Origin: Candidatus Taylorbacteria bacterium RIFCSPHIGHO2_12_FULL_45_16
Lineage (GTDB): Bacteria > Patescibacteriota > Minisyncoccia > Phycocordibacterales > PALSA-1337
DNA length: 64,000 bases
NCBI GenBank assembly: GCA_001821055.1
Contig: MHRT01000001.1
Span: 27,868-91,867, forward strand
Direction of reading: 5' to 3'
Below the pieces are notes generated by a model that was given only the letters and a program-made list of their open reading frames with translations, made no database searches and had not been told where the DNA came from. Below are positions 1-64,000 of the stretch, one piece after another; within the stretch, counting starts at the first letter, position 1, and each line of letters opens with the position of its first letter. The position numbers and the translations under genes are program-made.

Positions 1-372
1 TTTGATGATTATCAAAAAACCCATCCCAATTTTAAAGAAGTTTCCGTGCCGGTCGTTCCAAATCAACTTGACGATGTGCATACGCCAGATAAAGCGCCAA
101 GAATATCATTCATCTCTCCGTTGGCCGGCTCAACAATCAAGTCTCACGATATGCTATTGATCAGACTCCAAGCGACAACTTCATACCCACCGCAAAAAAC
201 TGAAGTCTATCTCAATGGAAAATATGTCTTGACTTCGGAAAAAAATCCTTTGAATATATCTTTCTTTCCTGCCGATGTCGGCGGTCTCATTGAAAACAAT
301 ACAATTTCAGTTACCTTATATGACAGTGTATTCAACAAAACAACCGCCTCGACGACTTTTTCGGTACTATAA
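1..372 (+). CDS. Hypothetical protein, probable C-terminal part of a gene starting upstream of the window
   Basis: The reading frame is open from base 1 to the stop at 372, and the track ORF at 46-372 begins at an internal GTG. I recognise no family motif. Confidence 0.35.
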   Translation, partial: FDDYQKTHPNFKEVSVPVVPNQLDDVHTPDKAPRISFISPLAGSTIKSHDMLLIRLQATTSYPPQKTEVYLNGKYVLTSEKNPLNISFFPADVGGLIENNTISVTLYDSVFNKTTASTTFSVL

Positions 373-436
373 CGTCTGGTTTTGTTAAAAACCCTTTTTA
401 TGTTTCCTGTGGAAAATGTGTTTGCGTGCCCTAAGG

Positions 437-697
437 TTACCTTATATCAGAAATGATCTCGTTGTTTTGTTTCAAATTTATCTCTTGAAGTATTGTTTGT
501 TTTTTTATGAAAATCTGCGATCTCGCCGTCTGTGAAATACCGTTAATAACAACATTTCTACCGGAAAAAGAGATCGTGTCCACAGGGATGACTATTCCGA
601 TATGTTTTTGTATGGTTTCGGACACAATCGACCGAATAAATATTTGTTTGGAATATTTACCTTTTATTTTTTTGAAAAATTGGCTTATGTTCAACAT
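437..697 (-). CDS. Small hypothetical protein downstream of dnaN, possibly DUF721/DciA-like
   Basis: This 86-aa ORF lies immediately 3' of dnaN on the same strand, a position often held by small DUF721 proteins. The assignment rests on context only. Confidence 0.25.
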   Translation of the reverse strand: MLNISQFFKKIKGKYSKQIFIRSIVSETIQKHIGIVIPVDTISFSGRNVVINGISQTARSQIFIKKQTILQEINLKQNNEIISDIR

Positions 698-707
698 GAA
701 TAAAAGA

Positions 708-1814
708 TTACCGGTTCATTGGCATCACCAAATACAAGAAGTTTTGCTCGCCTGATACTGGTTTTATGACAACCGGCTTGTTGAGTCCGTTAAATTGAAG
801 TGTAACACTGTCTGTGTTTATAGATTGAAATCCATCAATGAGGTATTTGTAGTTGAAATTGATTTCCATAGCCTCACCTGTTAGGGCAGCATCAATATGT
901 GTTTGGTTTTCGCCAATATCGCTGTTTTTGGTTTGTATTTCTAGTAGTTTGGTCCGTGGCTCAATCTTCATGTGAACCTGATTAAATTTGTCGGAAAAAA
1001 TATTTGATATTTTGAGGGCGTTTAGAATATCTTGTTTAAGAGCAACAACTTCTGTAGTGAATGATTTTGGGATAATTTGTCTGTAATCTGGAAAAACCCC
1101 GTCGATTATCCTCGAAACAATGTATATGCCATTGTTTTCAAATGAGATGAGATTTTTGTTGGCGCAAACTTTCATCGAAGAGGTGAGGTACCCAAGGACT
1201 CTTATAATATCAGGTATGTTTTTGAATGGGATAAGAATATCATTTAATTTGTTGGTTGTTGGGGTTTTTATCTTCTTTTCAGATAATCTAAATGAGTCTG
1301 TGGCAACAAATGTTAGGTTTTCATTGTCTTTATATATATACACACTAGAAAGTTCGGGTTTTACATTGGATATTGAAGCACTATAAAAAACAGCAGTGAG
1401 ACCTTGGGTAAAATCTTCAGGGGAAATTTGATATTCTTGGCAGTCTTTAAGTTTTGGAATACTAGGAAAATCTTCTACTGGAACAGTCTTAATAACACCT
1501 TTTGATTTGTTTGTTTTTATATGTAGATTTCCAGAAATAAATTCTATAACCACTGATTGGTTTTGATCTTGTGTTTGGGATATAAATAAGGAAAGTGTTT
1601 TAGCTGGAACAGCAAACGTCCCAATTACATCAGATTTTGCTGGAACAAAAATTTCCACCCCAATATCCAAATTTGTTGCTCTAAGGATAACCCCATTTTT
1701 AACCACATCAAATAATATACAAGATAATACTGGAAGTGTTTGGTGTTTATTTGCTACCTTTTCAAGTAAAACAATTACTTCTTTTATTTTTTTAAACCCC
1801 AATTCTATTTTCAT
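708..1814 (-). CDS. dnaN: DNA polymerase III beta subunit (sliding clamp)
   Basis: The 368-aa product has a three-domain clamp-like length and composition. It sits directly downstream of dnaA on the same strand, the canonical dnaA-dnaN arrangement. Confidence 0.85.
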   Translation of the reverse strand: MKIELGFKKIKEVIVLLEKVANKHQTLPVLSCILFDVVKNGVILRATNLDIGVEIFVPAKSDVIGTFAVPAKTLSLFISQTQDQNQSVVIEFISGNLHIKTNKSKGVIKTVPVEDFPSIPKLKDCQEYQISPEDFTQGLTAVFYSASISNVKPELSSVYIYKDNENLTFVATDSFRLSEKKIKTPTTNKLNDILIPFKNIPDIIRVLGYLTSSMKVCANKNLISFENNGIYIVSRIIDGVFPDYRQIIPKSFTTEVVALKQDILNALKISNIFSDKFNQVHMKIEPRTKLLEIQTKNSDIGENQTHIDAALTGEAMEINFNYKYLIDGFQSINTDSVTLQFNGLNKPVVIKPVSGEQNFLYLVMPMNR

Positions 1815-2013
1815 AATGAATAATTTTATTTTTTAAACCCAAACAAATTTATTATTAAACCTGTTGATATGTTGAAATCTGTCTTTAAACCACACCCACA
1901 ACTGTTTTTTACTGGTTTTGTTTTCTAATAAGTTTGTGATTGTATTTTACTAACAAACTTACCAACAAATAAACCAATAGTTGTATACAAATTATTCACA
2001 TAGTTATCCACGC

Positions 2014-3360
2014 CTATAACATAGTTCTTACTTGGGTTATCTCTTGCGACAGTAATTGGTTAGTTTTTATTTCTTCACGCATTTTTTCGTATGAGTGAAT
2101 AACTGTCGTGTGGTCTCTTCCACCCAACTTTTCCCCAATTGACGGAAAAGAAATACCAAAATCTTCCCTTAATATATACATAACTACTTGACGAGGTCTC
2201 ACTACCTCCTTGCGTCTAGTTTTGTTGTATATACTTTCTTCGTCTATATTATAAAACTCAGAAACTATTTTCACCACATCCTTAACCGACACCATCTTTT
2301 TTGGTTTTAAGTTGTTTTTGAGAATATTGCGAATCTCGTTGAGGTTCAACTCTTTGTTTTTTAGTTGTATTTGGCAGGCAATAATATTGATTATACCCTC
2401 AATTTCACGGATATTGTCGTTGATTGATGTCGCGATACACTCAACCACCTCATCAGAAAGAGTTATTTTGTGTGGCCGGCACTTACTACGCACAATCATC
2501 ACTCGAGATTCTTGGTCGGGTTCCGGAATATCAACAATCATTCCCATGGAGAATCGGCCACGCAGGCGGTCTTCAAGGCCGGGGATGGTGTTGGGATGTT
2601 TATCTCCAGAAAAGACCAATTGGCGAGCAGTGTCATAGAATGTATTGAAGAAATGGAAAAGTTCCTCTTGAAACTTTTCTTTGTTCGCGAAAAATTGGAT
2701 ATCATCCATGATAATGACGTCATATTTACGGTATTTGTCTTTAAAAGCTTGAACCTTTCCCTCTTGAATAGCGGAAAACAATTCTGAACCAAAACGCTCA
2801 GATGTTAAATAAAATATTTTTTTATCGGGATGAAGCTTTTTTATCTCATTTCCCACAGCTTGAATTATGTGTGTTTTGCCACGACCAGTTTGTCCATAAA
2901 TGAAGAGAGGGTTGTATACTTGGCCCGGACTCTTTACAACCATTTGTGAAGCGGCGTGAGCCAACTCATTAAAAGGTCCCACCACAAGGCTCTCAAAAGT
3001 GTATCTAGGATTTAAGTTGTCTTCCTTGTTGATGTAGAAATCCTGTAACGGCATGGCGATAGTCGGAGCCTGAGACTGTTCTTTTCGTGTATTTTGGCCA
3101 CTTTTACCATCTTCTCGCACAATGACATATTCAAGCGCTCGTACATGCTCATTCATCTGCCTTAAAATGCGTAAAATTGAACTGTGGAACTTTTTTTGGA
3201 GCCATTCGTGGGTAAATGAGTTGGGAACACCGAGGTATATGGTACCTTCATCTTCACGCAGAATGCGGATATCTTTGAACCAGGTAGAAAAATTTGCTTG
3301 GGATACCGCACTTTCAATTTCTATTAGGGCAGTTTGCCACATTTTGCTGTGATCGTTCAT
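2014..3360 (-). CDS. dnaA: Chromosomal replication initiator DnaA
   Basis: The product carries a Walker A GQTGRGKTHI and the VDDIQF box. Its C-terminal DNA-binding domain (EKLGGRDHTTVIHSYEKM) matches the DnaA signature, and the length is 448 aa. Confidence 0.95.
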   Translation of the reverse strand: MNDHSKMWQTALIEIESAVSQANFSTWFKDIRILREDEGTIYLGVPNSFTHEWLQKKFHSSILRILRQMNEHVRALEYVIVREDGKSGQNTRKEQSQAPTIAMPLQDFYINKEDNLNPRYTFESLVVGPFNELAHAASQMVVKSPGQVYNPLFIYGQTGRGKTHIIQAVGNEIKKLHPDKKIFYLTSERFGSELFSAIQEGKVQAFKDKYRKYDVIIMDDIQFFANKEKFQEELFHFFNTFYDTARQLVFSGDKHPNTIPGLEDRLRGRFSMGMIVDIPEPDQESRVMIVRSKCRPHKITLSDEVVECIATSINDNIREIEGIINIIACQIQLKNKELNLNEIRNILKNNLKPKKMVSVKDVVKIVSEFYNIDEESIYNKTRRKEVVRPRQVVMYILREDFGISFPSIGEKLGGRDHTTVIHSYEKMREEIKTNQLLSQEITQVRTML

Positions 3361-3524
3361 TGATAGTAATTAGGTACCAGTAAGTATATACCTGTTTATA
3401 ATTTTGCAAACTTGTGGAGAGTAAAAAAATATGGTGATAAGGTGTGGATAAAGTATAAATACAAAAAACACACAACACCTCCTGACTTGATAGCAGAACT
3501 AGAATATGTAATAGTATATTAATC
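3361..3524. promoter_or_regulatory. oriC-like AT-rich region with DnaA boxes between dnaA and rpmH
   Basis: A perfect DnaA box TGTGGATAA lies at 3443-3451, with near-boxes at CTTGTGGAGAG and GGTGATAAG. The leader is AT-rich and sits between the divergent dnaA and rpmH genes. A further TTATCCAC lies at 2004-2011 in the dnaA-dnaN spacer. Confidence 0.6.
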
Positions 3525-3659
3525 ATGTCATTCACATACAAACCAAATAAACGCAAGCGCGCCAAGTCGCACGGATTTCGTGTTCGAATGAAAACAACCG
3601 CTGGACGAAAAACACTTGCGCGCCGTCGCTCAAAAGGCCGCAAGCGTGTTGCTGTCTAA
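3525..3659 (+). CDS. rpmH: 50S ribosomal protein L34
   Basis: The translation [44 protein letters not shown] (44 aa) is a classic L34. It is missing from the ORF track because it is shorter than 60 aa. Confidence 0.95.
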
Positions 3660-3672
3660 TTATAATTTCAAT

Positions 3673-4008
3673 ATGCTCTCTCGCTCCCGAAGACTTTCCA
3701 CGGAACAACTAGACTCTGTCATGAAAAAAGGAAAAATATCCCACTCTTCCCTTTTTTTGATGAGGGTATTTAGCGGACAGACAGATACACGGATAGCGGC
3801 CATTGCCCCAAAGAAGACAATCAAAATGTCTACAACTCGCAACGCCGTTCGTCGAAAAGTTTATAACGCAACCAAAACACTTATAAGAGAAATAATTCCC
3901 GGTACACACATCGCACTGTTCGCCAAACAGGCGACGACAAACGCAAAACTGGTCGATATAGAAAACAACATTAAAACTCTCTTTGTGAAAGCTGGGCTTT
4001 TAGGGTAA
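3673..4008 (+). CDS. rnpA: Ribonuclease P protein component
   Basis: This small basic protein follows rpmH, the canonical rpmH-rnpA-yidC order. I placed the start at the first ATG after the rpmH stop, because the track start at 3616 overlaps rpmH. Confidence 0.85.
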   Translation: MLSRSRRLSTEQLDSVMKKGKISHSSLFLMRVFSGQTDTRIAAIAPKKTIKMSTTRNAVRRKVYNATKTLIREIIPGTHIALFAKQATTNAKLVDIENNIKTLFVKAGLLG

Positions 4009-4060
4009 TATTGTCTCTATATTCTTACTCGCCGAGGGTTTTTAATTTACGATTGAACTC

Positions 4061-4825
4061 ATGTATCACACATTCATATTTTTGCCTCTATATAACGGTC
4101 TTGTTGGAATAATGGACATATTTCCATGGACAGATGTTGGTGTTGCGGTCATTATTTTCACAATTATCGTAAAATTGATTCTATTTCCTCTTTCGAAATC
4201 TTCAATTCTGACACAGGTCAGAATGAAAGAAATTGAGCCCGAGGCCAACAAAATAAAGACAGAATACGCCAATGATCGTCAGACTCAAACACTCAAGATT
4301 ATGGCCCTTTACAAAGCCAAAGGCGTCAAGCCATTTTCCGGTATTTTACTGCTTATTATTCAACTCCCCATACTTCTAGCTCTCATTTCAGTGTTTTATA
4401 AAGTTATTCCTTCTATAAATCCAGATTTTTTATACAACTTTATTTCAATGCCCGACATAACAAACAAAATACAGTTTCTTGGTCTCATTGATTTGACCGA
4501 AAAAAGCCTGATTTTGGCTCTTATCACTGGTGTAGCGCAGTTTTTTCAACTTCACTACTCTCTTGCCTCTCAAAAACCAGCAATCATTGCCGGCACCTCA
4601 AACACGAAAGGACTTATGAATCCCGACATGATGGCTTCAATGACCAAACAAATGAAGTTTTTCTTGCCAATACTCGCTTTTGCTTCGGTTTATTGGATCA
4701 TTCCAGCACAGTTTCCTCAAGCGGCTTCAATCATTGCTATTTACTGGACAGTTAGCACTCTTTTTACTCTAGGTCAGGAGTTGTATATTAGAAAGAGGTT
4801 TGTCGCGCGTTTAATTGTTAATTGA
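4061..4825 (+). CDS. yidC: Membrane protein insertase YidC/Oxa1 (short form)
   Basis: The 254-aa multi-TM protein carries the conserved Oxa1 core (KLILFPLS...QVRMKEIEPE...ALYKAKGVKPFSG). It sits downstream of rnpA. Confidence 0.85.
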   Translation: MYHTFIFLPLYNGLVGIMDIFPWTDVGVAVIIFTIIVKLILFPLSKSSILTQVRMKEIEPEANKIKTEYANDRQTQTLKIMALYKAKGVKPFSGILLLIIQLPILLALISVFYKVIPSINPDFLYNFISMPDITNKIQFLGLIDLTEKSLILALITGVAQFFQLHYSLASQKPAIIAGTSNTKGLMNPDMMASMTKQMKFFLPILAFASVYWIIPAQFPQAASIIAIYWTVSTLFTLGQELYIRKRFVARLIVN

Positions 4826-6151
4826 AACCAGATCCAGCGACCATAAAGACAGGTCGTTTTTGTTCATAAAGATAAGAAAACTATCTTTTTCGTCCAAACC
4901 GAGATTGAAAGCGTCAATCACACGGTCTGAGGTATCCACAATTGAAGAGACAAGATCAATTTCTCCGGTAATGGCGTTTATTCCCCAAATTTTGTCAACA
5001 AATGAAACTCTGCCAACGTACCAATCGTCCGGGTATGTGCCAGCAATGGGTTGTGAGGGTGCGGCGCAATAGACCATTTCTTTGTAGAAGTTGCCCCAGA
5101 CGCATTTGTCAGCCAAGGTGCGGACGATGGCATCAATCCCCTTCCCTTCGGAAATATTGAAAATACTGGAAATAATATTATTGGCATTGCCGGCCATTGA
5201 TAAAAATACACGCTTGGCGTCGGTGCTTACTTTTGTGCTTAATCCCGGTAGGGGACCAAGTATTTTTTTCCAAATGCCAGTTTTTGGGTCAATAAAATAT
5301 AGAAAACCACTCGAATCGGCGGCGCCTTTTGTAGTAATGGCAATCACATTTTCTGACGGCCACTCAACATTAACTTGGGTTATGGGCGTGGAAAATATTT
5401 TGACCACACTGGACCCGTCAAATTTGGCTGTATAGCCCGAGCCAGCACCGTTTTCGTTTATAAGAAAGAATATACGATCTCTCTTTGGTGAACTTGCGTA
5501 AGCGATAATATTTTCCGGTAAACTCTTGCCTTTTAGTTCGTATGGTGTGAGAGTGGCACCAGTTGTTTGGGAGACCGGTGATGTAGTGCTCGTGGCAATT
5601 TTTGGCACGATTCGGGCCTTTAGCTCAGCGTACACACCACCCGAGGTTCCACCTCGGTCAAAACCATCACCATCATCAAGTCCGAAGGCGATAAATCCAG
5701 TCAGATTCTTGTTCCAGGAGCTTTCGTACAATTTCGGCACGACCGTGTTTGATAACGTTACTATATCCAAGGTATTTCCACGCGCTTCATACACATTTCC
5801 TCTACCTCTATCAACCCAGCGGATAGCCGTTGTCGTGCTGGCTGGCTTGGCATTTACCGCCCCGGTAGTACTGGCGCCATATCCACCCGCCGGAGTATTG
5901 CTCAAAAGTCGTAGGGTAGGAATTTTGAGCTGTGTGCCAGGAGTTGCCGAGGTGGAACCTCGGTTATCACCCGGGACAGTTCCCTCTGTCCCCGTCACAA
6001 GACCTCCCCCAGGCCTATTGATTGGAACGAAGCCAGATTGAGGTGTCTCTGGTTCAAGTACAACATCAGTTCCTACACGCATGAAAAAATACCAGTAAGC
6101 CACGCCGGCTATAATGAGGAGGATGAAGAGTGTGAGGAGGAGTTTTTTCAT
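4811..6151 (-). CDS. Secreted or membrane-anchored hypothetical protein, first gene of the envelope cluster
   Basis: The product has an N-terminal TM/signal (MKKLLLTLFILLIIAGVAYWYF) and is Gly/Thr-rich. It contains two copies of the 17-nt palindrome, encoding NRGSTSA and DRGGTSG. Confidence 0.6.
   Translation of the reverse strand: MKKLLLTLFILLIIAGVAYWYFFMRVGTDVVLEPETPQSGFVPINRPGGGLVTGTEGTVPGDNRGSTSATPGTQLKIPTLRLLSNTPAGGYGASTTGAVNAKPASTTTAIRWVDRGRGNVYEARGNTLDIVTLSNTVVPKLYESSWNKNLTGFIAFGLDDGDGFDRGGTSGGVYAELKARIVPKIATSTTSPVSQTTGATLTPYELKGKSLPENIIAYASSPKRDRIFFLINENGAGSGYTAKFDGSSVVKIFSTPITQVNVEWPSENVIAITTKGAADSSGFLYFIDPKTGIWKKILGPLPGLSTKVSTDAKRVFLSMAGNANNIISSIFNISEGKGIDAIVRTLADKCVWGNFYKEMVYCAAPSQPIAGTYPDDWYVGRVSFVDKIWGINAITGEIDLVSSIVDTSDRVIDAFNLGLDEKDSFLIFMNKNDLSLWSLDLVSINN
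5641..5657. repeat. 17-nt palindromic repeat CCGAGGTTCCACCTCGG, copy 1
   Basis: Exact palindrome (7-bp stem, 3-nt centre), located inside the 4811..6151 CDS. Confidence 0.9.
5947..5963. repeat. 17-nt palindromic repeat CCGAGGTGGAACCTCGG, copy 2
   Basis: Exact copy in the opposite orientation to copy 1, in the same CDS about 290 nt away. Confidence 0.9.
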
Positions 6152-7446
6152 TTGTTATTTTCCCGGACTGAAAACTTTGCATTTATTAAATCTCGACTAT
6201 TTTTTAGTCTTTTTTGCAGATCTTTTTGTAACTCTGGGTCTTTGACATTACCCATCATTTGTTCTGCTGTACCAATATATTTGGCGAGCCTTGATTCAAG
6301 CTCTTTTTTTTCAAAAACCTCGCCGCTTCCCAAGAATACTGCGCTACTACCCACATAGGCAGTATTTTTTGAAAAAAGTCCAAATGTTGTATTTCCGACA
6401 ATTGTATCACTTCTATTTAGCTCAAGAACAGATTCGTAATAATTTGCCTGATCATTAATACCACCGTGATTATAAATTTCTTCCAATTGGTTTATTTTTG
6501 TTAGTTGACTATTTCCATCATCTCTTATTTTGTTTATTACTTCTTTTTGTTTATCAAACACCATATTTATTCCGGATAGATTTTTTGTAGTATCGTTATT
6601 TTCGAGATCAATAAAAGTTTGTTTTGATTGGGCCGCCAGAGACAATTTTGTTGCATTAACTACCAAGTTAGCTTTTTCCTTTGCAATTTCATAATCTTTA
6701 TTTTTTATTTCTGCAACTAATTCGTCAAATTCAGGGTCACCAATCTTATAATTATGTAATTGGGCCAGTAATGCATCTTGTTGTTTTTTTAAATCAGAGA
6801 CAATGGCCTGAGTTTGTTTTTGTTTTTCTGCTATACCTTGAATTTTAACCTGGTATTTTTCTAACTCAGCTGTAAGCTCATTAAAGAAACTACCAATATC
6901 TCCACTCTTACACCCAGGATCACCGATCGATATATCTGGATTATCTGCACATTGTATGATTATCGGCTCAACCAGATTTGTAGGTATAGCCACCAACCTC
7001 GGATCAATAGTCTTCAAAATTAGATATGAACACAAGACTAGTAACAAGCCGGAAATGGCATTTTGTAATTTTTTCAACCCGTCTTTTTTTCCAAGGAATG
7101 AATCAGAACTCATGTACTCAAATCCTCCCCAAACGATCATGAAGACCGCGGCCACGGCGGCCAAGGCAATCAATAAGTTGAACATATACTGGACATATCC
7201 TTGGAAATCAATTTCTCTGATTTGTGATTCAGAGCAAGTAACCGCGGGGATTTTGTTACCGTTTCCGTCTACGGTTTCTGGACTTTCTATACATGGCAAG
7301 GCTTCAAGAAGGGTGTATTTGTCAGGTGTTTGTGCTTGTGCCAGTGAGACATTTATCAAAAGAAATGACATGAATAGTGCGCACACGATAAAGACAAATA
7401 ACCCCCCTATTTTTTTTGTATGTGATGTAGAATTCATAAATAACAT
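6148..7446 (-). CDS. TrbC/VirB2-like pilin-domain protein with a C-terminal coiled-coil extension
   Basis: A signal peptide is followed by a Cys pair and then two hydrophobic helices (FNLLIALAAVAAVFMIVWGGF and ISGLLLVLCSYLIL), which is the conjugative-pilin topology. The C-terminal half is a long coiled coil. Confidence 0.45.
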   Translation of the reverse strand: MLFMNSTSHTKKIGGLFVFIVCALFMSFLLINVSLAQAQTPDKYTLLEALPCIESPETVDGNGNKIPAVTCSESQIREIDFQGYVQYMFNLLIALAAVAAVFMIVWGGFEYMSSDSFLGKKDGLKKLQNAISGLLLVLCSYLILKTIDPRLVAIPTNLVEPIIIQCADNPDISIGDPGCKSGDIGSFFNELTAELEKYQVKIQGIAEKQKQTQAIVSDLKKQQDALLAQLHNYKIGDPEFDELVAEIKNKDYEIAKEKANLVVNATKLSLAAQSKQTFIDLENNDTTKNLSGINMVFDKQKEVINKIRDDGNSQLTKINQLEEIYNHGGINDQANYYESVLELNRSDTIVGNTTFGLFSKNTAYVGSSAVFLGSGEVFEKKELESRLAKYIGTAEQMMGNVKDPELQKDLQKRLKNSRDLINAKFSVRENNK

Positions 7447-7452
7447 AAAAAA

Positions 7453-8544
7453 TTAGAACGTTGCAGTTTCATCTATTGAAGCTGTCTTGTTGGAAAATAT
7501 CGCAGAAAAACCAGCCGTTGAACCCTGGAGTATTTTATCAGTATTTTTGATGTTCAGCTGTATATTGGAGGATCCAGACGAACCTTCTGGCGCGCGCAAG
7601 ATGACTGATCTGTTTGATGATAATTCTGCCCGACTAAGATTGTTGATTGCCCATGCCCACGACAAATCATTATTACCAAGCGAATTGCCCACCCCACTGA
7701 AACCAAAAGGTACGGCCAACACGGTAACTTCTTTTTGTGTACCTATTCGGATTGATCCTTGTAGTGCGATATTAAACAACTTCCCGTACAACGGATCATC
7801 CACGTAAAAAGTTATGTATGGATTGCCGACGCTGACTTCGGAATACACTTGGGCGCTGGAACTATCATCGCGTGGCCAGATGGTCACGCTGATATCATAA
7901 GGCCGAGGCACAATGTCTCCTACTAGAGTGATGGATTGTTTGCCGTATCCACTCTGATTTTCTACGACACGGCTATTCTTTTTCCATTCATAAATAAGAG
8001 TTTTGGGGTCATATTCTACGCCAGAGACATTGGCTAGATGAGGAATGGCGATGATTTTGATCGAATTTTGATATACCGGGGCTACTTTACCTTTGAAAAA
8101 AGGCGGGACGTATCCATCGGTTTCCAATATAAGATCAATAGATCCGGAACCAAGTACCAGAGAGGACCCTACCATTCTGCCCTCCGGAGTGGTCGCCACG
8201 ACTTCCAAGGTTATTTTTTTGCCTATGGCAGGCGCGGTTATTTCAATAGTCGTGGCACCCACGGCATTTTGGGTGACTTTTCCGTTGACTGTCCAAGATA
8301 TTTTGGCGCTATTGATGTCAATGCTATAACTGCGGGCGGTAACTGTAATTTTCTGATTTGGGACTGGATTGTTGGTTGAGGCGGAGAGCTCCAGACCACT
8401 ACTGGATATGGGTATTTGGGCGAAGGCTGTTAGAGTAAACCCTCCTCCGCCAAGGCTACGGAGGGCAAGGAGACAAAAAGCAAAGATAAACAAAAAGCAA
8501 AGAAGATTAGAAAGTCTAAAAATCATAAAGAAACGAGATTTCAT
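7453..8544 (-). CDS. Secreted hypothetical protein (beta-rich)
   Basis: The product has a signal peptide and a Thr/Ser/Val-rich composition. It lies in the envelope cluster. Confidence 0.55.
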   Translation of the reverse strand: MKSRFFMIFRLSNLLCFLFIFAFCLLALRSLGGGGFTLTAFAQIPISSSGLELSASTNNPVPNQKITVTARSYSIDINSAKISWTVNGKVTQNAVGATTIEITAPAIGKKITLEVVATTPEGRMVGSSLVLGSGSIDLILETDGYVPPFFKGKVAPVYQNSIKIIAIPHLANVSGVEYDPKTLIYEWKKNSRVVENQSGYGKQSITLVGDIVPRPYDISVTIWPRDDSSSAQVYSEVSVGNPYITFYVDDPLYGKLFNIALQGSIRIGTQKEVTVLAVPFGFSGVGNSLGNNDLSWAWAINNLSRAELSSNRSVILRAPEGSSGSSNIQLNIKNTDKILQGSTAGFSAIFSNKTASIDETATF

Positions 8545-8608
8545 TAACTTTATTTTACCATGATAAAATTCTCGCGTCTCTTGGCTGATTCGGGGATAAA
8601 GAAATAGA

Positions 8609-9085
8609 TTAACGTGTCAAACCGCCACTTGACGCGCGTATACCGTCCTTGTTTATCCTAGAATTACCTATTTGTGTCTGAGATGAAGTTGATTGGCGTA
8701 TGCCATCTCTGTAAAGTGGTTGTCGAATTGTGTTACCCAACATCATTTCTCGTTCTTGTCTTGCTTGTTCGGCGGCCTCTTCTTTCTTTACATCACTATG
8801 AATATACCAGACATCAACAACCCAAAAAGGTGCTATTCCGCCGGTGATCGCATCGCCAAGAGCCAGTCCAAGCAGTGAAGCAATCCTTTTTGGTTTTGTA
8901 ATAATTGGAATCTTAAACAAAGAAAAAAGCCCGATCAAGGCAGGTCCGGTAACAACTTCCATGGCCTCACTTATAGCAATACCTATTCCAGTTAAATCAA
9001 TGAGAATTTGCACAATGTCAACTATTATTGCAAATCCATACAAAACAACCCAACGCATACTACTCTTTTTTTTAGTCTGCTCCAT
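8609..9085 (-). CDS. Small membrane protein
   Basis: The product has two to three hydrophobic helices. It lies in the envelope cluster. Confidence 0.5.
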   Translation of the reverse strand: MEQTKKKSSMRWVVLYGFAIIVDIVQILIDLTGIGIAISEAMEVVTGPALIGLFSLFKIPIITKPKRIASLLGLALGDAITGGIAPFWVVDVWYIHSDVKKEEAAEQARQEREMMLGNTIRQPLYRDGIRQSTSSQTQIGNSRINKDGIRASSGGLTR

Positions 9086-9103
9086 GGATATATTATAACT
9101 AAA

Positions 9104-10948
9104 CTACCCTGCCGCTTCTAACTGTTTCTTTGCATCTTGAATAGCCAGCACTTGAGCAGGGTTTGTCGTGATAATCTGATCCTCGGTATACGATCCGTGT
9201 ATCTTGATGGCCACGTGCTTCAATCCCACGAAGAATATTCCCTCTCCCACGTCAGACTCCAACAAGAGATATTTTTCCTCATCCGTCAGGTTAAATGTTT
9301 TTTGGATATGATCGATCACGCTTGGGGATTGTTTCAAAAGGATTTGTATTGAAGAGTTTGTCACTATCGGCAGGCCATAAGGCGAGTTCAAAAAGTCGTC
9401 AACATCTTGGGTGATTGTGGCCAAGCCGAGGAAATATTTGCGACCGCGCTTTGCCAAACCGAAGAGGAACGAAGCCGTGTCTTCTGATTTCATCATCCAC
9501 CACGCCTCATCTATGACCAACAAACGCTTCTTGAGGTTCTTGCGGATGGCATTCCAGATATAGTGAGTGACTATATACATGGCCACCGGTTTGAGCTCGT
9601 CTTCCATGTCGCGGAGTGAAAAAACCACGAATTTTTTATTTATATCCACATTTGAAGGACGATTGATGAAACCAGCCCAGGTTCCTTTGGTGTATTTACT
9701 CAAGCGCTGAACCAGTGAATCCCCCCCCTCCATTCCGGCCAGAACCAGTTCAAAATCGGACAGAAGTGGCGGTTCAACAGTCCGGAAATCCGATTCGGGA
9801 GTGATATCTTTCAAAGCGTAGGTTTCACTGATGGCCCGATCAACGATGGCATCTTCTTCTTGGGTAAGACCACCCAACATAATTCGGAAAAGACCGACCA
9901 AGTTGATGATATTTGATCGAAGGACGTCAGCAGCTGATTCGTCTTCACGGGCGATCGGCAAGTCAAATGGATTTATATGGTGTTCGGAATTGAGTGAGAT
10001 ATTGAAATATTTCCCTCCCGTGGCTTCGGCCATATACTCGTATTCTTTTTCTGGATCGATAACGATTACATCAGTGTCAAACATCAGCGTGCGCAGAATT
10101 TCCAGCTTGGTGGCATAAGATTTTCCGGCGCCGGCAGTGGCAAAAGTGACCGAATTGTAGTTTTCCAACGAAAATCTATCAAAAAGTACCAGGGACGAAT
10201 TGTGACGATTTATGCCGTACAAGATTCCTTTATCTGAAGTAAGGTCAAATGAGACGAATGGGAAAAGTGATGAAAGGGGCGAAGAGTTGAGCTTGGAATG
10301 CACCCCGAGCTGATCATCGGCGATGGGGATGACGGATTTGAAGCCTTGTTCTTGCTGAAACAGCGCGGGTTTAACGTAAATAAGTTTTGATTCAAGGATT
10401 GATTTGATTTCAGATTCCAACTTATCAAGCTCACCTTCCGAGTCGGCAAACAAAGTGATATAAACACCGACATCAAAAAGGTGTTCCTGCGCCTGCATCA
10501 GTTGATCACGGAGCTGTTCCAGATCTTGATAAGCCGTATCCAATGCCGGATCACGGACCAGCCCCTTGTCTTCCCTGCGAGAAATCTGGCTTTGGACTTC
10601 GGCGACTTTCTTTTGGAAATGGCGGAGGATTTTTGCCGTTTCGACGGGATGTATGAATATTGAAATATTAAAAATCTTGTCTAGATTGATGATAGGGGCA
10701 AACCAGCTTTCGTCAAGGAAGCGTGGATATGAGATTACAAAGAGAGTTCGGCCTATTTTTTCTCCCAAATTGAGATCCTTTGGGCTAATTTTTAGAGCTG
10801 ACGGAGAAATAACATCTTTCAATTCCAAAACGCCGGCTTGATAGATCTCTTCAGGTAAAATAGAAACAATCGGTGATTGCTCATCTTTTCGTCCAAATAA
10901 TTTGTTTAAGAATGACATGTTGATTTTGTGTTGGTTCTGCGTATTCAT
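9104..10948 (-). CDS. VirB4/TrbE/TraC-like conjugation ATPase, C-terminal ATPase part (split gene)
   Basis: The product has a Walker A TAGAGKSY and a Walker B LLVIDEAWWMM. I placed the start at the ATG at 10946-10948 (MNTQ...). The track start, a GTG at 10984, falls inside a hairpin. Confidence 0.8.
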   Translation of the reverse strand: MNTQNQHKINMSFLNKLFGRKDEQSPIVSILPEEIYQAGVLELKDVISPSALKISPKDLNLGEKIGRTLFVISYPRFLDESWFAPIINLDKIFNISIFIHPVETAKILRHFQKKVAEVQSQISRREDKGLVRDPALDTAYQDLEQLRDQLMQAQEHLFDVGVYITLFADSEGELDKLESEIKSILESKLIYVKPALFQQEQGFKSVIPIADDQLGVHSKLNSSPLSSLFPFVSFDLTSDKGILYGINRHNSSLVLFDRFSLENYNSVTFATAGAGKSYATKLEILRTLMFDTDVIVIDPEKEYEYMAEATGGKYFNISLNSEHHINPFDLPIAREDESAADVLRSNIINLVGLFRIMLGGLTQEEDAIVDRAISETYALKDITPESDFRTVEPPLLSDFELVLAGMEGGDSLVQRLSKYTKGTWAGFINRPSNVDINKKFVVFSLRDMEDELKPVAMYIVTHYIWNAIRKNLKKRLLVIDEAWWMMKSEDTASFLFGLAKRGRKYFLGLATITQDVDDFLNSPYGLPIVTNSSIQILLKQSPSVIDHIQKTFNLTDEEKYLLLESDVGEGIFFVGLKHVAIKIHGSYTEDQIITTNPAQVLAIQDAKKQLEAAG

Positions 10949-10954
10949 GTTGTC

Positions 10955-11026
10955 ATTCCGGCGAAGGCCGGAATCCAGAATCACAAACTAAGTGTTAGTA
11001 ATTCTGGACCCCTGCCTTCGCAGGGG
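10955..11026. repeat. 72-nt element of three consecutive hairpins at the VirB4 split site
   Basis: The three hairpins are ATTCCGGC-GAAG-GCCGGAAT, CCAGAAT-N19-ATTCTGG and CCCCTGC-CTTC-GCAGGGG. The element contains the in-frame TGA at 11033-35 and a TAG. Confidence 0.7.
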
Positions 11027-11032
11027 TGACAA

Positions 11033-11671
11033 TCAGGTGATCTGTATCGGTTTCTCCGTTTCTCCTGGATTGAAGAGTTTGTAGAACAATTCTACCACTT
11101 CTTCGGTACCAAGTTCCGCCGCTCGAACCCCACAACGCACCAAACCTTGCTCTACAACAGCCACCCTTTGCTCGAGTTGGCTTCTGTACTCTTGGAATTG
11201 CGTGTCGGCCGTAGCAGTTTTGTCTGTGGCGCTCTTTTTGCCTCCAAACATGCTAGAAAGTGGATTTTTACCGCCGATGATTGGCGGATCGTATGGTATA
11301 ACCACAAAGAAACTTTTGGACATGATGTTGGTGCTTTCGACGAATGTTTTGATGAATTCTATGTATTCGCGAACCTGTATTTTCATGAGCTCGGTGGTTT
11401 GTTCTTTGTACCTATCCTCAAGAAGGGCGATATATGGTCTGATATCAAGTTTTTTTGATTGGACGAAGATTTGTATGGAAAAATCAAGCGAGTTCACGAA
11501 ATTCTGGAATTGCATCAAAATGGAACTTTGTTCATCTTGGGATTTGAGGGCGAAGTTGAGGGAAGATGCCAAAATGATGGCACGCATGCCTCCGTTTTTC
11601 AAAATGATTACGCCGTCGCGGATTTCTTGAATAGGAATGAAGTCTTGAGTTGTTGATTGTTTTGGAGCCAT
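11033..11671 (-). CDS. VirB4-like N-terminal domain (split gene, N-terminal part)
   Basis: The N-terminus DFIPIQEIRDGVIILKNGGMRAIILASSLNFALKSQDEQ follows the VirB4 N-domain pattern. This ORF is in the same frame as the downstream ATPase ORF, separated from it by two stop codons. Confidence 0.65.
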   Translation of the reverse strand: MAPKQSTTQDFIPIQEIRDGVIILKNGGMRAIILASSLNFALKSQDEQSSILMQFQNFVNSLDFSIQIFVQSKKLDIRPYIALLEDRYKEQTTELMKIQVREYIEFIKTFVESTNIMSKSFFVVIPYDPPIIGGKNPLSSMFGGKKSATDKTATADTQFQEYRSQLEQRVAVVEQGLVRCGVRAAELGTEEVVELFYKLFNPGETEKPIQIT

Positions 11672-12108
11672 TATTTTTGGTTTTTATTTGAATACATGCT
11701 CTCTTTTATATCCAGACTCCATGTCAGGTCCTTCAGTTTGCTGTCGGAAATTTTCGGCACCATGACGGAAGCGTAATTTTCGGCGTCTTTGACGGCCGTG
11801 GCGGTATTTTGCGGGCTTTGTTTTTCGGCTTTTCTCCAGATGTAAAGTTTACCACCAAGATAGTATTTGAAAGCTGATTCAACGACATGAACAAATGGTT
11901 TGTTATTTACTTTGTAGAAAGCAAAAGCGGCGGATACGGCCATGATGAGGATAATAGGCACGATGGCGAGGGTTATGCTGTTCAGGAACACATACACCAT
12001 GAAAGAAAGTCCTCCTCCGCCAGCAAGATAAATGAACTGCTTCAAGGTAAGCGGTCCGAATATTTTGTCTTCAACCTCAATGAATTGGGGAACCTGGAAT
12101 CGCATCAC
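11671..12108 (-). CDS. PrgI/VirB3-like small membrane protein
   Basis: The N-terminus FQVPQFIEVEDKIFGPLTLKQFIY is followed by two TM helices, the PrgI-family pattern. It overlaps the start of the VirB4 N-terminal ORF. Confidence 0.55.
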   Translation of the reverse strand: MMRFQVPQFIEVEDKIFGPLTLKQFIYLAGGGGLSFMVYVFLNSITLAIVPIILIMAVSAAFAFYKVNNKPFVHVVESAFKYYLGGKLYIWRKAEKQSPQNTATAVKDAENYASVMVPKISDSKLKDLTWSLDIKESMYSNKNQK

Positions 12109-12285
12109 TGGATATTATAGCGACAAGTGAGGATTTATGAAAGCGAGCAACCCGCGAGCAAATGTAGCTGCGAGCGGAGCCGTCCTCGGATGAGGGCTTT
12201 CATAAGATCTGAATGCAGTTGCTATATGAGCGAAGCGATTATAGCGTACTTTTGACTTAAACGAGGATAGGTCCAGCTCAAATAT

Positions 12286-13110
12286 TTACTTGATCGCTTC
12301 CCTATATGGATCATTACCCATAGCTTTTGGTGTTGGTGTACCACTAGTTCCCCCTGCCACTTTTGGAGCTTGAACGGTGACTTTTTGCGCTGACTGCCCG
12401 CTCGCATTGCCTAACAAGTAATCTACCAGTGGCTCTGTGTGGTTCTCGGGTGTCCCCCCGGAAGTTGTTTTCGCCACCGCAATTTTCGGCACTTGTGGAG
12501 CTACCACGGCTTCAGGCATCTGTGCTGATCTTCCATCTGTCGGTAGATTTGCCGGTGGATTTGCCCTAGATGGTGTAACTCTTGCCGGAGGGATCCCCGC
12601 CTGAGTCGGAACACTTGCTGGTGGATTTTCCAACCCCGCCAGTATTTCCCCTCTATCCGCCGCGGTCACCCTATTATTTTCCGTTTCCGGAACCTCTTTT
12701 TCAACACTAAAGCCGCCGAGACGTTCTAGAGAAGAGAGGGTGGAAATTTGGTTTTCTTCAGGCCTAGATTCTGGAACAGTGGTTTGAATACCATCCTCGG
12801 TTTCCCGAAGGTATTCTTTTATAGAATCAAAGACCTCATGATTTACCTCTTGGGAAATGGTTAGCGCAGCTTTACCAGAAATATTAAGCCGTTTAGAAAT
12901 TTGGTCAACAAAATCAGAAGATTTATGAAGTCCAAGTAAAACCAATCCTATTTCATCAACAAGCTCGCCCAGCTGATCGATCATGAGACCATATTTTTTT
13001 CCTACAATCTCGATTTTCTCGTGGATTTCAGGCGAAGTCACTGCCTGTTGAACATTAACAGGTAATTTATCGAACTGTGCTTTTATTTCTTCTGAAGTAA
13101 ATTGCCTCAT
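12286..13110 (-). CDS. Hypothetical Pro/Thr-rich protein
   Basis: This 274-aa ORF has a low-complexity Pro-rich C-terminal half. It lies in the envelope cluster. Confidence 0.45.
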   Translation of the reverse strand: MRQFTSEEIKAQFDKLPVNVQQAVTSPEIHEKIEIVGKKYGLMIDQLGELVDEIGLVLLGLHKSSDFVDQISKRLNISGKAALTISQEVNHEVFDSIKEYLRETEDGIQTTVPESRPEENQISTLSSLERLGGFSVEKEVPETENNRVTAADRGEILAGLENPPASVPTQAGIPPARVTPSRANPPANLPTDGRSAQMPEAVVAPQVPKIAVAKTTSGGTPENHTEPLVDYLLGNASGQSAQKVTVQAPKVAGGTSGTPTPKAMGNDPYREAIK

Positions 13111-13155
13111 GTTGTTTTTGATGCGTCTTTATCTTCCTTTGGTTTATCCTCAGCA

Positions 13156-15021
13156 TCATCCTTGCTTGCTTCGGCCAATTCTTTTGCCAATTTTTTCATA
13201 TTCTTTATCTTTCTTTTTTCCAGAACCACGTTTGATTGCAGCATCCAGGTCTGCTATCTTTCTTCGTAATTGTTCGAGTTCAGCTTTTTCTGCGTCAGTT
13301 ACAGTAGCCCCTCCTTCAGCCTCACGTCTAAGCAGATATTTATAGTTGTTTGAATTCAAAATCCCGTCTTTTTCATCTCTATTCTTTTGGAGATCCGCCT
13401 CATCTTTCAAACTGAACGCAGTTTCGGTATTAGCGCGATCTTTCATAAGAAGGGTCATTATTGATCTACGCGGTAAGTTCTCGCGGAATTTTGTAGCATA
13501 ATCTTTTGCTTGAGCACTCGCAACTTCCCTCTCTGCTTCAGTCGCATAATCACTGTTATTTATGGATTCAATTCGTTTATGCTGACCCCCAATATCCTTC
13601 TTCCTCTGCTTCAATACTGCATCATAACTTCCTTTTTTGTCACCAAATCCAGCTCCGCTAACATTTGAAAGTCCTTTTGAAACTGCCAAGCCGAGGTTTG
13701 GGTTATTCCCATAAAATCTTCGAGCTGCTGAACTTTCGTTAATACGATTTGCGGCCATTCCAAGAGTATTCCTTCCGCCCCAACTACCCACCTTCTTCCA
13801 TAACACATCAGCACCCATCTTTTTGCCATCAAGTAGACCACCTGTACTCGCTCCAAGTTTGATTGCCGCCACGAGGGGGACATTGAGCATGAAGATAATG
13901 AGAACGGCATTGATGGCGAATGAAACGAATTCCGTTGGCATGATTCCAGTCGTGCCTGTTCCTTGCCATAAGGTGCCGTAGGCTCCGGTATTGAATAAAC
14001 TACTGCCGGTTATTATTTTGAGCGCAACATACATCAATAATAAGTATGCCGGCATGAAGGTGAGTTGGGCGATTAATATTTTCCAGTATTCTTTTGAATA
14101 TTCCTGCAATTGCGGGACAACCGCCGCCGCACACCAAACAGGCGAAAAGGCGAGCAGTAAGAGGAGAAGAACTAAACGTACAACGAAAGCCAAGGCGGCA
14201 AAGAGGAAACTCAAACCAGCTGTTACCATTATGACAACGCCAGTGATGCCGATGAGCACGATCCGAAATGGCGTCATTCCAGTTGAACTTTCATTGCCAG
14301 TAAGGTTTAGGTTGTCAGGATGAAAAGCTGTTTGTATTTGCAGTGATTGCATGAAAATTGCTGATAGCCCACCATCTTTGAACAAAGTATTTACTATGGT
14401 TGGCAATGTACCAGCCTGAGCAAGTGTGCCTGTTGCACCTTGTTTTCCTTGAATTATGGCACCAATATCCGGTTGCCCAGGAGTGATCGCTTTATATAGC
14501 TGCAGTGAAACAACATTCGAAGTGTCGATCAAAAGCGCGGTTATAAAAAAGCTAAAGTTGATCAATACACCGGCGATGACGATGTTTTTTATGACACCAC
14601 TTAGCTTTGCGTCTTGACCTAAAATCATACGGATGGACGCGTATAAAAGAGCAAATATGATGAACATGCCGGTAATATCGCGGATGGCCTTCCAAACAGT
14701 ATATATGGCGGGAGTACTATCAACGAAATCTTTGATATGCATTGTCAGATTGATCGAGACATTGAGGAGTGTACCGGTAAGCGCCACGAACCACGAGGCT
14801 ATTGATAAAATTATGTTGACAATGAATGCCGCGGCTTGAGCAAAAAAGTCCCAGATACTGCTGATCCCAAATAGTTCTATCGCATGTGTCGTTTGCGTCG
14901 AAGCAACCACGATGACCAGCATAACAATGGTGAAATGACTTATGTATTTCCAAGTAAAAATACGAGATATTATCAGCGGTATATCAATCAATCTGATTTT
15001 TTTAATATATGATTTCAACAT
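13156..15021 (-). CDS. Polytopic membrane protein, possibly VirB6/TrbL-like
   Basis: The 621-aa product has many TM helices and a Lys/Arg-rich C-terminal tail. It lies next to the VirB4 and VirB3-like genes. Confidence 0.4.
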   Translation of the reverse strand: MLKSYIKKIRLIDIPLIISRIFTWKYISHFTIVMLVIVVASTQTTHAIELFGISSIWDFFAQAAAFIVNIILSIASWFVALTGTLLNVSINLTMHIKDFVDSTPAIYTVWKAIRDITGMFIIFALLYASIRMILGQDAKLSGVIKNIVIAGVLINFSFFITALLIDTSNVVSLQLYKAITPGQPDIGAIIQGKQGATGTLAQAGTLPTIVNTLFKDGGLSAIFMQSLQIQTAFHPDNLNLTGNESSTGMTPFRIVLIGITGVVIMVTAGLSFLFAALAFVVRLVLLLLLLAFSPVWCAAAVVPQLQEYSKEYWKILIAQLTFMPAYLLLMYVALKIITGSSLFNTGAYGTLWQGTGTTGIMPTEFVSFAINAVLIIFMLNVPLVAAIKLGASTGGLLDGKKMGADVLWKKVGSWGGRNTLGMAANRINESSAARRFYGNNPNLGLAVSKGLSNVSGAGFGDKKGSYDAVLKQRKKDIGGQHKRIESINNSDYATEAEREVASAQAKDYATKFRENLPRRSIMTLLMKDRANTETAFSLKDEADLQKNRDEKDGILNSNNYKYLLRREAEGGATVTDAEKAELEQLRRKIADLDAAIKRGSGKKKDKEYEKIGKRIGRSKQG

Positions 15022-15029
15022 GTGATTTG

Positions 15030-16784
15030 TCAGTATGAACTCAAGAGATTATTTTTGAAGGTTTCGGGCTGGATGATTAGGTTGGGGAATTGGTTGCACC
15101 TATTCTGGAAGATCTGGGCGTCTCTGTTCAGATCCTTGACGGTTTCTTCGATTGACTGGGATCTTTGTTCTATATTGTTTGAATCCTCGAGAACGGATTG
15201 GGTAGTTTGGGTTGTATTATTGACCGCCATTTCCAAACGTGAGAAGCCGGCAGTAATGTCGCTACCAGTTAGTCCTGGAATATATGAATTGGTAGTTCCT
15301 GAAGTCGAGTTCTTATACATATTCAGTTGGTTTTGTGTGGAAATTTTCTTTTCTGTTGTTGAAGCAATAAGCGGATCTATATTCCTAGTAATCACGAGAC
15401 TTATACCTTGGGTCATTTTTTCTCCGTATGATCGGCGGACGGTATCAAAGTTTTGTAGCTGATTTATCTTGTTGACGAAACATACACTGGCAGTCAGATA
15501 TCTGTTTTTTGTGTCATTGAGAAGTGCCAATGAACGGTTATACGCGGTGATGTTGTTCTCTGCAATAGTAATCACGGAATTTGAGGTACTCAACGAACGA
15601 TCCCGCGCCGAAACCACCTCAAAACTATTTTGATTGTATGATTCATCGTACAATTGGGTTAGGTATGACTGGGAATTTCCACCGACACCCGATCCTCGAT
15701 TGCTCAAGGCTGCCAGTCCTTGGGTCAACATCTGATTTACCAAGGCCCCGGTGATCGCATCAATGCTGTCGCTGATGGTTTTGACGCTGACTAGTTTTTC
15801 TCGGCCGGTATCCGCCTGATTGAATAACGTGCTGGCGATGACTGACCCGGGAGTTTGAACTTCACAACTTTCGTACTTTACTTTGTTGTCCTTGTCCACG
15901 GTCTTTTTTATACTTGTACCTTTGCCGAGAGCCGTGTAGCCTGTAGCACCGGTGCCGGTTTGCTGAAGATTTCTGATATCCGATGTGTTAAGGCCGAACT
16001 TTGGGCCAAGTTCATCTTCGGTGGCCGAAAGATAACCACTTGTCACATCTGTACATTTTGGCCAAGAAAGGAATCCCTGCCCGCGGTTGAGGTCGCTGTT
16101 GACGGAGTCTTGTTTTTCGGCAATCCGACTCTGAAGATCGGAATTCGCCAACAAATATGCCCCGATTGGATTGTTTTGCGGTTCAATCGTATAGGCCAAA
16201 AAGCCTTCCCAGCCACCTTGAGAGAAATCGCCGTTTATAAAATTGCCCAAAGTAGCACCGTCCGCGTCACCATACAGATTGATCCCGCTGTTTTGTCCCG
16301 CAGTCGCGATGGCATTTTGCGTATTGCCAATGACTCTGCTTAAGGTACATTCGTATCGTTTGTTATACGAGCTTGATTGATTCAAAGCGATATTCAGGCG
16401 AATATCGAAGCTGAACGGCGAACAAAGTTGTGACAACGCGCCTGTTTTATCTATAAGTTCGCCGGTAATCTGATCAGCGACATCAAGGAAAAATCCTTCG
16501 GGATTGGTCAGAAAAGCCGGACTACCTTGAAAACCGGTATTTATCCAATTCACAATACTGGCAGTCATGCGTTGGATGATCTGATTGGTGATGAGGACTG
16601 CTAGACGATTACCGACAAATTCTTTCCAGTTGTCCATGATGCAGTAAAAATCGAATAGTGCACAGGTATTTGGAACGGCCAGTGCCTGGGCTTTTTTGTT
16701 TGGAATAAAACCAAGTGGTGACACTAGGATGGCGATGAGTATGGTGAGTGTGATTATACGAATGCGGATGGAGTGAATATTCAT
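15030..16784 (-). CDS. Secreted hypothetical protein
   Basis: The 584-aa product has a signal peptide (ILIAILVSPLGFIPNKKAQA) and is Asn/Ser/Thr-rich. Confidence 0.55.
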   Translation of the reverse strand: MNIHSIRIRIITLTILIAILVSPLGFIPNKKAQALAVPNTCALFDFYCIMDNWKEFVGNRLAVLITNQIIQRMTASIVNWINTGFQGSPAFLTNPEGFFLDVADQITGELIDKTGALSQLCSPFSFDIRLNIALNQSSSYNKRYECTLSRVIGNTQNAIATAGQNSGINLYGDADGATLGNFINGDFSQGGWEGFLAYTIEPQNNPIGAYLLANSDLQSRIAEKQDSVNSDLNRGQGFLSWPKCTDVTSGYLSATEDELGPKFGLNTSDIRNLQQTGTGATGYTALGKGTSIKKTVDKDNKVKYESCEVQTPGSVIASTLFNQADTGREKLVSVKTISDSIDAITGALVNQMLTQGLAALSNRGSGVGGNSQSYLTQLYDESYNQNSFEVVSARDRSLSTSNSVITIAENNITAYNRSLALLNDTKNRYLTASVCFVNKINQLQNFDTVRRSYGEKMTQGISLVITRNIDPLIASTTEKKISTQNQLNMYKNSTSGTTNSYIPGLTGSDITAGFSRLEMAVNNTTQTTQSVLEDSNNIEQRSQSIEETVKDLNRDAQIFQNRCNQFPNLIIQPETFKNNLLSSY

Positions 16785-16785
16785 G

Positions 16786-17676
16786 TTATTTGATTATAGA
16801 AAAAACTATGGCTGGCTCTTGAGATGAAAATTGCATGTCTTGCTGTGCGAATACAAATTTTAGATCTAGGAGTGCACTTCTTAGCCGACCAACGGATTGC
16901 TCGTAGAGTGCCATTGCAACCATTCCTTGAATTGGGTCGCTAAATACTTTACTCATTCCATTGGAAACGAATGACATAGCACTGACAGCATTGATCAATT
17001 CAACATGATGCGGGGCTAGGTTTTTGGGAGTTCTAGTAGCAAGCAATTGCGCTAACAATGTGTCATATGAGACTGTGACATCTTCTATTTTTTTGGCGGC
17101 GAATTTGTCATTCTGTTCGAGCGCTTGATTTGCGATTGAGGCGGCGTCTTCTCGTGGCGTATATGTCAAAATTAACCTGCCAATGTTGTTTGCATAGGCT
17201 CGCTCGGCCGATGCGTCTGTTTCTGTCGACAATACTATTTCACGAACATCATATGAACGTGGCAATGGCGCCGCCGATACGACATTTTCTGTGGTTTGGT
17301 CAATAAGCGCTTTTATTGCTTCGGGATTTTCGGATAGATTGTTCTGCTTGAGAAATAAATACTGTTCAAAAAATTTCTTGCCGAACTGGCCGGTGACGGT
17401 TTCCGGTTCAACCGGTTCATTGGAAGTCACGGCGGTGATATCCGATGATTTGTTCTCGTTGATTTTTTGGGTCAAAAATTGTTCTTTCCAATCATTGGAA
17501 TTCGTCTCGGAAACTAGCTCTGTGGGCGTAGCACTGACCACCCCGTTCGGAGCGTTATTTATGGCCGTGTTATTCCACAATGAATCGCCGTACGCGGCAT
17601 ATCCAGCGACTCCAACTCCCAGAATACATATTATGAAAATGATAGCCGTCTGTTTGTGCCGGTAAGATAGGGACAT
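16786..17676 (-). CDS. Membrane-anchored hypothetical protein
   Basis: The product has an N-terminal TM helix. It is the last gene of the cluster. Confidence 0.5.
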   Translation of the reverse strand: MSLSYRHKQTAIIFIICILGVGVAGYAAYGDSLWNNTAINNAPNGVVSATPTELVSETNSNDWKEQFLTQKINENKSSDITAVTSNEPVEPETVTGQFGKKFFEQYLFLKQNNLSENPEAIKALIDQTTENVVSAAPLPRSYDVREIVLSTETDASAERAYANNIGRLILTYTPREDAASIANQALEQNDKFAAKKIEDVTVSYDTLLAQLLATRTPKNLAPHHVELINAVSAMSFVSNGMSKVFSDPIQGMVAMALYEQSVGRLRSALLDLKFVFAQQDMQFSSQEPAIVFSIIK

Positions 17677-17812
17677 ACGACATAATTATATAGTAGAAAT
17701 GCTTTATACGCTGTGTTTTCTGTGGACAGTGGCTCTTGACGCAGGTTGAGCTTTTTATATTCAGGTCTGTGGATACTACGCATATAAAATACATGTTAGT
17801 ATTAGTATCAAT

Positions 17813-18145
17813 ATGAAAAAACAAACTTTAGTTATTATATTGGTCGCTACATTTTTACTTGCTTCCTTGACTAATACTTATGCCGCTGCCCCTCTTCCTT
17901 TTGGTGGAGTGGTTACCATGATTCAGCCATGCAATACTGGTTTGTTAGTGTATGTTCTGACGCCACTGACGGGAGTTGTGCCGTTTATGTGGCTTACAGG
18001 TGAGTTGCCATTTTTGTCTTACATACCCCCACATCCAGGCCAATGGTTGCTAGGATTGACTGCCGCCGTCCCAGTCCCTTGTGTTCTAGGGACTGTCCCT
18101 TATGGTGCAGGGTTACCTATTCTCATGCATGGCTCAAGTCTGTAA
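17813..18145 (+). CDS. Small secreted hydrophobic protein
   Basis: The 110-aa product has a signal peptide (MKKQTLVIILVATFLLASLTNTYAAAP) and a Pro/Gly/Leu-rich body. Confidence 0.4.
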   Translation: MKKQTLVIILVATFLLASLTNTYAAAPLPFGGVVTMIQPCNTGLLVYVLTPLTGVVPFMWLTGELPFLSYIPPHPGQWLLGLTAAVPVPCVLGTVPYGAGLPILMHGSSL

Positions 18146-18168
18146 TTTCCATAATTACACAGCTTTTT

Positions 18169-19098
18169 CTAGTTTAATGAATTGTATCCGGCAATCTCAA
18201 GCCACTGTTCCACTTTCAGATCCTCTGCTCTTATTTTTGGATCCAGTCCCAGTTTTTTCCAGATAGCTTCAATCCCCATTTGACCAAAAATCACTTCCAA
18301 ATTTCGGGCCAAGAACTTTCTTTTGTGAGCGAAACTGGTTTTCACTAGTCTGAAAAATCTAGGAATATCAAGGTCTTTTGAGACATCGGGGAAATTTTTC
18401 GCGCGGAAAAGGTTGTCTGAAATATTCTCAATTGAAAGAATTGCCGAATCGACTGTGGGTGGTGGAGTGAATGCTCCCGGCGGAACCTCGGCAATTATTT
18501 TCGGTGTCCCAAAAGCTTTTACTGATATGGATAGTACACTTTCTTTATCATCTCTAGCAACGATCCTTTGAGCAACCTCTTTTTGGACCAATAGAACCAT
18601 TCGATTTGGTCTCGGTTCATATTCGAGAAACTTTTCTAAAATTGCTCCAGTGATGTAATAAGGAATATTGGCGACGAGTGCATATTTGGATGATTCCAAA
18701 ATTAAGCAATTTAATGATCCCGAGTGTGAAGGTTTAATGATTGAATCATTTGATGATTCAGGATTTTCAGATGAACTATTTTCGGATAATTGATCGGATT
18801 TGATTTTAGTTTTTAATATATTCGGATCCAACACATCCCCTTCAATGATTTTTAATGTTCCACTTTTTATTTCATTGAAAAAATCTTGCTCCAACATACC
18901 GACGGCTCGAGAATCTTTTTCAATTGCTATGACATTTGCTCCGGCATCCAATAATGCGCGCGTCAAAACTCCAGTGCCGGGTCCAATTTCAAGTACTGAC
19001 TCCCCTTTTTGTATGTGCGCGGCCAAAATAATCTGCCTCAACACATGCGTAGAGTTCAAAAAATGTTGCCCCAGAGATTTTTTTGCGAATAATTTCAT
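18169..19098 (-). CDS. rsmA: 16S rRNA (adenine1518/1519-N6)-dimethyltransferase
   Basis: The product carries the SAM motif VLEIGPGTGVLT and a KsgA-type N-terminus. It contains a low-complexity SENSSSENPESSNDS insert. Confidence 0.85.
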   Translation of the reverse strand: MKLFAKKSLGQHFLNSTHVLRQIILAAHIQKGESVLEIGPGTGVLTRALLDAGANVIAIEKDSRAVGMLEQDFFNEIKSGTLKIIEGDVLDPNILKTKIKSDQLSENSSSENPESSNDSIIKPSHSGSLNCLILESSKYALVANIPYYITGAILEKFLEYEPRPNRMVLLVQKEVAQRIVARDDKESVLSISVKAFGTPKIIAEVPPGAFTPPPTVDSAILSIENISDNLFRAKNFPDVSKDLDIPRFFRLVKTSFAHKRKFLARNLEVIFGQMGIEAIWKKLGLDPKIRAEDLKVEQWLEIAGYNSLN

Positions 19099-19144
19099 TA
19101 ATTATAGTAGTTGATTTATGAGATAGCACAAGTAGCCTACATCC

Positions 19145-21109
19145 CTAAAAATCAATAAATAACGCTTTTGCTCCAGTTGGTTTTTCCGGAGGAGCTTGTT
19201 CTTCTATCAAATCTTGTCCAATGTCAGAGATAAATTCCGAAGGGGTATTTACTCTTTGCGCCCCATAGACTGTGCGAATCAGGGTATGACTCAAATGTAC
19301 CTTGTTTCGAGCGCGCGTCAATGCCACGTAGAATAGGCGTCGCTCTTCCTCGGCCTCCGCTGAGCTAATTCCAGCATCATCAAGGTGTTTGAAAGGAAAG
19401 AGGTCCTGCTCCAATCCGGCGATGAAAACTTGGTCAAATTCAAGGCCTTTTGAGGCGTGGACAGTCATGAGTTTTACTGCATCCCGATCCTTTACCAGAT
19501 CGTCCTGGTCGCTGGCAAGCGCGGCATTTTCAAGAAATTTCTCGATGCCAGGGAAAACAAAGTCCGACCTTAAGGTCGGACTTTGTTTTTCCTCATCATA
19601 CTGCGCCGCGACGGTCACCAATTCCCTGATGTTAAGCAGGCGTTCTTCATCCTCCGCGTCGCCACTCATAAGTAATTGTTCCATTCCAGTTTCTTTGATG
19701 ACGAATTTTACCACTTCTGATGGTTTCTTTTGCCGGATTTCCAGTTGGATATCATCAAGGAGTTTCCAAAAACCATCAATTTTGATTTTCATGGTCGGCG
19801 GCAGCAGTTCCGGTCTTTCAGACATGATCTTGGCAACCGTCGCTTTGCCTATTCCACGTGCTGGTACATTGATGATTCGGCCGACATCACCCCAAGATTC
19901 CCTGTTCAAAGCTGCGCGAATATACGACAGAACATCCTTGATCTCTTTCCGCTCGAAGAATCTCACGCCGACTAGTTGATAGGGGATGTTTTTCTTAATG
20001 AATGCTTCTTCAATGGCCCGTGATTGAAAATTCGCGCGATATAGGACCGCGATATTCCGTGGCGGTATCCCTTTTTCAATCAAATCACGCGCAGTGTCGG
20101 CGATATTTCGCGCCTCATCAAGTTCCGTATACGAAGCATTAAGTCCAATTTTTTCCCCATCAATGTTGTCAGTGTACAGTGTTTTCTTTTTTCGCAACAA
20201 ATTCTTCTCGATTACGCTATTTGCCGCGGCCAGGATGGTTTTTGTCGAACGATAATTTTTTTCCAGAGCAATGATGGCTGTTTCGGGATAATCTTTCTCA
20301 AAATTCAAGATATTCTCGATTGTTGCCCCGCGCCAACTGTAAATATTCTGATCCACGTCGCCGACCACGCAAATATTTTTGTGCGTTCCGGCCAATAATT
20401 TTGTGATTACATACTGAACCTTATTTGTATCCTGATATTCGTCTACGTGGATATATTTCCAGATGTTTTGATAATGTTTTCGAAGGGGTTCATTTTTGGC
20501 AAGCAGTGCGACAGTTTCTGAGAGGAGGTCATCAAAATCCAAAGCCTTTTCTTTTGTCAAAATTATCTCATATTTTTCCCAAATTTGAGCTGCCAATTCC
20601 TCCATGTAACTTTTTGTCGCATCAAAATACTCGAGTCGACTGATATTATCTCCCTTGGCTCGCGAAATCATGTTGAGTATTGTTCCAGGATCGAATTGTT
20701 TTGGGTCAATGGAACACTCTTGCATGGCTTGTTTTATCGCTCGACGAGAGTCGGAACGGTCGAAAATAGTGAAATGTTTGGTCAGGCCAAGTATAGCCGC
20801 GTTTTCTCGAATAATATGCACACCCAAAGCGTGAAAGGTACTCACAAAAGGACGCTCTCGTATTGAGATAGGTAGATTCAGACTCACGTCTTCGGTGAGC
20901 AGGTTCTCGATTCGGTCCCGCATTTCTTTTGCCGCTTTGTTGGTGAAGGTTATAGCCAAAATATTGGATGGGGATACGCCTTTTCTGATCAAATTGAGAA
21001 TACGATAAGTAATAACCTTGGTTTTTCCCGATCCTGCCCCAGCGACGATCAAAACTGGTCCTTCTAGGGTATTGACTGCCTGTTGCTGAGCTTTGTTGAG
21101 GGTTGTCAT
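19145..21109 (-). CDS. uvrD: ATP-dependent DNA helicase UvrD/PcrA family
   Basis: The product carries the Q-motif, a Walker A AGAGSGKT, and helicase motifs conserved through to the C-terminus. Confidence 0.9.
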   Translation of the reverse strand: MTTLNKAQQQAVNTLEGPVLIVAGAGSGKTKVITYRILNLIRKGVSPSNILAITFTNKAAKEMRDRIENLLTEDVSLNLPISIRERPFVSTFHALGVHIIRENAAILGLTKHFTIFDRSDSRRAIKQAMQECSIDPKQFDPGTILNMISRAKGDNISRLEYFDATKSYMEELAAQIWEKYEIILTKEKALDFDDLLSETVALLAKNEPLRKHYQNIWKYIHVDEYQDTNKVQYVITKLLAGTHKNICVVGDVDQNIYSWRGATIENILNFEKDYPETAIIALEKNYRSTKTILAAANSVIEKNLLRKKKTLYTDNIDGEKIGLNASYTELDEARNIADTARDLIEKGIPPRNIAVLYRANFQSRAIEEAFIKKNIPYQLVGVRFFERKEIKDVLSYIRAALNRESWGDVGRIINVPARGIGKATVAKIMSERPELLPPTMKIKIDGFWKLLDDIQLEIRQKKPSEVVKFVIKETGMEQLLMSGDAEDEERLLNIRELVTVAAQYDEEKQSPTLRSDFVFPGIEKFLENAALASDQDDLVKDRDAVKLMTVHASKGLEFDQVFIAGLEQDLFPFKHLDDAGISSAEAEEERRLFYVALTRARNKVHLSHTLIRTVYGAQRVNTPSEFISDIGQDLIEEQAPPEKPTGAKALFIDF

Positions 21110-21407
21110 TTGGTTAGTGTATCAGAAAAACTCAAGATGGACCCATAATTGTTACAAATTTATCCTTAGTCAGTTTAATTATTGGTTTGAATATTCATAC
21201 TTTTTGTCACATTACTTGACATTAGAGCAAGTTTTGTGACTGTGTATATCTGTTATTGACAATGCTTCTCTACCTGCTACTCTGGATAAGTACCCTAACT
21301 GGTATATGTGCTAATGTGGCTTTACAGAGCCACTTATGCTTTATAACTGGGGGCACCGCGCGAAGGACAGACTGCCATGGTTGACTTGCAGAAGTGAGAT
21401 ATATGTT

Positions 21408-22472
21408 ATGCAATTTCCGTCCCTATCAACAACAAAATACTCAACTGCTTCCAAGCGTCTCGTTATTTGGACAGCGGCTTTTCTGTTATTTGTGATTGGA
21501 ATATTGATGTATTCAAAGACCGCTCACGCCGGTCTTATTTCGTACATGCAAACTATGTTTGGCGGTGGTCGTGTTTCCGCCAAGGTCATCCAAAACCAAA
21601 TCTACTCCGATTCGCGAAATTTGGCGCTCCTTCATTCGGCGGTTAGCTATGATCCAAATCCGGAAAAGCCATCAGGAGTTTCTCCCGTCGTGGGTAATAC
21701 ACTTGTGGCCGATGCTGTCTTATCTGAAGCCGTTGAAGATACGACAAGCACTCAAATTAGTTCGTATACAGTGCGTGATGGAGATACGATTTCGGGCATC
21801 GCAAAGATGTTTGGTGTTTCTGTCAATACAGTCATGTGGGCCAACAATATAAGTCGCGCATCAGCTCTTCGTGTCGGTCAGGACTTGATAATTCTGCCGG
21901 TCACCGGGATAAATTATACCCTTCAAAAAGGAGACACGATCAAAGGTATCGCGTTGAAATACAAGGCTGATGTTGATGAAATACTTCGATATAATGATCT
22001 TTCTTTAAATTCCACTCTCATTGTCGGACAAAACATCATTATTCCCGACGCAGAATTACAAATAGTTGTTCCAACTAAAGGCGTAGTTAAGAATAATCCC
22101 GCGCACAACACAAACGGTCCCGATTACGGAAATTACTATATTCGTCCGGTTCAGGGCGGCGTAAAAACCCAAGGACTTCATGGATATAATGGCATAGACA
22201 TCGCAAGTCCTGTCGGTACGCCGATATATGCTTCAGCCGCCGGAAAAGTTCTTGTCAGCATAAGCGGTGGTTGGAATGGCGGGTACGGGAATTTGGTTAT
22301 CATCTCGCATGACAATGGAACCCAAACTTTGTATAGCCATCTCTCCAAAAATCTTGTTAAGGTCGGTCAATATGTGGAACAAAATCAAAGGATTGCCTTT
22401 ATGGGAGCGACCGGCAAAGTAACTGGACCACATCTGCATTTTGAGATTCGCGGAGCGAAAAATCCATTCTGA
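21408..22472 (+). CDS. LysM-domain M23 metallopeptidase
   Basis: The product has an N-terminal TM, two LysM repeats (YTVRDGDTISGIA and YTLQKGDTIKGIA) and a C-terminal M23 motif GPHLHFEIR. I placed the start at the internal ATG at 21408. Confidence 0.8.
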   Translation: MQFPSLSTTKYSTASKRLVIWTAAFLLFVIGILMYSKTAHAGLISYMQTMFGGGRVSAKVIQNQIYSDSRNLALLHSAVSYDPNPEKPSGVSPVVGNTLVADAVLSEAVEDTTSTQISSYTVRDGDTISGIAKMFGVSVNTVMWANNISRASALRVGQDLIILPVTGINYTLQKGDTIKGIALKYKADVDEILRYNDLSLNSTLIVGQNIIIPDAELQIVVPTKGVVKNNPAHNTNGPDYGNYYIRPVQGGVKTQGLHGYNGIDIASPVGTPIYASAAGKVLVSISGGWNGGYGNLVIISHDNGTQTLYSHLSKNLVKVGQYVEQNQRIAFMGATGKVTGPHLHFEIRGAKNPF

Positions 22473-22496
22473 ACAAGCGAAAAATAGATCCACCTC

Positions 22497-24026
22497 TCAG
22501 ATATTTTCACGGTATTGAAGTGCTTCGAGCACGAATTCTTTTTCAACGCAATCTTTGCCAGCCAAATCGGCGATAGTTTGAGCGACTTTGATGACTCGAT
22601 GGAACGCTCTGCCAGACAGGCTTAATTTCTCAGCTGATATTCTAAGGATATTTCGGGCGGATTCATCAATTTGCACATATTTTTCAATATCTTCGGCACC
22701 CATTTCACTGTTGTAGTATATATGCCTGTCATGCGCGTGAAAGCGGTTTACTTGGCGCGTTCGGGCCGAAATAATTCGGGAGCGAATCGTCTCCGACCGC
22801 TCCGCCTCGTAATGAGAAGCCGCCAAACGATTATAATCAATTTTTGCCACAGAAATCCAAATGTCAATGCGGTCCATTATTGGTTTTGAAAGGCGTTGCC
22901 TATAGCAAGCTATGACTCTCTCCGAACAGGTGCATCCGGCGTCTTTGCCGAGCCCGCATGGGCACGGATTCATGGAGGCTATCAGCATGCATTGTGCTGG
23001 GAATGTGAGCGTGCCGCGTGCGCGAGATATGGTGATGATCCTATCTTCAAGCGGTTGTCTGAGAGCTTCCAATACATCCCGATCAAATTCGGGCAACTCA
23101 TCCAAATACAACACGCCACGGTGAGCCAGTGTTATTTCCCCTGGTTTTGGAAAACTGCCACCCCCGATGATTGATGGATATGAAGCGGTATGATGCGGCG
23201 CGCGAAACGGAGGATGTGTTATGAGTTCTGATCCGAGCATTCGAGCGGCTGAATGTATACCAGTGACTTCTACGGCTTGTTCGTATGAGAGTCTTGGAAG
23301 TATTGAACGCGCACTTTTGGCCAGCATTGTTTTTCCGGTACCCGGAGGTCCGCACATAATAATATTATGCGCTCCTGCCATCGCTATTTCGAGACCTCGT
23401 TTGGCAGTCTCATTGCCACGTATGTGTGCCATGTCCGGCTCATATGTTTGAGTTTCTTCATTTTCCGGTATGACCGCGTGAATTAATGGCTTGAGATGCT
23501 TCGCGTGCACGCAATGATCTATGATGTCACGCATAGAAGAGATGGCATACAATGTCATATCTTGCACCAGTGAAGCCTCGGTACTGTTGTCTCTTGGTAT
23601 AAACGCCGTGGTGAATCCATGCTTTTTCGCTTGACACAAAATGGGCAGAATGCCGCTGACTTTGCGCACACTTCCGTCAAGTGATAATTCTCCCAGGAAC
23701 AGTTTTCTCTCGGCGTCAAGTTCTAGATGTTCGGCGGCCGAGACATAGGCCAACGCCATGGCCAAATCGAACGAAGGTCCCTCTTTGCGCATATCGGCCG
23801 GGGCCAAAGATATAGTTACTTTTTGATTTTTTTGTTTTGGCGATATATACCCACTATTTTTTATCGCGGCCGATATCCGGTCCTTGGCTTCATCAATGGC
23901 ACGATCGCCAAGTCCGACGATGGAAAATGAATGAAGACCATTGGAGATGTCTATCTCAATGGTTATGATTTCCATGCGCAAGCCGATAAGTTGAGCGCTA
24001 TAAGTTTTTGTTATCGCCATACCCAA
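22497..24026 (-). CDS. comM: YifB/ComM family Mg-chelatase-like AAA+ ATPase
   Basis: The product carries a Walker A GPPGTGKTMLA, a Lon-like N-domain and a ChlI-like core. It is 509 aa. Confidence 0.85.
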   Translation of the reverse strand: MGMAITKTYSAQLIGLRMEIITIEIDISNGLHSFSIVGLGDRAIDEAKDRISAAIKNSGYISPKQKNQKVTISLAPADMRKEGPSFDLAMALAYVSAAEHLELDAERKLFLGELSLDGSVRKVSGILPILCQAKKHGFTTAFIPRDNSTEASLVQDMTLYAISSMRDIIDHCVHAKHLKPLIHAVIPENEETQTYEPDMAHIRGNETAKRGLEIAMAGAHNIIMCGPPGTGKTMLAKSARSILPRLSYEQAVEVTGIHSAARMLGSELITHPPFRAPHHTASYPSIIGGGSFPKPGEITLAHRGVLYLDELPEFDRDVLEALRQPLEDRIITISRARGTLTFPAQCMLIASMNPCPCGLGKDAGCTCSERVIACYRQRLSKPIMDRIDIWISVAKIDYNRLAASHYEAERSETIRSRIISARTRQVNRFHAHDRHIYYNSEMGAEDIEKYVQIDESARNILRISAEKLSLSGRAFHRVIKVAQTIADLAGKDCVEKEFVLEALQYRENI

Positions 24027-24135
24027 ACAATATCAGAGAGCGATAAAGAAACGCTGAAGAAGCGATAAAGTTTTGCTGGAGTTGTCTTTTCAGGTCCAAT
24101 TTACACGAATATTTTCAAGCGTGATGGTAAATAAA

Positions 24136-24507
24136 TTAAGGATGCGTGTGTTTGATTGAGATTCTAGCTGAAGGATTGGCCAGAAGGCGGTCTTCCTCAA
24201 TCGGTTTTCCGCAAATTTCACATATGCCGTACGTCCCTTTTTCTATGCGTTCAAGAGCCGCGGAGACTTCCGTTAGCTGTTTCTCGAGCTGGTCGACAAT
24301 ACCCGTGTTGTCTTCCAGCTCCTCAAGCTTATCTGCCACCTCATTTTCGTCGGCTGCGTCTATCTCCATACTGCCAGTCGTGGCTTCCCAACCGCCGGCG
24401 CTTGATGGGTCACGGTGACCGATACCTCCCAGCTGACTTTCCAGGTCGGTTTTTTCCGAGAGCAGTTTCTTTTTTGCCTGTTCGATCATTTTTATATTCA
24501 TGGGCAT
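24136..24507 (-). CDS. DksA/TraR family C4-type zinc-finger protein
   Basis: The product has a coiled coil followed by a CEICGKPIEEDRL...C zinc finger. Confidence 0.75.
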   Translation of the reverse strand: MPMNIKMIEQAKKKLLSEKTDLESQLGGIGHRDPSSAGGWEATTGSMEIDAADENEVADKLEELEDNTGIVDQLEKQLTEVSAALERIEKGTYGICEICGKPIEEDRLLANPSARISIKHTHP

Positions 24508-24510
24508 ATC

Positions 24511-26001
24511 CTATCTTATAAAAGATTGTTTTTCAAGCTTGTTTAGTATTTCAATCAGGGTTGATTCTTTTTTGGTAAAAACCAGATGGGTATTGTCTAT
24601 GAATGAATACAGGAACAAAATCTCTCCAGTATCGGCGCGGAAAGCACGCACATCTTTGTTTTTGATGATGCGGTCCTCAAATCTTCCTCTGATAGTCAGG
24701 TATTGTCTAAGCGGCTCAACGATCTCCACAGTTGAAGACCCTGTGGTATTTGTTGATGTGGCGAGTATCAAGATGCTGGTGTTTGTGGCCGTCGCCGTGC
24801 CTGCTAACGGCAATATAGAATCAATGCCGATGAGCATATTGTTAGTTGTTGTCGAAATCGGAGTTGGGTTGTTGGATATGCCGACTATCGTGTCAGAGTA
24901 CAAGTATTGTCTAAGGTCATCGGCCATCACTCTTTCCCATTGCAACATGCCGGCAAAAGCATTCTGGAAGAAATTTGTCGTACCCACAATAAAAATATTC
25001 TTATTGTTATTTATATCGTTGTATACTCCGAACATCCAACTCTCAGCCAGTGATCGAGACAAAATATCAGGAGCGTTGATTTCAAATGTTTTGATTATGT
25101 CGGGCGCTGAAACGCGGCTGAGGGATCCAGTCGCGTCTTTTTTGGTGATGATGAATTCAATGATCGTGTCTGGTGTTCGTATTCCACTGATTTCATTCAA
25201 GATATGTCGACGAATTGACATCGGATTTTGGTTGTCTATCGTTATAACGATTTGGTCTACAGATGGAATGAAACCAGGGGTCGCTTTTTGCGGTTGAACG
25301 GCCGGAATTATCGGGGCCAAGGCGCTATTGCTGTAGAGATAATATGCGCCATACGCTCCGCCAACAAGTAACAGCAGACCAACAATGGTCATCGTGATTT
25401 TTCTTCCAATATGACTCGGGACCTCGTCGCTGATTATTTCGCTTCCCTGTTGTTTTTGACTTTCGGCTATGGCAATGGAAGCAGTTGATATTTTTTTGTG
25501 TGACATTACTTCGGCAACGTCACTTTCGTAAGTGCGTACGGGTTTGGCTATATTTTGAGGTGTGGCTTCCGGTATTTGTCTGTTTTGTTGAGGGATTTCA
25601 GGGACTTTGGCAAATTGGGTGGGTTGTGCTTCTGGTTTTTGAGTGGGAATTGGGATGAGACTGGGAGTTTGTTTTGCAGAAAAGTCTTTTGGCGCGGCGA
25701 CATTGGCTGTCTCTGGTTTCACAAACCCCCGATATTGCTGAACGCCGGCGACTTGTGTGGCCGGAGCAAAAGGGCTTGGATCAAATGTGCCGATTTTCTG
25801 GTCCAGCAGTTCAGTTTTCGGTTGCGGTGCCGGTGATTTTTGCGGTGCCGGTGTTTGTTTGATGAAATCTTCGCTTGATATGGGAGAAATACTGTCTTCT
25901 GAAATGTCAAAAATATGTTCGGCTGAATTTCCGCTACCATTACCGACCGCTGGTTCGTCGGGCGGTTTGGAATTATTTGGTTGAAGATCTTGTAGATCCA
26001 T
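24511..26001 (-). CDS. Hypothetical membrane protein with a Pro-rich N-terminal region
   Basis: The 496-aa product has a Pro/Gln-rich N-terminal part and one TM segment (TMTIVGLLLLVGGAYGAYYLY). Confidence 0.5.
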   Translation of the reverse strand: MDLQDLQPNNSKPPDEPAVGNGSGNSAEHIFDISEDSISPISSEDFIKQTPAPQKSPAPQPKTELLDQKIGTFDPSPFAPATQVAGVQQYRGFVKPETANVAAPKDFSAKQTPSLIPIPTQKPEAQPTQFAKVPEIPQQNRQIPEATPQNIAKPVRTYESDVAEVMSHKKISTASIAIAESQKQQGSEIISDEVPSHIGRKITMTIVGLLLLVGGAYGAYYLYSNSALAPIIPAVQPQKATPGFIPSVDQIVITIDNQNPMSIRRHILNEISGIRTPDTIIEFIITKKDATGSLSRVSAPDIIKTFEINAPDILSRSLAESWMFGVYNDINNNKNIFIVGTTNFFQNAFAGMLQWERVMADDLRQYLYSDTIVGISNNPTPISTTTNNMLIGIDSILPLAGTATATNTSILILATSTNTTGSSTVEIVEPLRQYLTIRGRFEDRIIKNKDVRAFRADTGEILFLYSFIDNTHLVFTKKESTLIEILNKLEKQSFIR

Positions 26002-26020
26002 CGTCTAACATTATAGCTTA

Positions 26021-28225
26021 CTAGTACCTCTTCTTGAAGTCCTTTCTATGTCCGTGATCACCCATTGGCTTGGGCATTTCTTCCTTCTTGGTGAAGAAAT
26101 CAGGATTTGCGGACTTGATTGAAAGATTTAAACGACCCTTGTCATCAACTTCTTTGACCATAACAGGGACTTTGTCGCCTTCTTTGAGGTAAGTTTCTAC
26201 GCGTTCAACTCGGAATGGTGCGATTTCGGAGACATGGACTAGGCCTTCGGCATTCGGACCGATCTTCACAAAAGCGCCAAAGTCCATGAGGCGCACAACC
26301 TCCCCGTCGTATTTTTCTCCTGGCATGTATTCGCGTGTCATATTGAAGATAATTTCTCTGGCTTTAGCGGCGGTCTCGTTTTTACCGGTAATGAATATTG
26401 AACCGTCATCTTCAATGGTGATGTCATCCACATGAGTCACATCGCGAATTTCGTTTATAGTCTTGCCACCGGTACCGATGACTAGGCCGATTTGTTCGGG
26501 TTTGATCTTCATTACGAAGATTTCCGGAGCATTTGGTGAAATCTTTTCGCGCGGAGCTGGAATTTCTTTTTCTATGACATCCAAAATCTTGAAACGGGCG
26601 ACTTTCGCTTTTTCAAATGCCTCAACCAGTATTCCGAGTGGAATCCCTCCAACTTTTACATCCATCTGAACCGCTGTAATACCTTGTCGTGTCCCGGCAA
26701 CCTTGAAGTCCATGTCGCCATGATGGTCTTCAGGTCCTTGTATATCGGTCAAAACTTTATAATCGTAATTTTCAACTGCCCCCTTCCTTGCTTCCTTGCT
26801 TCCTTGCTTCCTTGCTTTTTCTTTCATCATCAAGCCAGAGGCAATCCCAGCCACCGGCGCTTTGATCGGAACGCCACCGTCCATGAGCGCCAGTGTTGAA
26901 CCGCAAACCGAACCCATGGAGGTGGAGCCGTTTGAAGCCATGGCTTCAGAAACGAGGCGGATTGTATATGGGAATTTGTCTTTGTCAGGGATGACCGCGG
27001 TCAACGCTTTTTCCGCCAGAGCGCCGTGGCCGATCATTCGGCGGTTGGTACTGCCGACGCGGCCGGTTTCACCGGTTGAGAATGGTGGGAAATTGTAATG
27101 GTGCATAAAACGCTTTTTTTCTTGGACAATCAGACCATCAATTACTTGCGCGTCGCCAGGACTGCCGAGCGTGAGAGCGGAAAGAATATGCGTGCCGCCG
27201 CGATAAAATATGCCTGATCCATGGAGAATAGGCGAAATTCCCCCAGCCTTGGCGAATAGCGGACGAACTTCATCCATACCGCGTCCATCCGCGCGTTTGT
27301 CGTTCCTGATCGCCTCGTCATGAAGCAAATCATTGACCGCTTCCTCAAATATTTCTTGTGCCATGCCGATATTTCCCTCTGGCATTTTCTCTGTGAACAA
27401 TTTGGTCCACACACCTTTGATTTCGTCAATTCTTTCATGGCCAGGTTGGTTGCCTATGACATACTGCTTTAGCCGAGGTTCCACCTCGGTATCAAAGAGT
27501 TCCTGCGTTCCAGGAGTCGGCTCAGGCAATGTCACCATCACCTTAGGTTTACCGATTTCAGAAATAATTTTATCCTGCCAGACCTGGACCTTCTCGATTT
27601 CTGTTGACGCGCGAGTCAGAGCTTCATTCATAATCGTCTCATCAACTTCTTTGCTAGCCACTTCTATCATATTTATCATGTTATCTTTGCCGCAGGCTAC
27701 CATTTCCATGACGACACCCGCCTCTTCGCGAGCTTTGAAGTCCGGATTGATTAGCCAATCTCCGTTTTTGCCGACGCGCACTGCGGAAACAGGTCCATTC
27801 CACGGGATATCAGAGACGCCCAAAGCAAGCGAAGCGGCGATGACGGAAACCACGTCGGGGTCGTCTTGGTCTATTGAAAGTGTTGTTATAATAACCTGCA
27901 CCTCATTGCGGATTTTTTGGTTGAATAATGGGCGAATAGTACGATCGACGATCCTTCCAGATAGAATTGCTTCTGTTGATGGCCGGCCCTCTCTGCGGAT
28001 GAATCGCGAACCGAGGATTTTACCGGTGGCGTAAAACCTTTCTTCATAATCAACGGTCAATGGGAAGAAGTCTCCATCTTTCAAATCGCCCATCACGGCA
28101 GTGGCTAGGACGGTGGTATTACCATAGCGAAGCATGACCGAGCCGTTGGCCTGATCTGCAAGGTCGTTGAACTCTGCGGTCAATGTCTTGCCGCCGACTT
28201 CAAGCGAGTATTCTTTTTTGTTCAT
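26021..28225 (-). CDS. pnp: Polynucleotide phosphorylase
   Basis: The 734-aa product has two RNase PH domains, a KH domain and a C-terminal S1 domain. It contains an in-frame (CCTTGCTT)x3 repeat and one copy of the 17-nt palindrome. Confidence 0.95.
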   Translation of the reverse strand: MNKKEYSLEVGGKTLTAEFNDLADQANGSVMLRYGNTTVLATAVMGDLKDGDFFPLTVDYEERFYATGKILGSRFIRREGRPSTEAILSGRIVDRTIRPLFNQKIRNEVQVIITTLSIDQDDPDVVSVIAASLALGVSDIPWNGPVSAVRVGKNGDWLINPDFKAREEAGVVMEMVACGKDNMINMIEVASKEVDETIMNEALTRASTEIEKVQVWQDKIISEIGKPKVMVTLPEPTPGTQELFDTEVEPRLKQYVIGNQPGHERIDEIKGVWTKLFTEKMPEGNIGMAQEIFEEAVNDLLHDEAIRNDKRADGRGMDEVRPLFAKAGGISPILHGSGIFYRGGTHILSALTLGSPGDAQVIDGLIVQEKKRFMHHYNFPPFSTGETGRVGSTNRRMIGHGALAEKALTAVIPDKDKFPYTIRLVSEAMASNGSTSMGSVCGSTLALMDGGVPIKAPVAGIASGLMMKEKARKQGSKEARKGAVENYDYKVLTDIQGPEDHHGDMDFKVAGTRQGITAVQMDVKVGGIPLGILVEAFEKAKVARFKILDVIEKEIPAPREKISPNAPEIFVMKIKPEQIGLVIGTGGKTINEIRDVTHVDDITIEDDGSIFITGKNETAAKAREIIFNMTREYMPGEKYDGEVVRLMDFGAFVKIGPNAEGLVHVSEIAPFRVERVETYLKEGDKVPVMVKEVDDKGRLNLSIKSANPDFFTKKEEMPKPMGDHGHRKDFKKRY
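26789..26815. repeat. Tandem 8-mer (CCTTGCTT) x3 inside pnp
   Basis: Three exact 8-nt units (24 nt) preserve the frame. They encode KEKARKQGSKEARKG, a likely insertion relative to other PNPases. Confidence 0.7.
27473..27489. repeat. 17-nt palindromic repeat, copy 3 (inside pnp)
   Basis: Exact CCGAGGTTCCACCTCGG. It encodes TEVEPR in the pnp frame. Confidence 0.9.
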
Positions 28226-28234
28226 AGTGTTTGT

Positions 28235-28251
28235 CCAAGGTTCGACCTCGG
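28235..28251. repeat. Degenerate copy of the 17-nt palindrome in the pnp 5' leader
   Basis: CCAAGGTTCGACCTCGG differs from the consensus at two positions. It lies 10 nt upstream of the pnp start codon. Confidence 0.5.
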
Positions 28252-28273
28252 AATTCGCCCCAAGATTTCAGCT

Positions 28274-28939
28274 TTGAATGAATCGCGCAACAGCGAGTGC
28301 CTTGCGGCGTTTCAAATCTGCCTATCCGGGGGCGAGTTAACTTGTAAAGTGCTGGGTGGACAGCGGAGGTACTGTAGCATGGTTTTTTGGGTTTTTCCAC
28401 TGGTTGCTTATATATTAATATTCAGGTATAAATCAAACAAATCTGAATTTTTTACAATGAATGCTGAAATTATCATCCCAACAGTTATTTTAAGTGCTGA
28501 CCGGTCGATGGTCTATAGACCGCCAATACGGATTCCAGAATGGGCTGTCGCTTGGGTATTTCCAGAGCTTCAACAAGTTGCTAGGCCAAAACTTGATCTT
28601 GGAAGGGTCACTTGTTTTTCTGAGTATTTTGTTGAAAAGGAAATTGTTCCCGGCTTTGAATTTTTCGAGCATCTCAAAAAGATGTCACTAATCAGTCGGT
28701 GCCTCAATTTTCCTGACGGCGTGTCAATTGCGGCTTATGAGTATTGTTGGTATGAGTTCAAAGCTAAAAGAGTTTTTCTCTGGCAATCGGTTGTTCACGA
28801 TGGCCACCAGAATCTCTTTGTGCCGTGGGTTCAGAATATTCGAGGTCAGATGCCGATTATCTACTGGCATTTGCTCGAACGTTTTTTCAGTCCTGGCTAC
28901 AACATCAATGTGAAAAATAGTTTGGGCCTTCTGGTTTGA
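28274..28939 (+). CDS. Hypothetical protein
   Basis: This 221-aa ORF has no recognisable motif. The true start may be an internal Met near 28457. Confidence 0.4.
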   Translation: MNESRNSECLAAFQICLSGGELTCKVLGGQRRYCSMVFWVFPLVAYILIFRYKSNKSEFFTMNAEIIIPTVILSADRSMVYRPPIRIPEWAVAWVFPELQQVARPKLDLGRVTCFSEYFVEKEIVPGFEFFEHLKKMSLISRCLNFPDGVSIAAYEYCWYEFKAKRVFLWQSVVHDGHQNLFVPWVQNIRGQMPIIYWHLLERFFSPGYNINVKNSLGLLV

Positions 28940-29151
28940 ATCTGTCGCTTGCACCCCGCGCTCCTTTGCAAAAACAGAGGCGCGCGGTTTTTATTTTACC
29001 CTCTTCAACGCCTTGATCACCTCATCGATAGGAACTCCACCTTTTCGGATCTTCGTAAAATCAATCACTGTTTTCCATTTACCCATTATTTTGCGATCGA
29101 TACTGACAACTTTTTTGTTATTCAAGTTTTTATTCATCTATAAATGTAAAA

Positions 29152-29988
29152 TTAAGATCGTTTCCCATTCAGTTTTTTATTCTCTACGTTCTTCAAATAA
29201 TTCCCCTTCGAAACCACCGATCTTCCTAGTCTTTCCTCAAGCTTCTTCCGTGCTCCACCGGCAATGTCACCGCCTGCTTTGGCGTCAGATTTCAATTTAG
29301 GTAGACCCTTTGAGTCTTCGGTGCGATGAATCTCTGTGGTTGCGCGTTCACCGAGCATGTTGAATATGAGTTCAAAATCATCCATGTGGTCGCGGAGATT
29401 TTCTCGTTCCAACCCCTTCAATTCTTTGTATTCTCTTGGAGTAACGCCGAATGTTGCCTTGGAAATTTCGGCAGTCAAGATTTCGTAGTCTTTTGCCTCT
29501 TGTGCGCCGCGGTTCTTCCGTTCGTTTGTTAATTCTTCACGGATAACTATGCCTCGCATGCGCTTTTCTATCCAAGAGTCGCTGTAGCCTTTTGATACAT
29601 ATAAGGCGCGGGTGCGTTTGGTTGCCAATTCAGGGTCTTCAATATCTTGGATACGTTCGTAGCCGACTCTTGCTAGCCAACGTTTGATCGATTCTACCTT
29701 GGGAGATGGTATGGATTGAACAATACGAAACATGGCTTAGGTATTGGCGCAGTCAGTTTCTCGCATTTTACCGTCGGGAGCTTCAAGTTTCAACTGTCTA
29801 CAAATTGTAGACAGTTCAATTCCATCTTCCAATTTAACCCTTGTTTTCATTGCATTCCAATAAACACGCGGGTTTTCACTTTCTGTAAGAGATTTGATTA
29901 TGTCGACAATAGAAAACCACCATTCGTCGTTGTGAATGATTCTACGTATCCCAATCCCCCTAAATAATACAATCTTGGTATTTTCCAT
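29152..29988 (-). pseudogene. dinD: DinD / Bro-N domain DNA-damage-inducible protein homolog interrupted by an in-frame TAA
   Basis: The N-terminal ORF (29737-29988) resembles a Bro-N domain. The C-terminal ORF (29152-29733) is DinD-like. Both are in the same frame and are separated only by a TAA at 29734-29736. Confidence 0.6.
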
Positions 29989-30065
29989 CCCCCAATTGTA
30001 TCACCCAAAAAATTCTTGGGAACTTCCGTGACACTATTTTTTATTTCGCAATGCTATGTTTTATG

Positions 30066-30094
30066 AAAAATACGGACCGAGCGCCCGTATTTTT
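30066..30094. terminator. Bidirectional intrinsic terminator-like hairpin
   Basis: The sequence AAAAATACGG-ACCGAGCGC-CCGTATTTTT has an A-run on one side and a T-run on the other. Confidence 0.5.
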
Positions 30095-30124
30095 CAGTTG
30101 TTAACAAGTTGTAAACACCTTCTC

Positions 30125-30646
30125 CTACCTCCTCCCTCCCGTCCTCAGCAAATATTTGCTCGAACTCTCATCCAAATCCATAAAATGGTCCGCGACCTCG
30201 ATGAGTTTTGCTGAAGTAGATTTGCCGAATGAAGCCACCTCTACCTGACAGCCCTGATTCATCTGCAGATATTCAACAAGTGGGCAAAAATCGCCGTCGC
30301 CGGTAATGAGGATGACCGAATCTAGTTTTGGCGACAATTTGACTGCGTCAATAGCTAGCCCAACATCCCAGTCGGCCTTTTTGGCTCCGGAACTGAAGAT
30401 CTGCAGGTCTTTGACTTTGGTTTCAATACCCATTTTGGTGAGTGCGTCGAAAAAGGCGTTTTCTTCGCCAGATTCGGTGGCGATGACATAGGCGACGGCG
30501 CGGACGAGCTTGCGGCCATCCATGGCGTCTTTGACGATTGCCCCAAAATTGACTTTGGAGTGATAGAGGTTTTTGGCGCTATGATAGAGATTTTGCGCGT
30601 CAATGAAAATGCCGACGCGTTGTTCTTTGTGTTTGATTATTGACAT
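30125..30646 (-). CDS. NYN-domain (LabA/DUF88-like) predicted RNase
   Basis: The product carries the NYN pattern GIFIDAQNLYHS...ITGDGDFCPLVEYLQ. Confidence 0.8.
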   Translation of the reverse strand: MSIIKHKEQRVGIFIDAQNLYHSAKNLYHSKVNFGAIVKDAMDGRKLVRAVAYVIATESGEENAFFDALTKMGIETKVKDLQIFSSGAKKADWDVGLAIDAVKLSPKLDSVILITGDGDFCPLVEYLQMNQGCQVEVASFGKSTSAKLIEVADHFMDLDESSSKYLLRTGGRR

Positions 30647-30853
30647 GAAAATAGATGAGAAATGTAAAATTGACCTATTAGACGAATCTGCTGATTCGAA
30701 AGCGCAAAGTTACATTTAAAATAGATTAAGCAACGTATTAAAAGATTGTTAATGGAAAGAACTATACACAAGTGTACACGCTAAAGAAGACATTGAAAAG
30801 TCCATATCGCATAAACTGAAAATGCAACTCAACTTTGCACTTCACACTTTTAA

Positions 30854-31120
30854 CTATTTCTTGAGGTCCAACTTCTTGATGATACTAGAATAACGACGAG
30901 GGTGGTTTTTCTTCAAATAAACGAGGTGAGTCTGGCGATCGGCGACCATACCGAGAAGTCCGCGGCGGGAATGGTTGTCTTTCTTGTGCTTCTTGAGATG
31001 GTCGCTCAGTTCGGTAATCCTTTTGGAAAGCAAAGCGACCTGAACCTCGGCAGAGCCGGTGTCCTTGGCGTGAACCGCTGTTTCCTTGATGATTTTGATT
31101 TTTTGTCGCGTAGTTAACAT
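30854..31120 (-). CDS. rpsO: 30S ribosomal protein S15
   Basis: The product reads MLTTRQKIKIIKE...GSAEVQVALLSKRITELSDHLKKHKKDNHSRRGLL. I placed the start at the internal Met, because the track ORF extends upstream. Confidence 0.9.
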   Translation of the reverse strand: MLTTRQKIKIIKETAVHAKDTGSAEVQVALLSKRITELSDHLKKHKKDNHSRRGLLGMVADRQTHLVYLKKNHPRRYSSIIKKLDLKK

Positions 31121-31451
31121 CGTTGGAACATCATAGCATGAATAGGGAGAGGGCGCAAGGCGATTAAAAATGTCGTTTAACATAAAGAATTCAGCCCGAC
31201 CAGTGTCCCCATAAGGTTCACAGGCCGGGCTTTTTCATGAAGTATTGATTGAAATTTTGTACTTATCCAGACTCAATCGACTGACTCAATCCAAGTGGCT
31301 TCAAGGATTGCTTTTTTAGGGTTCTAAAGCTTTTGGGCTTTTGAATTATTAATACTTTTATTTTAAGCTATATTTTTCATATACATCGCGAAAAATATGC
31401 AGAATCTCTCGTAAGTGATTCCCTTTCACTTCTCCATGCTACAATGTACCC

Positions 31452-32405
31452 ATGTCGTACAATATCCGAGACCTCAAACAGCAGTTTTTGGAATATATCG
31501 AGATCGAACGCGGCCGGTCGGTAAAAACAGTGCGAAACTATGATTTTTTCCTTTCCAAATTCCTCAATTTTTCCAAGATCAAGATGCCCGAAGACATCAC
31601 TACCGATAAAGTCCGCGAGTTTCGTCTGTGGTTAAATCGTCAGCCTGGTTTCAAGAGCCCCACTGGCATCCAGACACTCAAAAAGAATACTCAAAATTAT
31701 CATCTGATTGCCCTGCGCCTATTTTTGAAATATCTAGGCAAGCGCCAAATCAAATCCTTACCTCCGGACATGATTGAGCTTGCCAAAGTCGGTCAGCGAC
31801 AGATCGATGTCATAACAGCCGAAGAACTGAAACGATTGTTGAATGCTCCTGATGGTGATGACCTTGCTTCTTTGCGAGATCGCGCCATGTTGGAAACACT
31901 TTTTTCAACAGGATTACGTGTAGCCGAACTCTGTTCCCTATCTCGAGATATTGATTTCAATGCCGATGAATTCTCCGTTCGTGGCAAAGGCGATAAAGTT
32001 CGAGTGGTCTTTCTTTCACTTGAGGCAAAAAAAGCCCTCAAGAAATATTTGGAAAAGCGCACTGATATGGGCGAGGCTCTTTTCGTAGAGATTAGTGAAC
32101 GCGTGAAGAAGGCAAATCCCAAGAATAAAAAAAGTGACCTGGATGTCGGCGATACCCCTCTCACCACTCGTTCTGTTGAACGTATTGTCAAGAAATATGC
32201 CATCAAGGCCGGGATTTCCAAGAAAGTTACTCCCCACACTATTCGTCATTGCTATGCTACCGACCTTCTAGGTAGTGGTGCCGATATTCGCTCAGTTCAG
32301 ATGCTCCTAGGGCATGCTAATATCAATACGACGCAGATTTATACTCATTTGACGGATACTCAACTAAAGAAAGTCCACCAGCAGTTTCATGGGAAGAGGA
32401 GGTAG
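31452..32405 (+). CDS. Tyrosine recombinase XerC/XerD family
   Basis: The product has an N-terminal SAM-like core-binding domain. Its C-terminal catalytic motifs are HTIRHCYATDLL and LLGHANINTTQIYTHL, with the catalytic Tyr. Confidence 0.85.
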   Translation: MSYNIRDLKQQFLEYIEIERGRSVKTVRNYDFFLSKFLNFSKIKMPEDITTDKVREFRLWLNRQPGFKSPTGIQTLKKNTQNYHLIALRLFLKYLGKRQIKSLPPDMIELAKVGQRQIDVITAEELKRLLNAPDGDDLASLRDRAMLETLFSTGLRVAELCSLSRDIDFNADEFSVRGKGDKVRVVFLSLEAKKALKKYLEKRTDMGEALFVEISERVKKANPKNKKSDLDVGDTPLTTRSVERIVKKYAIKAGISKKVTPHTIRHCYATDLLGSGADIRSVQMLLGHANINTTQIYTHLTDTQLKKVHQQFHGKRR

Positions 32406-32481
32406 TTTTTTGAGCTGGAACCTTGGCGTTTGGAAATTTTTCCCTCTTCCCTTATTTCCCTCTTTCCTTCATACTATCCCC

Positions 32482-33297
32482 ATGCGCCTCATCTCCTGGA
32501 ATGTCAACGGCATCCGTGCAGTCATCAAGAAAGATGAATTTTTGCCATTCATCAAAAAATATCAGCCCGATATTCTCTGTTTGCAAGAAACCAAGGCTGA
32601 GCAAGGTCAAGCCGTGATTGATCTACCTGAATATGAAGAATATTGGAACTCGGCCGTAAAAAATGGCTACTCTGGTACGGCTATTTTCACAAAGATAAAA
32701 CCAATGACGGTAATTAATGGTCTTCCGGACAAAATTTGCGCCAAATTTGGTCTGGCGGCCGATGAATATGGAGACCCACGTACCGAAGGCAGGGTGATTG
32801 CCGCGGAATTCGCTGATTTCTATGTAGTCACTGTCTACACTCCCAATGCCAAAGAGGATTTGAGTCGAATTCCCCTTCGCCATAAACGATGGGATCCTGC
32901 ATTCCTGGCCTATTGCAAGGAACTTGAGTCAAATAGTTCTATAGGCTCACCACATGGCAAGCCCGTTATTTTTTGCGGCGATCTCAATGTGGCCCATACG
33001 CCTGATGACCTCGCTCGACCCAAAGAAAATGAAGGTCTCAAGGGATTTACTAGAGAGGAACGAGAAGGTTTTGATAATATGGTTGACGCCGGTTTCATCG
33101 ACACTTTCAGGATGTTCAAAAAAGGCAATGGTTTCTATACCTGGTGGTCAAATTGGTCCAATGCTCGTGGGCGTAATATTGGCTGGAGGATTGATTACAT
33201 TCTCGTTTCAAAAACCTTGAAAGATAAGATCAAAAAAGCAGAAATTTTGGATGAAGTGATGGGTTCGGATCATTGTCCAGTGATGGTTGAGTTGTAA
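32482..33297 (+). CDS. xth: Exodeoxyribonuclease III (AP endonuclease)
   Basis: The product begins MRLISWNVNGIRA, runs through LCLQETK, and ends at the C-terminal SDHCPV motif. I placed the start at the internal ATG at 32482. Confidence 0.9.
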   Translation: MRLISWNVNGIRAVIKKDEFLPFIKKYQPDILCLQETKAEQGQAVIDLPEYEEYWNSAVKNGYSGTAIFTKIKPMTVINGLPDKICAKFGLAADEYGDPRTEGRVIAAEFADFYVVTVYTPNAKEDLSRIPLRHKRWDPAFLAYCKELESNSSIGSPHGKPVIFCGDLNVAHTPDDLARPKENEGLKGFTREEREGFDNMVDAGFIDTFRMFKKGNGFYTWWSNWSNARGRNIGWRIDYILVSKTLKDKIKKAEILDEVMGSDHCPVMVEL

Positions 33298-33397
33298 TTT
33301 TTCAATTATGTCGCTATCTCATTCTTACCTTGTAGTTTTTTGAAATCTAGTTGTCTAAATCCCAAACTCTGTCGCGTTACTCCAATCCATCTAGAAA

Positions 33398-33423
33398 CTA
33401 CCCAAAATCATTGGGTAGTTTTA
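33398..33423 (+). terminator. Intrinsic terminator of xth
   Basis: The hairpin CTACCCA-AAATCAT-TGGGTAG is followed by TTTT. Confidence 0.65.
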
Positions 33424-34009
33424 CGTTGTGGTTGAGCCGTAATATGTAAAATTCGGGAAAATCTGGTGTAAAGAAAAGCCGCGTTAAGCAGCAATTTCAG
33501 ATGGAAAAAGTGTCAACGCGGCTACTAGTGAAGTCGCGAAGAATGAAAGAGCTTGGGTCCACAGACCCGGCAGATTCAAATGGTGAATCTGGTGCGTCCT
33601 GATGATTCCTAAGTTGACGGTGTGCACTGTATCTTAAAGAAAGTGCTCTCCCAAAGGAGGCGTAATTGTGTTTGAGACAAGTACACCGTCATATTCCTAG
33701 CAACTATTGGCCGCAAAAATTTCTTCGCGCTTCTAAGTGTGAAGCCTACCCTGAGTTTTAAGGATCAAATGTTTGTTTTGATCGCAGGAAAATGATACTA
33801 AAACTTATTCTGATATTCCCATTACACAAACTCCCCAGAAATTTTTCGTATCATTTTTCTGCGATCACCTCGGATAACAAACGAGTCTACAAATATTGTA
33901 TGTCCTTTATAAGTTTCTGTAAAGGACATAATTGTGGATAACCAGGTCTTTGAGAAATACATATAGGACAAGGTATTTTGCCGGACTAAATGTCCTTCAA
34001 CACTCTGTT
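33424..34009. other. ORF-free, hairpin-dense 590-bp region (candidate structured ncRNA or element remnant)
   Basis: The region has no ORF longer than 60 aa. It carries a 9-bp hairpin at 33477-33523, a 20-bp inverted repeat at 33779-33798 and 33848-33867 (one G-U wobble), and a 10-bp hairpin at 33900-33929. Confidence 0.4.
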
Positions 34010-35524
34010 TTACTGCACAAAATGTTTCTTTCTAATCTCTTTGAGATTTTCCTCATCAACCTCTTCTCTCTTCTCTCTTCCTTTTTCTGCCAACTTGATG
34101 AGTTCATTTTCAGGTAATGTAAAAAGCTTCCTGGATTTTTCTTCCAAATATTTTATGGTATTTAACTTTGGGTTATCAAGCACTTCTTCCATGAGGGCAT
34201 TCAGAATTAACCCAACCTTCGGTCCGGCCGAGATTTCACCTATCTCCATGATTCTCTTGCCATCAATCTTTAACATACCTACCGAGACTGGATCTCGGAG
34301 AGCCTCTTCAACCATAGATTTGTACTTACGGAGTCGGTATGGGTCGGCCTTAGGCCTTCCAGTACCTATTCGGTCACAAATACGAACGTTCATCAGGTCC
34401 CAGATGTTATCTTTGCCTACATTCACAATCATTCGTCTAACAGCTGAAAGTGTAATCATCTCAGTATCCGCAAAAAACATATGCCAACGTACAAGTTTAG
34501 TCACTTTTTCTGTTATTTCACGTGAAAATTTCATTCTTTGAAGTATTTTACGTGTTTCACGTGAACCAACTATCTCATGCCCATAGAAAGTAGGCTGTTT
34601 TGTTTCTTGTGAAACACCCTTAGTTTGGGGTTTAGATATGTCATGAAATAGGGCAGAAAGCCTTATTTCTAGGCCCCAATTGCTGTCTGCGGCGTGCTGT
34701 AGAGAGCGCAAAAGGTGTTCCCAGACCGTGAAAACATGGGCTTGGTTCTGTTGTACTCCAATTCCGGACTCTAATTCAGGTATGAAATATTTTAATAAAC
34801 CAGTTTCTTGAAGGAGTTCAATTCCAAGTTTCGGAGCAGGAGACATGATTATTTTCACGAGTTCTTCGCGGATTCGCTCAATGGAGATTTCCTTTATAGT
34901 CTGGCTAAGCGATTTTATAGCTGAAAATGTGTCCTTTTCGATTGTGAAACCAAGTTCAACCGCGAATCGGACGGCTCTGATCATCCGTAGAGCATCTTCA
35001 TTAAATCGGTCTTGGGCTCTTCCAACAGTTCTGATAGTTTTGTCCTTTATGTCCGCAAAACCACTATACAGGTCAATTATGTCCTTTATAGCTCCATTCG
35101 AAAGAGACACTGCCACGGCGTTGACCGTGAAATCTCGACGCTGGAGGTCGTTCTCTATCCTGTCGCTGAACTTTACCTTGTCTGGATGACGACGGTCAGA
35201 GTAATTCGACTCGAGACGATATGGTGTCACCTCGACATTCCGCAGAGTCAGGTCTTCCGTGACTTCATTGATCACGACGACGGTTCCGAAGACATTTTCA
35301 TAGACGGTTTTCACGAAAAGTCCCTGGATTTGCTCCGGTGTGGCGTTGGTGGTCACGTCCCAGTCCTTTGGAATTCTCCCTAGAAACAGATCACGGACAC
35401 ACCCGCCCACCAAAAATGCCTGAAAACCCGCTTTTTCCAATGTCTCGACAATGGCGACAATCTCCCCGGGAATGGGGCTATTTTTTACGATTTTAGTAGG
35501 CATTGCAGAGGTATTGTAGTACAA
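34010..35524 (-). CDS. cca: CCA-adding tRNA nucleotidyltransferase / poly(A) polymerase family with HD domain
   Basis: The product has a Pol-beta NTase head (GGCVRDLFLGRIPKDWDVTT) and a C-terminal HD domain. Confidence 0.85.
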   Translation of the reverse strand: MYYNTSAMPTKIVKNSPIPGEIVAIVETLEKAGFQAFLVGGCVRDLFLGRIPKDWDVTTNATPEQIQGLFVKTVYENVFGTVVVINEVTEDLTLRNVEVTPYRLESNYSDRRHPDKVKFSDRIENDLQRRDFTVNAVAVSLSNGAIKDIIDLYSGFADIKDKTIRTVGRAQDRFNEDALRMIRAVRFAVELGFTIEKDTFSAIKSLSQTIKEISIERIREELVKIIMSPAPKLGIELLQETGLLKYFIPELESGIGVQQNQAHVFTVWEHLLRSLQHAADSNWGLEIRLSALFHDISKPQTKGVSQETKQPTFYGHEIVGSRETRKILQRMKFSREITEKVTKLVRWHMFFADTEMITLSAVRRMIVNVGKDNIWDLMNVRICDRIGTGRPKADPYRLRKYKSMVEEALRDPVSVGMLKIDGKRIMEIGEISAGPKVGLILNALMEEVLDNPKLNTIKYLEEKSRKLFTLPENELIKLAEKGREKREEVDEENLKEIRKKHFVQ

Positions 35525-35585
35525 CTTGGGATTTTCCGCTAACTAAGCTAGTATGTAGAAGTTACGCTCGCACAAAATAATATAC

Positions 35586-35661
35586 GCGCCCGTGGCTCAA
35601 AGGATAGAGCACTTGGCTTCGGACCAAGGGGTTGGGGGTTCGAGTCCCTCCGGGCGCACCA
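35586..35661 (+). tRNA. tRNA-Arg (anticodon TCG)
   Basis: Cloverleaf with acceptor GCGCCCG/CGGGCGC, a T-arm containing GGTTCGAGTCC, anticodon loop CUUCGGA, and an encoded CCA. Confidence 0.85.
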
Positions 35662-36011
35662 TTCCACCAGTAGTTCTTTGAATGAGATACGATACCCACG
35701 CCGGATTACCTCACGGAGTCGTCCAAGATTCATGTGCATCACACCCTTTTGTCCAGCTACTGTAGACAATGTTCTTTGGGTAGCAATCGATTTGACCGGT
35801 ATCATTCCTGAATGATCTATATCAGGTCTGCAATTCTGATGTCAAACGTAATATAAATTCGATTGTATTAGGTGTTTCATATATGCTTATGAAGCGCTTG
35901 AGATGTCGTATTACGAAAAAAGTTCTGCCAGTAATGTTGATATTTTTGTAAATTATTAGAATGTACGCTATACTCTCGCTTACAGTAACTTTGTGCTTGA
36001 TTTTGTACTTC

Positions 36012-36040
36012 ACACTTAGCACTTAGCACTTAGCATTTTG
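36012..36040. repeat. Tandem repeat (CACTTAGCA-like x3) upstream of tRNA-Gly
   Basis: The sequence reads cacacttagcacttagcacttagcattttgcac. A related gcacttcacactt motif lies 3' of rpsO near 30837. Confidence 0.6.
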
Positions 36041-36052
36041 CACTTTTCATCG

Positions 36053-36125
36053 CGGGTATAGTTTAGTGGTAGAATGCGTCCTTGCCAAGGACGAGATGGG
36101 AGTTCGATTCTCCCTACCCGCACCA
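36053..36125 (+). tRNA. tRNA-Gly (anticodon GCC)
   Basis: Cloverleaf with acceptor GCGGGTA/TACCCGC, anticodon loop UUGCCAA, a T-arm containing GGTTCGATTCC... (read as GAGTTCGATTCTC), and an encoded CCA. Confidence 0.85.
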
Positions 36126-36314
36126 AGAAATGGGGACAAGTCTGTGTATAAGGGGTATAAAAGACAGAAAAAATGGCTTAGAATCGTGAAATTTGAGTCT
36201 TATATATTCACAGATTTAGTTAATCCTTATTTATAGGGCTATTCTAGCGGACTAAGTTTAAAAGTCAGGACAAATGTGTTGAGATTTGAAATTTAAGGAG
36301 GGATTAATATTCCG

Positions 36315-36755
36315 ATGGTAATTCATACGCGGACAAAAGGGAATATAGGAGAAAACGTCGCCTGCACCTTCCTTGAAAGGAAGGGTTTCATTATCCTTGA
36401 TCGAAATTATTCAAGAAAATGGGGAGAGCTAGACATTATTGGTCAAAAGGACGATGTCATTCACTTTTTTGAGGTAAAAAGTGTTACGGATAATTTTTCC
36501 AGCAATTCTAGTGGTCCAGCAGTTATCGGAGCCATTTCCAGGGAAATTTCCGACATAAAGATTACAAGCGTACACAAACCAGAAGAGAATGTTCATGGCC
36601 TGAAAATTAGGCATATTCGCAGGATGGTGGAAACTTATTTGGCTGAAGAAAAGTATGGACTAGACGTAGAATTCCAATTTCATATACTTTCCGTCTACAT
36701 GAACGAGAAAACCCGCCGAGCTCGGGTAAAATGGCTCAAAAACGTGATTTTGTAG
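36315..36755 (+). CDS. yraN: YraN/UPF0102 family predicted endonuclease (extended)
   Basis: The product follows the GENVACTFLERKGFIILDRNYSRKWGELDIIGQKDDVIHFFEVK pattern of PD-(D/E)xK YraN. An AAGGAGG ribosome-binding site lies upstream. Confidence 0.7.
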   Translation: MVIHTRTKGNIGENVACTFLERKGFIILDRNYSRKWGELDIIGQKDDVIHFFEVKSVTDNFSSNSSGPAVIGAISREISDIKITSVHKPEENVHGLKIRHIRRMVETYLAEEKYGLDVEFQFHILSVYMNEKTRRARVKWLKNVIL

Positions 36756-36790
36756 AAGGTATGTGCTAGGATAGGTCAATCACGAGATAG

Positions 36791-36863
36791 CGGAGCGTGG
36801 TGTAACGGCTAACATTTCTGTTTTGGGAACAGAAGACTCCGGGTTCGAATCCCGGCGCTCCGA
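36791..36863 (+). tRNA. tRNA-Pro (anticodon TGG)
   Basis: Cloverleaf with acceptor CGGAGCG/CGCTCCG, anticodon loop UUUGGGA, and a T-arm CCGGGTTCGAATCCCGG. The CCA is not encoded. Confidence 0.85.
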
Positions 36864-36944
36864 CAAGTGGTGAATTATGAATGTGTTAGTATAAGTATTG
36901 ACCTATGATCAATGAACTGAGAATAATCCCTAATCCATAAAGTA

Positions 36945-37379
36945 ATGTTCAGATCCATCTTTAATTTCTTCGATAAGTTTGAGGATCACATACGTGGTCG
37001 TTTGAGTCGTTCCCCAATCTTCTATACAATTATTGGTGGTGTGGCAATCGTGCTGTTTTGGCGCGGAGTTTGGCACACGGCTGATTTGTTGCAGGCCAAA
37101 GGTGGAGTACTCGGTTTCCTTTTTTATGAGCCGATCAATCTGCTTATTGTCGTTGGAATTCTTCTGGCCACAGGACTTTTCGTTTCTTACTTTATCGGCG
37201 ACACGATATTGATTAGTGGTTTGCGTAAGGAGAAAAAACTTCATGAAAAAACCACCAAAGAGATCAAGGAAGAAGAAGCGACTCTCAATGACATAAAAAA
37301 AGTGGTCAAAGAACTCAAGCATGAGGTTGATGAGATCAAGGATGTGGTCGAAGAAGACCACAAAGTTCATCACGGGTAG
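36945..37379 (+). CDS. Small membrane protein with a C-terminal charged coiled coil
   Basis: The product has two TM helices followed by a KE-rich helix. I treat the opposite-strand ORF at 36930..37400 as a shadow. Confidence 0.5.
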   Translation: MFRSIFNFFDKFEDHIRGRLSRSPIFYTIIGGVAIVLFWRGVWHTADLLQAKGGVLGFLFYEPINLLIVVGILLATGLFVSYFIGDTILISGLRKEKKLHEKTTKEIKEEEATLNDIKKVVKELKHEVDEIKDVVEEDHKVHHG

Positions 37380-37430
37380 GGGAAGTAGAAAACTGTACAA
37401 AATGCATTTGAGAATATATACTTTGTTCGT

Positions 37431-38105
37431 ATGTATTCAAAAGATCTGAAAATCAAGGGCAAGCTCCTTCGTGAACAGGGTTATTCCTACGCCTATATTT
37501 CAGGGCGATTAAAAGTCGCAAAGAGCACCCTTAGTATATGGCTGAAAGATGTAAGATTCTTCCCGAATTCCGTCACGAAAAATAGTATAATTAATTCTCA
37601 AAAACAAGTTGTCCTTACTCGCAGAGCTGACAAGGCTAGATCCATTGAGGAGGCTGAAAGATACGCTGGGGATTCAGTGGGAAAATTATCTAGCCGAGAT
37701 GTTTTCCTATTGGGGATAGGAATATATATCGGCGAAGGTAGTAAGGCATTTAACACTACTCGAATTGTGAATTCAGATCCGCGGATCATCAAATTTTCTC
37801 TTGCATGGCTTAAAAAATGTTTTGGTGTCAAAGCTGACAATATACGCATACGTTTGCATGTATATCCGGATACGAATTCGGAGAAAGCCGTCGCGTATTG
37901 GATGAAAGAGCTTGATGTGAGTAAAAAAGTATTTCAAACATCGTATGTAGATCGTCGTCTGAATAAAAAGAAAAGCCGGGCTGGAGTGTTGCCATACGGG
38001 ACTGCTCATATGACAGTAGTAAGCAACGGAAATAAAAATTTTGGAGTCTTGTTACATCGAAAGATTCTTGCTACGATTGACCGTATTCTCACGATGCGGG
38101 ATTAA
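37431..38105 (+). CDS. HTH-domain protein with a LAGLIDADG-like motif (homing-endonuclease-like)
   Basis: The product has an N-terminal HTH (LREQGYSYAYISGRLKVAKSTLSIWL) and an internal FLLGIGIYIGEGS segment resembling a single LAGLIDADG motif. Its stop codon overlaps the 5' end of tRNA-Gly(TCC). Confidence 0.35.
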   Translation: MYSKDLKIKGKLLREQGYSYAYISGRLKVAKSTLSIWLKDVRFFPNSVTKNSIINSQKQVVLTRRADKARSIEEAERYAGDSVGKLSSRDVFLLGIGIYIGEGSKAFNTTRIVNSDPRIIKFSLAWLKKCFGVKADNIRIRLHVYPDTNSEKAVAYWMKELDVSKKVFQTSYVDRRLNKKKSRAGVLPYGTAHMTVVSNGNKNFGVLLHRKILATIDRILTMRD

Positions 38106-38166
38106 TTTAGTGGCAGAATAACACACTTCCAATGTGTAGACGCGAGTTCGATTCTCGCATCCCGCA
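38096..38166 (+). tRNA. tRNA-Gly (anticodon TCC)
   Basis: Cloverleaf with acceptor GCGGGAT/ATCCCGC, anticodon loop CUUCCAA, and a T-arm CGAGTTCGATTCTCG. The CCA is not encoded. Confidence 0.8.
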
Positions 38167-38256
38167 CAAATGATCTAAGGCGATGCCGATGAATAAGAAT
38201 GACAATAAAAACAGCCCCCAATTTCTTGAGGACGTGGCGCCAGGAATTCATTTCGG

Positions 38257-38574
38257 CTATGGAGCCGTGAATAGCTCGGCTGGTTCGACGATGTGTTCTG
38301 CGCCGCCCATGATCATACTAGGAACATAGATAGTGACCTGGCGCCGACTCGAAACTTTTTTGATTAGGCCTGGCGCATACATTTTCAGATCGTCTTTTTT
38401 TTGGATAAGGCCAAGGTTATCCCACGCGACCCACTTCCCGATTTTTTGGCGCAAAGACAAGAGTGTCAGTTCCTGAAATGAACGCCACACAAAGTGGCTC
38501 TTACTTTTACGTTTTTTTATTTTCATAGATGTCCACCTAGAAAGGATACTATTACCAAATTTGTGAATAGTCAA
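38257..38574 (-). CDS. Hypothetical protein (possible gene remnant)
   Basis: This 105-aa ORF has no clear family. It may be a fragment. Confidence 0.25.
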   Translation of the reverse strand: MTIHKFGNSILSRWTSMKIKKRKSKSHFVWRSFQELTLLSLRQKIGKWVAWDNLGLIQKKDDLKMYAPGLIKKVSSRRQVTIYVPSMIMGGAEHIVEPAELFTAP

Positions 38575-38591
38575 TTGCGTGCTCGAGAAAT

Positions 38592-38990
38592 ATGACCCTA
38601 TGTCGATCCGGCGGTCTACTCTATTTGGTGTTTCACCAAAATAGCCTTACAATGTCTTACGTCAGCCAGTCCGAGACGCGGATGGGTCACAAATTAGTCA
38701 TTAAAAATAAAAAATCATGCCAATTCAATTTAACAAATCTCTATCAAGAAGCTTCGGGAACCGGCATTTTCTTCTATGCCGTGGCAGTGATTAGTTCAGC
38801 AAATGGATATATTAGCACAAACGATATTTTCCTCGGCGACCGCATCGTTCCACAGAATATTCGCATCACAAATGGGGAAGCGGCAGTGAATTATGCCACG
38901 CGCAAATATAACGATCCGATGACTGCTGATCCGTCCGTTGGAGTAACGAAGTATTTGAAGATGGTGAATGGGGAGTTGGTGGAGGGGTAG
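38592..38990 (+). CDS. Hypothetical protein
   Basis: This 132-aa ORF has an uncertain start. Confidence 0.3.
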   Translation: MTLCRSGGLLYLVFHQNSLTMSYVSQSETRMGHKLVIKNKKSCQFNLTNLYQEASGTGIFFYAVAVISSANGYISTNDIFLGDRIVPQNIRITNGEAAVNYATRKYNDPMTADPSVGVTKYLKMVNGELVEG

Positions 38991-38995
38991 GTATT

Positions 38996-39793
38996 CTACT
39001 TTCCTTCAGATGACTGTTCCCACATATACCAAAACCAAGTTCGGTAGCTCTCGGCTAGATTTTTGCTTCGAATTACGAAAATTACGATATTTTTGTCAGT
39101 TTTACCGAGAGTGACTCCTGTATAAGTAACTACAAAATCACCAAAAATATGAAGAGCTGAATTGGTCGAATATTTTTTTGGCAGAAAACGATACTTGAGG
39201 TCTCCTGGGAAGTGATTGGGAAAATTTGGCATTTCTGATTTTATTTCATTGTCAAAAAGCTGAATGAATTTTATTTTTTTCCTGTTTGCTTCCTTAAAAA
39301 AAGCCGTTCTTCCCGCATCAAGATTGGGATCAAACCAAGATCCCTTCGCGCCTATGAAGTAACTGTCTTGGCCCACACGCAACACATCTCTCCAAATATT
39401 CCTCTGACCTTCTAGACCTCTATAAATGTACGCTTCCTCCGGAGCAATGCTTGCTTGGAATTTCTTTTTCAATAAAGGAAGGATGCTTCTCAAATTTTCC
39501 TGTTTTTCCGCGAGGAGCTCCGTCAGCTTGTCAGGGTCTACGGCGTTATAGGTATTTTCTCCTTTGGAAAAAATCTGGAAACAAAGACCCTTGTTGATCA
39601 ATCGTTGCATCACATCATAAGCGTTTCGGCGGTGAATATTGGCGTTCACGGCTATAGCACTGATGGAAGATTCACCACTTTCGATAAGAGATTCATATAT
39701 CCGCGCTTCATTTGGGCTTAAACCAAGCTCTTCAAGTATTTTTTGATTCATAAATTGTGGTGGTAATAGACACCCTATGGTGGTATTGGCCAC
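38996..39793 (-). CDS. TrmB-family transcriptional regulator
   Basis: The product has an N-terminal winged HTH (LGLSPNEARIYESLIESGESSISAIA) and a TrmB-like C-terminal domain. Confidence 0.7.
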   Translation of the reverse strand: MANTTIGCLLPPQFMNQKILEELGLSPNEARIYESLIESGESSISAIAVNANIHRRNAYDVMQRLINKGLCFQIFSKGENTYNAVDPDKLTELLAEKQENLRSILPLLKKKFQASIAPEEAYIYRGLEGQRNIWRDVLRVGQDSYFIGAKGSWFDPNLDAGRTAFFKEANRKKIKFIQLFDNEIKSEMPNFPNHFPGDLKYRFLPKKYSTNSALHIFGDFVVTYTGVTLGKTDKNIVIFVIRSKNLAESYRTWFWYMWEQSSEGK

Positions 39794-39850
39794 TCATAGA
39801 CCATAATATAACATACCTGTCGGACAGTCAACCAATTAAAACCAAATATT

Positions 39851-40516
39851 ATGAAAACTTCAGCATGTCTCTTAACGGCTATGTTTCTAGGTGCAATCGG
39901 TATTCAATCAGCCGAAAAGCCTGATGACTCATTGGCCTTCCAGCTTCGAATTCCAATCCATCTCCAGTTTACCGGTCTTCACACGAACAGTCTGGGAAGC
40001 TTCGGAATAGCGGCTTGGACCATCTTTTCTGACGTCACCGAAGAGGACAATAACACTGCAAACTTCAACGTTATCGGGTCTCTCTGGCAATACGGTGAAA
40101 GGGGAAGTTGGCTGGAAGTAATGGGTGGATACAAACGAACTGAAGATGGCTTCAATGACCCAGCTCTGGATATTCGCTTGTTTGATAGGACCGTTCCCAA
40201 AGTTAACATCGCTGCCGAGATCGCCTATTTTCCTCGTGAAGAGAGGAGGAGGCTCTATACTTGGCTGGCGATGGATATACCCATTTCATTGAGGAAGTAT
40301 CAGGCACGAATCGGGCTCGAATCGGAGAACATCGTCTCCTGTTCTGGAAGGAGGGATTCTTTGGGTATTGGGCCTAGACTTGTTCTGCCTCTACCGTTTG
40401 TAAGCAAAATCTCACCCGCACTGTCATCCTCACTGACGACAACTTATCAGTATCGCAATGACCGAGATTTTGTGAGGTGTTATCTCGGTTTGACTTACAA
40501 GTTTGGGAAAAAGTGA
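39851..40516 (+). CDS. Secreted beta-rich protein with an OMP-like C-terminus
   Basis: The product has a signal peptide (MKTSACLLTAMFLGAIGIQSA) and alternating hydrophobic beta-like segments. The C-terminus LGLTYKFGKK has an aromatic residue near the end. Confidence 0.45.
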   Translation: MKTSACLLTAMFLGAIGIQSAEKPDDSLAFQLRIPIHLQFTGLHTNSLGSFGIAAWTIFSDVTEEDNNTANFNVIGSLWQYGERGSWLEVMGGYKRTEDGFNDPALDIRLFDRTVPKVNIAAEIAYFPREERRRLYTWLAMDIPISLRKYQARIGLESENIVSCSGRRDSLGIGPRLVLPLPFVSKISPALSSSLTTTYQYRNDRDFVRCYLGLTYKFGKK

Positions 40517-40667
40517 AGTGCTGTTCCAAAGGTTTTTCTCAACCAGTTGCTGACTTCACGTCAGCAACTGGCTTTTCTTTTACCACAATGCCATTTTTTA
40601 GCCTTACTTCTAGGCGTGTATTGCTGTTGACTCTGTATTTCACATATGATACACTTTTGTCATAATT

Positions 40668-41279
40668 ATGAAAAACAAGAATAACCTTATCGAACAGCTA
40701 AAACCCTTACCCCATTTTACTAAAGATGTTGTGTACCAGCTTGGCAAGCATCTAGGGCTTGAGGATTCTACGGTTGACACCTACATTAGCCGCTTCTTGA
40801 AGCGCAAAGAAATTTATCGTCTAAAAAATGGGCTCTATGTTTCATCTGATTTTTTCGATAAGAATAAGAATGATATTTCTTATTCATTTTACCTTGCCAA
40901 TATTCTTCGCAGGCCATCATACGTTAGTTCGTGGACGGCGCTCCAGTATTACAATCTTACTACTGAAGCAATCTACGGAGTCACTTCGGTGACGCAGAAA
41001 GTTAAAAGAGACTACCAGACAAAGGCCGGCAGTTTTGTTTATCAGTCGATCGATAAAAAGTTTTTTTCTAATTTTTCTCTAGTAAACGGGAAATTTAAAT
41101 TTTTCATCGCCTCGCCCTCAAAAGCATTGTTTGATTTGCTATACTTTAAGACCAATGAGTTCCGTGGTGTTTCGATCGGAAACGTTGAGGATATGATAAA
41201 AGAGTTGAGGATAGATTTTGAAGAGATGGAAGAGGAAGAGCAGACGAAATTTTATTCAATGGTCAACAAACTAAAATGA
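40668..41279 (+). CDS. AbiEi-like antitoxin/transcriptional regulator
   Basis: The 203-aa product has an AbiEi_4-like N-terminal domain. Its stop overlaps the start of the downstream AbiEii-like gene (ATGA). Confidence 0.6.
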   Translation: MKNKNNLIEQLKPLPHFTKDVVYQLGKHLGLEDSTVDTYISRFLKRKEIYRLKNGLYVSSDFFDKNKNDISYSFYLANILRRPSYVSSWTALQYYNLTTEAIYGVTSVTQKVKRDYQTKAGSFVYQSIDKKFFSNFSLVNGKFKFFIASPSKALFDLLYFKTNEFRGVSIGNVEDMIKELRIDFEEMEEEEQTKFYSMVNKLK

Positions 41280-42553
41280 GTGAACAGATTAAAACAATTC
41301 TAAAAAGAAAACTTGATGATCTTGCCTCTTATGGTGAGATTGATGTAGAAACACGTCGTAACGCGCTTAAAGAGGATTTGCAGTTCTACGTCCTCAATTT
41401 TATTTATCATCATCCTGAATACAATAAATGGATTATGTATGGAGGCTCCGCACTCCGTATCATTCATGGTCTTGATCGAATGTCGGTTGATCTAGACTTT
41501 GAAATTTCACATTCTATAACGGAGAAATTCTTGGAAGAGGTGAAGAAAGAGATTGAAGACTATTTCAAAAACACTTATGGCGCAGGAACGGATTTCCTTA
41601 CAATTAAAATAACCACGGGCAGGGGATTACTTCTCAAATTCCATGTCGGTGATGAGTTAAGCTCTGGGCACCCGTCGAAACAGGTTCATGTAAAGATAGA
41701 CCTCAATCACTTTGTGGCACCGAAGACTGTGACGGAACGTAGACCAATAAACCAGGACCAGCTTTCTTTTGTAATTCTGACCTATAACATGTCAGCCCTC
41801 ATGGCTAGCAAACTGGCTGCTATTTTCCTCCGAGGAACTCGCGGTATCGGCTCTGCTACATATGAAGAAAAAGGGCGTGATATATATGATCTTCTTTGGT
41901 ACATGAACAAAAAGATTGTGCCTGATCTGGGCTATCTCGTAGCTAAGGAGATTGATGTAAAAGACCCACGCATGATCTTCGATAGGCTTACGCTTCAGAT
42001 GAACAAAGTTAGTGATGATAATCTTAAGCAGGACCTATCACCTCTGTTTGTAAATCGAGGCTTTATTGAAAGATGGCTCAAAAATTGGCGTGAGAGTTAC
42101 TTGCGACTTCTTGATGACTACAAAATTCGGACTGTAGTGGGTTTAGAAAGGATTGTAATTCATCAGGATGAGCCAAGTACAACCGCCATCACTTTTGAAT
42201 ATTTCTACAAAACTAAAGATGATAAGTTGTTTAGGGTTATGTACAAAATTGAAGACTATTTGGTTGCATTTAGTGATGATGTTTTACCCGTTGAACCTGA
42301 TAGAAACATTGAAGAGAAGATAGGGTTTGTCACCAGTATTATAGGCGGTAAGCGAGATAGGTTAAATCGGTTTGCAACTCTGTTTTATCAGAAAACTGAA
42401 AAGTATTTCAAGAAAACAAACAAAATCGTGCTTGGCGATAATCTTGTTACTAAAGTAATCCGAATGACCGCCGACGGTTTAAATCAGAAAGAACAGATTC
42501 TCCTCAATAAGTCCACCCTATTATCCTGTGAACTCGATGACTTGTTGAAATAG
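41276..42553 (+). CDS. AbiEii/AbiGii-family nucleotidyltransferase toxin (DUF1814) with a C-terminal extension
   Basis: The product carries the NTase motif YGGSALRIIHGLDRMSVDLDFEI. At 425 aa it is about 120 aa longer than a typical AbiEii. Confidence 0.65.
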   Translation: MSEQIKTILKRKLDDLASYGEIDVETRRNALKEDLQFYVLNFIYHHPEYNKWIMYGGSALRIIHGLDRMSVDLDFEISHSITEKFLEEVKKEIEDYFKNTYGAGTDFLTIKITTGRGLLLKFHVGDELSSGHPSKQVHVKIDLNHFVAPKTVTERRPINQDQLSFVILTYNMSALMASKLAAIFLRGTRGIGSATYEEKGRDIYDLLWYMNKKIVPDLGYLVAKEIDVKDPRMIFDRLTLQMNKVSDDNLKQDLSPLFVNRGFIERWLKNWRESYLRLLDDYKIRTVVGLERIVIHQDEPSTTAITFEYFYKTKDDKLFRVMYKIEDYLVAFSDDVLPVEPDRNIEEKIGFVTSIIGGKRDRLNRFATLFYQKTEKYFKKTNKIVLGDNLVTKVIRMTADGLNQKEQILLNKSTLLSCELDDLLK

Positions 42554-42558
42554 CAAAA

Positions 42559-42583
42559 AACCGCCCTTAAGGCGGTCTTTGCG
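42559..42583. terminator. Bidirectional terminator hairpin between abiEii and hup
   Basis: The sequence AAAAAACCGCCC-TTAA-GGCGGTCTTTG reads as a hairpin with a T-run on the minus strand. Confidence 0.6.
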
Positions 42584-42612
42584 TTTCGGTGAGAAACCGA
42601 AGAGAAATAGAG

Positions 42613-42885
42613 CTATTTTACGGCGTCCTTGAGTGCCTTTGCGGCGCGGAACTTTGGAACCTTCATGGCTGGAACCTTGATGGCTTCGCCAGTGCGAGGG
42701 TTGCGAGCGTCGCGAGCTGCGCGTTGTTTGACTGAGAAGATACCGAGGCCGGCGATAGAGACCTCTTCGCCCTTCTTGAGAGAGTCAACGATGCTATTGA
42801 TAGCTGTCTCAACTGCTTGCTCGGCCTGAACCTTGGTTCCTCCGAGAACTCCGTGAACTGCATCTACAATTCCTGCTTTATTCAT
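42613..42885 (-). CDS. hup: DNA-binding protein HU
   Basis: The 90-aa product carries the HU pattern MNKAGIVDAV...GLGIFSVKQRAARDARNPRTGEAIKVPAMKVPKFRAAKALKDAV. Confidence 0.95.
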   Translation of the reverse strand: MNKAGIVDAVHGVLGGTKVQAEQAVETAINSIVDSLKKGEEVSIAGLGIFSVKQRAARDARNPRTGEAIKVPAMKVPKFRAAKALKDAVK

Positions 42886-43061
42886 TGTTGTATATATTAA
42901 TTAATAATCGCTTGTAAGTGGTCTCGGCCCGCCGCTGCCTCGATGGGCGGAGCGGATCGAGTCTATAACCATGGCCCTAATTATATAGTAAGCCGTATTT
43001 TGAGCAATAGGGTGGGAAAAGTTGACAAGATGTTGATAAATATTGCTCTGTACTTACCTGG

Positions 43062-44591
43062 TTATCTCGCAAACTCTATCGTCCTCGTCTCCCGTATAAC
43101 ATTCACCTTGATCTCGCCAGGATACTTGAGATCCTTTTCAATCTTCATGGCAATCTCTCTTGCCATATTTTTGGCAGTTAGATCATCAACTTCCTCGGGC
43201 TTCACGAATATGCGTATCTCGCGTCCGGCTTGGAGAGCGTAGGACTTCTCGATGCCAGGGAATGAGTTGGCCAGAGCCTCAAGGTCGCCGAGACGCTTGA
43301 TGTAGTTTTCAATATTATCGCGTCTGGCACCGGGACGAGCACCGGAAATGGCGTCCGCGGTCTGGACGATGCGAGATTCAATGGTCTCGTAAGGGTATTC
43401 TTCATGATGAGCTTGCATGGCCTTGATGACTTCTTCTGGAGCGCCAAATTTTTGCAAGATGCGGCGACCAATCTCGACATGAGTGCCGGCGACTTCGTGG
43501 TCAAGAGCTTTGCCTATATCGTGAAGGAGAGCACCAGCCTTGGCGACTTGAACATTGGCACCGAGCTCTTCGGCAATCATCCCGGCTATATGAGCCATTT
43601 CCATGGAATGTTGGAGAACATTCTGGCCATAGCTGGTGCGGAAATGGAGGCGACCGAGAATGAGTAGAATGCGTGGATCCAATCCGAGCACGCCACATTC
43701 ATACGCGGCGGCCTCACCTTTTTCTTTGATGGTTTTGTTTATATCCTGTTTTGCCTTTTCAACCAAAGATTCTATCTTTACCGGCTGGATGCGGCCGTCT
43801 TTGATGAGTTCACGCAAAGCGATGGCGGCAGTATGACGGCGCACTGGATCAAATGAAGAAATGGTGATGGCGCCTGGAGTATCGTCAACCATGACTTCAA
43901 CGCCGGTGACGCGTTCAAAAGCTTTGATATTGCGACCTTCCTTGCCGATAATTTTCCCCTTGACATCATCGCTTGGAATTTCAACCATAGTGGACATGAT
44001 ATCCTGCGTAACGGATGACGCCAGGCGCTGAATAGAAATGGCGAGAATATCTTGCGCTTTCTTATTGAGCATGTCTTCGCCTTGAGTGTCGAGTTTATTC
44101 ATACGAACGAGCAAATCTTCTTCGCTGCGCTTTTCCACGATCTTCATGAGTTGGTCTTTGGCATCGTTGGCAGAGAGCTGAGCGATTTTTTCAAGTGCGG
44201 CTAGGCGATCAAGCTCGAGTTTGTCGGCTTTCTCGCGGATAGTCTTGATTTCAGCTACGCGGATCTTGATCATCTCGACTTCTTTGTCGATGTCAGTTTG
44301 GCGCTTGTCGAGTAGGTCCTCTTTTTTGATGAGGCGATCCTCGATTTGATGTATTTTTTCTTCTTTCTCTTTAATCTCTACTCGCGCGTCGTTGAGGGTT
44401 TTGGTGGCTTTGACTTCAGCGTCCGCGGTAATCTTCTTGGCCTCTTCTTTGGCGGCAAGAAGCATTTCCTTGATTTCAAGCTCCATGGATCCCTTTTTGC
44501 CAAGAGAGATGATCAGTCGCAGATAGTAACCAACAGCCACTCCGACGACTCCGGCGACGGATAGAAAGAGGGCAACTAATTTTAATGACAT
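43062..44591 (-). CDS. rny: Ribonuclease Y
   Basis: The product has an N-terminal TM, a coiled coil, a KH domain and an HD domain (LLHDIGKALDHE). It is 509 aa. Confidence 0.9.
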   Translation of the reverse strand: MSLKLVALFLSVAGVVGVAVGYYLRLIISLGKKGSMELEIKEMLLAAKEEAKKITADAEVKATKTLNDARVEIKEKEEKIHQIEDRLIKKEDLLDKRQTDIDKEVEMIKIRVAEIKTIREKADKLELDRLAALEKIAQLSANDAKDQLMKIVEKRSEEDLLVRMNKLDTQGEDMLNKKAQDILAISIQRLASSVTQDIMSTMVEIPSDDVKGKIIGKEGRNIKAFERVTGVEVMVDDTPGAITISSFDPVRRHTAAIALRELIKDGRIQPVKIESLVEKAKQDINKTIKEKGEAAAYECGVLGLDPRILLILGRLHFRTSYGQNVLQHSMEMAHIAGMIAEELGANVQVAKAGALLHDIGKALDHEVAGTHVEIGRRILQKFGAPEEVIKAMQAHHEEYPYETIESRIVQTADAISGARPGARRDNIENYIKRLGDLEALANSFPGIEKSYALQAGREIRIFVKPEEVDDLTAKNMAREIAMKIEKDLKYPGEIKVNVIRETRTIEFAR

Positions 44592-44863
44592 ATGCGGTGT
44601 GGATCCGCCTTTGACGAGAACTATGGTGAGATTAACGTATGAGCTTGTGCCCGAAAGTTTGCGGGGTATGATGTTGTAACTCGATTCAATAGGGTGTTCA
44701 TAAGTTGTTTTTTCACTAGAATTCCTTAAAAAGCGGTGTTAATTTAAAAATTGGTAACGATTGTATGATATAACTTATTTGGACGGAGCGCAAGTTGACT
44801 TGTCATTTTGCTTTTACTAGATATAAAAAAGGCACCATATCGTGAGATATGACACCAGTGATT

Positions 44864-45493
44864 TCAAAGTCGCTTGCCGATCATGAATATTGAACCAATC
44901 AAAAGAAAAAGGATGATTGCACTTGGCTCCGGTACGACTTGGATAAGGTAGAGTTGATCTGTCCGGAATCTCTCCGTATTTACCAAGATAAAGTCCTGAA
45001 TAGTCCCTCCTGGTGCATCTGCTATCTCAAGCGGGTTAAGAGCATCGAGGCCCCAAGAGTAGAGTCCAGTTTGTGGAGCGGCAAAATTGGGTAATATGAA
45101 TTGAAAGTTTCGACTTTCTCCTTCTGGTACCGAATACCAATCCGATGTATCGCTCGGATATGACACTGGTGAAATTAGATAGCCTTCAGCCGGAGATGTT
45201 ACATGGTAATTACCATTCAGGAGTATGGTGGTGTGGCTATATAAGCCGTCGAAAATGTTGTAGTCTTTTCGAACAAATACGTCCATGTCCGTAGCCGTCA
45301 GGCTTATTATTATCGAGAAGCTTCCGTACTTACTGGGATTATTAACCGTTCCAGTGTAATCTGCTCGTAGATTGACCAGATCGAGCTCGAACGCCTGCGT
45401 CAGATTTGAGGCAGTGAGAAAGAGAACGAGGGTAATGCCGACCAGACCAACAGCGAAACTGCCAACCGAATGTCGAATTGCAATGTTCTTCAT
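44864..45493 (-). CDS. PEP-CTERM sorting-domain secreted protein
   Basis: The product has an N-terminal signal. Its C-terminus VPEPSAIILFLLIGSIFMIGKRL (PEP, TM helix, basic tail) is the PEP-CTERM signature. Confidence 0.65.
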   Translation of the reverse strand: MKNIAIRHSVGSFAVGLVGITLVLFLTASNLTQAFELDLVNLRADYTGTVNNPSKYGSFSIIISLTATDMDVFVRKDYNIFDGLYSHTTILLNGNYHVTSPAEGYLISPVSYPSDTSDWYSVPEGESRNFQFILPNFAAPQTGLYSWGLDALNPLEIADAPGGTIQDFILVNTERFRTDQLYLIQVVPEPSAIILFLLIGSIFMIGKRL

Positions 45494-45629
45494 AGTTTAT
45501 TTTCTCCCTTTGTTTTTTGGGAGACCTTTTTGTTTCTGTAAATCATCCTACAGAAGATTTTATATTTGTCAAGATTATGCTTTCATGCTATAGTGCTTGA
45601 GCAATTATTTTCAATAAAAATATAAAACC

Positions 45630-46211
45630 ATGTTAATCCCAACCGTTATCGAAAAATCATCGTTTGGCGAACGCGCGTATGACATCTACTCACGCCTCCT
45701 CAAAGAAAATATTATTTTCCTGGGCGGTCCCATCGACGACCACATGGCCAACCTGATCATTGCCCAGCTGCTTTTCCTGCAATCCGAAGATCCAAAGAAG
45801 GAAGTTCAGCTCTACATAAACTCGCCTGGCGGTTCAGTGACCTCAACTTTAGCCATTATTGATACGATGAATCATGTCAAGAATGATATCTCCACTGTTT
45901 GTGTGGGTATCGCCGCTTCTGGTGCGGCCCTGATTCTTTCGGCTGGGACAAAAGGCAAGCGCGTAGCTCTGCCTAACGCCGAAGTTATGATTCATCAGCC
46001 GCTTGGTGGCGCCGAAGGACAGGCTTCGGATATAGAGATCAGCGCCAAGCACATCATCAAGACCCGCGCGACCATCAACAAAATTCTCGCCAAGAATACT
46101 GGCCAGTCACTGTCGAAGATTGATAAAGATGTTGATCGGGATTTCTTCATGGATGCCGAAGAAGCCAAGAAATATGGAATTATTGATCAGGTGGTCAATG
46201 GGAAGAAGTAA
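45630..46211 (+). CDS. clpP: ATP-dependent Clp protease proteolytic subunit
   Basis: The product carries a Ser-His-Asp triad context (GIAASGAAL and MIHQPLGG). It is 193 aa. Confidence 0.95.
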
Positions 46212-46271
46212 TTAATGATTAAAACCCAATGATGCAATGATCAGATTCGGGCCGATTGGCCGCATTGATAA

Positions 46272-46990
46272 TTGGAAACTTATAACATGCGTCTCTACCG
46301 CTTCTACATAAGCGAAATTATTGGCTCACGGAAAGAGATTATTATTCATTCAGATGAATTGGCGAATCAGATTTTGCACGTGTTTCGAATGAAAGTGGGG
46401 GAGAGCGTCATTCTGTTTGATGGTTCTGGTTTTGATTATGAATGTGTCATTGCCAGCTTCGGTCAAACTGACCAAAAATTAGTCACTTTCAATGTCGGGA
46501 GAAAAACGCTAAGCAGATTCATGCCTGCGTGTGAGGTTACTTTATGCGCGGCGGTGGTAAAAAAAATACTTTTGAATGGATTGTGGAAAAAGCCACGGAA
46601 CTTGGCGTGACGAAAATAATCCCGATCATGGCCGAGCGTAGCGAGAAAAAGAATTTAAATGAAGAACGATTGAAGAAAATTGCGGTGGAGGCTAGTGAGC
46701 AGTCAGGACGGGGGACTGTGCCGGAGATTGAGGTAATCATCAGTCTGGAAGAAGCTGTTCAGCGGCTTCCCCGAGGTTCCACCTCGGTGGCATTCCATAC
46801 CGAAGGTAAGCCATTACCCCTGCCTATCCGAGGTGGAACCTCGGTACTCTTCATCGGTCCGGAGGGCGGCTGGTCGCCGAAAGAAATCGAGATGTTTCAC
46901 GCCAATAAAATTCCCATATTTACATTCGGAAAACAAGTTTTGCGGTCTGAGACTGCCGTAGTCGTTACCCTTGCGAAGATATTACTGTAA
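46272..46990 (+). CDS. rsmE: 16S rRNA (uracil1498-N3)-methyltransferase RsmE, split by a -1 frameshift at an A8 tract
   Basis: ORF1 (46272-46610, PUA-like N-domain) and ORF2 (46544-46990, SPOUT domain with ATELGV and GPEGG) are in frames 0 and -1. The joined product aligns to the full RsmE pattern across the A8 tract at 46559-46566. Confidence 0.8.
46771..46787. repeat. 17-nt palindromic repeat, copy 4 (inside rsmE)
   Basis: Exact CCGAGGTTCCACCTCGG. It encodes PRGSTS. Confidence 0.9.
46828..46844. repeat. 17-nt palindromic repeat, copy 5 (inside rsmE, inverse orientation)
   Basis: Exact CCGAGGTGGAACCTCGG, 40 nt downstream of copy 4. It encodes IRGGTS. Confidence 0.9.
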
Positions 46991-47082
46991 GTCGCGTGCC
47001 AATTTCAGTTAGCGTGGGATTTCATGAGGTTTTTGATTAAATTGTTTATTTTTGGTAAAGTTCAATCAAATAAAGATGTTTT

Positions 47083-48159
47083 TTATTTGTTCGACTCAAG
47101 AAAAACAAACACCTTCTCATTGGTCAGCACCGTTTCCGCATAGACAGCCGCACGCTCACGGTCGGCGTCTTTATAATGTTCAACGATGCGATTTACTTCC
47201 TCTTCAATTTCCTGAACTTCAGGTTTGATATTTTCTTTCTTGGCGATCTCATTCAGGATCAATTGCAGCTTGGCTTTCTTTTCAGCATGAGGTCTCCACT
47301 CGGCACGAAGTTCCTCAATGGTTTTCTTGGCGTGCTTCATGTAGTCCTCCAGCTTCACGCCCATCCGTTCGATGTCAGCGGAGAATTGCGACTGGGTCCG
47401 GTTGAGTTCGCTTTCGATCATCACATCAGGCAATTCGATCTTAGTTGCTTCGACCAGAGCATCGGCGATCCGGACGCGAGTTTTTTCTATGGCCTGATCG
47501 CGTTTCTGTCCGGCAATCATGTCCGACAACTTATTCTTGAAATCAGATACATCGGTAAAATCTCCCAAACCCTTGACGAATTCATCTGTAAGTCCCGGCA
47601 TCGCAGCTTCAATAGCTTTGTCATGTTCCTCCGGCGTCATCTTGTCATGATTATGTCCTTCGTGAGACGCATGCTGTTTGCGAACGCGCAAGACTGCTTC
47701 ATCAATATCTTTTTCAGAAACCTTCAAATCTTTCGGATCGGCTTTCTCGGCTTCTTTTTCGGCAATTTTCTTGTAATCAGGCAAAACAATTTCAGGTACT
47801 ACTGAAGTCGTCGCCGTAAATTCCAATGGATTATCTTTGGCTAGCTTGGTAACACGGATCTCTGGCTTACCTATGGCGTCAATTTTTTCAGTAATTAAAA
47901 TATCAATGTATGCTTTTGACAGCGCCAACTCAGCCATCTCTTCCAAGATTGCCATATCTCCAACTTTGGCCACGAGAATGTTTTCTGGAACCCTGCCTTT
48001 GCGAAATCCGTCTAACGTGATTGATTCATTAATGTGATTTATTGCTTCGGCGCGATATTTTCCCCATTCAGCTGCGGCAACCGAACCGGTGATCTCCACA
48101 CGGGATTTGTCGAGCTTTTTAGCGATGGCTGAGTCGTATGATTTGGTTGTTTCAATCAT
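47083..48159 (-). CDS. tig: Trigger factor (short)
   Basis: The product follows the N-terminal pattern MIETTKS...ITLDGFRKGRVPENILVAKVG, then a PPIase-like domain and a C-domain. I placed the start at the internal Met. Confidence 0.85.
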   Translation of the reverse strand: MIETTKSYDSAIAKKLDKSRVEITGSVAAAEWGKYRAEAINHINESITLDGFRKGRVPENILVAKVGDMAILEEMAELALSKAYIDILITEKIDAIGKPEIRVTKLAKDNPLEFTATTSVVPEIVLPDYKKIAEKEAEKADPKDLKVSEKDIDEAVLRVRKQHASHEGHNHDKMTPEEHDKAIEAAMPGLTDEFVKGLGDFTDVSDFKNKLSDMIAGQKRDQAIEKTRVRIADALVEATKIELPDVMIESELNRTQSQFSADIERMGVKLEDYMKHAKKTIEELRAEWRPHAEKKAKLQLILNEIAKKENIKPEVQEIEEEVNRIVEHYKDADRERAAVYAETVLTNEKVFVFLESNK

Positions 48160-48246
48160 GAAAATGAGTCTACACGGAAAGTTGGTCTGAAGCAAGAAAA
48201 ACTCCCGGCAAGGGAGCTTTCTTTGTCTGAAAATTTGAATTATCGC

Positions 48247-48591
48247 CTAAAAATTTTGATCATCCAGGCCTTGGGTTGAAGCTTCGAGGTCAGCTTCAAG
48301 GGATGTTATATCGTCATTTGTGCTTGTGACTGATTTGATGGTTGTTGTTTCGGTGATTGTTGTGGTCTCGGTGGTCTCGTTCGCCATGGTCGAATCGGCT
48401 GGGACTTGTTGTTCATCGATCTTTGAAGCAAAGAGATACAAAGCACCAATGACGAGTATGAGGACAATAATCAATATGGCGACAATCAGCCCGGTATTTT
48501 TGTGTTGAGGTAGATTGTTTGTTTGGACAGTAGTCGAAGACGGTGTTGGTGCTACGGGCGACAATGGTTGTTGTGGTGTGAGTGGATCCAT
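48247..48591 (-). CDS. Small membrane protein (Thr-rich C-terminus)
   Basis: This 114-aa product has a single TM segment (GLIVAILIIVLILVIGALYLF). Confidence 0.4.
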   Translation of the reverse strand: MDPLTPQQPLSPVAPTPSSTTVQTNNLPQHKNTGLIVAILIIVLILVIGALYLFASKIDEQQVPADSTMANETTETTTITETTTIKSVTSTNDDITSLEADLEASTQGLDDQNF

Positions 48592-48609
48592 GGTTGTTGT
48601 TTATTAATA

Positions 48610-49431
48610 TTAATTATTTATGGTGTTTGTAGTAGTCGCATTGCCTACACCCAAGGCTTTGGCCACGGCCCGGACCACATCAACTAGGGCTTTGTGGGCA
48701 TCTTTGATGGCAATGATGGCGACATTGCCGAATTCACGAGGTTTGATGAGGTCAATAGCGGTGGCGGCCGCGGCACTGTCGGTTGATTCTACGGGTGTAT
48801 AGGATTCCAGTTTTCTGACTGCATTTCCGGCGACGATTATTTTTTCATCAGCGATAATCAGAAGTCTCTTGGCTTCTATCATATTTTTGCCTTCGGAAGT
48901 GGATTTCTCAATACGAGAGTTGATGCGCTCACGGATCTGTTTCAAGTTATGAAGCGAAACATTGAGCTGTTTGATAATCGCTTCTTTGCGGACTTTAAAT
49001 ATGTCTAAGCGCATATCTTTACGGATTTCCCGGCGTTCCATAGTGCTGGAAGCCTCTCTGATGTTCTCCCGAGTTTCCTTGAGAATATCGCTGACATCTT
49101 CACGACGATCATCGCGAATGTCCTTGCGGACCTCGAGAATTTTTGGCTTGGTGGAAGAAGCGATCTTGTTTTCGAGGAGCTTCTTGTTCTTAAGTTCCAG
49201 CTCCTTTCTAGCGTTTTCGCCGTTGACGCGGAGCTGTTCGCGAAGAGCTGCCGGATTTGACATGCCGGGCTTTGGAATTGGAAGAGGTGTTTTGAGGCGA
49301 GTGTCAACGTTTGCCGAAGTCGACGAATCGACTGTCGTATCGCTAGCTCCTTCTTCGGCGCGCACGATTGCTGGCAGAACGGCGATGATGGCCAGAAGAA
49401 CAATGGCATATAAGTAGTAGTGTTTTTTCAT
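48610..49431 (-). CDS. Secreted coiled-coil protein
   Basis: The product has a signal peptide and is Arg/Glu/Lys-rich and helical. Confidence 0.5.
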   Translation of the reverse strand: MKKHYYLYAIVLLAIIAVLPAIVRAEEGASDTTVDSSTSANVDTRLKTPLPIPKPGMSNPAALREQLRVNGENARKELELKNKKLLENKIASSTKPKILEVRKDIRDDRREDVSDILKETRENIREASSTMERREIRKDMRLDIFKVRKEAIIKQLNVSLHNLKQIRERINSRIEKSTSEGKNMIEAKRLLIIADEKIIVAGNAVRKLESYTPVESTDSAAAATAIDLIKPREFGNVAIIAIKDAHKALVDVVRAVAKALGVGNATTTNTINN

Positions 49432-49543
49432 GGTTATGTTTTTATTGGTAAACAGCCGTGATTGCTCACGATAGTATGAATTATATCATGCTTTTGTATG
49501 TCGTGGAACTAGTCAAAAATTATTTTTGGTATAAACTTATGGC

Positions 49544-50059
49544 ATGAATAACGAAATTCTACAGACAATCAGCTCGATTTTCGCTCTGATAGGCGTACCA
49601 GCTACGATAGCGGGCTTTATTTACGTAGGCCGCAAGCTACAAGTCCTCGATACTCTCGCCGAGGACATGGGGAAGGTGAAGCACAACCTCAAAGTCGTCA
49701 CGGATTACCTTACTCGTTATCATCTTCGATTTGATCCCGGCAATCTCAAGGCATTGAGCCCTATCAGTCTGACTGACCAAGGCAATGATTTCATTAAAGA
49801 GCTTGGATTCGATGAGGTATTTGAACAAAACAAAAATGATTTCTTCAATTTCATTGATTCCGAGAACCCAAAATTCAAGTATGATGTTGAGTTGTCAGCG
49901 ATAAAATCGGTATTTTCTCTGGCTGACAGGGATTATATGAGTTTCCTAAAGATTTATCTCTACAACAACCCGAGTCGCACCATCAACGATACAGCACCGA
50001 CGCTGGGAATTTATGTGAGGGACAAGTATCTGGCGGAACATTCGGAGATCAAGGAATAA
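49544..50059 (+). CDS. Hypothetical membrane-anchored protein
   Basis: This 171-aa product has an N-terminal TM helix. Confidence 0.45.
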   Translation: MNNEILQTISSIFALIGVPATIAGFIYVGRKLQVLDTLAEDMGKVKHNLKVVTDYLTRYHLRFDPGNLKALSPISLTDQGNDFIKELGFDEVFEQNKNDFFNFIDSENPKFKYDVELSAIKSVFSLADRDYMSFLKIYLYNNPSRTINDTAPTLGIYVRDKYLAEHSEIKE

Positions 50060-50123
50060 AAAAGTCCCACCATACTTGATTCGGGTGGGTTTGGGGAGTT
50101 GGGGAGAATATGACTGTAGCGAC

Positions 50124-50984
50124 CTACAGTTTTCCCGGCCTTTTCCAATTCTCCTCTGCGAAGTAGCCAACAAACAAAGGGTGATGGAAACTGGAACGAT
50201 TGACCCACAGAAGGAAGGGCTTGTCGATTACCAACGGTGGATCAGATGGTGTGCAACACAGCAGACGTATTCCCATAGAGGCTGCACTTTCGACCTTGGC
50301 TCCGAGCTCGTTCATCCTGAACTTGGTTTGCTGAAGAGCTTGCTCGATGACCCATGGTCCAGCGGAGCTTGTCAGTTTCATACCTTCCATCCAGGAAATA
50401 TCAATTTCCCTGTTGTAATCAATCATCGGGAAGATCGCTCCATCGAATTCCATAGCCGGCTTCATTTCAGTTGAGATGACACCTATCAGCTCCAGCAAGT
50501 CGAACCCAACTGGTGGTTCGCTGAGGATGGTCATTGACACGATGTCTCCATTCTTCGCCTTGACTGAAAGTATGGGGTTATTGGAATGCTTTGACCTGAA
50601 GAAAGAAACACCAGCCTCCAGATAGACAGCAGGGTACATCCTGTTCCTGATGCTAGTAATCCTTCCCGGCTTAATCCACTCGAGAAAAAGCTTGAAGACG
50701 CTAGCGACACCGAAACTTTTGGAGCTCTTCTTGAACTCCTCCAGTTTGATCTGAAAGCCCCGCTCCTCCAAGAATTCATTGATAGTCGAGACGCTTTCCG
50801 ATGCTACTGACTCGATTTCTGGAAGAGCACAGATCTCGCCTCTAGCTCTCATGTAGTATTCCCGGATGAATCTTCTTTGGTCTTTGGTTTGTGGCTGCCA
50901 ATCATCAGAACTGGCACTAGCCATGCTTTCTGCGGCAATGAGACAACCACCGATCGGAGGCAGACATACTGTCATAGTTTTCAT
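50124..50984 (-). CDS. Serpin-like protein, N-terminally short (286 aa)
   Basis: The product carries a hinge/reactive-loop-like segment NELGAKVESAASMGIR and the C-terminal serpin signature VIDKPFLLWVNR...PLFVGYF. It also has an s3A/s4C-like segment VSMTILSEP...LLELIG. Confidence 0.5.
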   Translation of the reverse strand: MKTMTVCLPPIGGCLIAAESMASASSDDWQPQTKDQRRFIREYYMRARGEICALPEIESVASESVSTINEFLEERGFQIKLEEFKKSSKSFGVASVFKLFLEWIKPGRITSIRNRMYPAVYLEAGVSFFRSKHSNNPILSVKAKNGDIVSMTILSEPPVGFDLLELIGVISTEMKPAMEFDGAIFPMIDYNREIDISWMEGMKLTSSAGPWVIEQALQQTKFRMNELGAKVESAASMGIRLLCCTPSDPPLVIDKPFLLWVNRSSFHHPLFVGYFAEENWKRPGKL

Positions 50985-51119
50985 TTCAGTTTCCTATTCT
51001 GTTGCAAAAGTTCACTGCTACACATGCAGTTTTATCATAAGTAGATACATTAGTCAACAAAAACAAAAAAGCCGACCAACTTGGCCGACTTTTTCGCGTG
51101 TTTTTAATTTTTCCAATCA

Positions 51120-53117
51120 CTACACCAAGAACGCCACGATCAACAGCGCCACGATGTTCAAAATCTTGATCATCGGATTGATAGCCGGACCGGCAGTGTC
51201 TTTGTACGGATCGCCGACGGTGTCGCCTGTAACGGCAGCCTTGTGGGCATCGGAGCCTTTGCCGCCATGGGCGCCACCTTCAATATGTTTTTTGGCATTG
51301 TCCCAGGCGCCACCACCTGATGTCATAGAGATGGCCACGAAGAGACCTGTGACTATTGAGCCGACTAAGAGACCGCCGAGAGCAACTGGACCAAGGATGA
51401 AACCAACCAGGATAGGAGCGAGAACAGGGATGAGGGCTGGGATGATCATTTCTTTAATTGCAGCTGAAGTCACGATATCTACACAGCGGGCATAATCAGG
51501 CTTGGCGGTTCCTTGCATGATACCTTTGATCTCACGGAATTGGCGACGGACTTCCTCAACGACTTTGCCAGCGGCCTTGCCAACAGCTTCCATGGAGAGA
51601 GCGGCAAAGTAATATGGCAGAAGTCCGCCAATGAACAGGCCGACAATAATCAATGGGTCGCTCAAATCAAAAGCCATGTCCGGAACGAGATGCGTATATT
51701 CCGCGAAAAGAACGAGAGCGGCCAAGCCGGCGGATCCGATGGCATAGCCCTTGGTGACGGCCTTTGTTGTATTTCCTACTGCGTCTAATGGGTCGGTCAC
51801 ATCGCGGATTTCCTGTGGAAGATGTGCCATTTCAGCGATACCACCAGCGTTATCGGTGATGGGTCCATAAGCATCAATGGCCACGATAATCCCAGCCATC
51901 GAGAGCATAGACATGGCTGCAACAGCAACTCCATAAATTCCGGCGAAATAATAGGCAGCTAGGATTCCAGCCACAATAGTGAGAAGTGGCCAGGCGGTTG
52001 CCTTCATTGAAATGGCTAGACCTTGGATGATGTTGGTTCCATGTCCGGAGACTGAAGCGTTGGCGATGGATTTTACCGGAGCATATTTAGTTGAAGTGTA
52101 GTATTCGGTGATCACCACTAAAAGTGCAGTAACAATGAGACCAACAAGAGTACAACCGAAGAGGTTGGCGACACTATATGTTCCATTTTCGCCCATGATC
52201 CAAGAAGTAATAGGGTAAAAGATGATGGCAGCCAGAACGCCGGCAACTGTCAAGCCTTTGTACATGGCACCCATGATATTTGGCGTCACGCCCTCCTTTG
52301 TTTTACTCATGCGGACGAACCAGGTGCCGATAATGGAAGCGATGATGGCGATACCGCCTAGAGCCAATGGGTACATTAGTGCGCCATCAAATCCTTTGAA
52401 GAGGGAAGCGCCAAGCATCATAGTGGCAATCGTGGTGACGGCATAAGTCTCAAAAAGGTCCGCAGCCATGCCCGCGCAGTCTCCAACATTGTCTCCAACA
52501 TTGTCAGCGATGACTCCGGGATTTCTCGGATCATCTTCCGGAATGCCGGCCTCAACTTTTCCCACAAGGTCAGTGCCGACATCGGCGGCCTTGGTGAAAA
52601 TGCCTCCGCCGAGACGAGCGAAGACGGAAATGAGAGAAGCGCCAAAGGCCAGACCGACGAGTGAGGAGACGTCTTGGGTGATGGTATAGAACACAGTTAC
52701 ACCGAGAAGTGCCAGACCGACAACGAAAAGACCGGTGACAGCTCCGCCATTGAAGGCCAGTGAAAGTGCCGCGCCGAGACCTTTGCGAGCCGCTTCGGTA
52801 GTGCGGATGTTGGAACGGACAGAAACATTCATGCCGATGTAGCCGGCGAGTGCCGACAAGACGGCTCCGACGATGAATCCGACGGCAATAGTAATGCCCA
52901 GAGTCAACCAGAGAACGATGAAAAGGACCACGGCAATCAGGGTGATGGTTTTGTACTGTCTGTTCAAATAAGCTTTGGCACCGGCTTGAATAGCAGCGGC
53001 AATTTCTTTCATTTTGTCATTGCCTGTCGGCTTCTTCATGATCGAAGAGATCAAAAATGTGCCATAGCCGAGAGCGAGACCCGAGCTGATAAGGGCGAAC
53101 CAGATGTAGATGGACAT
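51120..53117 (-). CDS. hppA: Membrane-bound proton/sodium-translocating pyrophosphatase
   Basis: The 665-aa polytopic product carries V-PPase motifs ([19 protein letters not shown] and DNVGDNVGD). Confidence 0.95.
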
Positions 53118-53489
53118 GGGTGTGTGACGTTGATTTTAGTAAGGACTTCTAATATTTTTACAATGGGTCAAATATAGAGTAAAAATTGTGTTTATGCAAG
53201 GAAAGGACATTTTATGGTGCGTGTTCATTTGCTTGACGTTAGAAATCTTTTTGTGTAGGCTTGCGGTAAGGGTTATTTGCTGGATAGAGGGGGATGAAAG
53301 CTCTTGTTGCAATAGTCAAAAGTACACTGGCTTGGTAGCAACAATAAACCATTTGAGACTGTGGCGTATCCGCATTCGATTTTGGGAGCATGTTAATAAC
53401 CACGCCCTCACTTACGAAAGTTTCACGTCCTGCCGAGAAGGATCGCGGAAAACCCGATGGCGTGTCCCATAAGGAGCGCCATTTTTATT

Positions 53490-53780
53490 TTACGCCAATC
53501 TGACTTCCTTTCCGAAAACCTTGGCGATGCGATAGAGGGTAGTGAGTGTAAATGAGTGTCGGCCGCTCTCGAGGCGGGCAATAACAGACTGGGGCATGCC
53601 AGCCTTCTTGGCGAGAGTAGCTTGGCTCATCTTCTTGGCTTGGCGTGCTTCGCGGATCTGTCGGATCATGCTGTGACGTATGAGGCTTTCCTCGTGTGCT
53701 TTGCGAAAAGCTGGAGATTTCAAGTGTTTTGCTAACACTTCTTCCCACGTATATAGTTTGTGATCGCCGATAATTTTCAT
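53490..53780 (-). CDS. higA: HigA-like XRE-family HTH antitoxin
   Basis: The product carries the HTH MSQATLAKKAGMPQSVIARLESG. Its start overlaps the stop of the upstream toxin gene by 4 nt. Confidence 0.7.
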   Translation of the reverse strand: MKIIGDHKLYTWEEVLAKHLKSPAFRKAHEESLIRHSMIRQIREARQAKKMSQATLAKKAGMPQSVIARLESGRHSFTLTTLYRIAKVFGKEVRLA

Positions 53781-54094
53781 ATTATTTTTTTATTAATTTC
53801 CTTTAATAATAAGGCGTATAGTTTTTGTGCCATCTTGACTTCATTTCGGGGAGTTTTTACAGTTTTCTTTTGGAATGCAGTTAGTATATACACAGTTGAA
53901 TATTCAATACAAAACAAAACTCTGTAGGAACTTACTCGCAACTCTTTTATGGGTCCCCTGACTTCTTTTAAATATATTTGCTCAAAGTTTTCATCACTCA
54001 ATGCAGTGATCGCTTCACGAATTTTGTGACGATTTTCGTTATCTAGTGAATCAAAAAACTCTCTAGGACGTTCGAACCATGATATATTCAGCAT
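53777..54094 (-). CDS. higB: HigB/RelE-superfamily toxin
   Basis: This 105-aa RelE/ParE-fold-like protein sits upstream of the HTH antitoxin, the higBA gene order. Confidence 0.6.
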   Translation of the reverse strand: MLNISWFERPREFFDSLDNENRHKIREAITALSDENFEQIYLKEVRGPIKELRVSSYRVLFCIEYSTVYILTAFQKKTVKTPRNEVKMAQKLYALLLKEINKKII

Positions 54095-54312
54095 TTTTGT
54101 TGCCGGTGATATTCATGACAAGATATGCAGGTATCTTCCTTTGGCGCCTAGGAGTGAGTATAGCAAAATTGCTATATCTGTCAAGGTTCATTTTTCGCTA
54201 TCCAACGAGCTGGGCTTATTTGTCACAAAACTTGACAAAATGAGTTACAATGTGCTATAATACTTAACTCATAGTCATCCTCGGTTCCTCAAGCCGGCAG
54301 AAAGGCTGACAT

Positions 54313-54753
54313 ATGAAAAGAGTACTTGTAGTAGTACTGCTCGTTGCAATAATGAACGTCACCGCAAACTGCGCCCCAGCTAGCAAGGCGCCTTCGGTAA
54401 ACCGGCTGATCGCCGCTCTGATCGAAGTGGAATCGCATGGAAACGACCAAGCGATCGGTGACAAACATATGAAGGAAAAGGCGTATGGGGCACTGCAAAT
54501 CCGCAAGCCCTGCGTTCTAGATGTGAATCAGCGCCTCGGTACCAAGCACCGTCCGGAAGACATGCTCGGTAACCGCTCCCTGTCAGTGAAAGTCTGTCGT
54601 ACATACCTTGAACGGTATGCGAACAGAAAAGCACTGGGGAGAGAGCCAACGTTAGAAGACTTGGCTCGCATATGGAATGGAGGACCTATGGGCTGGAGGA
54701 AGCAAAGTACCCTCGGCTATTGGTCCAAAGTAGAGAAGGCTCTGGAAAGATAG
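54313..54753 (+). CDS. Lytic transglycosylase (SLT domain), secreted
   Basis: The product has a signal peptide, then the active-site context LIEVESHGN and YGALQI (GLMQ-like). Confidence 0.65.
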   Translation: MKRVLVVVLLVAIMNVTANCAPASKAPSVNRLIAALIEVESHGNDQAIGDKHMKEKAYGALQIRKPCVLDVNQRLGTKHRPEDMLGNRSLSVKVCRTYLERYANRKALGREPTLEDLARIWNGGPMGWRKQSTLGYWSKVEKALER

Positions 54754-54848
54754 AGCAAACTAGCATCCCGTTAATAGTCGCGCCGCCACCGAGTATCCTC
54801 GGGGCGGCGCTTTCACTTTTTTCAAAGAAGCGTTATAGTTTAGATATC

Positions 54849-55070
54849 ATGACGGACCTGAATAGACAATTTCTTTTGTTTCTGGGGAAAAATATTCGCC
54901 GGCTTCGCGAACACAGAAATATTTCGCAGGAGGAATTCGGTGAGATCGTAGGAGTGCACAGGACATATGTCGGTATGATTGAAAGAGGAGAGAAAAACAT
55001 CACTATTTTCAGTTTGAGAAAATTTGCCGAGGCGCTCGGCGTAAGAGTCAAGGACTTGATTGATTTCTAG
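54849..55070 (+). CDS. XRE-family HTH transcriptional regulator
   Basis: The product carries the HTH ISQEEFGEIVGVHRTYVGMIERGEKN. I placed the start at the internal ATG at 54849. Confidence 0.65.
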   Translation: MTDLNRQFLLFLGKNIRRLREHRNISQEEFGEIVGVHRTYVGMIERGEKNITIFSLRKFAEALGVRVKDLIDF

Positions 55071-55210
55071 CGTTACTGGCGCTACTTATAGTTATCCACA
55101 GGTCAAGTTTGTGCAACCCTTGACTCTTTTTCGTAATTGGCTATGATATCCATAGATAGCGCTAACTATAGTATTCATAACGAATATGAGGCGCTAATGG
55201 AGAACTTCCT

Positions 55211-55342
55211 ATGCCTGAAGGTAATTGTGACGGTGATGGTCAGAAAATAGTGAAGCTGAAGCTTCGTGGAGATGATTCGGATGACGAGCCACAGATTTGG
55301 CTATTCAAGACCGAACCTAAAGTGCCGCCTGACCGCAGATGA
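55211..55342 (+). CDS. Small acidic ORF (43 aa), speculative
   Basis: A GGAG sits 8 nt upstream of the ATG. The translation is MPEGNCDGDGQKIVKLKLRGDDSDDEPQIWLFKTEPKVPPDRR. Confidence 0.2.
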   Translation: MPEGNCDGDGQKIVKLKLRGDDSDDEPQIWLFKTEPKVPPDRR

Positions 55343-55423
55343 TTTGCCTCAATGAGGTAGAGTCGCTGGGTATTTGATTCCCAGGGTTCGTTATAATAGC
55401 AACAACAATAGTTCCTTGATCTT

Positions 55424-55540
55424 ATGAAGATTACGGAGAATGGTTCTGGCGGTCACGGAAACGGCAATGCTGGTTCTGGTGGTCAATCCGGAGGTCACGG
55501 TGGCTCCTCGGGTGGAGGTAGCGGCATCCGTGGCAAGTAA
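55424..55540 (+). CDS. Gly/His/Ser/Asn-rich 38-aa peptide gene (candidate small secreted or modified peptide)
   Basis: The translation is MKITENGSGGHGNGNAGSGGQSGGHGGSSGGGSGIRGK. It is followed by the hairpin GGAGGAG-TCTCAGG-CTCCTCC and a T-rich tract before the next ORF. Confidence 0.35.
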   Translation: MKITENGSGGHGNGNAGSGGQSGGHGGSSGGGSGIRGK

Positions 55541-55580
55541 CAATCAAGGAGGAGTCTCAGGCTCCTCCCCCTTTAATTTT

Positions 55581-55934
55581 ATGAAGACAAAAATTACCAA
55601 AAATAAATATCCGCTGGTAAAAGTTGTTTGGCGCGATTCAAACATATACCGTCTGCAAGATTCGGTCGAATATGCTTTGGATAATTACGCCATTGAAATC
55701 ATCACTACTGTTGGTTTTCTTATTGGTTATCAGGACAAGAATCCTATACTTGTCAGGGATCTTTTGAATAAAAATATTGATCAGAGATGTTCTGTGGTCA
55801 TACCTGTAGAAAATATAGTGAATTTGGTGAAAGTAAAAATGGCAGGTGGTGGAGACGCTTACAATGATGATGGTTTAGCATGGTTACCAAAAACTGAGGC
55901 GAAGATATCTCCCAAACAAAAATCCCAAAGCTAG
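55581..55934 (+). CDS. Hypothetical protein downstream of the Gly-rich peptide
   Basis: This 117-aa product begins MKTKITKNKYPLVKVVWRDSNIYRL. I recognise no family. Confidence 0.4.
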   Translation: MKTKITKNKYPLVKVVWRDSNIYRLQDSVEYALDNYAIEIITTVGFLIGYQDKNPILVRDLLNKNIDQRCSVVIPVENIVNLVKVKMAGGGDAYNDDGLAWLPKTEAKISPKQKSQS

Positions 55935-55974
55935 CTTTGGGATTTTTGTAGCTTTGGTCGGCTGGAGTGTTAGA

Positions 55975-57249
55975 TTATTCAGTAGTTTTTTCTTTATTTT
56001 CTTTCGCAGAAGTTTCCTTCACCTCTTCTTTCGATGCTTGAACCTTCTCGACTTTTTCGTCCGTCTCAGCGTTTTTTGTTTCAACTGATTCGGCGGCTAC
56101 TTCCTCTTCATTTTCCTCACCTTCATCATCCCCTTCATCTCCGGCGGACTTGATGTCTATCTTCCAGCCGGTGAGTTTGGCAGCGAGACGGACATTCTGA
56201 CCACCCTTGCCGATGGCCAGAGACTGCTCATCTTCGGTAACCGTGACGATGGCACGGTGAGCTTTCTCGTCCAATTCAATGGAAATAACCTCGGCAGGTG
56301 AGAGAGCTTCTTCAATAAAGAGGGCGGGATCCTCATTCCATTCAATAATGTCAATCTTTTCTCCTGACAATTCGCTGGTGACAGTGGAGACACGGACGCC
56401 GCGCTGACCGACCATGGAGCCAATGGGGTCAATGTGTGGATCATGGGAGACAACGGCAATCTTTGAGCGAGAACCGGCCTCGCGGGCAATGCCCTTGATT
56501 TCGACTGTACCAGAAGCGATCTCTGGAGCTTCAGTTTCAAAAAGTTTTGCCAGGAATTTTGGATGAGCTCGGGAAAGTTTGAGGACGATGCCCTTCGGAG
56601 TTTCCTCGACGGCATAGAGATATGCGCGAATGCGGTCGCCCGTCTTCCAACGCTCACTCGGGATTTGTTCTTCATAGGCAATCATTCCGACCGCGCGACC
56701 CATATTGATGTGAACGATGCCACGCTCGACGCGTTCCACGGTGCCGGCGACAATCTCGCCTTCCTTGGCGCCGTATTCACTCATGACTGAGACTTTCTCG
56801 GCCTCGCGGATCTTCTGAATGATGATCTGCTTGGCGGTCTGGGCGGCAATGCGACCGAAGTCAGCCTTCATCTCCAGAGGGAAGACGAGCTCTTCTCCGA
56901 TCTCTGCGTTCTTTTTGATCTTCTTGGCGTCTTCGATGAGCATGTGCTGTTCCGGATTGAAGCGAATCTTGATGTCATCAACATTGGCTTCCTTGAGATC
57001 GATCTCCTCTTCCTCGTCACCCTCCATGATGACTTGGTTGCGGTCAACAACGACTTTCACCTGCCAGAATTCCACTCCGCCGGTGTTCTGATCGAATGAG
57101 GCGCGGACAATCTGCCCCTTCTTGCCGTACTCTTTCTTGTAGGCGGTGGCCAGGGACATGGCGATAGCTTCGAGAGTCTTTTCGCGCGGAATGCCACGTT
57201 CTTCCTCGAGCTGCTGGACGACTGAATTTATTACTTTAAGGTCAAACAT
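55975..57249 (-). CDS. nusA: Transcription termination/antitermination factor NusA
   Basis: The product has an N-terminal domain, an S1 domain and two KH domains, plus an acidic/Lys-rich C-terminal tail. Confidence 0.9.
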   Translation of the reverse strand: MFDLKVINSVVQQLEEERGIPREKTLEAIAMSLATAYKKEYGKKGQIVRASFDQNTGGVEFWQVKVVVDRNQVIMEGDEEEEIDLKEANVDDIKIRFNPEQHMLIEDAKKIKKNAEIGEELVFPLEMKADFGRIAAQTAKQIIIQKIREAEKVSVMSEYGAKEGEIVAGTVERVERGIVHINMGRAVGMIAYEEQIPSERWKTGDRIRAYLYAVEETPKGIVLKLSRAHPKFLAKLFETEAPEIASGTVEIKGIAREAGSRSKIAVVSHDPHIDPIGSMVGQRGVRVSTVTSELSGEKIDIIEWNEDPALFIEEALSPAEVISIELDEKAHRAIVTVTEDEQSLAIGKGGQNVRLAAKLTGWKIDIKSAGDEGDDEGEENEEEVAAESVETKNAETDEKVEKVQASKEEVKETSAKENKEKTTE

Positions 57250-57431
57250 ATATTTAGTTGTTATTGATTTGTTATTAAGTTTTGAAAAAAGTCCGCCGGT
57301 CTGGCGAACTAGTCATGGGGGAAGTGTAGCACGGTTTGGTGGTAGGCGCAAGACTAATTGGTTTCTACAATCTTGTCCCTCACCCACCATTGCTTTATCG
57401 GGAGCATACCTCTATAATCGAACCCAATATC

Positions 57432-57680
57432 ATGCCCACATTATTTGGAGAACAGCTGAAAAAAGAGAGAAAGAAAAAAGGTCTGACTGCTGGAGGGCTT
57501 TCCGTATTGTGGGGAGTTTCTCGTAGCTACATTACCTTGATCGAGACAGGCAAACGTCTGCCGGGGAAAAAACATATTTCTAAAATCGCGATTGCTTTGG
57601 GATTGAAGACTGGCATGGTTCTAAATTGGTATTTTGAGCACATCAGTCACAGCATACAAAGTCATTCAGACAACTCCTAA
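57432..57680 (+). CDS. XRE-family HTH regulator
   Basis: The product carries the HTH LTAGGLSVLWGVSRSYITLIETGKRLP. Confidence 0.6.
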   Translation: MPTLFGEQLKKERKKKGLTAGGLSVLWGVSRSYITLIETGKRLPGKKHISKIAIALGLKTGMVLNWYFEHISHSIQSHSDNS

Positions 57681-57798
57681 CCCAAAGATAATATAGCTGT
57701 GTGGCATGCCAAATCTATATTCTGACCTGTAGATGACAATCTCCAGTTATAGTCATACGACTATGGCTCCGCTCGCATGATCGTGGGTTATCCACACA

Positions 57799-57836
57799 TT
57801 GTAATGTTACAAATCTGTTACATTTGAGATATACTA
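57799..57836 (+). promoter_or_regulatory. Palindromic operator-like site overlapping a candidate sigma70-like promoter
   Basis: The sequence TTGTAA-TG-TTACAA is a 14-nt palindrome, with a direct TGTTACA repeat. A candidate -35 TTACAA and -10 TATACT (18-nt spacer) lie upstream of the secreted-protein gene. Confidence 0.4.
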
Positions 57837-57933
57837 TCATCGGATTAGAAGCGCTTCTCGGTTATTTCCGGAATGAGCGGGTCGACTGCCACAGAGCATG
57901 TCGATTTCCATAACGACAGAACATCGAAATATC

Positions 57934-59004
57934 ATGAAAAAGGTCCGCGAAATTATTGCGGTGCTCTGTCTGAGCGCCGTTCTATCATTCATTCCTTCTG
58001 CTGTATTTGGACAGGAGGCCATCGATGTAATGGTGAGGGTATATCAGGCCGCCGCCGTAGACACATCAGAGCCCCCATTCATCATATGGCGAGATGGAGT
58101 TATCTGCGAACTGGCCACCTTTGGCTACCCGAGCACAAATGCCGCACGAGCTGCAAGTCCGAGCAATCGCGAAATATCACCAGTTTTCCAGGTGAGCGAC
58201 ATGTGCGTACCCTCAACCAATTTTTTCGATCGGGGGGTTTTCAATCCTCTGCCACCGAATCAAACACGCCGAGGAAATCGGCCATACAGTTTGCTGATAT
58301 TGACGGGCATCAACGGCAAGGTTTCCCAAAGCCGTGTCTCGTACGAAGTTATATGTGGAATCACAAACTATAACAACTCCGCATCATTAGCTGGTCTGCC
58401 CTATAGCGTAAGTCGAGCAGGCAAAGACGTTGGCGGAGTTCTCAAGACCACAGGCCCGGGAACCGATCTTGTGGACACTTTCATATTCATTGGGGCTAGA
58501 TTTGGGGCGACAGTGAATGTGCCAGAAGAATTGGCCATCCTCAACAATGCGATCGCGGGATTGCCGGGCGGATATATGCCAGTGACTGTCGTCTACAAGT
58601 ACGTCTTGTTTACAGGCTCGACCATAAGTCGGAGTTTCAGTCTAAGAGTGTATCCGGATGGAATGATACCTCGGGCGTACAATAAACTGTGGATTTTTCC
58701 TACACCAAGATCAGACAGTTTTTTCGTGTCCTTGGTAGGACCAGCCAATTCATCTCCGATGACTTTGTTATCAAACAGTGTTCTCGGGACATGGAACGCT
58801 ATGGGAACGGCGTCAGAGGGTAGTTCGTTCGTGATGAGGACTGATGTTGGTTCTGGATTCTTCAGTTTCAGAGTCGATGCCTCTGGGGCACGTTCTGTTG
58901 ACAGTGGAATCATCCCTCTTAAGACTGTAATCTTTCCAATTACTGTAAGAGGAGTTCTTCCAGCGGCGAATGGGGGTCTCGAGATCGATCAGGATTCCCA
59001 ATAA
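57934..59004 (+). CDS. Secreted hypothetical protein
   Basis: The product has a signal peptide (MKKVREIIAVLCLSAVLSFIPSAVFGQ) and a beta-rich body. It is 356 aa. Confidence 0.55.
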   Translation: MKKVREIIAVLCLSAVLSFIPSAVFGQEAIDVMVRVYQAAAVDTSEPPFIIWRDGVICELATFGYPSTNAARAASPSNREISPVFQVSDMCVPSTNFFDRGVFNPLPPNQTRRGNRPYSLLILTGINGKVSQSRVSYEVICGITNYNNSASLAGLPYSVSRAGKDVGGVLKTTGPGTDLVDTFIFIGARFGATVNVPEELAILNNAIAGLPGGYMPVTVVYKYVLFTGSTISRSFSLRVYPDGMIPRAYNKLWIFPTPRSDSFFVSLVGPANSSPMTLLSNSVLGTWNAMGTASEGSSFVMRTDVGSGFFSFRVDASGARSVDSGIIPLKTVIFPITVRGVLPAANGGLEIDQDSQ

Positions 59005-59289
59005 TGAATGACGACAACCTTTGACGCAAGGGATTGGCGTGGGGAAGACACTCATTTCCCACGTCATTTTTTATTCTTATACGATTTATGACATACAATA
59101 CGGGTTGTTTTCAACTACTTCCTCCATAATGTGTTATAATTGTAACATCAGTTCCTTCTCTTCAAAGTTACGTAACGCTTCTCCAGTAGGTCATCTCAAA
59201 GATTTTTCCGGTTTATGCAGGAACATCGTTTTTGACTTCTTTTTATCTCACTATCATCATTATGGATACAATTCAAAACAAATTAAAAT

Positions 59290-60243
59290 ATGTTCAACAT
59301 GAAATCATCTTATAAAAATATATGCACGTACATATTCATTATTATAGTCGGAATGTTTTTTCTGCCTGCGAACGGATTTACCCAAAGTATCGCCCTGGAT
59401 ACTGACTTGGGACAAGATGTCGTAGCATCAAGCTCTTTACCTAAGAGCGACCCTGGTTTGGAGATACTTCAAGATGTTGTTAATTTGATTTCGAACATTT
59501 TTCCTTCTTCTGATCCTTCCACTGAGCTTGATCAGGATGTTATCACTGGGACTTCAACTTCGAGTACTTCCACGCCGCCGACTTCAACCTCTACGCCACC
59601 TTCTGATCCATCAACTGATGATGATCAGGATAGCCCTGCTGATGTCGAAGAAAGTGTTCCAGGACCTCTTCCTTCTTCTGATCCTTCCACTGAGCTTGAT
59701 CAGGATGTTATCACTGGAACTTCAACTTCGAGTACTTCCACGCCGCCGACCTCCACATCGACACCGCCCTCTGATCCTTCAGGAGATGGTGACCAAGATG
59801 GTACACTTCCAGATCAACCTGAATCTGAGACCGTAATAACCCAGGACAACAATAGCGGGGGAGTTTCGAGTGGCTCGAGTGGTTCACGTGGTAGTGTCGT
59901 TTTCAATGGAGGATTGGTCAATCAGAATCTCGGGTCAGTTCAAAATGTTCCTATTCAGTCTATTGTCGTGACGGGAAATGCTCCACAAAATGTGCCCTTG
60001 CTAGGAGAAGAAGTTGGCTCATCTGATCTAGCCGCCGTTGGCGAAGCCCCTCCACTTTTTGACGTGAGCTCACAGCCGGTTCTGGCAGAACAACAGAACC
60101 TTCTGCCGTGGATTGTTTTTTTACTCATTCTGTTTGGTCTTATGATAGTACTGATCCGGTATCTTGTACGACGGAAGAGGGCAGAGGCGGAAGCAGTCTC
60201 AATCGCCGAGAGAAGCCTGAATGGAGTTAAAAAGAAACCATAA
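59290..60243 (+). CDS. Secreted Ser/Thr/Pro-rich repeat protein with a C-terminal membrane anchor
   Basis: The product has a signal peptide and two near-identical ~56-aa repeats (SSDPSTELDQDVITGTSTSSTSTPPTSTSTPPSDPS). It ends with a C-terminal TM and RRKR. Confidence 0.55.
   Translation: MFNMKSSYKNICTYIFIIIVGMFFLPANGFTQSIALDTDLGQDVVASSSLPKSDPGLEILQDVVNLISNIFPSSDPSTELDQDVITGTSTSSTSTPPTSTSTPPSDPSTDDDQDSPADVEESVPGPLPSSDPSTELDQDVITGTSTSSTSTPPTSTSTPPSDPSGDGDQDGTLPDQPESETVITQDNNSGGVSSGSSGSRGSVVFNGGLVNQNLGSVQNVPIQSIVVTGNAPQNVPLLGEEVGSSDLAAVGEAPPLFDVSSQPVLAEQQNLLPWIVFLLILFGLMIVLIRYLVRRKRAEAEAVSIAERSLNGVKKKP
59503..59780. repeat. Two ~110-nt near-identical direct repeats 168 nt apart within the 59290..60243 CDS
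   Basis: The copies are at 59503-59612 and 59671-59780, with about 95% identity. Confidence 0.8.
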
Positions 60244-61180
60244 ACAGGAACTGGACGTATTATATTATTGTATGAAAATTTTCCACACAGTTGCATTCAT
60301 AGGTTGTTTCATCTTATTATCGGGGATATTTTCCGGGCAACTTGTCGTCAGCGCGCAAACGGAATCTGGACAAAAAAATATTTTTCCGGCGGTTCCTCCA
60401 GAAGCATTGGCTCCTCTCGGGACATTGTTGGCAGAATCCTCACTTTTTGATGTAAATTCGGAATCTGCCGGGGTCCGTGCCGACACCAATAATGCTGGAT
60501 TGATAACGCGAGTTGCTCCCGGGGAACTTCTGCCGGTCTCAGTCAAGCTATCAAATTTTGGTGGAGGTACACGAGTTGATGTATTACTAAGATATGGAAT
60601 TTTTTCCGATGAAGAGAAGGAGATCTATGTAGCTACGGAGACGGTAGCAGTCGAAACGACGGCAAGTTTTGTCAAGAACTTGCAAATACCCATCGATACA
60701 GCTCCGGGAACATATGTTGCCAAGACATCAATCATATATCAAGGACAGCTAGTTCCCGCGGCAACGCAGTTCTCTTTTGAGGTGGAACGAAAGATATTTG
60801 GTATCTTCCAAAGTGATTTCTGGAAATATGGAATCGTCATTCTGGTTATAGTCGTGGTTCTGTGGTGGTTGAGTCGAACTATATCCAGACATCGTCGAAC
60901 ATTGCGTACGACACCTTTTGATTATTCAAATGTTCCGCACGCCACGCGCACGTTCTACGAGATTATCAGTGACACTATTATGCAGATGCGCGACCGCGTC
61001 GGCGATAGTGCTCTCATTATTGCCTCAAATATAGATGGATTGAAGATTGAGAATGAAACAGGCAAGGTACTCTCGGTGACCGGCCGTCCCGGAAAAATCG
61101 TTGCTGATTTGGTCTCGGAATACGAGAAATTGCTCGGTAAAAAAGTAAGCTTCTCCTTTCGAAAAGAGAAGACTGATTAA
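60221..61180 (+). CDS. Secreted or membrane hypothetical protein
   Basis: The product has an N-terminal hydrophobic segment and a C-terminal TM (YGIVILVIVVVLWWL). The start may be an internal Met near 60272. Confidence 0.45.
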   Translation: MELKRNHKQELDVLYYCMKIFHTVAFIGCFILLSGIFSGQLVVSAQTESGQKNIFPAVPPEALAPLGTLLAESSLFDVNSESAGVRADTNNAGLITRVAPGELLPVSVKLSNFGGGTRVDVLLRYGIFSDEEKEIYVATETVAVETTASFVKNLQIPIDTAPGTYVAKTSIIYQGQLVPAATQFSFEVERKIFGIFQSDFWKYGIVILVIVVVLWWLSRTISRHRRTLRTTPFDYSNVPHATRTFYEIISDTIMQMRDRVGDSALIIASNIDGLKIENETGKVLSVTGRPGKIVADLVSEYEKLLGKKVSFSFRKEKTD

Positions 61181-61201
61181 TAAGACATTATTATAATTCA
61201 T

Positions 61202-61597
61202 ATGAATACACAAAAAACAGTACTGATCGTAGAAGATGAAAAGAGCCTCCGTGAGGCTATAGTAGATATTCTTCATCTTCACAATTATCGCACTCTCGAA
61301 GCCAAAAACGGCAAAGAGGGGGTGGAGATCGCTCTTAGAGAGCATCCGGATATGATCCTGCTCGATCTGATCATGCCCGAAATGGACGGCATGGCCGTAC
61401 TCAAGAAAATCCGCGAGGATACTTGGGGTGCTCACGTTTTTGTCATCATACTCACCAACGTTAGCGCCACGAATGAACAGTTGGTTAACGACATGGTGAC
61501 TCACAAGCCACTCAACTATCTCATCAAGTCGGACTGGAAACTCCATGACGTGGTTGAGAAAATGGAACAAATATTTAAAGCACAAAACACCACATGA
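61202..61597 (+). CDS. Single-domain response regulator (CheY-like receiver)
   Basis: The product reads LIVEDE...LLDLIMPEMDG...K, a REC domain, and is 131 aa. Confidence 0.8.
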   Translation: MNTQKTVLIVEDEKSLREAIVDILHLHNYRTLEAKNGKEGVEIALREHPDMILLDLIMPEMDGMAVLKKIREDTWGAHVFVIILTNVSATNEQLVNDMVTHKPLNYLIKSDWKLHDVVEKMEQIFKAQNTT

Positions 61598-62283
61598 TGG
61601 GCAATCGCCACTCTGCCAAAGTCGGGAGGTGGCACATTAATCAAGATAATAATACGTATATGAAAAAGAATTTAATAAAAAAACAGAAAATAATTGATCC
61701 CAAAAAACTCGCCGAAGAGTATATGTCGACCCTGATTGACATTGTTGAAGTTGCCCGAGAATCATTTCTGATTCTCGACTCAAAACTCCGTGTAATCATA
61801 GCTAATCCGACGTTCTATAAAGTATTTCGAGTTGTCAAAAAAGAAACAGTGCACAAATTCGTGTACCAACTCGGGAACGGTCAGTGGAATATTCCGGTGC
61901 TCAAAAGTCTGCTGGAAGATATCTTGCCCAAGAAAAAAGTGGTAAAAAATTTCGAAGTGACCCATCGATTTGAAACCATCGGTGAAAAGTCCATGCTTCT
62001 CAACGCGCGCCAGATAGACTCGGTTCAGCTCATCATTTTGGCTATAGAAGATATAACCCGTCGCAAGGAACTGGAAATGGAGTTATTTAATCAAAACAAA
62101 AGACTTGAAATTACAATAACTGATCGTACTGTAGAGCTGACCAATCGGATCAAAGATCTGGAAGTGTTGAACAGAAGCATGGTTGGTCGCGAGCTCCGCA
62201 TGGTCGAACTCAAAAAAGAACTCGAAATAGCTAGAAGACAACACAGGAATGGTAACGGTAACAAGCGACACAAAAATGGCTAA
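61594..62283 (+). CDS. PAS-domain protein with a C-terminal coiled coil
   Basis: The product has a PAS-like fold signature (FLILDSKLRVIIANPTFYKVF) followed by a coiled coil. The start may be the ATG near 61660. Confidence 0.55.
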   Translation: MMGNRHSAKVGRWHINQDNNTYMKKNLIKKQKIIDPKKLAEEYMSTLIDIVEVARESFLILDSKLRVIIANPTFYKVFRVVKKETVHKFVYQLGNGQWNIPVLKSLLEDILPKKKVVKNFEVTHRFETIGEKSMLLNARQIDSVQLIILAIEDITRRKELEMELFNQNKRLEITITDRTVELTNRIKDLEVLNRSMVGRELRMVELKKELEIARRQHRNGNGNKRHKNG

Positions 62284-63847
62284 AAAATTGTCGGTCATGG
62301 ATGATAAGGTTTTGTATCATTTGCTTTTTGATAATATGGTGGATGGTTTGGCCTATTGCAAGATGTTTTTTGACGCAGAAGGGCGACCGGTTGATTTTGT
62401 ATACCTGAAGATAAACAAAAATTTTGAAAAATTAACCGGGCTAAAAAAAGCCACAGGCAAAAAAGCCACCGAGATCATTTCTGGCATCAAACTATCCAAT
62501 CCAGAACTTTTTGAGATTTATGGTAGAGTATCTCTGACGGGAAAATCTGAAAGATTTGAAATATACATCAAACCGCTTATGCGGTGGTTTTCTATTTCAG
62601 TCTTCAGTCCTAGAAGAAAATTTTTCGCGGCAGTCTTTCAAAACATCACGGATCGTAAGGAAGTAGAAAAAAATTTGATGAATGCCAAGATTGCGGCTCA
62701 AAATGTGCTAGAAGATTTGAGCATCGAAAAAGCAAAATTGGAGATGGCGCAGGCCAAGGAAGAGGCTATTTTGCTGTCAATCGGTGATGGACTCGTGGCT
62801 ACCGATGAACATGGGTATGTTATCCTTTTCAACAAAACAGCTGAAAAACTTCTAGGCATAAAAAATAAGGACGCCATGGGGACAATTTTTTCCCAAATTC
62901 TTCGCATAGAGAATGAAAAGGGCGTTGTTATGGAGGTCGACAAACATCCTGTATCAATGGCCCTCTCGCGTAATGTTTCCACTCATATTCCAATTGTCTC
63001 CGACTCATATTATATGTCGAAAAATGTGGGTAGATTCCCTGTGGCGATCATGGCTACGCCAGTCGTTCTTGACGGCAAAGTTATTGGAACCATAGAAGTT
63101 TTCCGGGATATCACGCGGGAAAAGGAGATAGATCGGGCTAAAAGCGAATTTGTCTCTCTGGCATCACATCAGTTGCGTACGCCACTTACCGCAATCAGCT
63201 GGTATACGGAAATGATCTTACGAGGGGATGTTGGCACGGTTGTCCCTACCCAGAGGAAATATTTGGAAGAAATATATAAAGGAAATCAGCGGATGATTGA
63301 TCTCGTCAATACTCTCTTGGATGTTTCGCGTATTGAGCTAGGTACTTTCAATTCTGATCCGAAGCCTATTGATATCTTTGCTCTTGCGAGTAGCGTGCTG
63401 AATGAACAAAAACAGCGGATTAAACAGAAAAAACTAACACTGATTCCTACTTTTGCCTCGAATATTTCCACATTTTTGACAGATCCGAAACTACTCCGCA
63501 TTGTATTCCAAAATCTGTTGAGCAATGCGATAGAGTATACGCCTTCGGGAGGCACTGTCGGTTTTACAATTTCGTCTGATACCAAGGATACCATAGATGT
63601 GCAGGTTTCCGACACGGGCTACGGCATACCAAAAGATCAGCAAAATAAAATATTCACGAAATTTTTTCGGGCCGATAACGTAAGAAACAAGGATACCGGT
63701 GGAACCGGTCTTGGTTTGTACATTGTAAAATCGATTGTCGAAAATTTCGGCGGGAAAATATGGTTTGAGTCCGAAGAAAATAAAGGCACCTTATTCCATG
63801 CCCATCTCCCGGCGACTGTTTTGGAAAAGAAACTAGTTGCCGTTTAG
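62249..63847 (+). CDS. PAS-domain sensor histidine kinase
   Basis: The product has two PAS-like regions, an H-box HQLRTPLTAI, and G-boxes DTGYGIP and GGTGLGLYIVK. Confidence 0.85.
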   Translation: MVTVTSDTKMAKKLSVMDDKVLYHLLFDNMVDGLAYCKMFFDAEGRPVDFVYLKINKNFEKLTGLKKATGKKATEIISGIKLSNPELFEIYGRVSLTGKSERFEIYIKPLMRWFSISVFSPRRKFFAAVFQNITDRKEVEKNLMNAKIAAQNVLEDLSIEKAKLEMAQAKEEAILLSIGDGLVATDEHGYVILFNKTAEKLLGIKNKDAMGTIFSQILRIENEKGVVMEVDKHPVSMALSRNVSTHIPIVSDSYYMSKNVGRFPVAIMATPVVLDGKVIGTIEVFRDITREKEIDRAKSEFVSLASHQLRTPLTAISWYTEMILRGDVGTVVPTQRKYLEEIYKGNQRMIDLVNTLLDVSRIELGTFNSDPKPIDIFALASSVLNEQKQRIKQKKLTLIPTFASNISTFLTDPKLLRIVFQNLLSNAIEYTPSGGTVGFTISSDTKDTIDVQVSDTGYGIPKDQQNKIFTKFFRADNVRNKDTGGTGLGLYIVKSIVENFGGKIWFESEENKGTLFHAHLPATVLEKKLVAV

Positions 63848-63889
63848 TCACGTTCGCGTGCCCCATTTACGTTAACAGTATATATTTAT

Positions 63890-64000
63890 ATGATTACTAA
63901 ATCTCCCTCATTCAAAAAAATAGCCATCGAAGTCATAGAAGATGATTTGTCCCTCCGGGCCGTGCTTCGCGATAAATTCGTTCTTGAGGGCTGGAATGTT
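63890..64000 (+). CDS. Response regulator (partial, continues beyond the window)
   Basis: The product begins with a receiver-domain-like KIAIEVIEDDLSLRAVL. Confidence 0.5.
   Translation, partial: MITKSPSFKKIAIEVIEDDLSLRAVLRDKFVLEGWNV

Follow-up and report, generated by a model that had tools for sequence, protein, structure and literature searches.

Eleven co-oriented ORFs on the minus strand of the window, by which we mean the whole 64,000-nt stretch of DNA that was analysed, belonging to a Candidatus Taylorbacteria (Paceibacteria/Parcubacteria) genome of the ultrasmall Patescibacteria, very probably encode a Patescibacteria-type chromosomal type IV secretion system (T4SS) that is monoderm, MPF_FATA-derived, vertically inherited beside dnaA and situated outside any conjugative element (probability roughly 0.8). 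The system is already known: the T4SS, its proximity to the origin and the missing relaxase have been published for Southlakia epibionticum ML1 (SEML1_0006–0019; Wang et al. 2023, PMC10633639) and in a phylum-wide survey (Quinonero-Coronel et al. 2025, PMC12102498), the latter describing the same system, component set, lack of a relaxase and dnaA/dnaN/rnpA/rpmH/ksgA neighbourhood in Paceibacteria. The new details are minor, namely a VirB4 more conserved than DnaA, a variable C-terminal module on the pilin-domain protein, an invariant DPYRE peptide and a palindrome between trsD and virB4. The features discussed below are as follows.

708–1814, minus strand: dnaN
2014–3360, minus strand: dnaA
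3525–3659, plus strand: rpmH
3616–4008, plus strand: rnpA
4061–4825, plus strand: yidC
4811–17676, minus strand: the eleven-gene block, with intergenic gaps of -4 to 177 nt
4811–6151, minus strand: g11, the last gene, 446-aa membrane-anchored protein with an N-terminal TM segment
6148–7446, minus strand: VirB2-type pilin-domain protein, 432 aa (PF18895)
7453–8544, minus strand: g9, 363-aa secreted protein with a signal-like N-terminus and at least one Ig-like domain
8609–9085, minus strand: g8, 158-aa small, fast-evolving membrane protein with at least 2 TM segments
9104–10918, minus strand: VirB4 ATPase, monoderm CD1110/MPF_FATA-like (the listed ORF reaches GTG 10984)
10948–11035, minus strand: 88-nt near-perfect palindrome in the trsD–virB4 spacer, a REP/MITE-like dispersed repeat
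11033–11671, minus strand: TrsD-like protein, 212 aa, homologous to the N-terminal domain of VirB4 and encoded separately
11671–12108, minus strand: PrgI/VirB3-family small membrane protein, 145 aa (PF12666)
12286–13110, minus strand: g4, 274-aa cytoplasmic protein without TM segments, with a helical domain of ~100 aa and a Pro/Ala/Thr-rich linker
13156–15021, minus strand: VirB6-like polytopic protein, 621 aa, with ~7 TM-like segments and a charged helical C-terminal tail
15030–16784, minus strand: g2, 584 aa, signal/anchor protein whose conserved N-terminal domain contains Cys and whose C-terminal part forms a long three-helix bundle
16786–17676, minus strand: g1, the first gene, 296-aa bitopic membrane protein with a TM segment at ~10–28 and a helix-rich ectodomain
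21336–22472, plus strand: LysM-LysM-Peptidase_M23 secreted cell-wall hydrolase, 3.7 kb upstream of the block and on the opposite strand

The ORF calls agree with the sequence-only reading of this DNA, which had described eleven co-oriented minus-strand genes following rpmH-rnpA-yidC; the ORFs are tightly packed, all 11 are intact, and the 3' ends of g11 and yidC share 15 nt. On the other side the block is flanked by ksgA-uvrD, and dnaA-dnaN is located just past rpmH-rnpA-yidC. All five of dnaA, dnaN, rnpA, rpmH and ksgA are situated no further than 5 kb from an end of the cluster, an arrangement conserved in relatives. The same reading had placed the block next to the replication origin, for which the position of dnaA and dnaN, a small number of sites resembling DnaA boxes and a shallow minimum in the skew speak, the origin itself being putative. 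An N-terminal or internal TM-like segment was found in 8 of the 11 proteins, the other 3 being cytoplasmic. Searches of the intergenic gaps for extra small conserved ORFs or further pilin genes found none, and promoter and terminator counts were at shuffle level. Alternate-frame matches in the gap search reflected nucleotide conservation of virB4 and trsD only.

Core components of the secretion system

Five of the 11 genes encode T4SS parts: PrgI/VirB3, VirB4, the TrsD-like protein, the VirB6-like protein and the VirB2-type pilin-domain protein. In line with the earlier PrgI/VirB3 assignment, the 145-aa protein matched PF12666 above the Pfam cut-off (48.8 bits versus 27, E = 1e-12); its identity across relatives was 46–81%, and its gene abuts trsD–virB4, so that a VirB3-type protein is encoded beside VirB4. 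VirB4 itself scored 366 bits against NF045971, the CD1110 family of NCBIfam (cut-off 325, model positions 180–733), exceeded the Pfam cut-offs for P-loop_TraG (PF19044) and AAA_10 (PF12846), and matched PDB 4AG5, annotated as a VirB4-component-like protein, at 6.6e-39. Its Walker A (GAGKS285) and Walker B (LLVIDE488) motifs are intact and are kept in 80 of 80 orthologues. The start codon is most likely ATG 10918 rather than GTG 10984, as relatives align from residue ~22.

The sequence-only reading had overlooked a separate gene for the N-terminal domain: the TrsD-like protein aligns to the N-terminal 100–230 residues of VirB4 models. Its matches (NF045975, 5.8e-11; TrsD, NF041427, 2.5e-6) were all below the curated cut-offs, which counts against the T4SS reading. 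A separate trsD ORF beside virB4 was found in 80 of 80 related loci, where frames are mixed and each of the three stop codons is in use.

The trsD–virB4 spacer, which in most relatives measures only a few to ~30 nt, is here occupied by the palindrome, whose RNA is predicted to form a hairpin of -52.1 kcal/mol (z = -9.1). It is single-copy within the window and, among the relatives compared, specific to the present locus. One 31-nt arm was also found in 7 unrelated metagenome contigs without T4SS genes, twice as inverted pairs.

The 621-aa protein is a VirB6-type polytopic membrane protein, supporting the VirB6-like assignment made earlier, and shares 100% identity with a protein from a Candidatus Taylorbacteria MAG. 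It gave no HMM match in Pfam or NCBIfam, which again counts against the T4SS reading; a profile built from the full VirB6 alignment and compared with PDB sequences returned nothing useful, the matches being dominated by the low-complexity C-terminal tail.

The pilin-domain protein consists of a signal peptide, a two-helix pilin domain (~88–147) and a 280-aa hydrophilic C-terminal extension, and is encoded by the only pilin-domain ORF in the window. The domain assignment held because PF18895 (T4SS_pilin) matched 47 of 47 orthologues (best 4.7e-10), although the window protein itself scored 22.2 bits, under the cut-off of 26.6, a result weighed against the T4SS reading. The extension varies among relatives, with a 3D domain above cut-off at one locus (L036) and CHAP and M15_4 below cut-off at two others (L071 and L055, respectively). 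The sequence-only reading had placed a long coiled coil after the pilin domain; by a crude heptad score, which is not a validated coiled-coil predictor, the extension did no better than shuffled sequences, 349 of 500 of which reached the maximum observed. The protein is far longer than classical VirB2 pilins, which also counts against the T4SS reading, and may be a membrane-anchored surface protein and not a filament subunit.

Accessory proteins and missing components

The remaining six proteins (g1, g2, g4, g8, g9 and g11) had no assigned family, in keeping with the earlier remark that most members lack a recognisable one. For g1, no significant match was obtained in Pfam, NCBIfam or PDB sequences; a protein search returned only 24 close homologues, and 44 positional orthologue ORFs were counted in the 80 related loci. 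Invariant features of g2 in 112 homologues were C121, C146, C244, C307, W80 and a TPGS motif (311–314), and all of its named homologues are hypothetical proteins of Patescibacteria/Paceibacterota. The AF2 model of g2 had a mean pLDDT of 71.7, with values above 90 over most of residues 400–580, and contained three long helices (388–565). A Foldseek search of the PDB with this model gave nothing below E = 0.03, and a VirB5-like or other known fold was rejected since only generic BAR and three-helix bundles were returned. Matches to DUF4141 in two g2 homologues were dismissed because they lie on the signal-peptide region.

The cytoplasmic protein g4, which had no match in Pfam, NCBIfam or PDB, ends in an invariant G-x-DPYRE-x-I peptide (D267, Y269 and E271 invariant, R270 nearly so). 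An ORF ending in DP[YF]RE was present in 55 related loci, directly upstream of prgI in those inspected. The g4 family comprised 3004 representatives at E <= 1e-3, and the tail was found in 88 of the top 150. N-terminal extensions of some homologues proved to be tandem copies of the g4 domain; fusions to PrgI were rejected, as an HMM of PrgI orthologues found 0 in the top 150. For g8, which had no Pfam or NCBIfam family match, sequence matches were obtained in only 13 loci and a positional counterpart (at least 90 aa and at least 2 TM-like segments) in 54 of 67. Among 50 orthologues of g9, BiPBP_C was found in 5 (best 1.2e-6) and Ig_3 in 5, and PDB profile matches to Ig folds were weak. The ectodomain of g11 is probably a beta-propeller, as weakly indicated by profile matches to ~12 TolB beta-propeller chains (best E = 0.0085) and by DPPIV_N in 2 of 52 orthologues.

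Scanning of ~50 larger ORFs across the 64-kb window revealed no relaxase and no type IV coupling protein (T4CP; VirD4/TcpA), and no integrase flanks the block among the ORFs scanned, as had been stated from the sequence alone. The nearest recombinase is a Xer-like gene (31452–32405) 14 kb off. Either gene may lie beyond the window, a point weighed against the T4SS reading; in Patescibacteria T4CP genes are usually distant from virB4 (PMC12102498). In Pfam, NCBIfam and PDB-sequence searches none of the cluster proteins gave a signal for a VirB8-like (NTF2-fold) bitopic protein, and in Pfam and NCBIfam none of the 11 was a VirB1-like cell-wall hydrolase; the lack of recognisable VirB8-like and VirB1-like genes counts against the T4SS reading. 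By position g1 is a candidate for the VirB8-like gene; this assignment was rejected for want of sequence support. The secreted hydrolase outside the block (PF01551, 3.8e-32; PF01476, 1.7e-23) is a possible stand-in for VirB1 and a putative member of the system; M23/LysM-containing VirB1-like proteins occur in Patescibacteria (PMC12102498), and a LysM-M23 gene lies within the ±10-kb flanks in only a minority of relatives.

Conservation and chromosomal setting

Among 592 tblastn-confirmed relatives in a collection of species genomes, the best 80 VirB4 loci were kept for comparison. They showed 77–98% VirB4 identity and were labelled Paceibacterota, Parcubacteria, Patescibacteria, uncultured Saccharibacteria or just "bacterium" (MAGs). 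The Patescibacteria VirB4s have been described as a monophyletic clade nested in MPF_FATA (PMC12102498), to which the window protein may belong. The order dnaN-dnaA-rnpA-yidC-[11 genes]-ksgA-uvrD was collinear in 79 of these 80 species-level relatives, the block being bordered by yidC and ksgA. Its GC content was 0.433 compared with 0.437 for the rest of the window, and its tetranucleotide distance was within the window's range. Given this collinearity and native composition, the block is regarded as a vertically inherited chromosomal machine that is not mobile; together with the lack of a relaxase, T4CP or adjacent integrase in the scan, these data uphold the earlier preference for a chromosomal T4SS-like machine over a mobile element. 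Moreover, VirB4 identity exceeded DnaA identity in 49 of 49 loci, which, with the fixed position beside dnaA, suits a housekeeping machine better than a transfer apparatus.

The closest characterised relative, the T4SS of S. epibionticum, is likewise chromosomal and near dnaA, and shares the order VirB6 – PrgI – TrsD-like – VirB4, a PF18895 pilin domain in a monoderm, a downstream Ig-like exported protein and the absence of relaxase and T4CP from the cluster. Its cluster differs by carrying an array of short pilins, six in all, as well as two giant VirB6-like proteins, a lysozyme-like protein and one that is NTF2-like (VirB8-like). In the present locus the pilin domain occurs once, in a 432-aa protein extended by a long C-terminal module; neither VirB8 nor VirB1 is recognisable, and the accessory set is its own (g1, g2, g4 with its DPYRE tail, g8 and the propeller-like g11).

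Among monoderm MPF_FATA systems (Clostridia CD1110-family, pCF10 Prg/Pcf and pGO1/pSK41 Trs), the CD1110 equivalog cut-off is passed by the window VirB4, and outer-membrane core genes are absent here as there. PrgI is also encoded immediately upstream of VirB4 on the C. perfringens plasmid NZ_CP143494, and a stand-alone TrsD-type N-domain protein is shared with the pGO1 subclass (PMC12102498). In the Firmicute plasmid with the nearest VirB4 type, MobC, relaxase, VirD4, SLT hydrolase and topoisomerase genes surround PrgI–VirB4; in contrast, the present cluster lacks relaxase, MobC, VirD4, SLT/CHAP hydrolase and topoisomerase, its chromosomal position is fixed, and it encodes a VirB2-type pilin domain, which Gram-positive systems lack (PMC12857230). 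Plasmid VirB4s were at most 36% identical to that of the window. Compared with the Gram-negative VirB/Trw system (R388), none of VirB5, VirB7–VirB10 and VirB11 was recognised, the envelope is monoderm, and sequence similarity of VirB6 and VirB2 is marginal.

Possible functions and competing explanations

By analogy with established T4SS biology, VirB4 (with TrsD) would dock at the membrane on PrgI/VirB3 and VirB6 and, using ATP, would pull the Sec-inserted pilin-domain protein out of the membrane and, with VirB6 as the platform, build it into a filament or conduit at the cell surface. The lineage-specific g1, g2, g4, g8, g9 and g11 would take over from those parts of classical systems that span the wall and make contact. 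Tentatively, and at slightly less than even odds, we propose a host-contact and translocation device, without a relaxase or locus-linked coupling protein, that moves proteins or host-derived macromolecules between epibiont and host and not plasmid DNA. A role in DNA uptake or cell–cell contact, as suggested by the sequence-only reading, has also been the subject of speculation in the literature (PMC12102498, PMC12857230).

We consider it possible though rather unlikely that the machine serves import, bringing in host DNA or nucleotides for a cell unable to make them, like H. pylori ComB or archaeal Ced. These systems share with the present one a VirB4-based, chromosomal machine that serves the cell itself and a locus without relaxase or coupling protein; specific similarity is confined to VirB4, which matched the CedB model NF041017 weakly (2.5e-8, far below the cut-off of 700 bits). 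ComB-type uptake systems work without a relaxase or T4CP, neither of which was found at this locus. Import of DNA or other macromolecules is favoured by the authors of the phylum-wide survey (PMC12102498). Against it, none of the 11 genes could be recognised (Pfam, NCBIfam) as coding for a protein that binds or processes DNA, the direction of transport cannot be read from the sequence, and DNA uptake by S. epibionticum needs ComEC and type IV pili, comEC being dispensable and the T4SS essential (PMC10633639, PMC12857230).

A further reading, that the pilin gene encodes a modular surface-display protein and g4 an ATPase-docking adaptor, is a long shot when both parts are taken together, and neither idea is described in PMC10633639 or PMC12102498. 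The conserved two-helix domain of VirB2 type, on which VirB4 and VirB6 would act, may bear an exchangeable C-terminal module, hydrophilic and helical here and in some relatives resembling 3D, CHAP or M15 cell-wall hydrolases. The cytoplasmic g4 may represent an adaptor that has so far escaped recognition and that attaches to the ATPase complex via its invariant DPYRE peptide in place of the absent coupling protein. If display is correct, the T4SS would present or deliver the C-terminal module at the host cell wall.

A working conjugation system with its coupling protein and relaxase encoded elsewhere in the genome is highly unlikely. Most Patescibacteria genomes encode VirD4 homologues, well away from virB4 (PMC12102498), and our inspection covered 64 kb of the genome only; however, relaxases occur in just 103 of 3,035 Patescibacteria genomes, the t4cp homologue of S. 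epibionticum is non-essential whereas its T4SS genes are essential (PMC12102498), and both the fixed position beside dnaA in 79 of 80 species and the excess of VirB4 over DnaA identity speak against transfer. Even less credible is that an integrated conjugative element decayed and left the block near the origin by chance: elsewhere this VirB4 family typically belongs to plasmids and ICEs of Firmicutes and Actinobacteria, VirB4 looks split, and hydrolase, T4CP and relaxase are missing, but every ORF is intact, the two-gene TrsD–VirB4 arrangement and the Walker motifs are kept in all 80 loci, NCBIfam includes a model for stand-alone TrsD/TraD family conjugative-transfer proteins, synteny and composition are as described above, and the block has no flanking integrase and is at least 18 kb from the window's tRNA genes. 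Equally improbable is a generic envelope gene cluster with VirB4 as its sole T4SS homologue, the outcome that would have undone the original proposal: six of 11 proteins lack a family, the pilin is sub-threshold and VirB6 has no HMM score, yet this is refuted by PrgI above cut-off, the pilin domain in orthologues and the support for the VirB6-like and TrsD-like proteins.

For the Patescibacteria-type T4SS, then, the locus provides a well-resolved Paceibacteria example with a fully conserved 11-gene layout and leaves what is known unchanged; its six family-less accessory proteins and lineage-specific features may offer starting points for structural or genetic studies. Epibiotic growth of S. 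epibionticum requires the homologous cluster, essentiality being established solely in that organism, a member of Saccharimonadia and thus of a different class from Paceibacteria (PMC10633639). The Patescibacteria T4SS pairs a Gram-positive-type core with Gram-negative-type pilins, and it may be a feeding route on hosts for a very large share of uncultured bacteria.

A conserved set of type IV secretion system components

The eleven minus-strand ORFs that fill positions 4811-17676, with intergenic gaps of -4 to 177 nt, include the component set of a type IV secretion system (T4SS), which is conserved among related genomes. The layout is as the sequence-only reading had described it, a co-oriented block following rpmH, rnpA and yidC, and a hydrophobic segment (N-terminal or internal) was found in eight of the eleven proteins, the remaining three being cytoplasmic.

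Features of the cluster and its flanks (coordinates, strand, product); genes without a family are numbered from the 17676 end
708-1814, minus: dnaN, at the start of the window
2014-3360, minus: dnaA
3525-3659, plus: rpmH
3616-4008, plus: rnpA
4061-4825, plus: yidC
4811-6151, minus: g11, membrane-anchored, weak TolB/DPPIV-type beta-propeller signals
6148-7446, minus: VirB2-type pilin-domain protein, signal peptide followed by a two-helix T4SS_pilin domain
7453-8544, minus: g9, secreted, Ig-like signals
8609-9085, minus: g8, small, fast-evolving membrane protein
9104-10984 (ORF as listed), minus: VirB4 ATPase
10948-11035: near-perfect palindrome of 88 nt in the trsD-virB4 spacer
11033-11671, minus: TrsD-like gene (trsD), 212 aa
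11671-12108, minus: PrgI/VirB3-family protein
12286-13110, minus: g4, cytoplasmic, helical domain of ~100 aa and proline-rich disordered linker
13156-15021, minus: VirB6-like polytopic protein, ~7 TM-like segments
15030-16784, minus: g2, cysteines invariant, three-helix bundle at the C-terminus modelled with confidence
16786-17676, minus: g1, bitopic membrane protein, ectodomain rich in helices
18169-19098, minus: ksgA, beyond the cluster
19145-21109, minus: UvrD/PcrA helicase, after ksgA

The VirB3/PrgI assignment was borne out by an HMM match above the Pfam cut-off (48.8 versus 27 bits). The VirB4 ATPase matched the NCBIfam CD1110-family model (366 bits, cut-off 325) and PDB entry 4AG5, deposited as a VirB4-component-like protein (6.6e-39), and in all 80 orthologues examined both the Walker A motif (GAGKS285) and the Walker B motif (LLVIDE488) were kept. 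The ORF proposed as VirB4 is, however, not the whole protein: its CD1110-family match is confined to model positions 180-733, and the missing N-terminal part is encoded by the preceding trsD, whose product matched VirB4 models over their first 100-230 residues, and also a TrsD/TraD model (E 5.8e-11 to 2.5e-6, all below curated cut-offs). A frameshift as the cause of this split was ruled out, since the two genes are separate ORFs in 80 of 80 related loci, with all three stop codons and differing relative frames. Alignment of relatives to the ATPase begins at residue ~22, suggesting that virB4 probably starts at the ATG at 10918. The polytopic protein had no HMM match of its own, and sub-threshold TrbL/VirB6 matches covering nearly the whole model were found in 7 of its 52 orthologues and in two further homologues; the proposed VirB6-like identity is accepted at moderate strength. 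Its AlphaFold model (118 homologues) reached a mean pLDDT of 82, and the top Foldseek match, TrwI, was not significant (E 0.38).

The palindrome between trsD and virB4 is predicted to form an RNA hairpin of -52 kcal/mol (z -9.1), while the same spacer measures a few to ~30 nt in most relatives. Seven unrelated metagenome contigs also contain its 31-nt arm, which appears twice in inverted pairs. The element is a dispersed REP/MITE-like repeat, and it could affect the coupling of trsD and virB4 expression.

Chromosomal inheritance and conservation of VirB4

Scanning for VirB4 in one genome per species gave 592 relatives, of which the best 80 were kept, all MAGs labelled Paceibacterota, Parcubacteria, Patescibacteria, uncultured Saccharibacteria or merely "bacterium". 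In 79 of these 80 species-level loci the tblastn-matched genes were collinear, with uvrD-ksgA at one end, the eleven genes in the middle and yidC-rnpA-dnaA-dnaN at the other end. In GC content (0.433 versus 0.437) and tetranucleotide usage the cluster matches the genome around it. In line with the sequence-only reading, the ~50 ORFs scanned across the 64-kb window yielded no domain of a relaxase, a coupling protein or an integrase, and the closest recombinase is an Xer-like gene 14 kb off. Together, the lack of these domains, the collinearity and the native composition indicate a vertically inherited chromosomal system and support the earlier view that the cluster is chromosomal rather than mobile. 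A Candidatus Taylorbacteria MAG encodes a protein with 100% identity to the VirB6-like protein. A plasmid of C. perfringens that carries the nearest VirB4 type (33% identity) differs from the window cluster in that its PrgI-VirB4 pair lies among genes for a topoisomerase, an SLT hydrolase, MobC, VirD4 and a relaxase.

No other protein in the neighbourhood is as well conserved as VirB4 (9104-10918), under some ascertainment bias because similarity to VirB4 set the ranking of the loci. Across the 80 species its identity ranges from 77 to 98%, exceeding DnaA in 49 of 49 loci and UvrD in 42 of 42, with a median identity of 85% in the 33 fully covered species-level loci versus 59% for DnaA, 55% for UvrD and 53% for DnaN.

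The pilin-domain protein and accessory genes

The protein read earlier as a pilin domain fused to a long coiled coil does carry the pilin domain: PF18895 scored 22.2 bits in the window protein, under the cut-off of 26.6, and was matched by all 47 orthologues (best 4.7e-10). The long coiled coil was not confirmed; the C-terminal module is hydrophilic and helical. No second pilin-domain ORF was found in the window. In this lineage the gene (210-483 aa in total) always carries a long C-terminal extension of variable content, including a 3D domain above cut-off in one relative (L036:13913-14848) and CHAP- and Peptidase_M15_4-like matches below cut-off in two others (L071:15011-16309 and L055:12946-13791), suggesting that its product may be modular, with a pilin-type anchor that displays a cargo at the surface.

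Among the genes without a family, g1 had no matches in Pfam, NCBIfam or PDB sequences, and no significant fold match was found for g2 (Foldseek against PDB). The extreme C-terminus of g4 is an invariant G-x-DPYRE-x-I peptide, and an ORF ending in DP[YF]RE was present in 55 related loci, directly upstream of prgI where its position was inspected. With 3004 representatives at E<=1e-3 the g4 family is large; it has tandem copies of the ~100-aa domain in some members and is nowhere annotated; its linker and invariant C-terminal peptide look like a docking tail. A positional counterpart of g8 was found in 54 of 67 loci. Just past uvrD lies a secreted LysM-LysM-Peptidase_M23 hydrolase (21336-22472, plus), a possible replacement for the VirB1 that the cluster lacks, which was detected near the cluster in a minority of relatives only.

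Elsewhere in the window, a further unannotated envelope protein of 496 aa (24511-26001, minus), with an N-terminal half rich in proline and glutamine, a single TM-like stretch and no match in Pfam, is flanked by a DksA/TraR-like small protein and PNPase. Region 31452-38167 contains the Xer-like tyrosine recombinase (31452-32405) together with an Exo_endo_phos nuclease, then four genes for tRNAs (Arg-tcg, Gly-gcc, Pro-tgg, Gly-tcc) with small ORFs without assigned function in between. Upstream of an AbiEii-type nucleotidyltransferase toxin (41276-42553, plus; PF08843, 1.4e-22) lies an ORF of 203 aa without a family, the two (40668-42553) probably forming a type IV toxin-antitoxin or abortive-infection pair. 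A 286-aa ORF (50124-50984, minus), which matches the serpin fold over the C-terminal part of that fold only (27.1 bits, at the cut-off), adjoins a membrane H+-pyrophosphatase (51120-53117, minus; 913 bits).

Proposed function and published counterparts

By analogy with established T4SS biology, VirB4 and TrsD would dock on PrgI/VirB3 and VirB6, and VirB4 would drive extraction of the membrane-inserted pilin-domain protein and then its assembly into a surface structure, while lineage-specific envelope proteins would take over wall-spanning and host contact. A machine for protein export or contact is our tentative reading, at a probability of roughly 45%. Import of host macromolecules by the cluster is a less likely alternative. 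Because a relaxase and a locus-linked type IV coupling protein are absent among the window ORFs scanned, conjugation is unlikely, and conjugation with remotely encoded genes is highly improbable.

For its epibiotic growth Southlakia epibionticum requires an origin-proximal T4SS cluster (SEML1_0006-0019) that has the order VirB6-like, PrgI, TrsD-like gene and VirB4, includes PF18895 pilins and shows no recognisable coupling protein or relaxase (Wang et al. 2023, PMC10633639). A survey of 3,035 genomes found VirB4 in 2,417, with TrsD, PrgI/VirB3, VirB6 and VirB2-like pilins nearby and relaxases almost absent; the VirB4 phylogeny formally defines a Patescibacteria clade nested in MPF_FATA, and the virB4 neighbours specifically in Paceibacteria are dnaA, dnaN, rnpA, rpmH and ksgA (Quinonero-Coronel et al. 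2025, PMC12102498). A 2025 review gives the same account and speculates on a pilus-like conduit (PMC12857230). The window cluster shares with this system the VirB6-like, PrgI, TrsD-like and VirB4 components, the PF18895 pilin domain, the dnaA/ksgA neighbourhood and the lack of a relaxase, and by these components and this neighbourhood it appears to be the Patescibacteria T4SS already published. What the sequence-only reading observed and how it interpreted it coincide with these publications; the observation is real, its interpretation correct, and both were already known. Beyond the three publications lie the VirB4 conservation, the variable pilin extension, the DPYRE tail of g4 and the palindrome. 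The locus is of slight value as a discovery; as a clean example of this T4SS in Paceibacteria it is of moderate use for reference.

Follow-up and report, generated by a model that had tools for sequence, protein, structure and literature searches.

A 64-kb stretch of the genome of a Candidatus Taylorbacteria bacterium (Parcubacteria/CPR), referred to here in its entirety as the window, raises a simple question: what is the 17-nt palindrome CCGAGGTNNNACCTCGG, whose central triplet reads TCC or GGA, and how does it come to lie repeatedly inside genes? An earlier note on this DNA had likened it to HIP1 or to the Rickettsia palindromic elements (RPEs). That identity was not upheld, as the same 17-mer brackets a Y1 transposase gene of REP-associated type in a related genome, and the palindrome is probably a REP-type repeat.

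Results

A short hairpin repeat with almost no variants

An exact search of the window for the palindrome returned exactly five matches, in both orientations, the same five that the earlier note had listed (Table 1). None of 100 dinucleotide-preserving shuffles contained a match to the 17-mer, which agrees with the claim that the repeat lies beyond chance. Allowing two mismatches added a single site, CCAAGGTTCGACCTCGG, located 9 nt (rather than the 10 nt first given) before the ATG of pnp; allowing three added two further sites, which is the chance level (1.24 expected). Hence, a cloud of variants with one or two mismatches is almost lacking in the window, where, if an 8-nt tandem repeat within pnp is set aside, the palindrome is also the only 13-mer repeated at least three times. 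The flanks differ among all copies, so the repeat unit is really about 17 nt, and the same comparison of all copies found no GTAG/CGTC tag, target-site motif or duplication beside them. Folded as single-stranded DNA, the unit forms a hairpin with a 7-bp stem and a 3-nt loop (-6.4 kcal/mol), and it contains no stop codon in any of the six frames.

Table 1. Palindrome copies in the window and the genes that host them
Feature	Position	Strand or loop	Context
446-aa gene (host gene 1)	4811-6151	-	CPR-specific protein; N-terminal transmembrane helix
Copy 1	5641-5657	TCC loop on + strand	in 446-aa gene, read D-RGGTS-G (DRGGTSG)
Copy 2	5947-5963	GGA loop on + strand	in 446-aa gene, read N-RGSTS-A (NRGSTSA)
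pnp (host gene 2)	26021-28225	-	polynucleotide phosphorylase; ATG at 28225
Copy 3	27473-27489	TCC	in pnp, read TEVEPR
Diverged copy	28235-28251	-	pnp 5' leader, 2 mismatches vs full 17-mer
rsmE (host gene 3)	46287-46990	+	16S rRNA U1498 methyltransferase; split by -1 frameshift
Copy 4	46771-46787	TCC	in rsmE, read P-RGSTS-V (PRGSTSV)
Copy 5	46828-46844	GGA	in rsmE, read I-RGGTS-V (IRGGTSV)

With 17.6 kb of adjoining sequence added to the window, the analysis covered ~82 kb of this genome. The adjoining part contains a sixth exact copy, which is intergenic (L173:19938-19954, 9 kb past the window start on the same genome's contig). The statement that no exact copy lies between genes is thus correct for the window and fails for the genome, and the impression that the palindrome is always inside coding sequence is an artefact of the window's limits. 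The resulting density is 5 exact copies in 64 kb, or 6 in 81.6 kb of the same genome (about 1 per 14 kb). Of these six, five fall within the coding sequence of well-supported genes, at places that correspond to variable loops of the protein, and the proteins that contain them are the same in independent assemblies from NCBI, ENA, JGI and Logan (the 446-aa protein in 23 contigs, PNPase in 10). A scan of 185,579 species representatives for the 17-mer found 64 stretches in total, against about 70 expected by chance on our own estimate, with a maximum of two stretches per genome.

Insertions and overwritten codons in three host genes

The peptides read from the copies are those described previously, that is, RG(S/G)TS in four cases and TEVEPR in pnp, and the manner in which they were acquired differs. 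The 446-aa protein, which has no match in Pfam, is encoded in a type-IV-secretion-like/pilin cluster. Here, copy 1 lies in an insertion of 5 aa that is missing from every aligned homologue (LDDGDGFDRGGTSGGVYAEL vs LDDADS-----PISTLYAEL), and copy 2 falls towards the N-terminus, in a stretch of low complexity whose length varies.

In pnp, an alignment of 120 orthologues places the TEVEPR of copy 3 where the ancestral sequence is (A/K/T)EIAPK, with no gap: six ancestral codons have been overwritten and the length is unchanged. This comparison rules out ordinary conserved coding sequence and marks the copy as lineage-specific, as had been proposed. At this site the DNA shares 9 of 17 bases with one relative (L182) and 7 of 17 with another (L184), for a gene-wide identity of 74-76%, and the palindrome is absent from the pnp coding sequence of all relatives at 75-87% identity. 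The diverged copy in the pnp leader lies within a 20-nt insertion relative to L182, the rest of the leader being conserved. Its sequence on the mRNA strand is CCGAGGTCGAACCTTGG, in which the arm mismatch turns into a G.U pair, and its 12-mer GAGGTCGAACCT is identical to a hairpin flanking one of the transposase homologues described below (L169).

The frameshift in rsmE is located in an A8 run at 46559-46566. Copy 4 lies in a variable linker preceding the AFHT strand, while at copy 5 the length equals that of LSAGSTAL-type orthologues, with none added. The two are inverted and 40 nt apart, forming a REPIN-like doublet, and the suggestion that they can pair with each other is borne out by a joint fold of -26.7 kcal/mol as DNA (z = -6.7). 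The spacer is ancestral coding sequence (AFHT), and therefore the doublet did not arise through one joint insertion. In L185, the nearest rsmE relative recovered, both copies are exact with their loops flipped, and the counterpart of copy 4 is at nearly the same site; these two perfect 17-mers are retained in a gene with 78% DNA identity to that of the window. L044, a relative with conserved synteny, carries at the site aligned with copy 5 the palindrome TTATCGAGGtcaggCCTCGATAA, which has diverged through the compensatory changes C1>T and G17>A. The positions of the palindromes in rsmE shift from species to species. Peptides resembling RG(S/G)TS and TSV-AFHT occur sporadically among RsmE orthologues.

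Beyond these genes, L044 has a single exact 17-mer at a different, intergenic spot (L044:7145), between convergent genes and with an extended stem. Several metagenomic copies have stems extended by 6-12 bp and followed by T-runs, or are located after tRNA or tmRNA genes. Inverted doublets resembling REPINs are found in rsmE and L185, and also in L135 (with a 2-nt spacer), L174 and L144.

The same repeat brackets a Y1 transposase gene

On a related Zambryskibacteria contig (L155), a 232-aa ORF at 2037-2735 is accompanied by three exact 17-mers: one just upstream (1986), one 6 nt past the stop (2741) and one inside the gene (2219), read SRGSTSG. The Zambryskibacteria species representative (L054) shows the same locus, and the repeat is present in only two stretches of this RAYT-bearing representative genome. 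The ORF matches Pfam Y1_Tnp with 29.5 bits (cut-off 23), and its best NCBIfam match is the REP-associated tyrosine transposase, at 43 bits and so below the cut-off of 80. The HxH motif (H93, H95) and Tyr153 are invariant across 40 homologues. A search by sequence found no PDB match, and the AlphaFold model (pLDDT 85.8) has as its top PDB fold match 4ER8 (E = 1.7e-6), the E. coli REP-associated tyrosine transposase bound to its REP hairpin, with the TnpA proteins of IS608 and ISDra2 behind. These features place the ORF among the RAYT-type Y1 HUH transposases, on a divergent branch.

This RAYT-like family has 7,621 homologues at E<=1e-5, many of them in Parcubacteria. In six further contigs, each homologue has flanking palindromes of its own. 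In L174, the hairpin TACAAGGTtccACCTTGTA lies upstream of, inside and downstream of the gene; in L194, the loop of TACAAGGTccgACCTTGTA is common to the flanks and the internal copy; L177 and L180 have the hairpins CATAGGTtccACCTATG and CAAGGGttaCCCTTG, respectively, and L169 and L193 have other palindromes. Three of these six contigs contain an exact or near-exact hairpin inside the transposase gene that matches the flanks. The internal hairpin is in frame and about 160-190 nt from the gene start in four lineages (L155, L174, L194 and L180), and missing or imperfect in the remaining ones. The repeat therefore co-varies with the transposase lineage: each of seven lineages has its own flanking palindrome, and loop and stem agree between flank and interior in four. 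In the contigs examined, the gene is a single hairpin-flanked copy among housekeeping genes with no adjoining tnpB.

Discussion

We consider it probable (roughly 0.7) that the 17-mer is a REP-type hairpin, of single-stranded DNA or RNA, and the cognate repeat of a RAYT-like Y1/HUH family that is widespread in Parcubacteria. We favor a REP/RAYT system because the 17-mer flanks a Y1 gene with a 4ER8-like fold and because homologues of that gene carry flanking and, in some lineages, internal palindromes of their own. Also in favor are the gain of copies lineage by lineage, in part through small insertions and in at least one case through overwriting of coding sequence with its length unchanged, the exactness of copies across species, the inverted doublets that resemble REPINs and the lack of stop codons in the 17-mer. 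Searches of the ~82 kb of the Ca. Taylorbacteria genome (tblastn; profile hmmsearch at E<=10) gave no RAYT homologue, and hence the link for this bacterium rests on the identity of its repeat with that of another Parcubacteria lineage. A RAYT encoded elsewhere in the genome, or once present there, would recognize the hairpin on single-stranded DNA and would cleave and rejoin at it, seeding new copies and keeping existing ones identical. Because room between genes is limited and the 17-mer is free of stop codons in all six frames, copies landing in frame in a tolerant surface loop could survive inside genes, preferably as the Gly/Ser/Thr-rich RG(S/G)TS. The asymmetric loop could flip between TCC and GGA through recombination or template switching between the arms.

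Some observations sit less easily with this proposal. That five of six exact copies are coding counts against a REP identity, as REPs are by definition mostly extragenic. The pnp copy and the second rsmE site, with no change in length, are unlike a simple HUH-type insertion and look more like substitution or conversion. The lack of a GTAG/CGTC tag, target-site motif or duplication beside the copies also counts against it, as does the low number of repeats (two stretches) in the RAYT-bearing Zambryskibacteria representative, so that high copy number and the RAYT gene come from different genomes. The overwritten pnp codons and the perfect rsmE copies with flipped loops hint at homogenization or conversion over simple insertion, which, if true, is relevant to a long-standing problem, the mode of spread of HIP1-like palindromes. 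A more specific proposal, which is tentative and on balance doubtful, is that a domesticated Parcubacteria RAYT maintains the 17-nt hairpins, that these spread both by insertion and by templated, length-neutral overwriting of partly similar sequence in essential genes, and that the in-frame copy in the transposase gene changes together with the dispersed ones. Were it true, the overwriting mode would amount to a HIP1-like conversion linked to an enzyme, by which the protein loops of streamlined genomes are rewritten continually. The internal hairpin of the transposase gene itself suggests self-regulation or a role as master copy.

It is also worth considering that the 17-mer may be a HIP1-like or uptake-signal-like motif gained by point substitution under molecular drive, whether from biased uptake and recombination of DNA or from a bias in methylation or repair, without a transposase, the RAYT flanks being merely more sites. 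The length-neutral pnp copy and second rsmE site are what this would produce, and in pnp the residues E and P were kept, with I>V and K>R, at a site with a prior match of 9 of 17 bases. The copies also lie in poorly constrained protein segments with one reading frame favored, as is reported for uptake sequences in proteomes, and the window contains type IV pilus/T2SS-like genes; CPR bacteria are thought to scavenge DNA. However, HIP1 and uptake sequences occur about once per kb, far above the ~1 per 14 kb seen here, variants with one or two mismatches are nearly lacking, and two copies are clear cases of insertion, one lengthening the 446-aa protein by 5 aa and the other the pnp leader by 20 nt. 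Furthermore, the upstream, internal and downstream hairpins with matching stems and loops at the Y1 genes of several lineages are left unexplained, and we regard this alternative as unlikely. In the annotated parts of the window (systematic coverage lying outside roughly 12-51 kb) we noticed neither a methyltransferase nor a restriction gene, and nothing in those parts points to a restriction or methylation site as the identity of the palindrome.

Quite unlikely, too, is local selection, in which each copy is kept for a function of its own as a terminator or attenuator, an RNase-processing or mRNA-stabilizing hairpin or a site for a dimeric protein. Intergenic copies in terminator-like positions (L044:7145 and the metagenomic copies with T-runs), the palindromy preserved through compensatory change at the second rsmE site of L044 and the G.U pair on the mRNA strand of the pnp leader are all consistent with it. 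Against this stand five base-identical copies in unrelated genes and in both orientations, the absence of the pnp coding copy from every relative at 75-87% identity, rsmE positions that differ between species, and a 7-bp stem of -6.4 kcal/mol (as DNA) that is weak alone as a terminator and lacks a T-run inside genes. Terminator and stability roles are known secondary uses of REPs, and for this reason local selection does not really exclude a REP/RAYT system. An explanation by chance, by ordinary conservation of coding sequence or by faulty assembly, for which nothing speaks except the sporadic RsmE peptides, is scarcely credible given 0 of 100 shuffles, orthologues that encode other residues and the agreement of independent assemblies.

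Comparison with known systems

HIP1 (GCGATCGC) resembles the present repeat in being an exact palindrome frequent in coding sequence that apparently arises by length-neutral replacement. HIP1 is an 8-mer with no hairpin loop, occurring about once per kb, and to our knowledge has no dedicated transposase; in contrast, the present repeat is a 17-nt hairpin, found about once in 14 kb, that has a link to a Y1 transposase and is in part inserted. A HIP1 identity is thus rejected, and the pnp event alone is HIP1-like. RPEs are reportedly in-frame insertions of about 100-150 bp (work attributed to Ogata et al. in 2000), and an RPE identity is likewise rejected, given the 17-nt unit, its unconserved flanks and the absence of added length in pnp. 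Intragenic GTAG/CGTC REPs have been described as ORF-interrupting insertions that occur singly or as dimers and lengthen the protein by a few to tens of residues, and the genes hosting in-frame palindromic repeats include those of known proteins, nucleic-acid enzymes among them (Di Nocera et al. 2013, PMC3733652). What is shared with intragenic REPs and RPEs is the tolerance of palindromic repeats in frame within genes for known proteins; here, however, the unit encodes 5-6 residues, and in pnp it swaps codons with no gain in length. The IS200/IS605 transposases (IS608 and ISDra2 TnpA) belong to the same enzyme superfamily and recognize subterminal hairpins on single-stranded DNA, whereas our gene is a single copy without an adjacent tnpB and its hairpins are dispersed on their own.

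The REP/REPIN-RAYT systems, reportedly typified by the E. coli REP with TnpA_REP and by the Pseudomonas REPINs (work credited to Nunvar in 2010, Bertels and Rainey in 2011 and Ton-Hoang in 2012), share the most features: a short GC-rich hairpin that brackets a single Y1/HUH transposase gene (for the present 17-mer, in a related genome) and is matched to the transposase lineage, inverted pairs that resemble REPINs, lineage-specific expansion of near-identical copies and a fold nearest to 4ER8. The present system differs in its unit of only 17 nt with no GTAG/CGTC tag, its mostly intragenic location, its CPR host, a longer transposase (about 220-230 aa) under the NCBIfam RAYT cut-off and an in-frame internal hairpin in the transposase gene of four lineages. 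The literature searched contained no paper tying a RAYT or REPIN to Patescibacteria. REP/RAYT systems have been studied almost wholly in Proteobacteria, as extragenic elements, and here we have a divergent CPR family; with hardly any intergenic space in CPR genomes, the hairpins reside in genes such as pnp and rsmE, where they recode surface loops. Palindromic repeats of this kind are a source of lineage-specific variation in protein loops, and possibly of mis-annotation in CPR genome bins.

A dispersed 17-nt palindrome

The 17-nt palindrome CCGAGGT(TCC/GGA)ACCTCGG is a real feature of the window: an exact search confirmed the five copies reported in the earlier note, in the same host genes and with the same encoded peptides, and none of 100 dinucleotide-preserving shuffles contained a match. 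It is also the sole dispersed 13-mer occurring at least three times in the window. Allowing two mismatches adds only one site, 9 nt 5′ of the pnp start codon, and the further matches found with three mismatches are at chance level. The surroundings of the copies are unrelated to each other and carry no target duplication; the unit is therefore about 17 nt, and a longer mobile element (MITE or RPE) was rejected on the same grounds. A CRISPR or tandem array does not agree with the irregular spacing and mixed orientations, and a tRNA or known RNA family was set aside, as just four tRNAs were found and none lies close to the copies. As single-stranded DNA, one 17-mer makes a hairpin of -6.4 kcal/mol, with 7 bp in the stem and 3 nt in the loop; the two inverted copies in rsmE can pair with each other over a long stem (-26.7 kcal/mol, z = -6.7). 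All six frames of the 17-mer are free of stop codons. The suggested frame bias (four of five copies in one frame) is not significant alone (p about 0.14, our calculation).

Contigs of the same organism add 9.3 kb to the left of the window and 8.3 kb to its right (17.6 kb extra). The left extension contains a sixth exact copy between genes, which also breaks an apparent regularity of a plus-strand T after every copy; the right extension contains no exact copy. The density is thus 6 exact copies in 81.6 kb, and the claim that copies always lie inside coding sequence holds for all five in the window but not for the sixth. The resulting split, 5/6 in coding sequence, is roughly that of random placement in a genome assumed to be about 90% coding. 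Exact protein matches assign the window to Candidatus Taylorbacteria bins from groundwater. The palindrome-bearing proteins are identical across many independent assemblies, so the palindrome is not an assembly artefact. A look for pre-insertion alleles in strain variants found none: the palindrome-encoded peptides are kept by every member of the 90% clusters.

In a scan of one genome per species across 185,579 species, a collection that does not include the window's own genome, the 17-mer occurred in 64 stretches, with about 70 expected by chance (our estimate) and at most two stretches per genome. In L044, a syntenic relative with about 75% DNA identity, a single exact copy occurs at a different location, in a terminator-like spot between convergent genes and with an extended stem. 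From these counts, the high copy number is specific to the window's lineage. Three single matches in viral contigs are uninformative. Elsewhere, two exact copies in opposite orientation lie 2 nt apart between genes of a 180-kb contig (L135), and another CPR-like lineage carries the 17-mer as part of a longer conserved unit found on several contigs (L148, L136, L142, L172 and L132); on L148, two units of this type flank a 350-aa integrase-like (DDE) transposase ORF.

Positions of the palindromes and of other features (plain coordinates, window; prefixed coordinates, other contigs)
Feature	Position	Sequence or context
Copy 1	5641-5657	446-aa gene, 4811-6151 minus
Copy 2	5947-5963	446-aa gene
Copy 3	27473-27489	pnp, 26021-28225 minus
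Copy 4 (site 1)	46771-46787	rsmE
Copy 5 (site 2)	46828-46844	rsmE
Sixth exact copy	L173:19938-19954	left extension, between genes
Diverged copy	28235-28251	CCAAGGTTCGACCTCGG
pnp 5′ leader	28252-28335 minus	...ggataggcagatttgaa.cgccgcaaggca...gcgcgattcattcaaagctgaaatcttggggcgaa
pnp tandem repeat	26783-26817	CTTCCTTG x 4.4
A8 run	46559-46566	rsmE
Direct-repeat motif	24031-24085	GCGATAAAGaaaCGCTGAAG / AAGCGATAAAGttttGCTGGAG
Motif relatives	L169:8870-8924; L135:7638-7681	
446-aa protein cluster	4811-11000; L173:1-7000	
Paired 17-mers	L135:7600-7635	taCCGAGGTGGAACCTCGGtaCCGAGGTTCCACCTCGGta
Longer conserved unit	L148:670; L148:2959	aatccacccCCGAGGTTCCACCTCGGggtaaatggagcttcggcag
L155 internal hairpin	L155:2219	exact match to flanks
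L174 hairpin	L174:10159 (internal)	TACAAGGTtccACCTTGTA, flanks and internal
L194 hairpin	L194:4158 (internal)	TACAAGGTccgACCTTGTA, flanks and internal
L180 hairpin	L180:10160 (internal)	CAAGGGttaCCCTTG, flanks and internal
L177 hairpin	L177:5449	flanks CATAGGTtccACCTATG; two near-exact internal copies ATAGGTTCCACCTCT

A transposase gene bracketed by the palindrome

Among the metagenome matches listed, a contig from a related Zambryskibacteria (L155) carries the exact 17-mer three times inside 800 bp. Two of these copies bracket a 232-aa ORF, one upstream and one directly past its stop codon, and the third lies inside the ORF, where it encodes SRGSTSG. The ORF scores above the cut-off of the Pfam model Y1_Tnp, and its best NCBIfam model is REP-associated tyrosine transposase (RAYT), with a score below cut-off. 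Across 40 homologues, neither the HxH motif nor the tyrosine of the AYIHLNP motif varies. The predicted model (pLDDT 85.8) has as its top fold match 4ER8 (E = 1.7e-6), the E. coli RAYT in complex with a REP hairpin; the IS608 and ISDra2 TnpA proteins come next. A PDB search with a sequence profile built from the RAYT alignment returned no match, which places the family on a divergent branch. It has 7,621 homologues at E<=1e-5, many of them labelled Parcubacteria.

Comparison of DNA from six further lineages of the RAYT-like gene shows that every gene has palindromes of its own in its flanks. In L155 and three of the others (L174, L194 and L180), an in-frame hairpin about 160–190 nt from the gene start is the same as the flanking ones, exactly and with the loop triplet included. 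One lineage (L192) has only imperfect hairpins, of the internal type; in L169 and L193 the flanking palindromes are different and no internal copy was detected. In the protein alignment the internal hairpin encodes a recurrent [LIV]QGxTLY / QGLPLD motif, and the corresponding loop of the L155 model (residues 56–69) is low-confidence or disordered. This arrangement of hairpins is what defines REP/RAYT systems in the literature (PMC5581495).

The cluster of the L155 protein has only Zambryskibacteria-labelled members and no Taylorbacteria copy. Neither tblastn nor hmmsearch with the family profile against all six-frame ORFs found a RAYT in the window, or in the 82 kb of its genome that were examined; the same hmmsearch on six-frame ORFs of L173, L186, L185, L044 and other contigs likewise found none.

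Insertion and replacement

The evidence on the origin of the copies is mixed, with insertions and length-neutral replacement both represented. Compared with all homologues of the 446-aa protein, copy 1 occupies an insertion of five residues. The diverged copy belongs to an insertion of 20 nt with respect to L182, a contig in which the rest of the pnp leader is conserved. In another relative (L184) a different hairpin is inserted at the same point. Alignment of the PNPase orthologues supported the suggestion that the palindrome peptide is lineage-specific, as a length-neutral replacement: 120 orthologues at 75–87% identity align without gaps, with (A/K/T)EIAPK in place of TEVEPR. At the DNA level, only 7–9 of the 17 bases match relatives, in a gene that is 74–76% identical overall. 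Site 2 in rsmE is likewise equal in length to one group of orthologues.

The nearest rsmE relative recovered (L185, 78% DNA identity) carries two perfect 17-mers as well; their sites nearly coincide with those in the window, both loops are flipped, and indels lie around them. At site 2, L044 has a diverged palindrome whose palindromy is preserved by a compensatory change. The chance of two 17-mers persisting unchanged at 22% divergence is about 1 in 10^4–10^5 (our calculation); hence the rsmE copies are constrained or actively kept identical. Insertion of the pair as one REPIN unit was rejected because the spacer encodes a conserved AFHT strand.

Other features of the window

The pnp 5′ leader is conserved with L182 and partly with L184, and may be a structured regulatory leader; hairpin insertions gather at its 3′ end. 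The coding sequence of pnp contains a perfect 8-nt tandem repeat; the K/E/A/R-rich loop that it encodes is expanded, by about 11 residues compared with most close orthologues. The rsmE gene is split by a -1 frameshift in the A8 run, and A9 would restore ...AAVVKKNTFEW.... In the public annotation of this organism, too, the gene is represented only by a C-terminal fragment of 135 aa (P0277), so the frameshift is present in deposited assemblies; it may reflect a real pseudogene or mark a slippage site. Upstream of a Mg-chelatase/ComM-like gene, about 50 nt form a motif that contains a direct repeat. L182 and L183 conserve it at the orthologous position, sequence adjoining hairpins or RAYT in L169 and L135 is 91% identical to it, and it has no Rfam match. 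Clustered at 50%, the family of the 446-aa protein comprises about 2,800 representatives. Its gene cluster holds PrgI-like, TraC-like and TraG/VirB4-like P-loop genes and one with a weak type IV secretion pilin match, and resembles conserved CPR surface-apparatus loci.

Proposed mechanism and relation to known systems

The best explanation for the 17-mer is a REP-type repeat that belongs to a divergent RAYT family of Parcubacteria. The transposase would recognise the hairpin on single-stranded DNA, cutting and rejoining there, and its activity would both seed new copies and hold copies identical, while selection would retain just the in-frame events in tolerant loops. The arms would permit loop inversion through template switching. 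For the length-neutral overwrite, enzyme-mediated hairpin exchange and conversion guided by partial similarity are both conceivable.

The earlier note had likened the palindrome to HIP1 and to Rickettsia RPEs; it shares the defining features of neither. A restriction or methylation site seems unlikely, and no methyltransferase or restriction gene was noticed in the annotated parts of the window. For intragenic REPs and the short Rickettsia elements RPE-4/6, the published descriptions are of insertions (PMC3733652). The literature searched yielded no paper linking RAYT or REPIN with Patescibacteria, or Taylorbacteria with palindromes. Three points deserve attention: most copies are intragenic, at least one has overwritten coding sequence without a change in length, and the transposase gene has a hairpin of its own. 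The closest known system to the 17-mer is REP/REPIN-RAYT.

Follow-up and report, generated by a model that had tools for sequence, protein, structure and literature searches.

The VirB4 of the 64-kb stretch of DNA analysed here (hereafter the window) is very probably an ordinary two-gene VirB4, as found across Paceibacteria, whose spacer has received an inverted doublet of SRM-type hairpin repeats and a 31-nt tail, the doublet being carried along as a passenger. The element would be an added copy of a known and widespread family of hairpin repeats, and we consider the finding largely ordinary.

Two genes for one VirB4 in Paceibacteria

The two ORFs that flank the hairpin block (Table 1) jointly make up one complete VirB4, consisting of a TraC-like N-domain and an ATPase. 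The product of the N-domain ORF is a standalone protein of 212 aa, ending at a TGA stop at 11035-11033, and matches positions 2-172 of 792 of VirB4_CagE and positions 1-112 of 752 of CD1110 (NCBIfam), as well as the N-terminal part of the TrbE profile. The ATPase ORF in turn matches CD1110 at positions 185-733 of 752 (3e-109). A search of the N-domain against the local Pfam copy gave no match, its assignment to PF26593 (TraC-like) coming from precomputed annotations only, and a PDB sequence search with it returned no relevant match. The halves are collinear with one VirB4, as a fused homologue of 797 aa (P0177) spans both. Their identification as two halves of VirB4 by an earlier, sequence-only reading is thus borne out by the profile matches and the fused homologue. 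In the window, the two domains are found on two genes and not on a single polypeptide of about 800 aa.

Table 1. Features at and around the VirB4 gene junction (positions in the window)
Feature	Position	Strand	Evidence
PrgI-family gene directly upstream of the N-domain gene	11671..12108	minus	ORF list, Pfam
VirB4 N-terminal (TraC-like, PF26593) domain gene	11033..11671	minus	ORF and translation, NCBIfam, precomputed Pfam, homologues
Inverted doublet of SRM/NTS-type hairpin repeats, 83 nt	10950..11032	.	inverted-repeat detection, RNA and DNA folds
SRM arm A, TGTCACCCCTGCGAAGGCAGGGGTCCAG	11004..11031	minus (forward)	sequence, hairpin scan, DNA fold
SRM arm B, TGTCATTCCGGCGAAGGCCGGAATCCAG	10951..10978	plus (forward)	exact match to published SRM degenerate motif
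Non-conserved 31-nt tail from the doublet to the conserved ATPase start	10919..10949	minus	sequence, relatives' junctions, public gene call
VirB4 ATPase half gene (P-loop_TraG / AAA_10)	9104..10918	minus	Pfam, NCBIfam CD1110, start from relatives

Where the ATPase begins determines the length of the spacer. Its conserved start, placed by 78 relatives, is the ATG at 10918-10916 (MSFLNKLF...), which yields a protein of 604 aa, and the public gene call likewise has 604 aa. The mechanical ORF start is a GTG at 10984, which leaves the 48-nt gap with two stops (TGA, TAG) between same-frame ORFs of the earlier description. The read-through is ...PIQIT*LSPLRRQGSRITNT*FVILDSGLRRNDNMNTQ..., in which the in-frame stops are the N-domain's own TGA and one TAG. 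The ATG at 10948-10946, which had been taken for the start of the second ORF, lies in frame within the tail, one base past the foot of the hairpin. Starting there would add 10 residues (MNTQNQHKIN) that have no counterpart at the junctions of relatives. Because the conserved start is the ATG at 10918-10916, the true spacer between the N-domain and ATPase genes is 114 nt. On the other side of the N-domain gene, the end coordinate of the PrgI ORF, 11671, is also that of the first nucleotide in the start codon of the N-domain. Most relatives space the two genes by -4 to +9 nt here, and the abutment reflects the tight coupling that is normal for this operon.

A standalone N-domain of about 213 aa is the rule in Paceibacteria/Parcubacteria. 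The best 120 homologues of the N-domain all measure 210-235 aa, the typical one being a standalone protein of about 213 aa, and only one of its best 150 cluster representatives is fused, the other 149 falling short of full length. The N-domain protein of the window is present in identical form in 45 index blocks (assemblies). The N-domain and ATPase genes lie at most 12 nt apart in 54 of 78 related loci, with an ATGA overlap in 14 of these. The two reading frames coincide in only 19 of the 78 loci and differ in the other 59; the shared frame in the window is therefore a coincidence. The split into two genes predates the hairpin element.

But could the element still have split what was one VirB4 gene, or could a bypass (recoding, hopping or intron-like removal) still yield one polypeptide? 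Such a scenario can draw on same-frame ORFs that together equal a full VirB4, on the existence of a fused 797-aa homologue and on a hairpin that brings the stop close to the next ATG. However, nearly all relatives have two genes that meet at the same boundary, without a hairpin there, which is the very finding that the sequence-only reading had named as refuting its split gene. The proposed recoding element fares no better, given the rarity of a shared frame and the 14 ATGA overlaps. Moreover, where about 16 residues had been expected to align across the gap in an intact VirB4, the roughly 16 junction codons of the window align to nothing, the fused homologue P0177 included. Rfam gave only generic, sub-threshold matches to long hairpins (miRNA precursors, PK-repZ and WsnRNA46, the latter with 26 bits versus a cut-off of 65), which we treated as chance. 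We thus regard a split or bypassed single gene as almost certainly wrong. In Paceibacteria, VirB4 is a conserved enzyme encoded by two genes, neither a pseudogene nor recoded, and recognizing this averts a wrong annotation.

The hairpin block and its repeat arms

The structure at the junction is far beyond chance. The block, which begins directly after the stop codon of the N-domain, forms one imperfect palindrome whose 39-nt arms are 79% complementary according to inverted-repeat detection, and no short-range inverted repeat in the window is longer. A TTGTCA/TGACAA stem closes it. Inside, hairpin 1 (ACCCCTGC-GAAG-GCAGGGGT, 11027-11008, minus strand, 8 bp) is followed by a central hairpin (CCAGAAT-19 nt-ATTCTGG, 11007-10975, 7 bp) and hairpin 3 (ATTCCGGC-CTTC-GCCGGAAT, 10974-10955, 8 bp). 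The three back-to-back hairpins seen earlier from the sequence are therefore real, although the third stem has 8 bp and not 7, and the block is larger than first described. As single-stranded DNA, the block folds into these three hairpins closed by the TTGTCA/TGACAA stem (-28.4 kcal/mol, z about -8.9). The minimum-energy fold of the RNA is a single long hairpin of -53 kcal/mol (z = -7.7), and none of 200 shuffles was as stable. The same doublet architecture recurs in four other loci (L032, L047, L058 and L205). A scan of 10700-11400 found no intrinsic terminator, the hairpin being followed by CAUGAAUACG and not by a U-tract, and a promoter scan found no sigma-70 consensus promoter in the junction.

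The doublet consists of two 28-nt hairpin repeats in inverted orientation, both of the NTS/SRM type, whose consensus in relatives, TGTCATTCCCGCGAAAGCGGGAATCCAG, differs from the Neisseria NTS CGTCATTCCCGCGMAVGCGGGAATCYRG in the first base only. Such repeats are bound and cut, solely as single-stranded DNA, by SsnA, a small GIY-YIG nuclease of the Ssn family (cd10448), whose genes they often flank. For SsnA, the GTC 5' of the palindrome is critical for cleavage and the C directly 3' for binding, and the nuclease does not act on RNA (Chenal et al. 2025, Nat Commun; PMC11893778). Both arms in the window read TGTC-(8-bp stem, GAAG loop)-CCAG and hence carry the GTC 5' of the palindrome and the C 3' of it. 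Arm B is the sole match in the 64 kb to the published SRM motif, HGTCWYN(0-2)YYVSBRHN(0-5)WNVSBRGN(0-2)RNCYNB (PMC11893778), with 0.14 matches expected from Markov simulations. Arm A falls outside this motif because its stem carries a C-to-T variant, matched by a compensating change; it is a diverged variant, and the near-identical TGTCACCCCTGCGAAAGCAGGGGTCCAG occurs among the copies from the fetched loci. In N. meningitidis, SsnA activity was lost upon changes to the palindrome that preserved the hairpin (PMC11893778), so divergent arms may not be substrates of a given Ssn. A relaxed search of the window for GTC plus a hairpin gave 14 matches, with duplicate stem/loop solutions counted, whereas simulations gave 5.3 on average and at most 11; the additional matches are few and unlike SRMs. 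Across 93 distinct copies of the repeat, compensatory changes are found in 7 of the 8 stem pairs and 97.7% of cells are paired, a level that none of 500 shuffles reached. Judging from this pattern of substitutions, the SRM hairpin is under selection. A literature search for the repeat-encoded peptides PAFAGMT, SRFRGND and SFPRKRES found no papers.

Origin and possible effects of the insertion

The window contains only one SRM doublet, and relatives have 2-6 half-sites within 6.6 kb. Further copies of the repeat sit at other junctions in L045, L047, L058, L061 and L064. The repeat is further carried by at least 120 metagenome contigs, with GC contents of 30-70%, either singly or as an inward-facing doublet; some 30 of the doublets measure 59-118 nt. 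Sequence conservation ends sharply at the 28-nt boundary of the repeat. By its distribution, the repeat forms a dispersed family. The earlier suggestion of a small, structured, MITE-like insertion has thus held up, in that the junction carries an insertion of a dispersed, MITE-like repeat. How often did such insertions reach this site? The closest relatives of every SRM-bearing locus have no SRM at the N-domain/ATPase junction, which suggests that the junction insertions are independent. We also considered one shared ancestral insertion for the SRMs of the window, L032, L047, L058 and L066, and rejected it, as each has closer SRM-free relatives.

Elsewhere, the repeat is found around small GIY-YIG genes. 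In three metagenome loci (L103, L174 and L169), two SRMs enclose a gene for a 96-aa GIY-YIG protein. Homologues of this protein lie in Wolfebacteria and Parcubacteria contigs, flanked by SRM or SRM-like hairpins, and one of them is followed by a 73-nt doublet similar to that of the window. In total, small GIY-YIG genes flanked by the repeat or by SRM-like hairpins occur in five fetched loci, two of them from Parcubacteria. Neither the window nor the 80 VirB4 loci L001-L080 contain an Ssn-like GIY-YIG gene. Long repeat pairs in L118, L183 and L184 just bracket ordinary genes.

Small size, terminal inverted repeats and multiple copies would also suit a classical MITE descended from some insertion sequence, and the doublet of hairpins has the architecture of REPINs, which would be moved by a RAYT (an IS200/IS605-like tyrosine transposase). 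However, none of the five junction copies has a target-site duplication, despite the inverted repeats. When ORFs lying no more than 400 nt from the repeat were clustered over 120 contigs, no recurrent transposase and no RAYT-like cluster emerged; apart from the GIY-YIG pair, all clusters were of housekeeping genes, and the 96-aa GIY-YIG protein is the only ORF family found inside an inverted repeat pair. An origin as a MITE or REPIN of this kind is accordingly very unlikely.

With the doublet read as an SRM passenger, the course of events was probably as follows. The N-domain and ATPase genes, which normally abut or overlap, would have received the 83-nt doublet and the 31-nt tail in a spacer of a few nucleotides. 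The doublet has the inward-facing arrangement known from the surroundings of small GIY-YIG (Ssn-like) genes, with no gene inside. As single-stranded DNA, its arms would fold into 8-bp hairpins with a GAAG loop, the GTC 5' and the C 3', the form that is bound by Ssn and cut a few bases upstream. Binding and cutting of this hairpin form have been shown in Neisseria and Wolbachia, and we infer them for the window. The repeat family may have spread, or may be maintained, via nuclease-dependent events on single-stranded DNA.

For the operon, the insert would mean that a spacer of at most 12 nt in most relatives is extended to 114 nt, that the stop/start overlap is lost and that a very stable, non-terminator RNA hairpin now lies between the two cistrons. 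It is tempting to speculate that the foot of the helix, by bringing the TGA stop and the next ATG near each other, keeps some translational coupling, and a regulatory effect on ATPase expression is possible, though equally speculative. Might the hairpin even be a selected cis-regulatory RNA, which sets the ratio of N-domain to ATPase or the stability or processing of the mRNA, with the SRM as mere raw material? Long hairpins of unrelated sequence are found at the same junction in about 15 of the 78 relatives and cluster in close relatives (the window with L001 and L004, L058 with L061, L066 with L064), and in the window the RNA fold is very stable and its helix has the stop codon at one foot and an ATG at the other. 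Yet these junction hairpins share neither sequence nor size nor position relative to the start codon, the same element families occur at further sites of these genomes, the PrgI/N-domain junction among them, most relatives have no spacer at all, a terminator-like tail is missing, and SsnA is inactive on RNA. Overall, we find a selected regulatory RNA unlikely.

A far-reaching extension, to which we likewise assign little probability, would be that Ssn/SRM is active in Patescibacteria and that SRMs, along with other, unnamed hairpin families, repeatedly colonise translationally coupled junctions in the operons for T4SS and type IV pili, which deal with single-stranded DNA. There, they would not be mere passengers. 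On DNA, they would serve as marks for Ssn to cut these loci while DNA is taken up or transferred, as NTS do around Neisseria pilus genes; on the mRNA, they would fold out and leave stop and start adjacent, so that the VirB4 halves are co-translated at a reset ratio.

Relation to known systems

The gene order of the window, with PrgI upstream, is that of the two-gene VirB4 of monoderm conjugation systems (TrsD/TraD and a VirB4-like ATPase), although the match of the N-domain to the TrsD/TraD family (NF041427; 2.5e-6, positions 11-142 of 201) is weak and below the family cut-off. A literature search for TrsD, TrsE and VirB4 turned up no paper that equates TrsD with the VirB4 N-domain, and a recent survey of Patescibacteria T4SS makes no mention of a two-gene VirB4. 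When T4SS of Patescibacteria are counted or modelled, a VirB4 made of a TraC-like protein and an ATPase should be considered.

Among repeats, the REPINs and BIMEs of Proteobacteria consist of two inverted short palindromic repeats with a short spacer, which form a long hairpin or a three-hairpin cruciform between genes. REPINs carry a 5' motif of the GTAG type and are associated with RAYT tyrosine transposases. The doublet architecture of the window is alike; the associated genes differ, being GIY-YIG genes here.

The NTS/SRM type of repeat contains the core of the Neisseria dRS3, defined as ATTCCC-N8-GGGAAT. The arms of the window, ATTCCGGCGAAGGCCGGAAT and ACCCCTGCGAAGGCAGGGGT, depart from this strict definition with ATTCCG...CGGAAT and ACCCCT...AGGGGT, whereas relatives' copies in L032, L047 and L058 conform to it. 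N. gonorrhoeae sequence near pilE has GTCATTCCCGCGAAAGCGGGAATCTAG ... CTGGATTCCCACTTTCGTGGGAATGAC. With dRS3 and the Neisseria intergenic mosaic elements (NIMEs), the window shares the palindrome form, the intergenic site and inverted copies that bracket short variable segments, but it has neither arrays nor an association with phage integration.

The closest counterpart is the Ssn/NTS/SRM system (PMC11893778). The window differs from it in its low copy number, with one doublet per 64 kb as opposed to hundreds of copies in Neisseria, in having no ssn gene and in the arm that lies outside the published motif; Patescibacteria go unmentioned in the main text of that study. Common to both are an oriented 28-nt hairpin repeat, single or in inverted pairs, and inverted copies around genes for small GIY-YIG proteins with a single domain and about 95 aa, Parcubacteria included. 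The NTS/SRM repeat and the small GIY-YIG genes flanked by it thus reach the candidate phyla radiation with a 28-nt sequence almost as in Neisseria, which bears on how Ssn/SRM spread between phyla.

Two adjacent VirB4 genes

All relevant genes in the window lie on the minus strand, with a PrgI-family gene directly upstream of the N-domain ORF. The latter, publicly annotated as Pfam PF26593 (TraC-like), matches VirB4-family profiles in their N-terminal part only (VirB4_CagE, 2-172 of 792; TrbE, 53-203 of 852; CD1110, 1-112 of 752) and also matches the TrsD/TraD family; its product has a 100% identical counterpart in Candidatus Taylorbacteria, RIFCSPHIGHO2_02_FULL. The downstream ORF contains P-loop_TraG and AAA_10 domains and covers positions 185-733 of 752 of the CD1110-type VirB4 profile (3e-109). 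Together with the alignment of both ORFs along P0177, a 797-aa fusion protein, this bears out the sequence-only reading that they are two halves of one VirB4: residues 5-215 of P0177 align to the N-domain and residues 225-796 to the ATPase, and with both halves in order, the window genes are collinear with one VirB4. The ORFs also share a frame, as had been noted, since read-through translation from the N-domain ORF runs as ...PIQIT*LSPLRRQGSRITNT*FVILDSGLRRNDNMNTQNQHKINMSFLNKLF... into the ATPase ORF. The ATPase start conserved in relatives corresponds to the ATG at 10918-10916 (MSFLNKLF...), and the public gene call likewise has 604 aa; the ten extra residues from the ATG at 10948 have no counterpart at the relatives' junctions.

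The further proposal that the element split a single VirB4 gene does not hold. An exhaustive search yielded 2472 relatives of the N-domain protein (50%-identity cluster representatives), and among the best 150 of these only P0177 is a full-length fusion; the best 120 homologues are all 210-235 aa long and 80-94% identical. In 78 of the 80 related genomic loci that we retrieved, both genes could be located. They are adjacent, with at most 12 nt between N-domain stop and ATPase start in 54 of the 78 (an ATGA overlap in 14 of these, a 1-nt gap in 13), and have a common frame in only 19. Judged by gene arrangement in relatives, VirB4 is thus normally encoded as two genes, the arrangement that the sequence-only reading itself had named as grounds for rejecting a split, and the shared frame in the window is a coincidence. 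For a T4SS component, the standalone N-domain protein is unusually well conserved, with 80-94% identity over more than 100 clusters that represent many lineages of Paceibacteria and Parcubacteria.

An inverted SRM/NTS repeat at the junction

The three hairpins of the sequence-only reading are all present, except that the CTTC-loop stem has 8 bp, not 7, and the structured block is real but larger than proposed. It spans 10950-11032, an imperfect palindrome whose 39-nt arms are 79% complementary; no other short-range inverted repeat in the window is as long. The predicted RNA fold of the block is a single long hairpin (-53 kcal/mol, z = -7.7), a stability that none of 200 shuffles reached; in the predicted ssDNA fold a TTGTCA/TGACAA stem closes the three hairpins named above (-28.4 kcal/mol, z = -8.9). 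The window holds two more long inverted repeats (see table).

Features at the VirB4 junction, in related loci and around GIY-YIG genes
Feature	Locus	Position	Strand	Description
N-domain ORF	window	11033-11671	minus	212 aa; TGA stop at 11035-11033
ATPase ORF	window	ends 9104	minus	600-plus aa; same frame as N-domain ORF
Hairpin 1	window	11027-11008	minus	8 bp, GAAG loop
Hairpin 2	window	11007-10975	minus	7 bp, 19-nt loop
Hairpin 3	window	10974-10955	minus	8 bp, CTTC loop
Arm A	window	11031-11004	minus	28-nt half-site
Arm B	window	10951-10978	plus	28-nt half-site
Inverted repeat	window	33779-33867		28-nt arms, 89% complementary, 33 nt apart
Inverted repeat	window	19550-19593		22-nt arms, 95% complementary, directly adjacent
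Tandem-unit hairpin	L001	3640-3710
Tandem-unit hairpin	L004	3068-3145
Tandem-unit hairpin	L064	3631-3745		CGAAATA x5, -54 kcal/mol
Tandem-unit hairpin	L022			PrgI/N-domain junction
SRM-bracketed GIY-YIG ORF	L103	2356-2782
SRM-bracketed GIY-YIG ORF	L174	7657-8085

When the core sequence was searched for in the literature, a Neisseria gonorrhoeae pilE-region sequence came up and led on to the 28-nt NTS, CGTCATTCCCGCGMAVGCGGGAATCYRG, which includes the dRS3 repeat, and to the broader Ssn-related motif (SRM), both described by Chenal et al. 2025 (PMC11893778). The hairpin must be ssDNA for SsnA, a 94-aa GIY-YIG nuclease, to bind it, and cleavage falls a few bases upstream; the critical bases are the GTC on the 5' side of the palindrome and the C on its 3' side, and the repeats typically flank ssnA genes in an IS-like arrangement (PMC11893778). 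Arm B matches the SRM motif exactly and is its only match in 64 kb (0.14 expected); arm A differs by three compensated stem pairs and is missed by the SRM regular expression. The GTC and the C are kept in both arms. Compensatory changes affect seven of the eight stem pairs among the 93 distinct copies collected, with 97.7% of cells paired; none of 500 shuffles reached this level. The element is a further member of the known SRM/NTS family rather than a new kind of repeat, in a phylum apparently new as host for the family.

A weak SRM-like hairpin at 16947-16975 on the minus strand, TGTCATTCGTTTCCAATGGAATGAGTAAAG, is without the 3' C and is probably due to chance. Spurious ORFs over SRM copies give the recurrent peptides SFPRKRES, IPAFAGMT and LDSRFRGND, as in L118 (a 67% GC contig, 5560-6850) and at 10950-11032, where the variant reads LDSGLRRND; a full-text literature search found no paper on such peptides.

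Copies at other junctions and in metagenomes

The sequence-only reading was right that the junction holds a small, structured insertion, and the insert is dispersed. The N-domain/ATPase spacer reaches at least 25 nt in 15 of the 78 relatives, mostly as long hairpins, and four of these 15 carry the window's module, TTGTCATTCCCGCGAAAGCGGGAATCCAG ... CTGGATTCCCGCTTTCGCGGGAATGACAA (L032, L047, L058 and, as a half element, L066). Further copies of the 28-nt half-site stand at other junctions (L045, L047, L058, L061, L064) and, by pattern scan, in at least 120 metagenome contigs. Among the contigs listed, whose GC ranges from 30% to 70%, about 120 half-sites are solo and 39 are paired and face inward (about 30 of them 59-118 nt in length), and conservation ends sharply at the 28-nt borders.

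Nothing obvious sets the VirB4 junction apart. Most relatives have an equally tight PrgI/N-domain junction, with spacers of at least 25 nt in 9 of 78 and hairpin inserts of at least 70 nt in 7, often of the same family as those at the other junction in the same genome; it carries an SRM in L047, L058 and L061, and in L055 both junctions hold an identical element. The junction SRM insertions appear independent, as the closest relatives of each SRM-bearing locus have no junction SRM. These relatives often hold a different hairpin in that position, which fits lineages generally rich in hairpin repeats.

Other hairpins were seen in these loci. The L055 element (~2900-3000 and 3628-3724) is about 95 nt long, reads CACATGAACACCGTAACTCGTAAAAAG...CTAGTTACGAGTTACTAGGTTCCAATTACAC with a CACATGA 5' flank at both copies, and represents a second mobile hairpin family, so far unnamed. 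Some junction hairpins, unrelated in sequence to SRM, have arms of tandem 6-7-nt units, each arm mirroring the other (see table). A long hairpin of about 165 nt in L032 (5644-5808; GGCAGTAATCAGAAGTCTGGCATTGTTCTTTTGGC...), with a weak miRNA-precursor-like match, suggests that these genomes hold more families of hairpin repeats.

Possible action and the link to GIY-YIG genes

At the DNA level, each arm could, folded as a hairpin in ssDNA, be a target of Ssn-type nucleases, judging from the biochemistry of the Neisseria and Wolbachia enzymes. In the operon, the insert lengthens the spacer to 114 nt and does away with the usual stop/start proximity; the two cistrons are now separated by a stable hairpin that has no U-tract, and a scan of the junction found neither a terminator nor a promoter consensus. 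The 5' foot of the helix directly adjoins the TGA stop, and one base past its 3' foot comes an in-frame ATG, so that folding may, we speculate, keep termination and re-initiation close.

We clustered ORFs within 400 nt of the repeats in the 120 contigs listed, which gave no recurrent transposase. They did yield two 96-aa GIY-YIG ORFs, both enclosed by inverted SRMs, with a third, disrupted copy in L169; there the SRM-bracketed Ssn-like gene (441-822) has its frame split by an SRM-like hairpin, CCTGTCCCTGCGAAGGCAGGGATAA. Neither the window nor the 80 VirB4 loci contain an Ssn-like GIY-YIG gene. The 96-aa protein has homologues in, among others, Candidatus Wolfebacteria and Candidatus Parcubacteria, and two SRM-like hairpins stand on either side of the gene in the Wolfebacteria contigs. 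This gene lies within a type IV pilus locus (L202-L204, 2340-3400) with T2SSF, prepilin peptidase and N_methyl pilins, and a further SRM sits inside the prepilin peptidase ORF on the minus strand (2342-2369 in L202 and L203, 2332-2359 in L204); in Neisseria, too, NTS repeats cluster around pilus genes. In a Parcubacteria contig, the GIY-YIG gene is followed by a 73-nt SRM doublet with the same architecture as the window element. The window doublet has no gene inside, in contrast to the repeats that bracket GIY-YIG genes, and shares their inward-facing arrangement.
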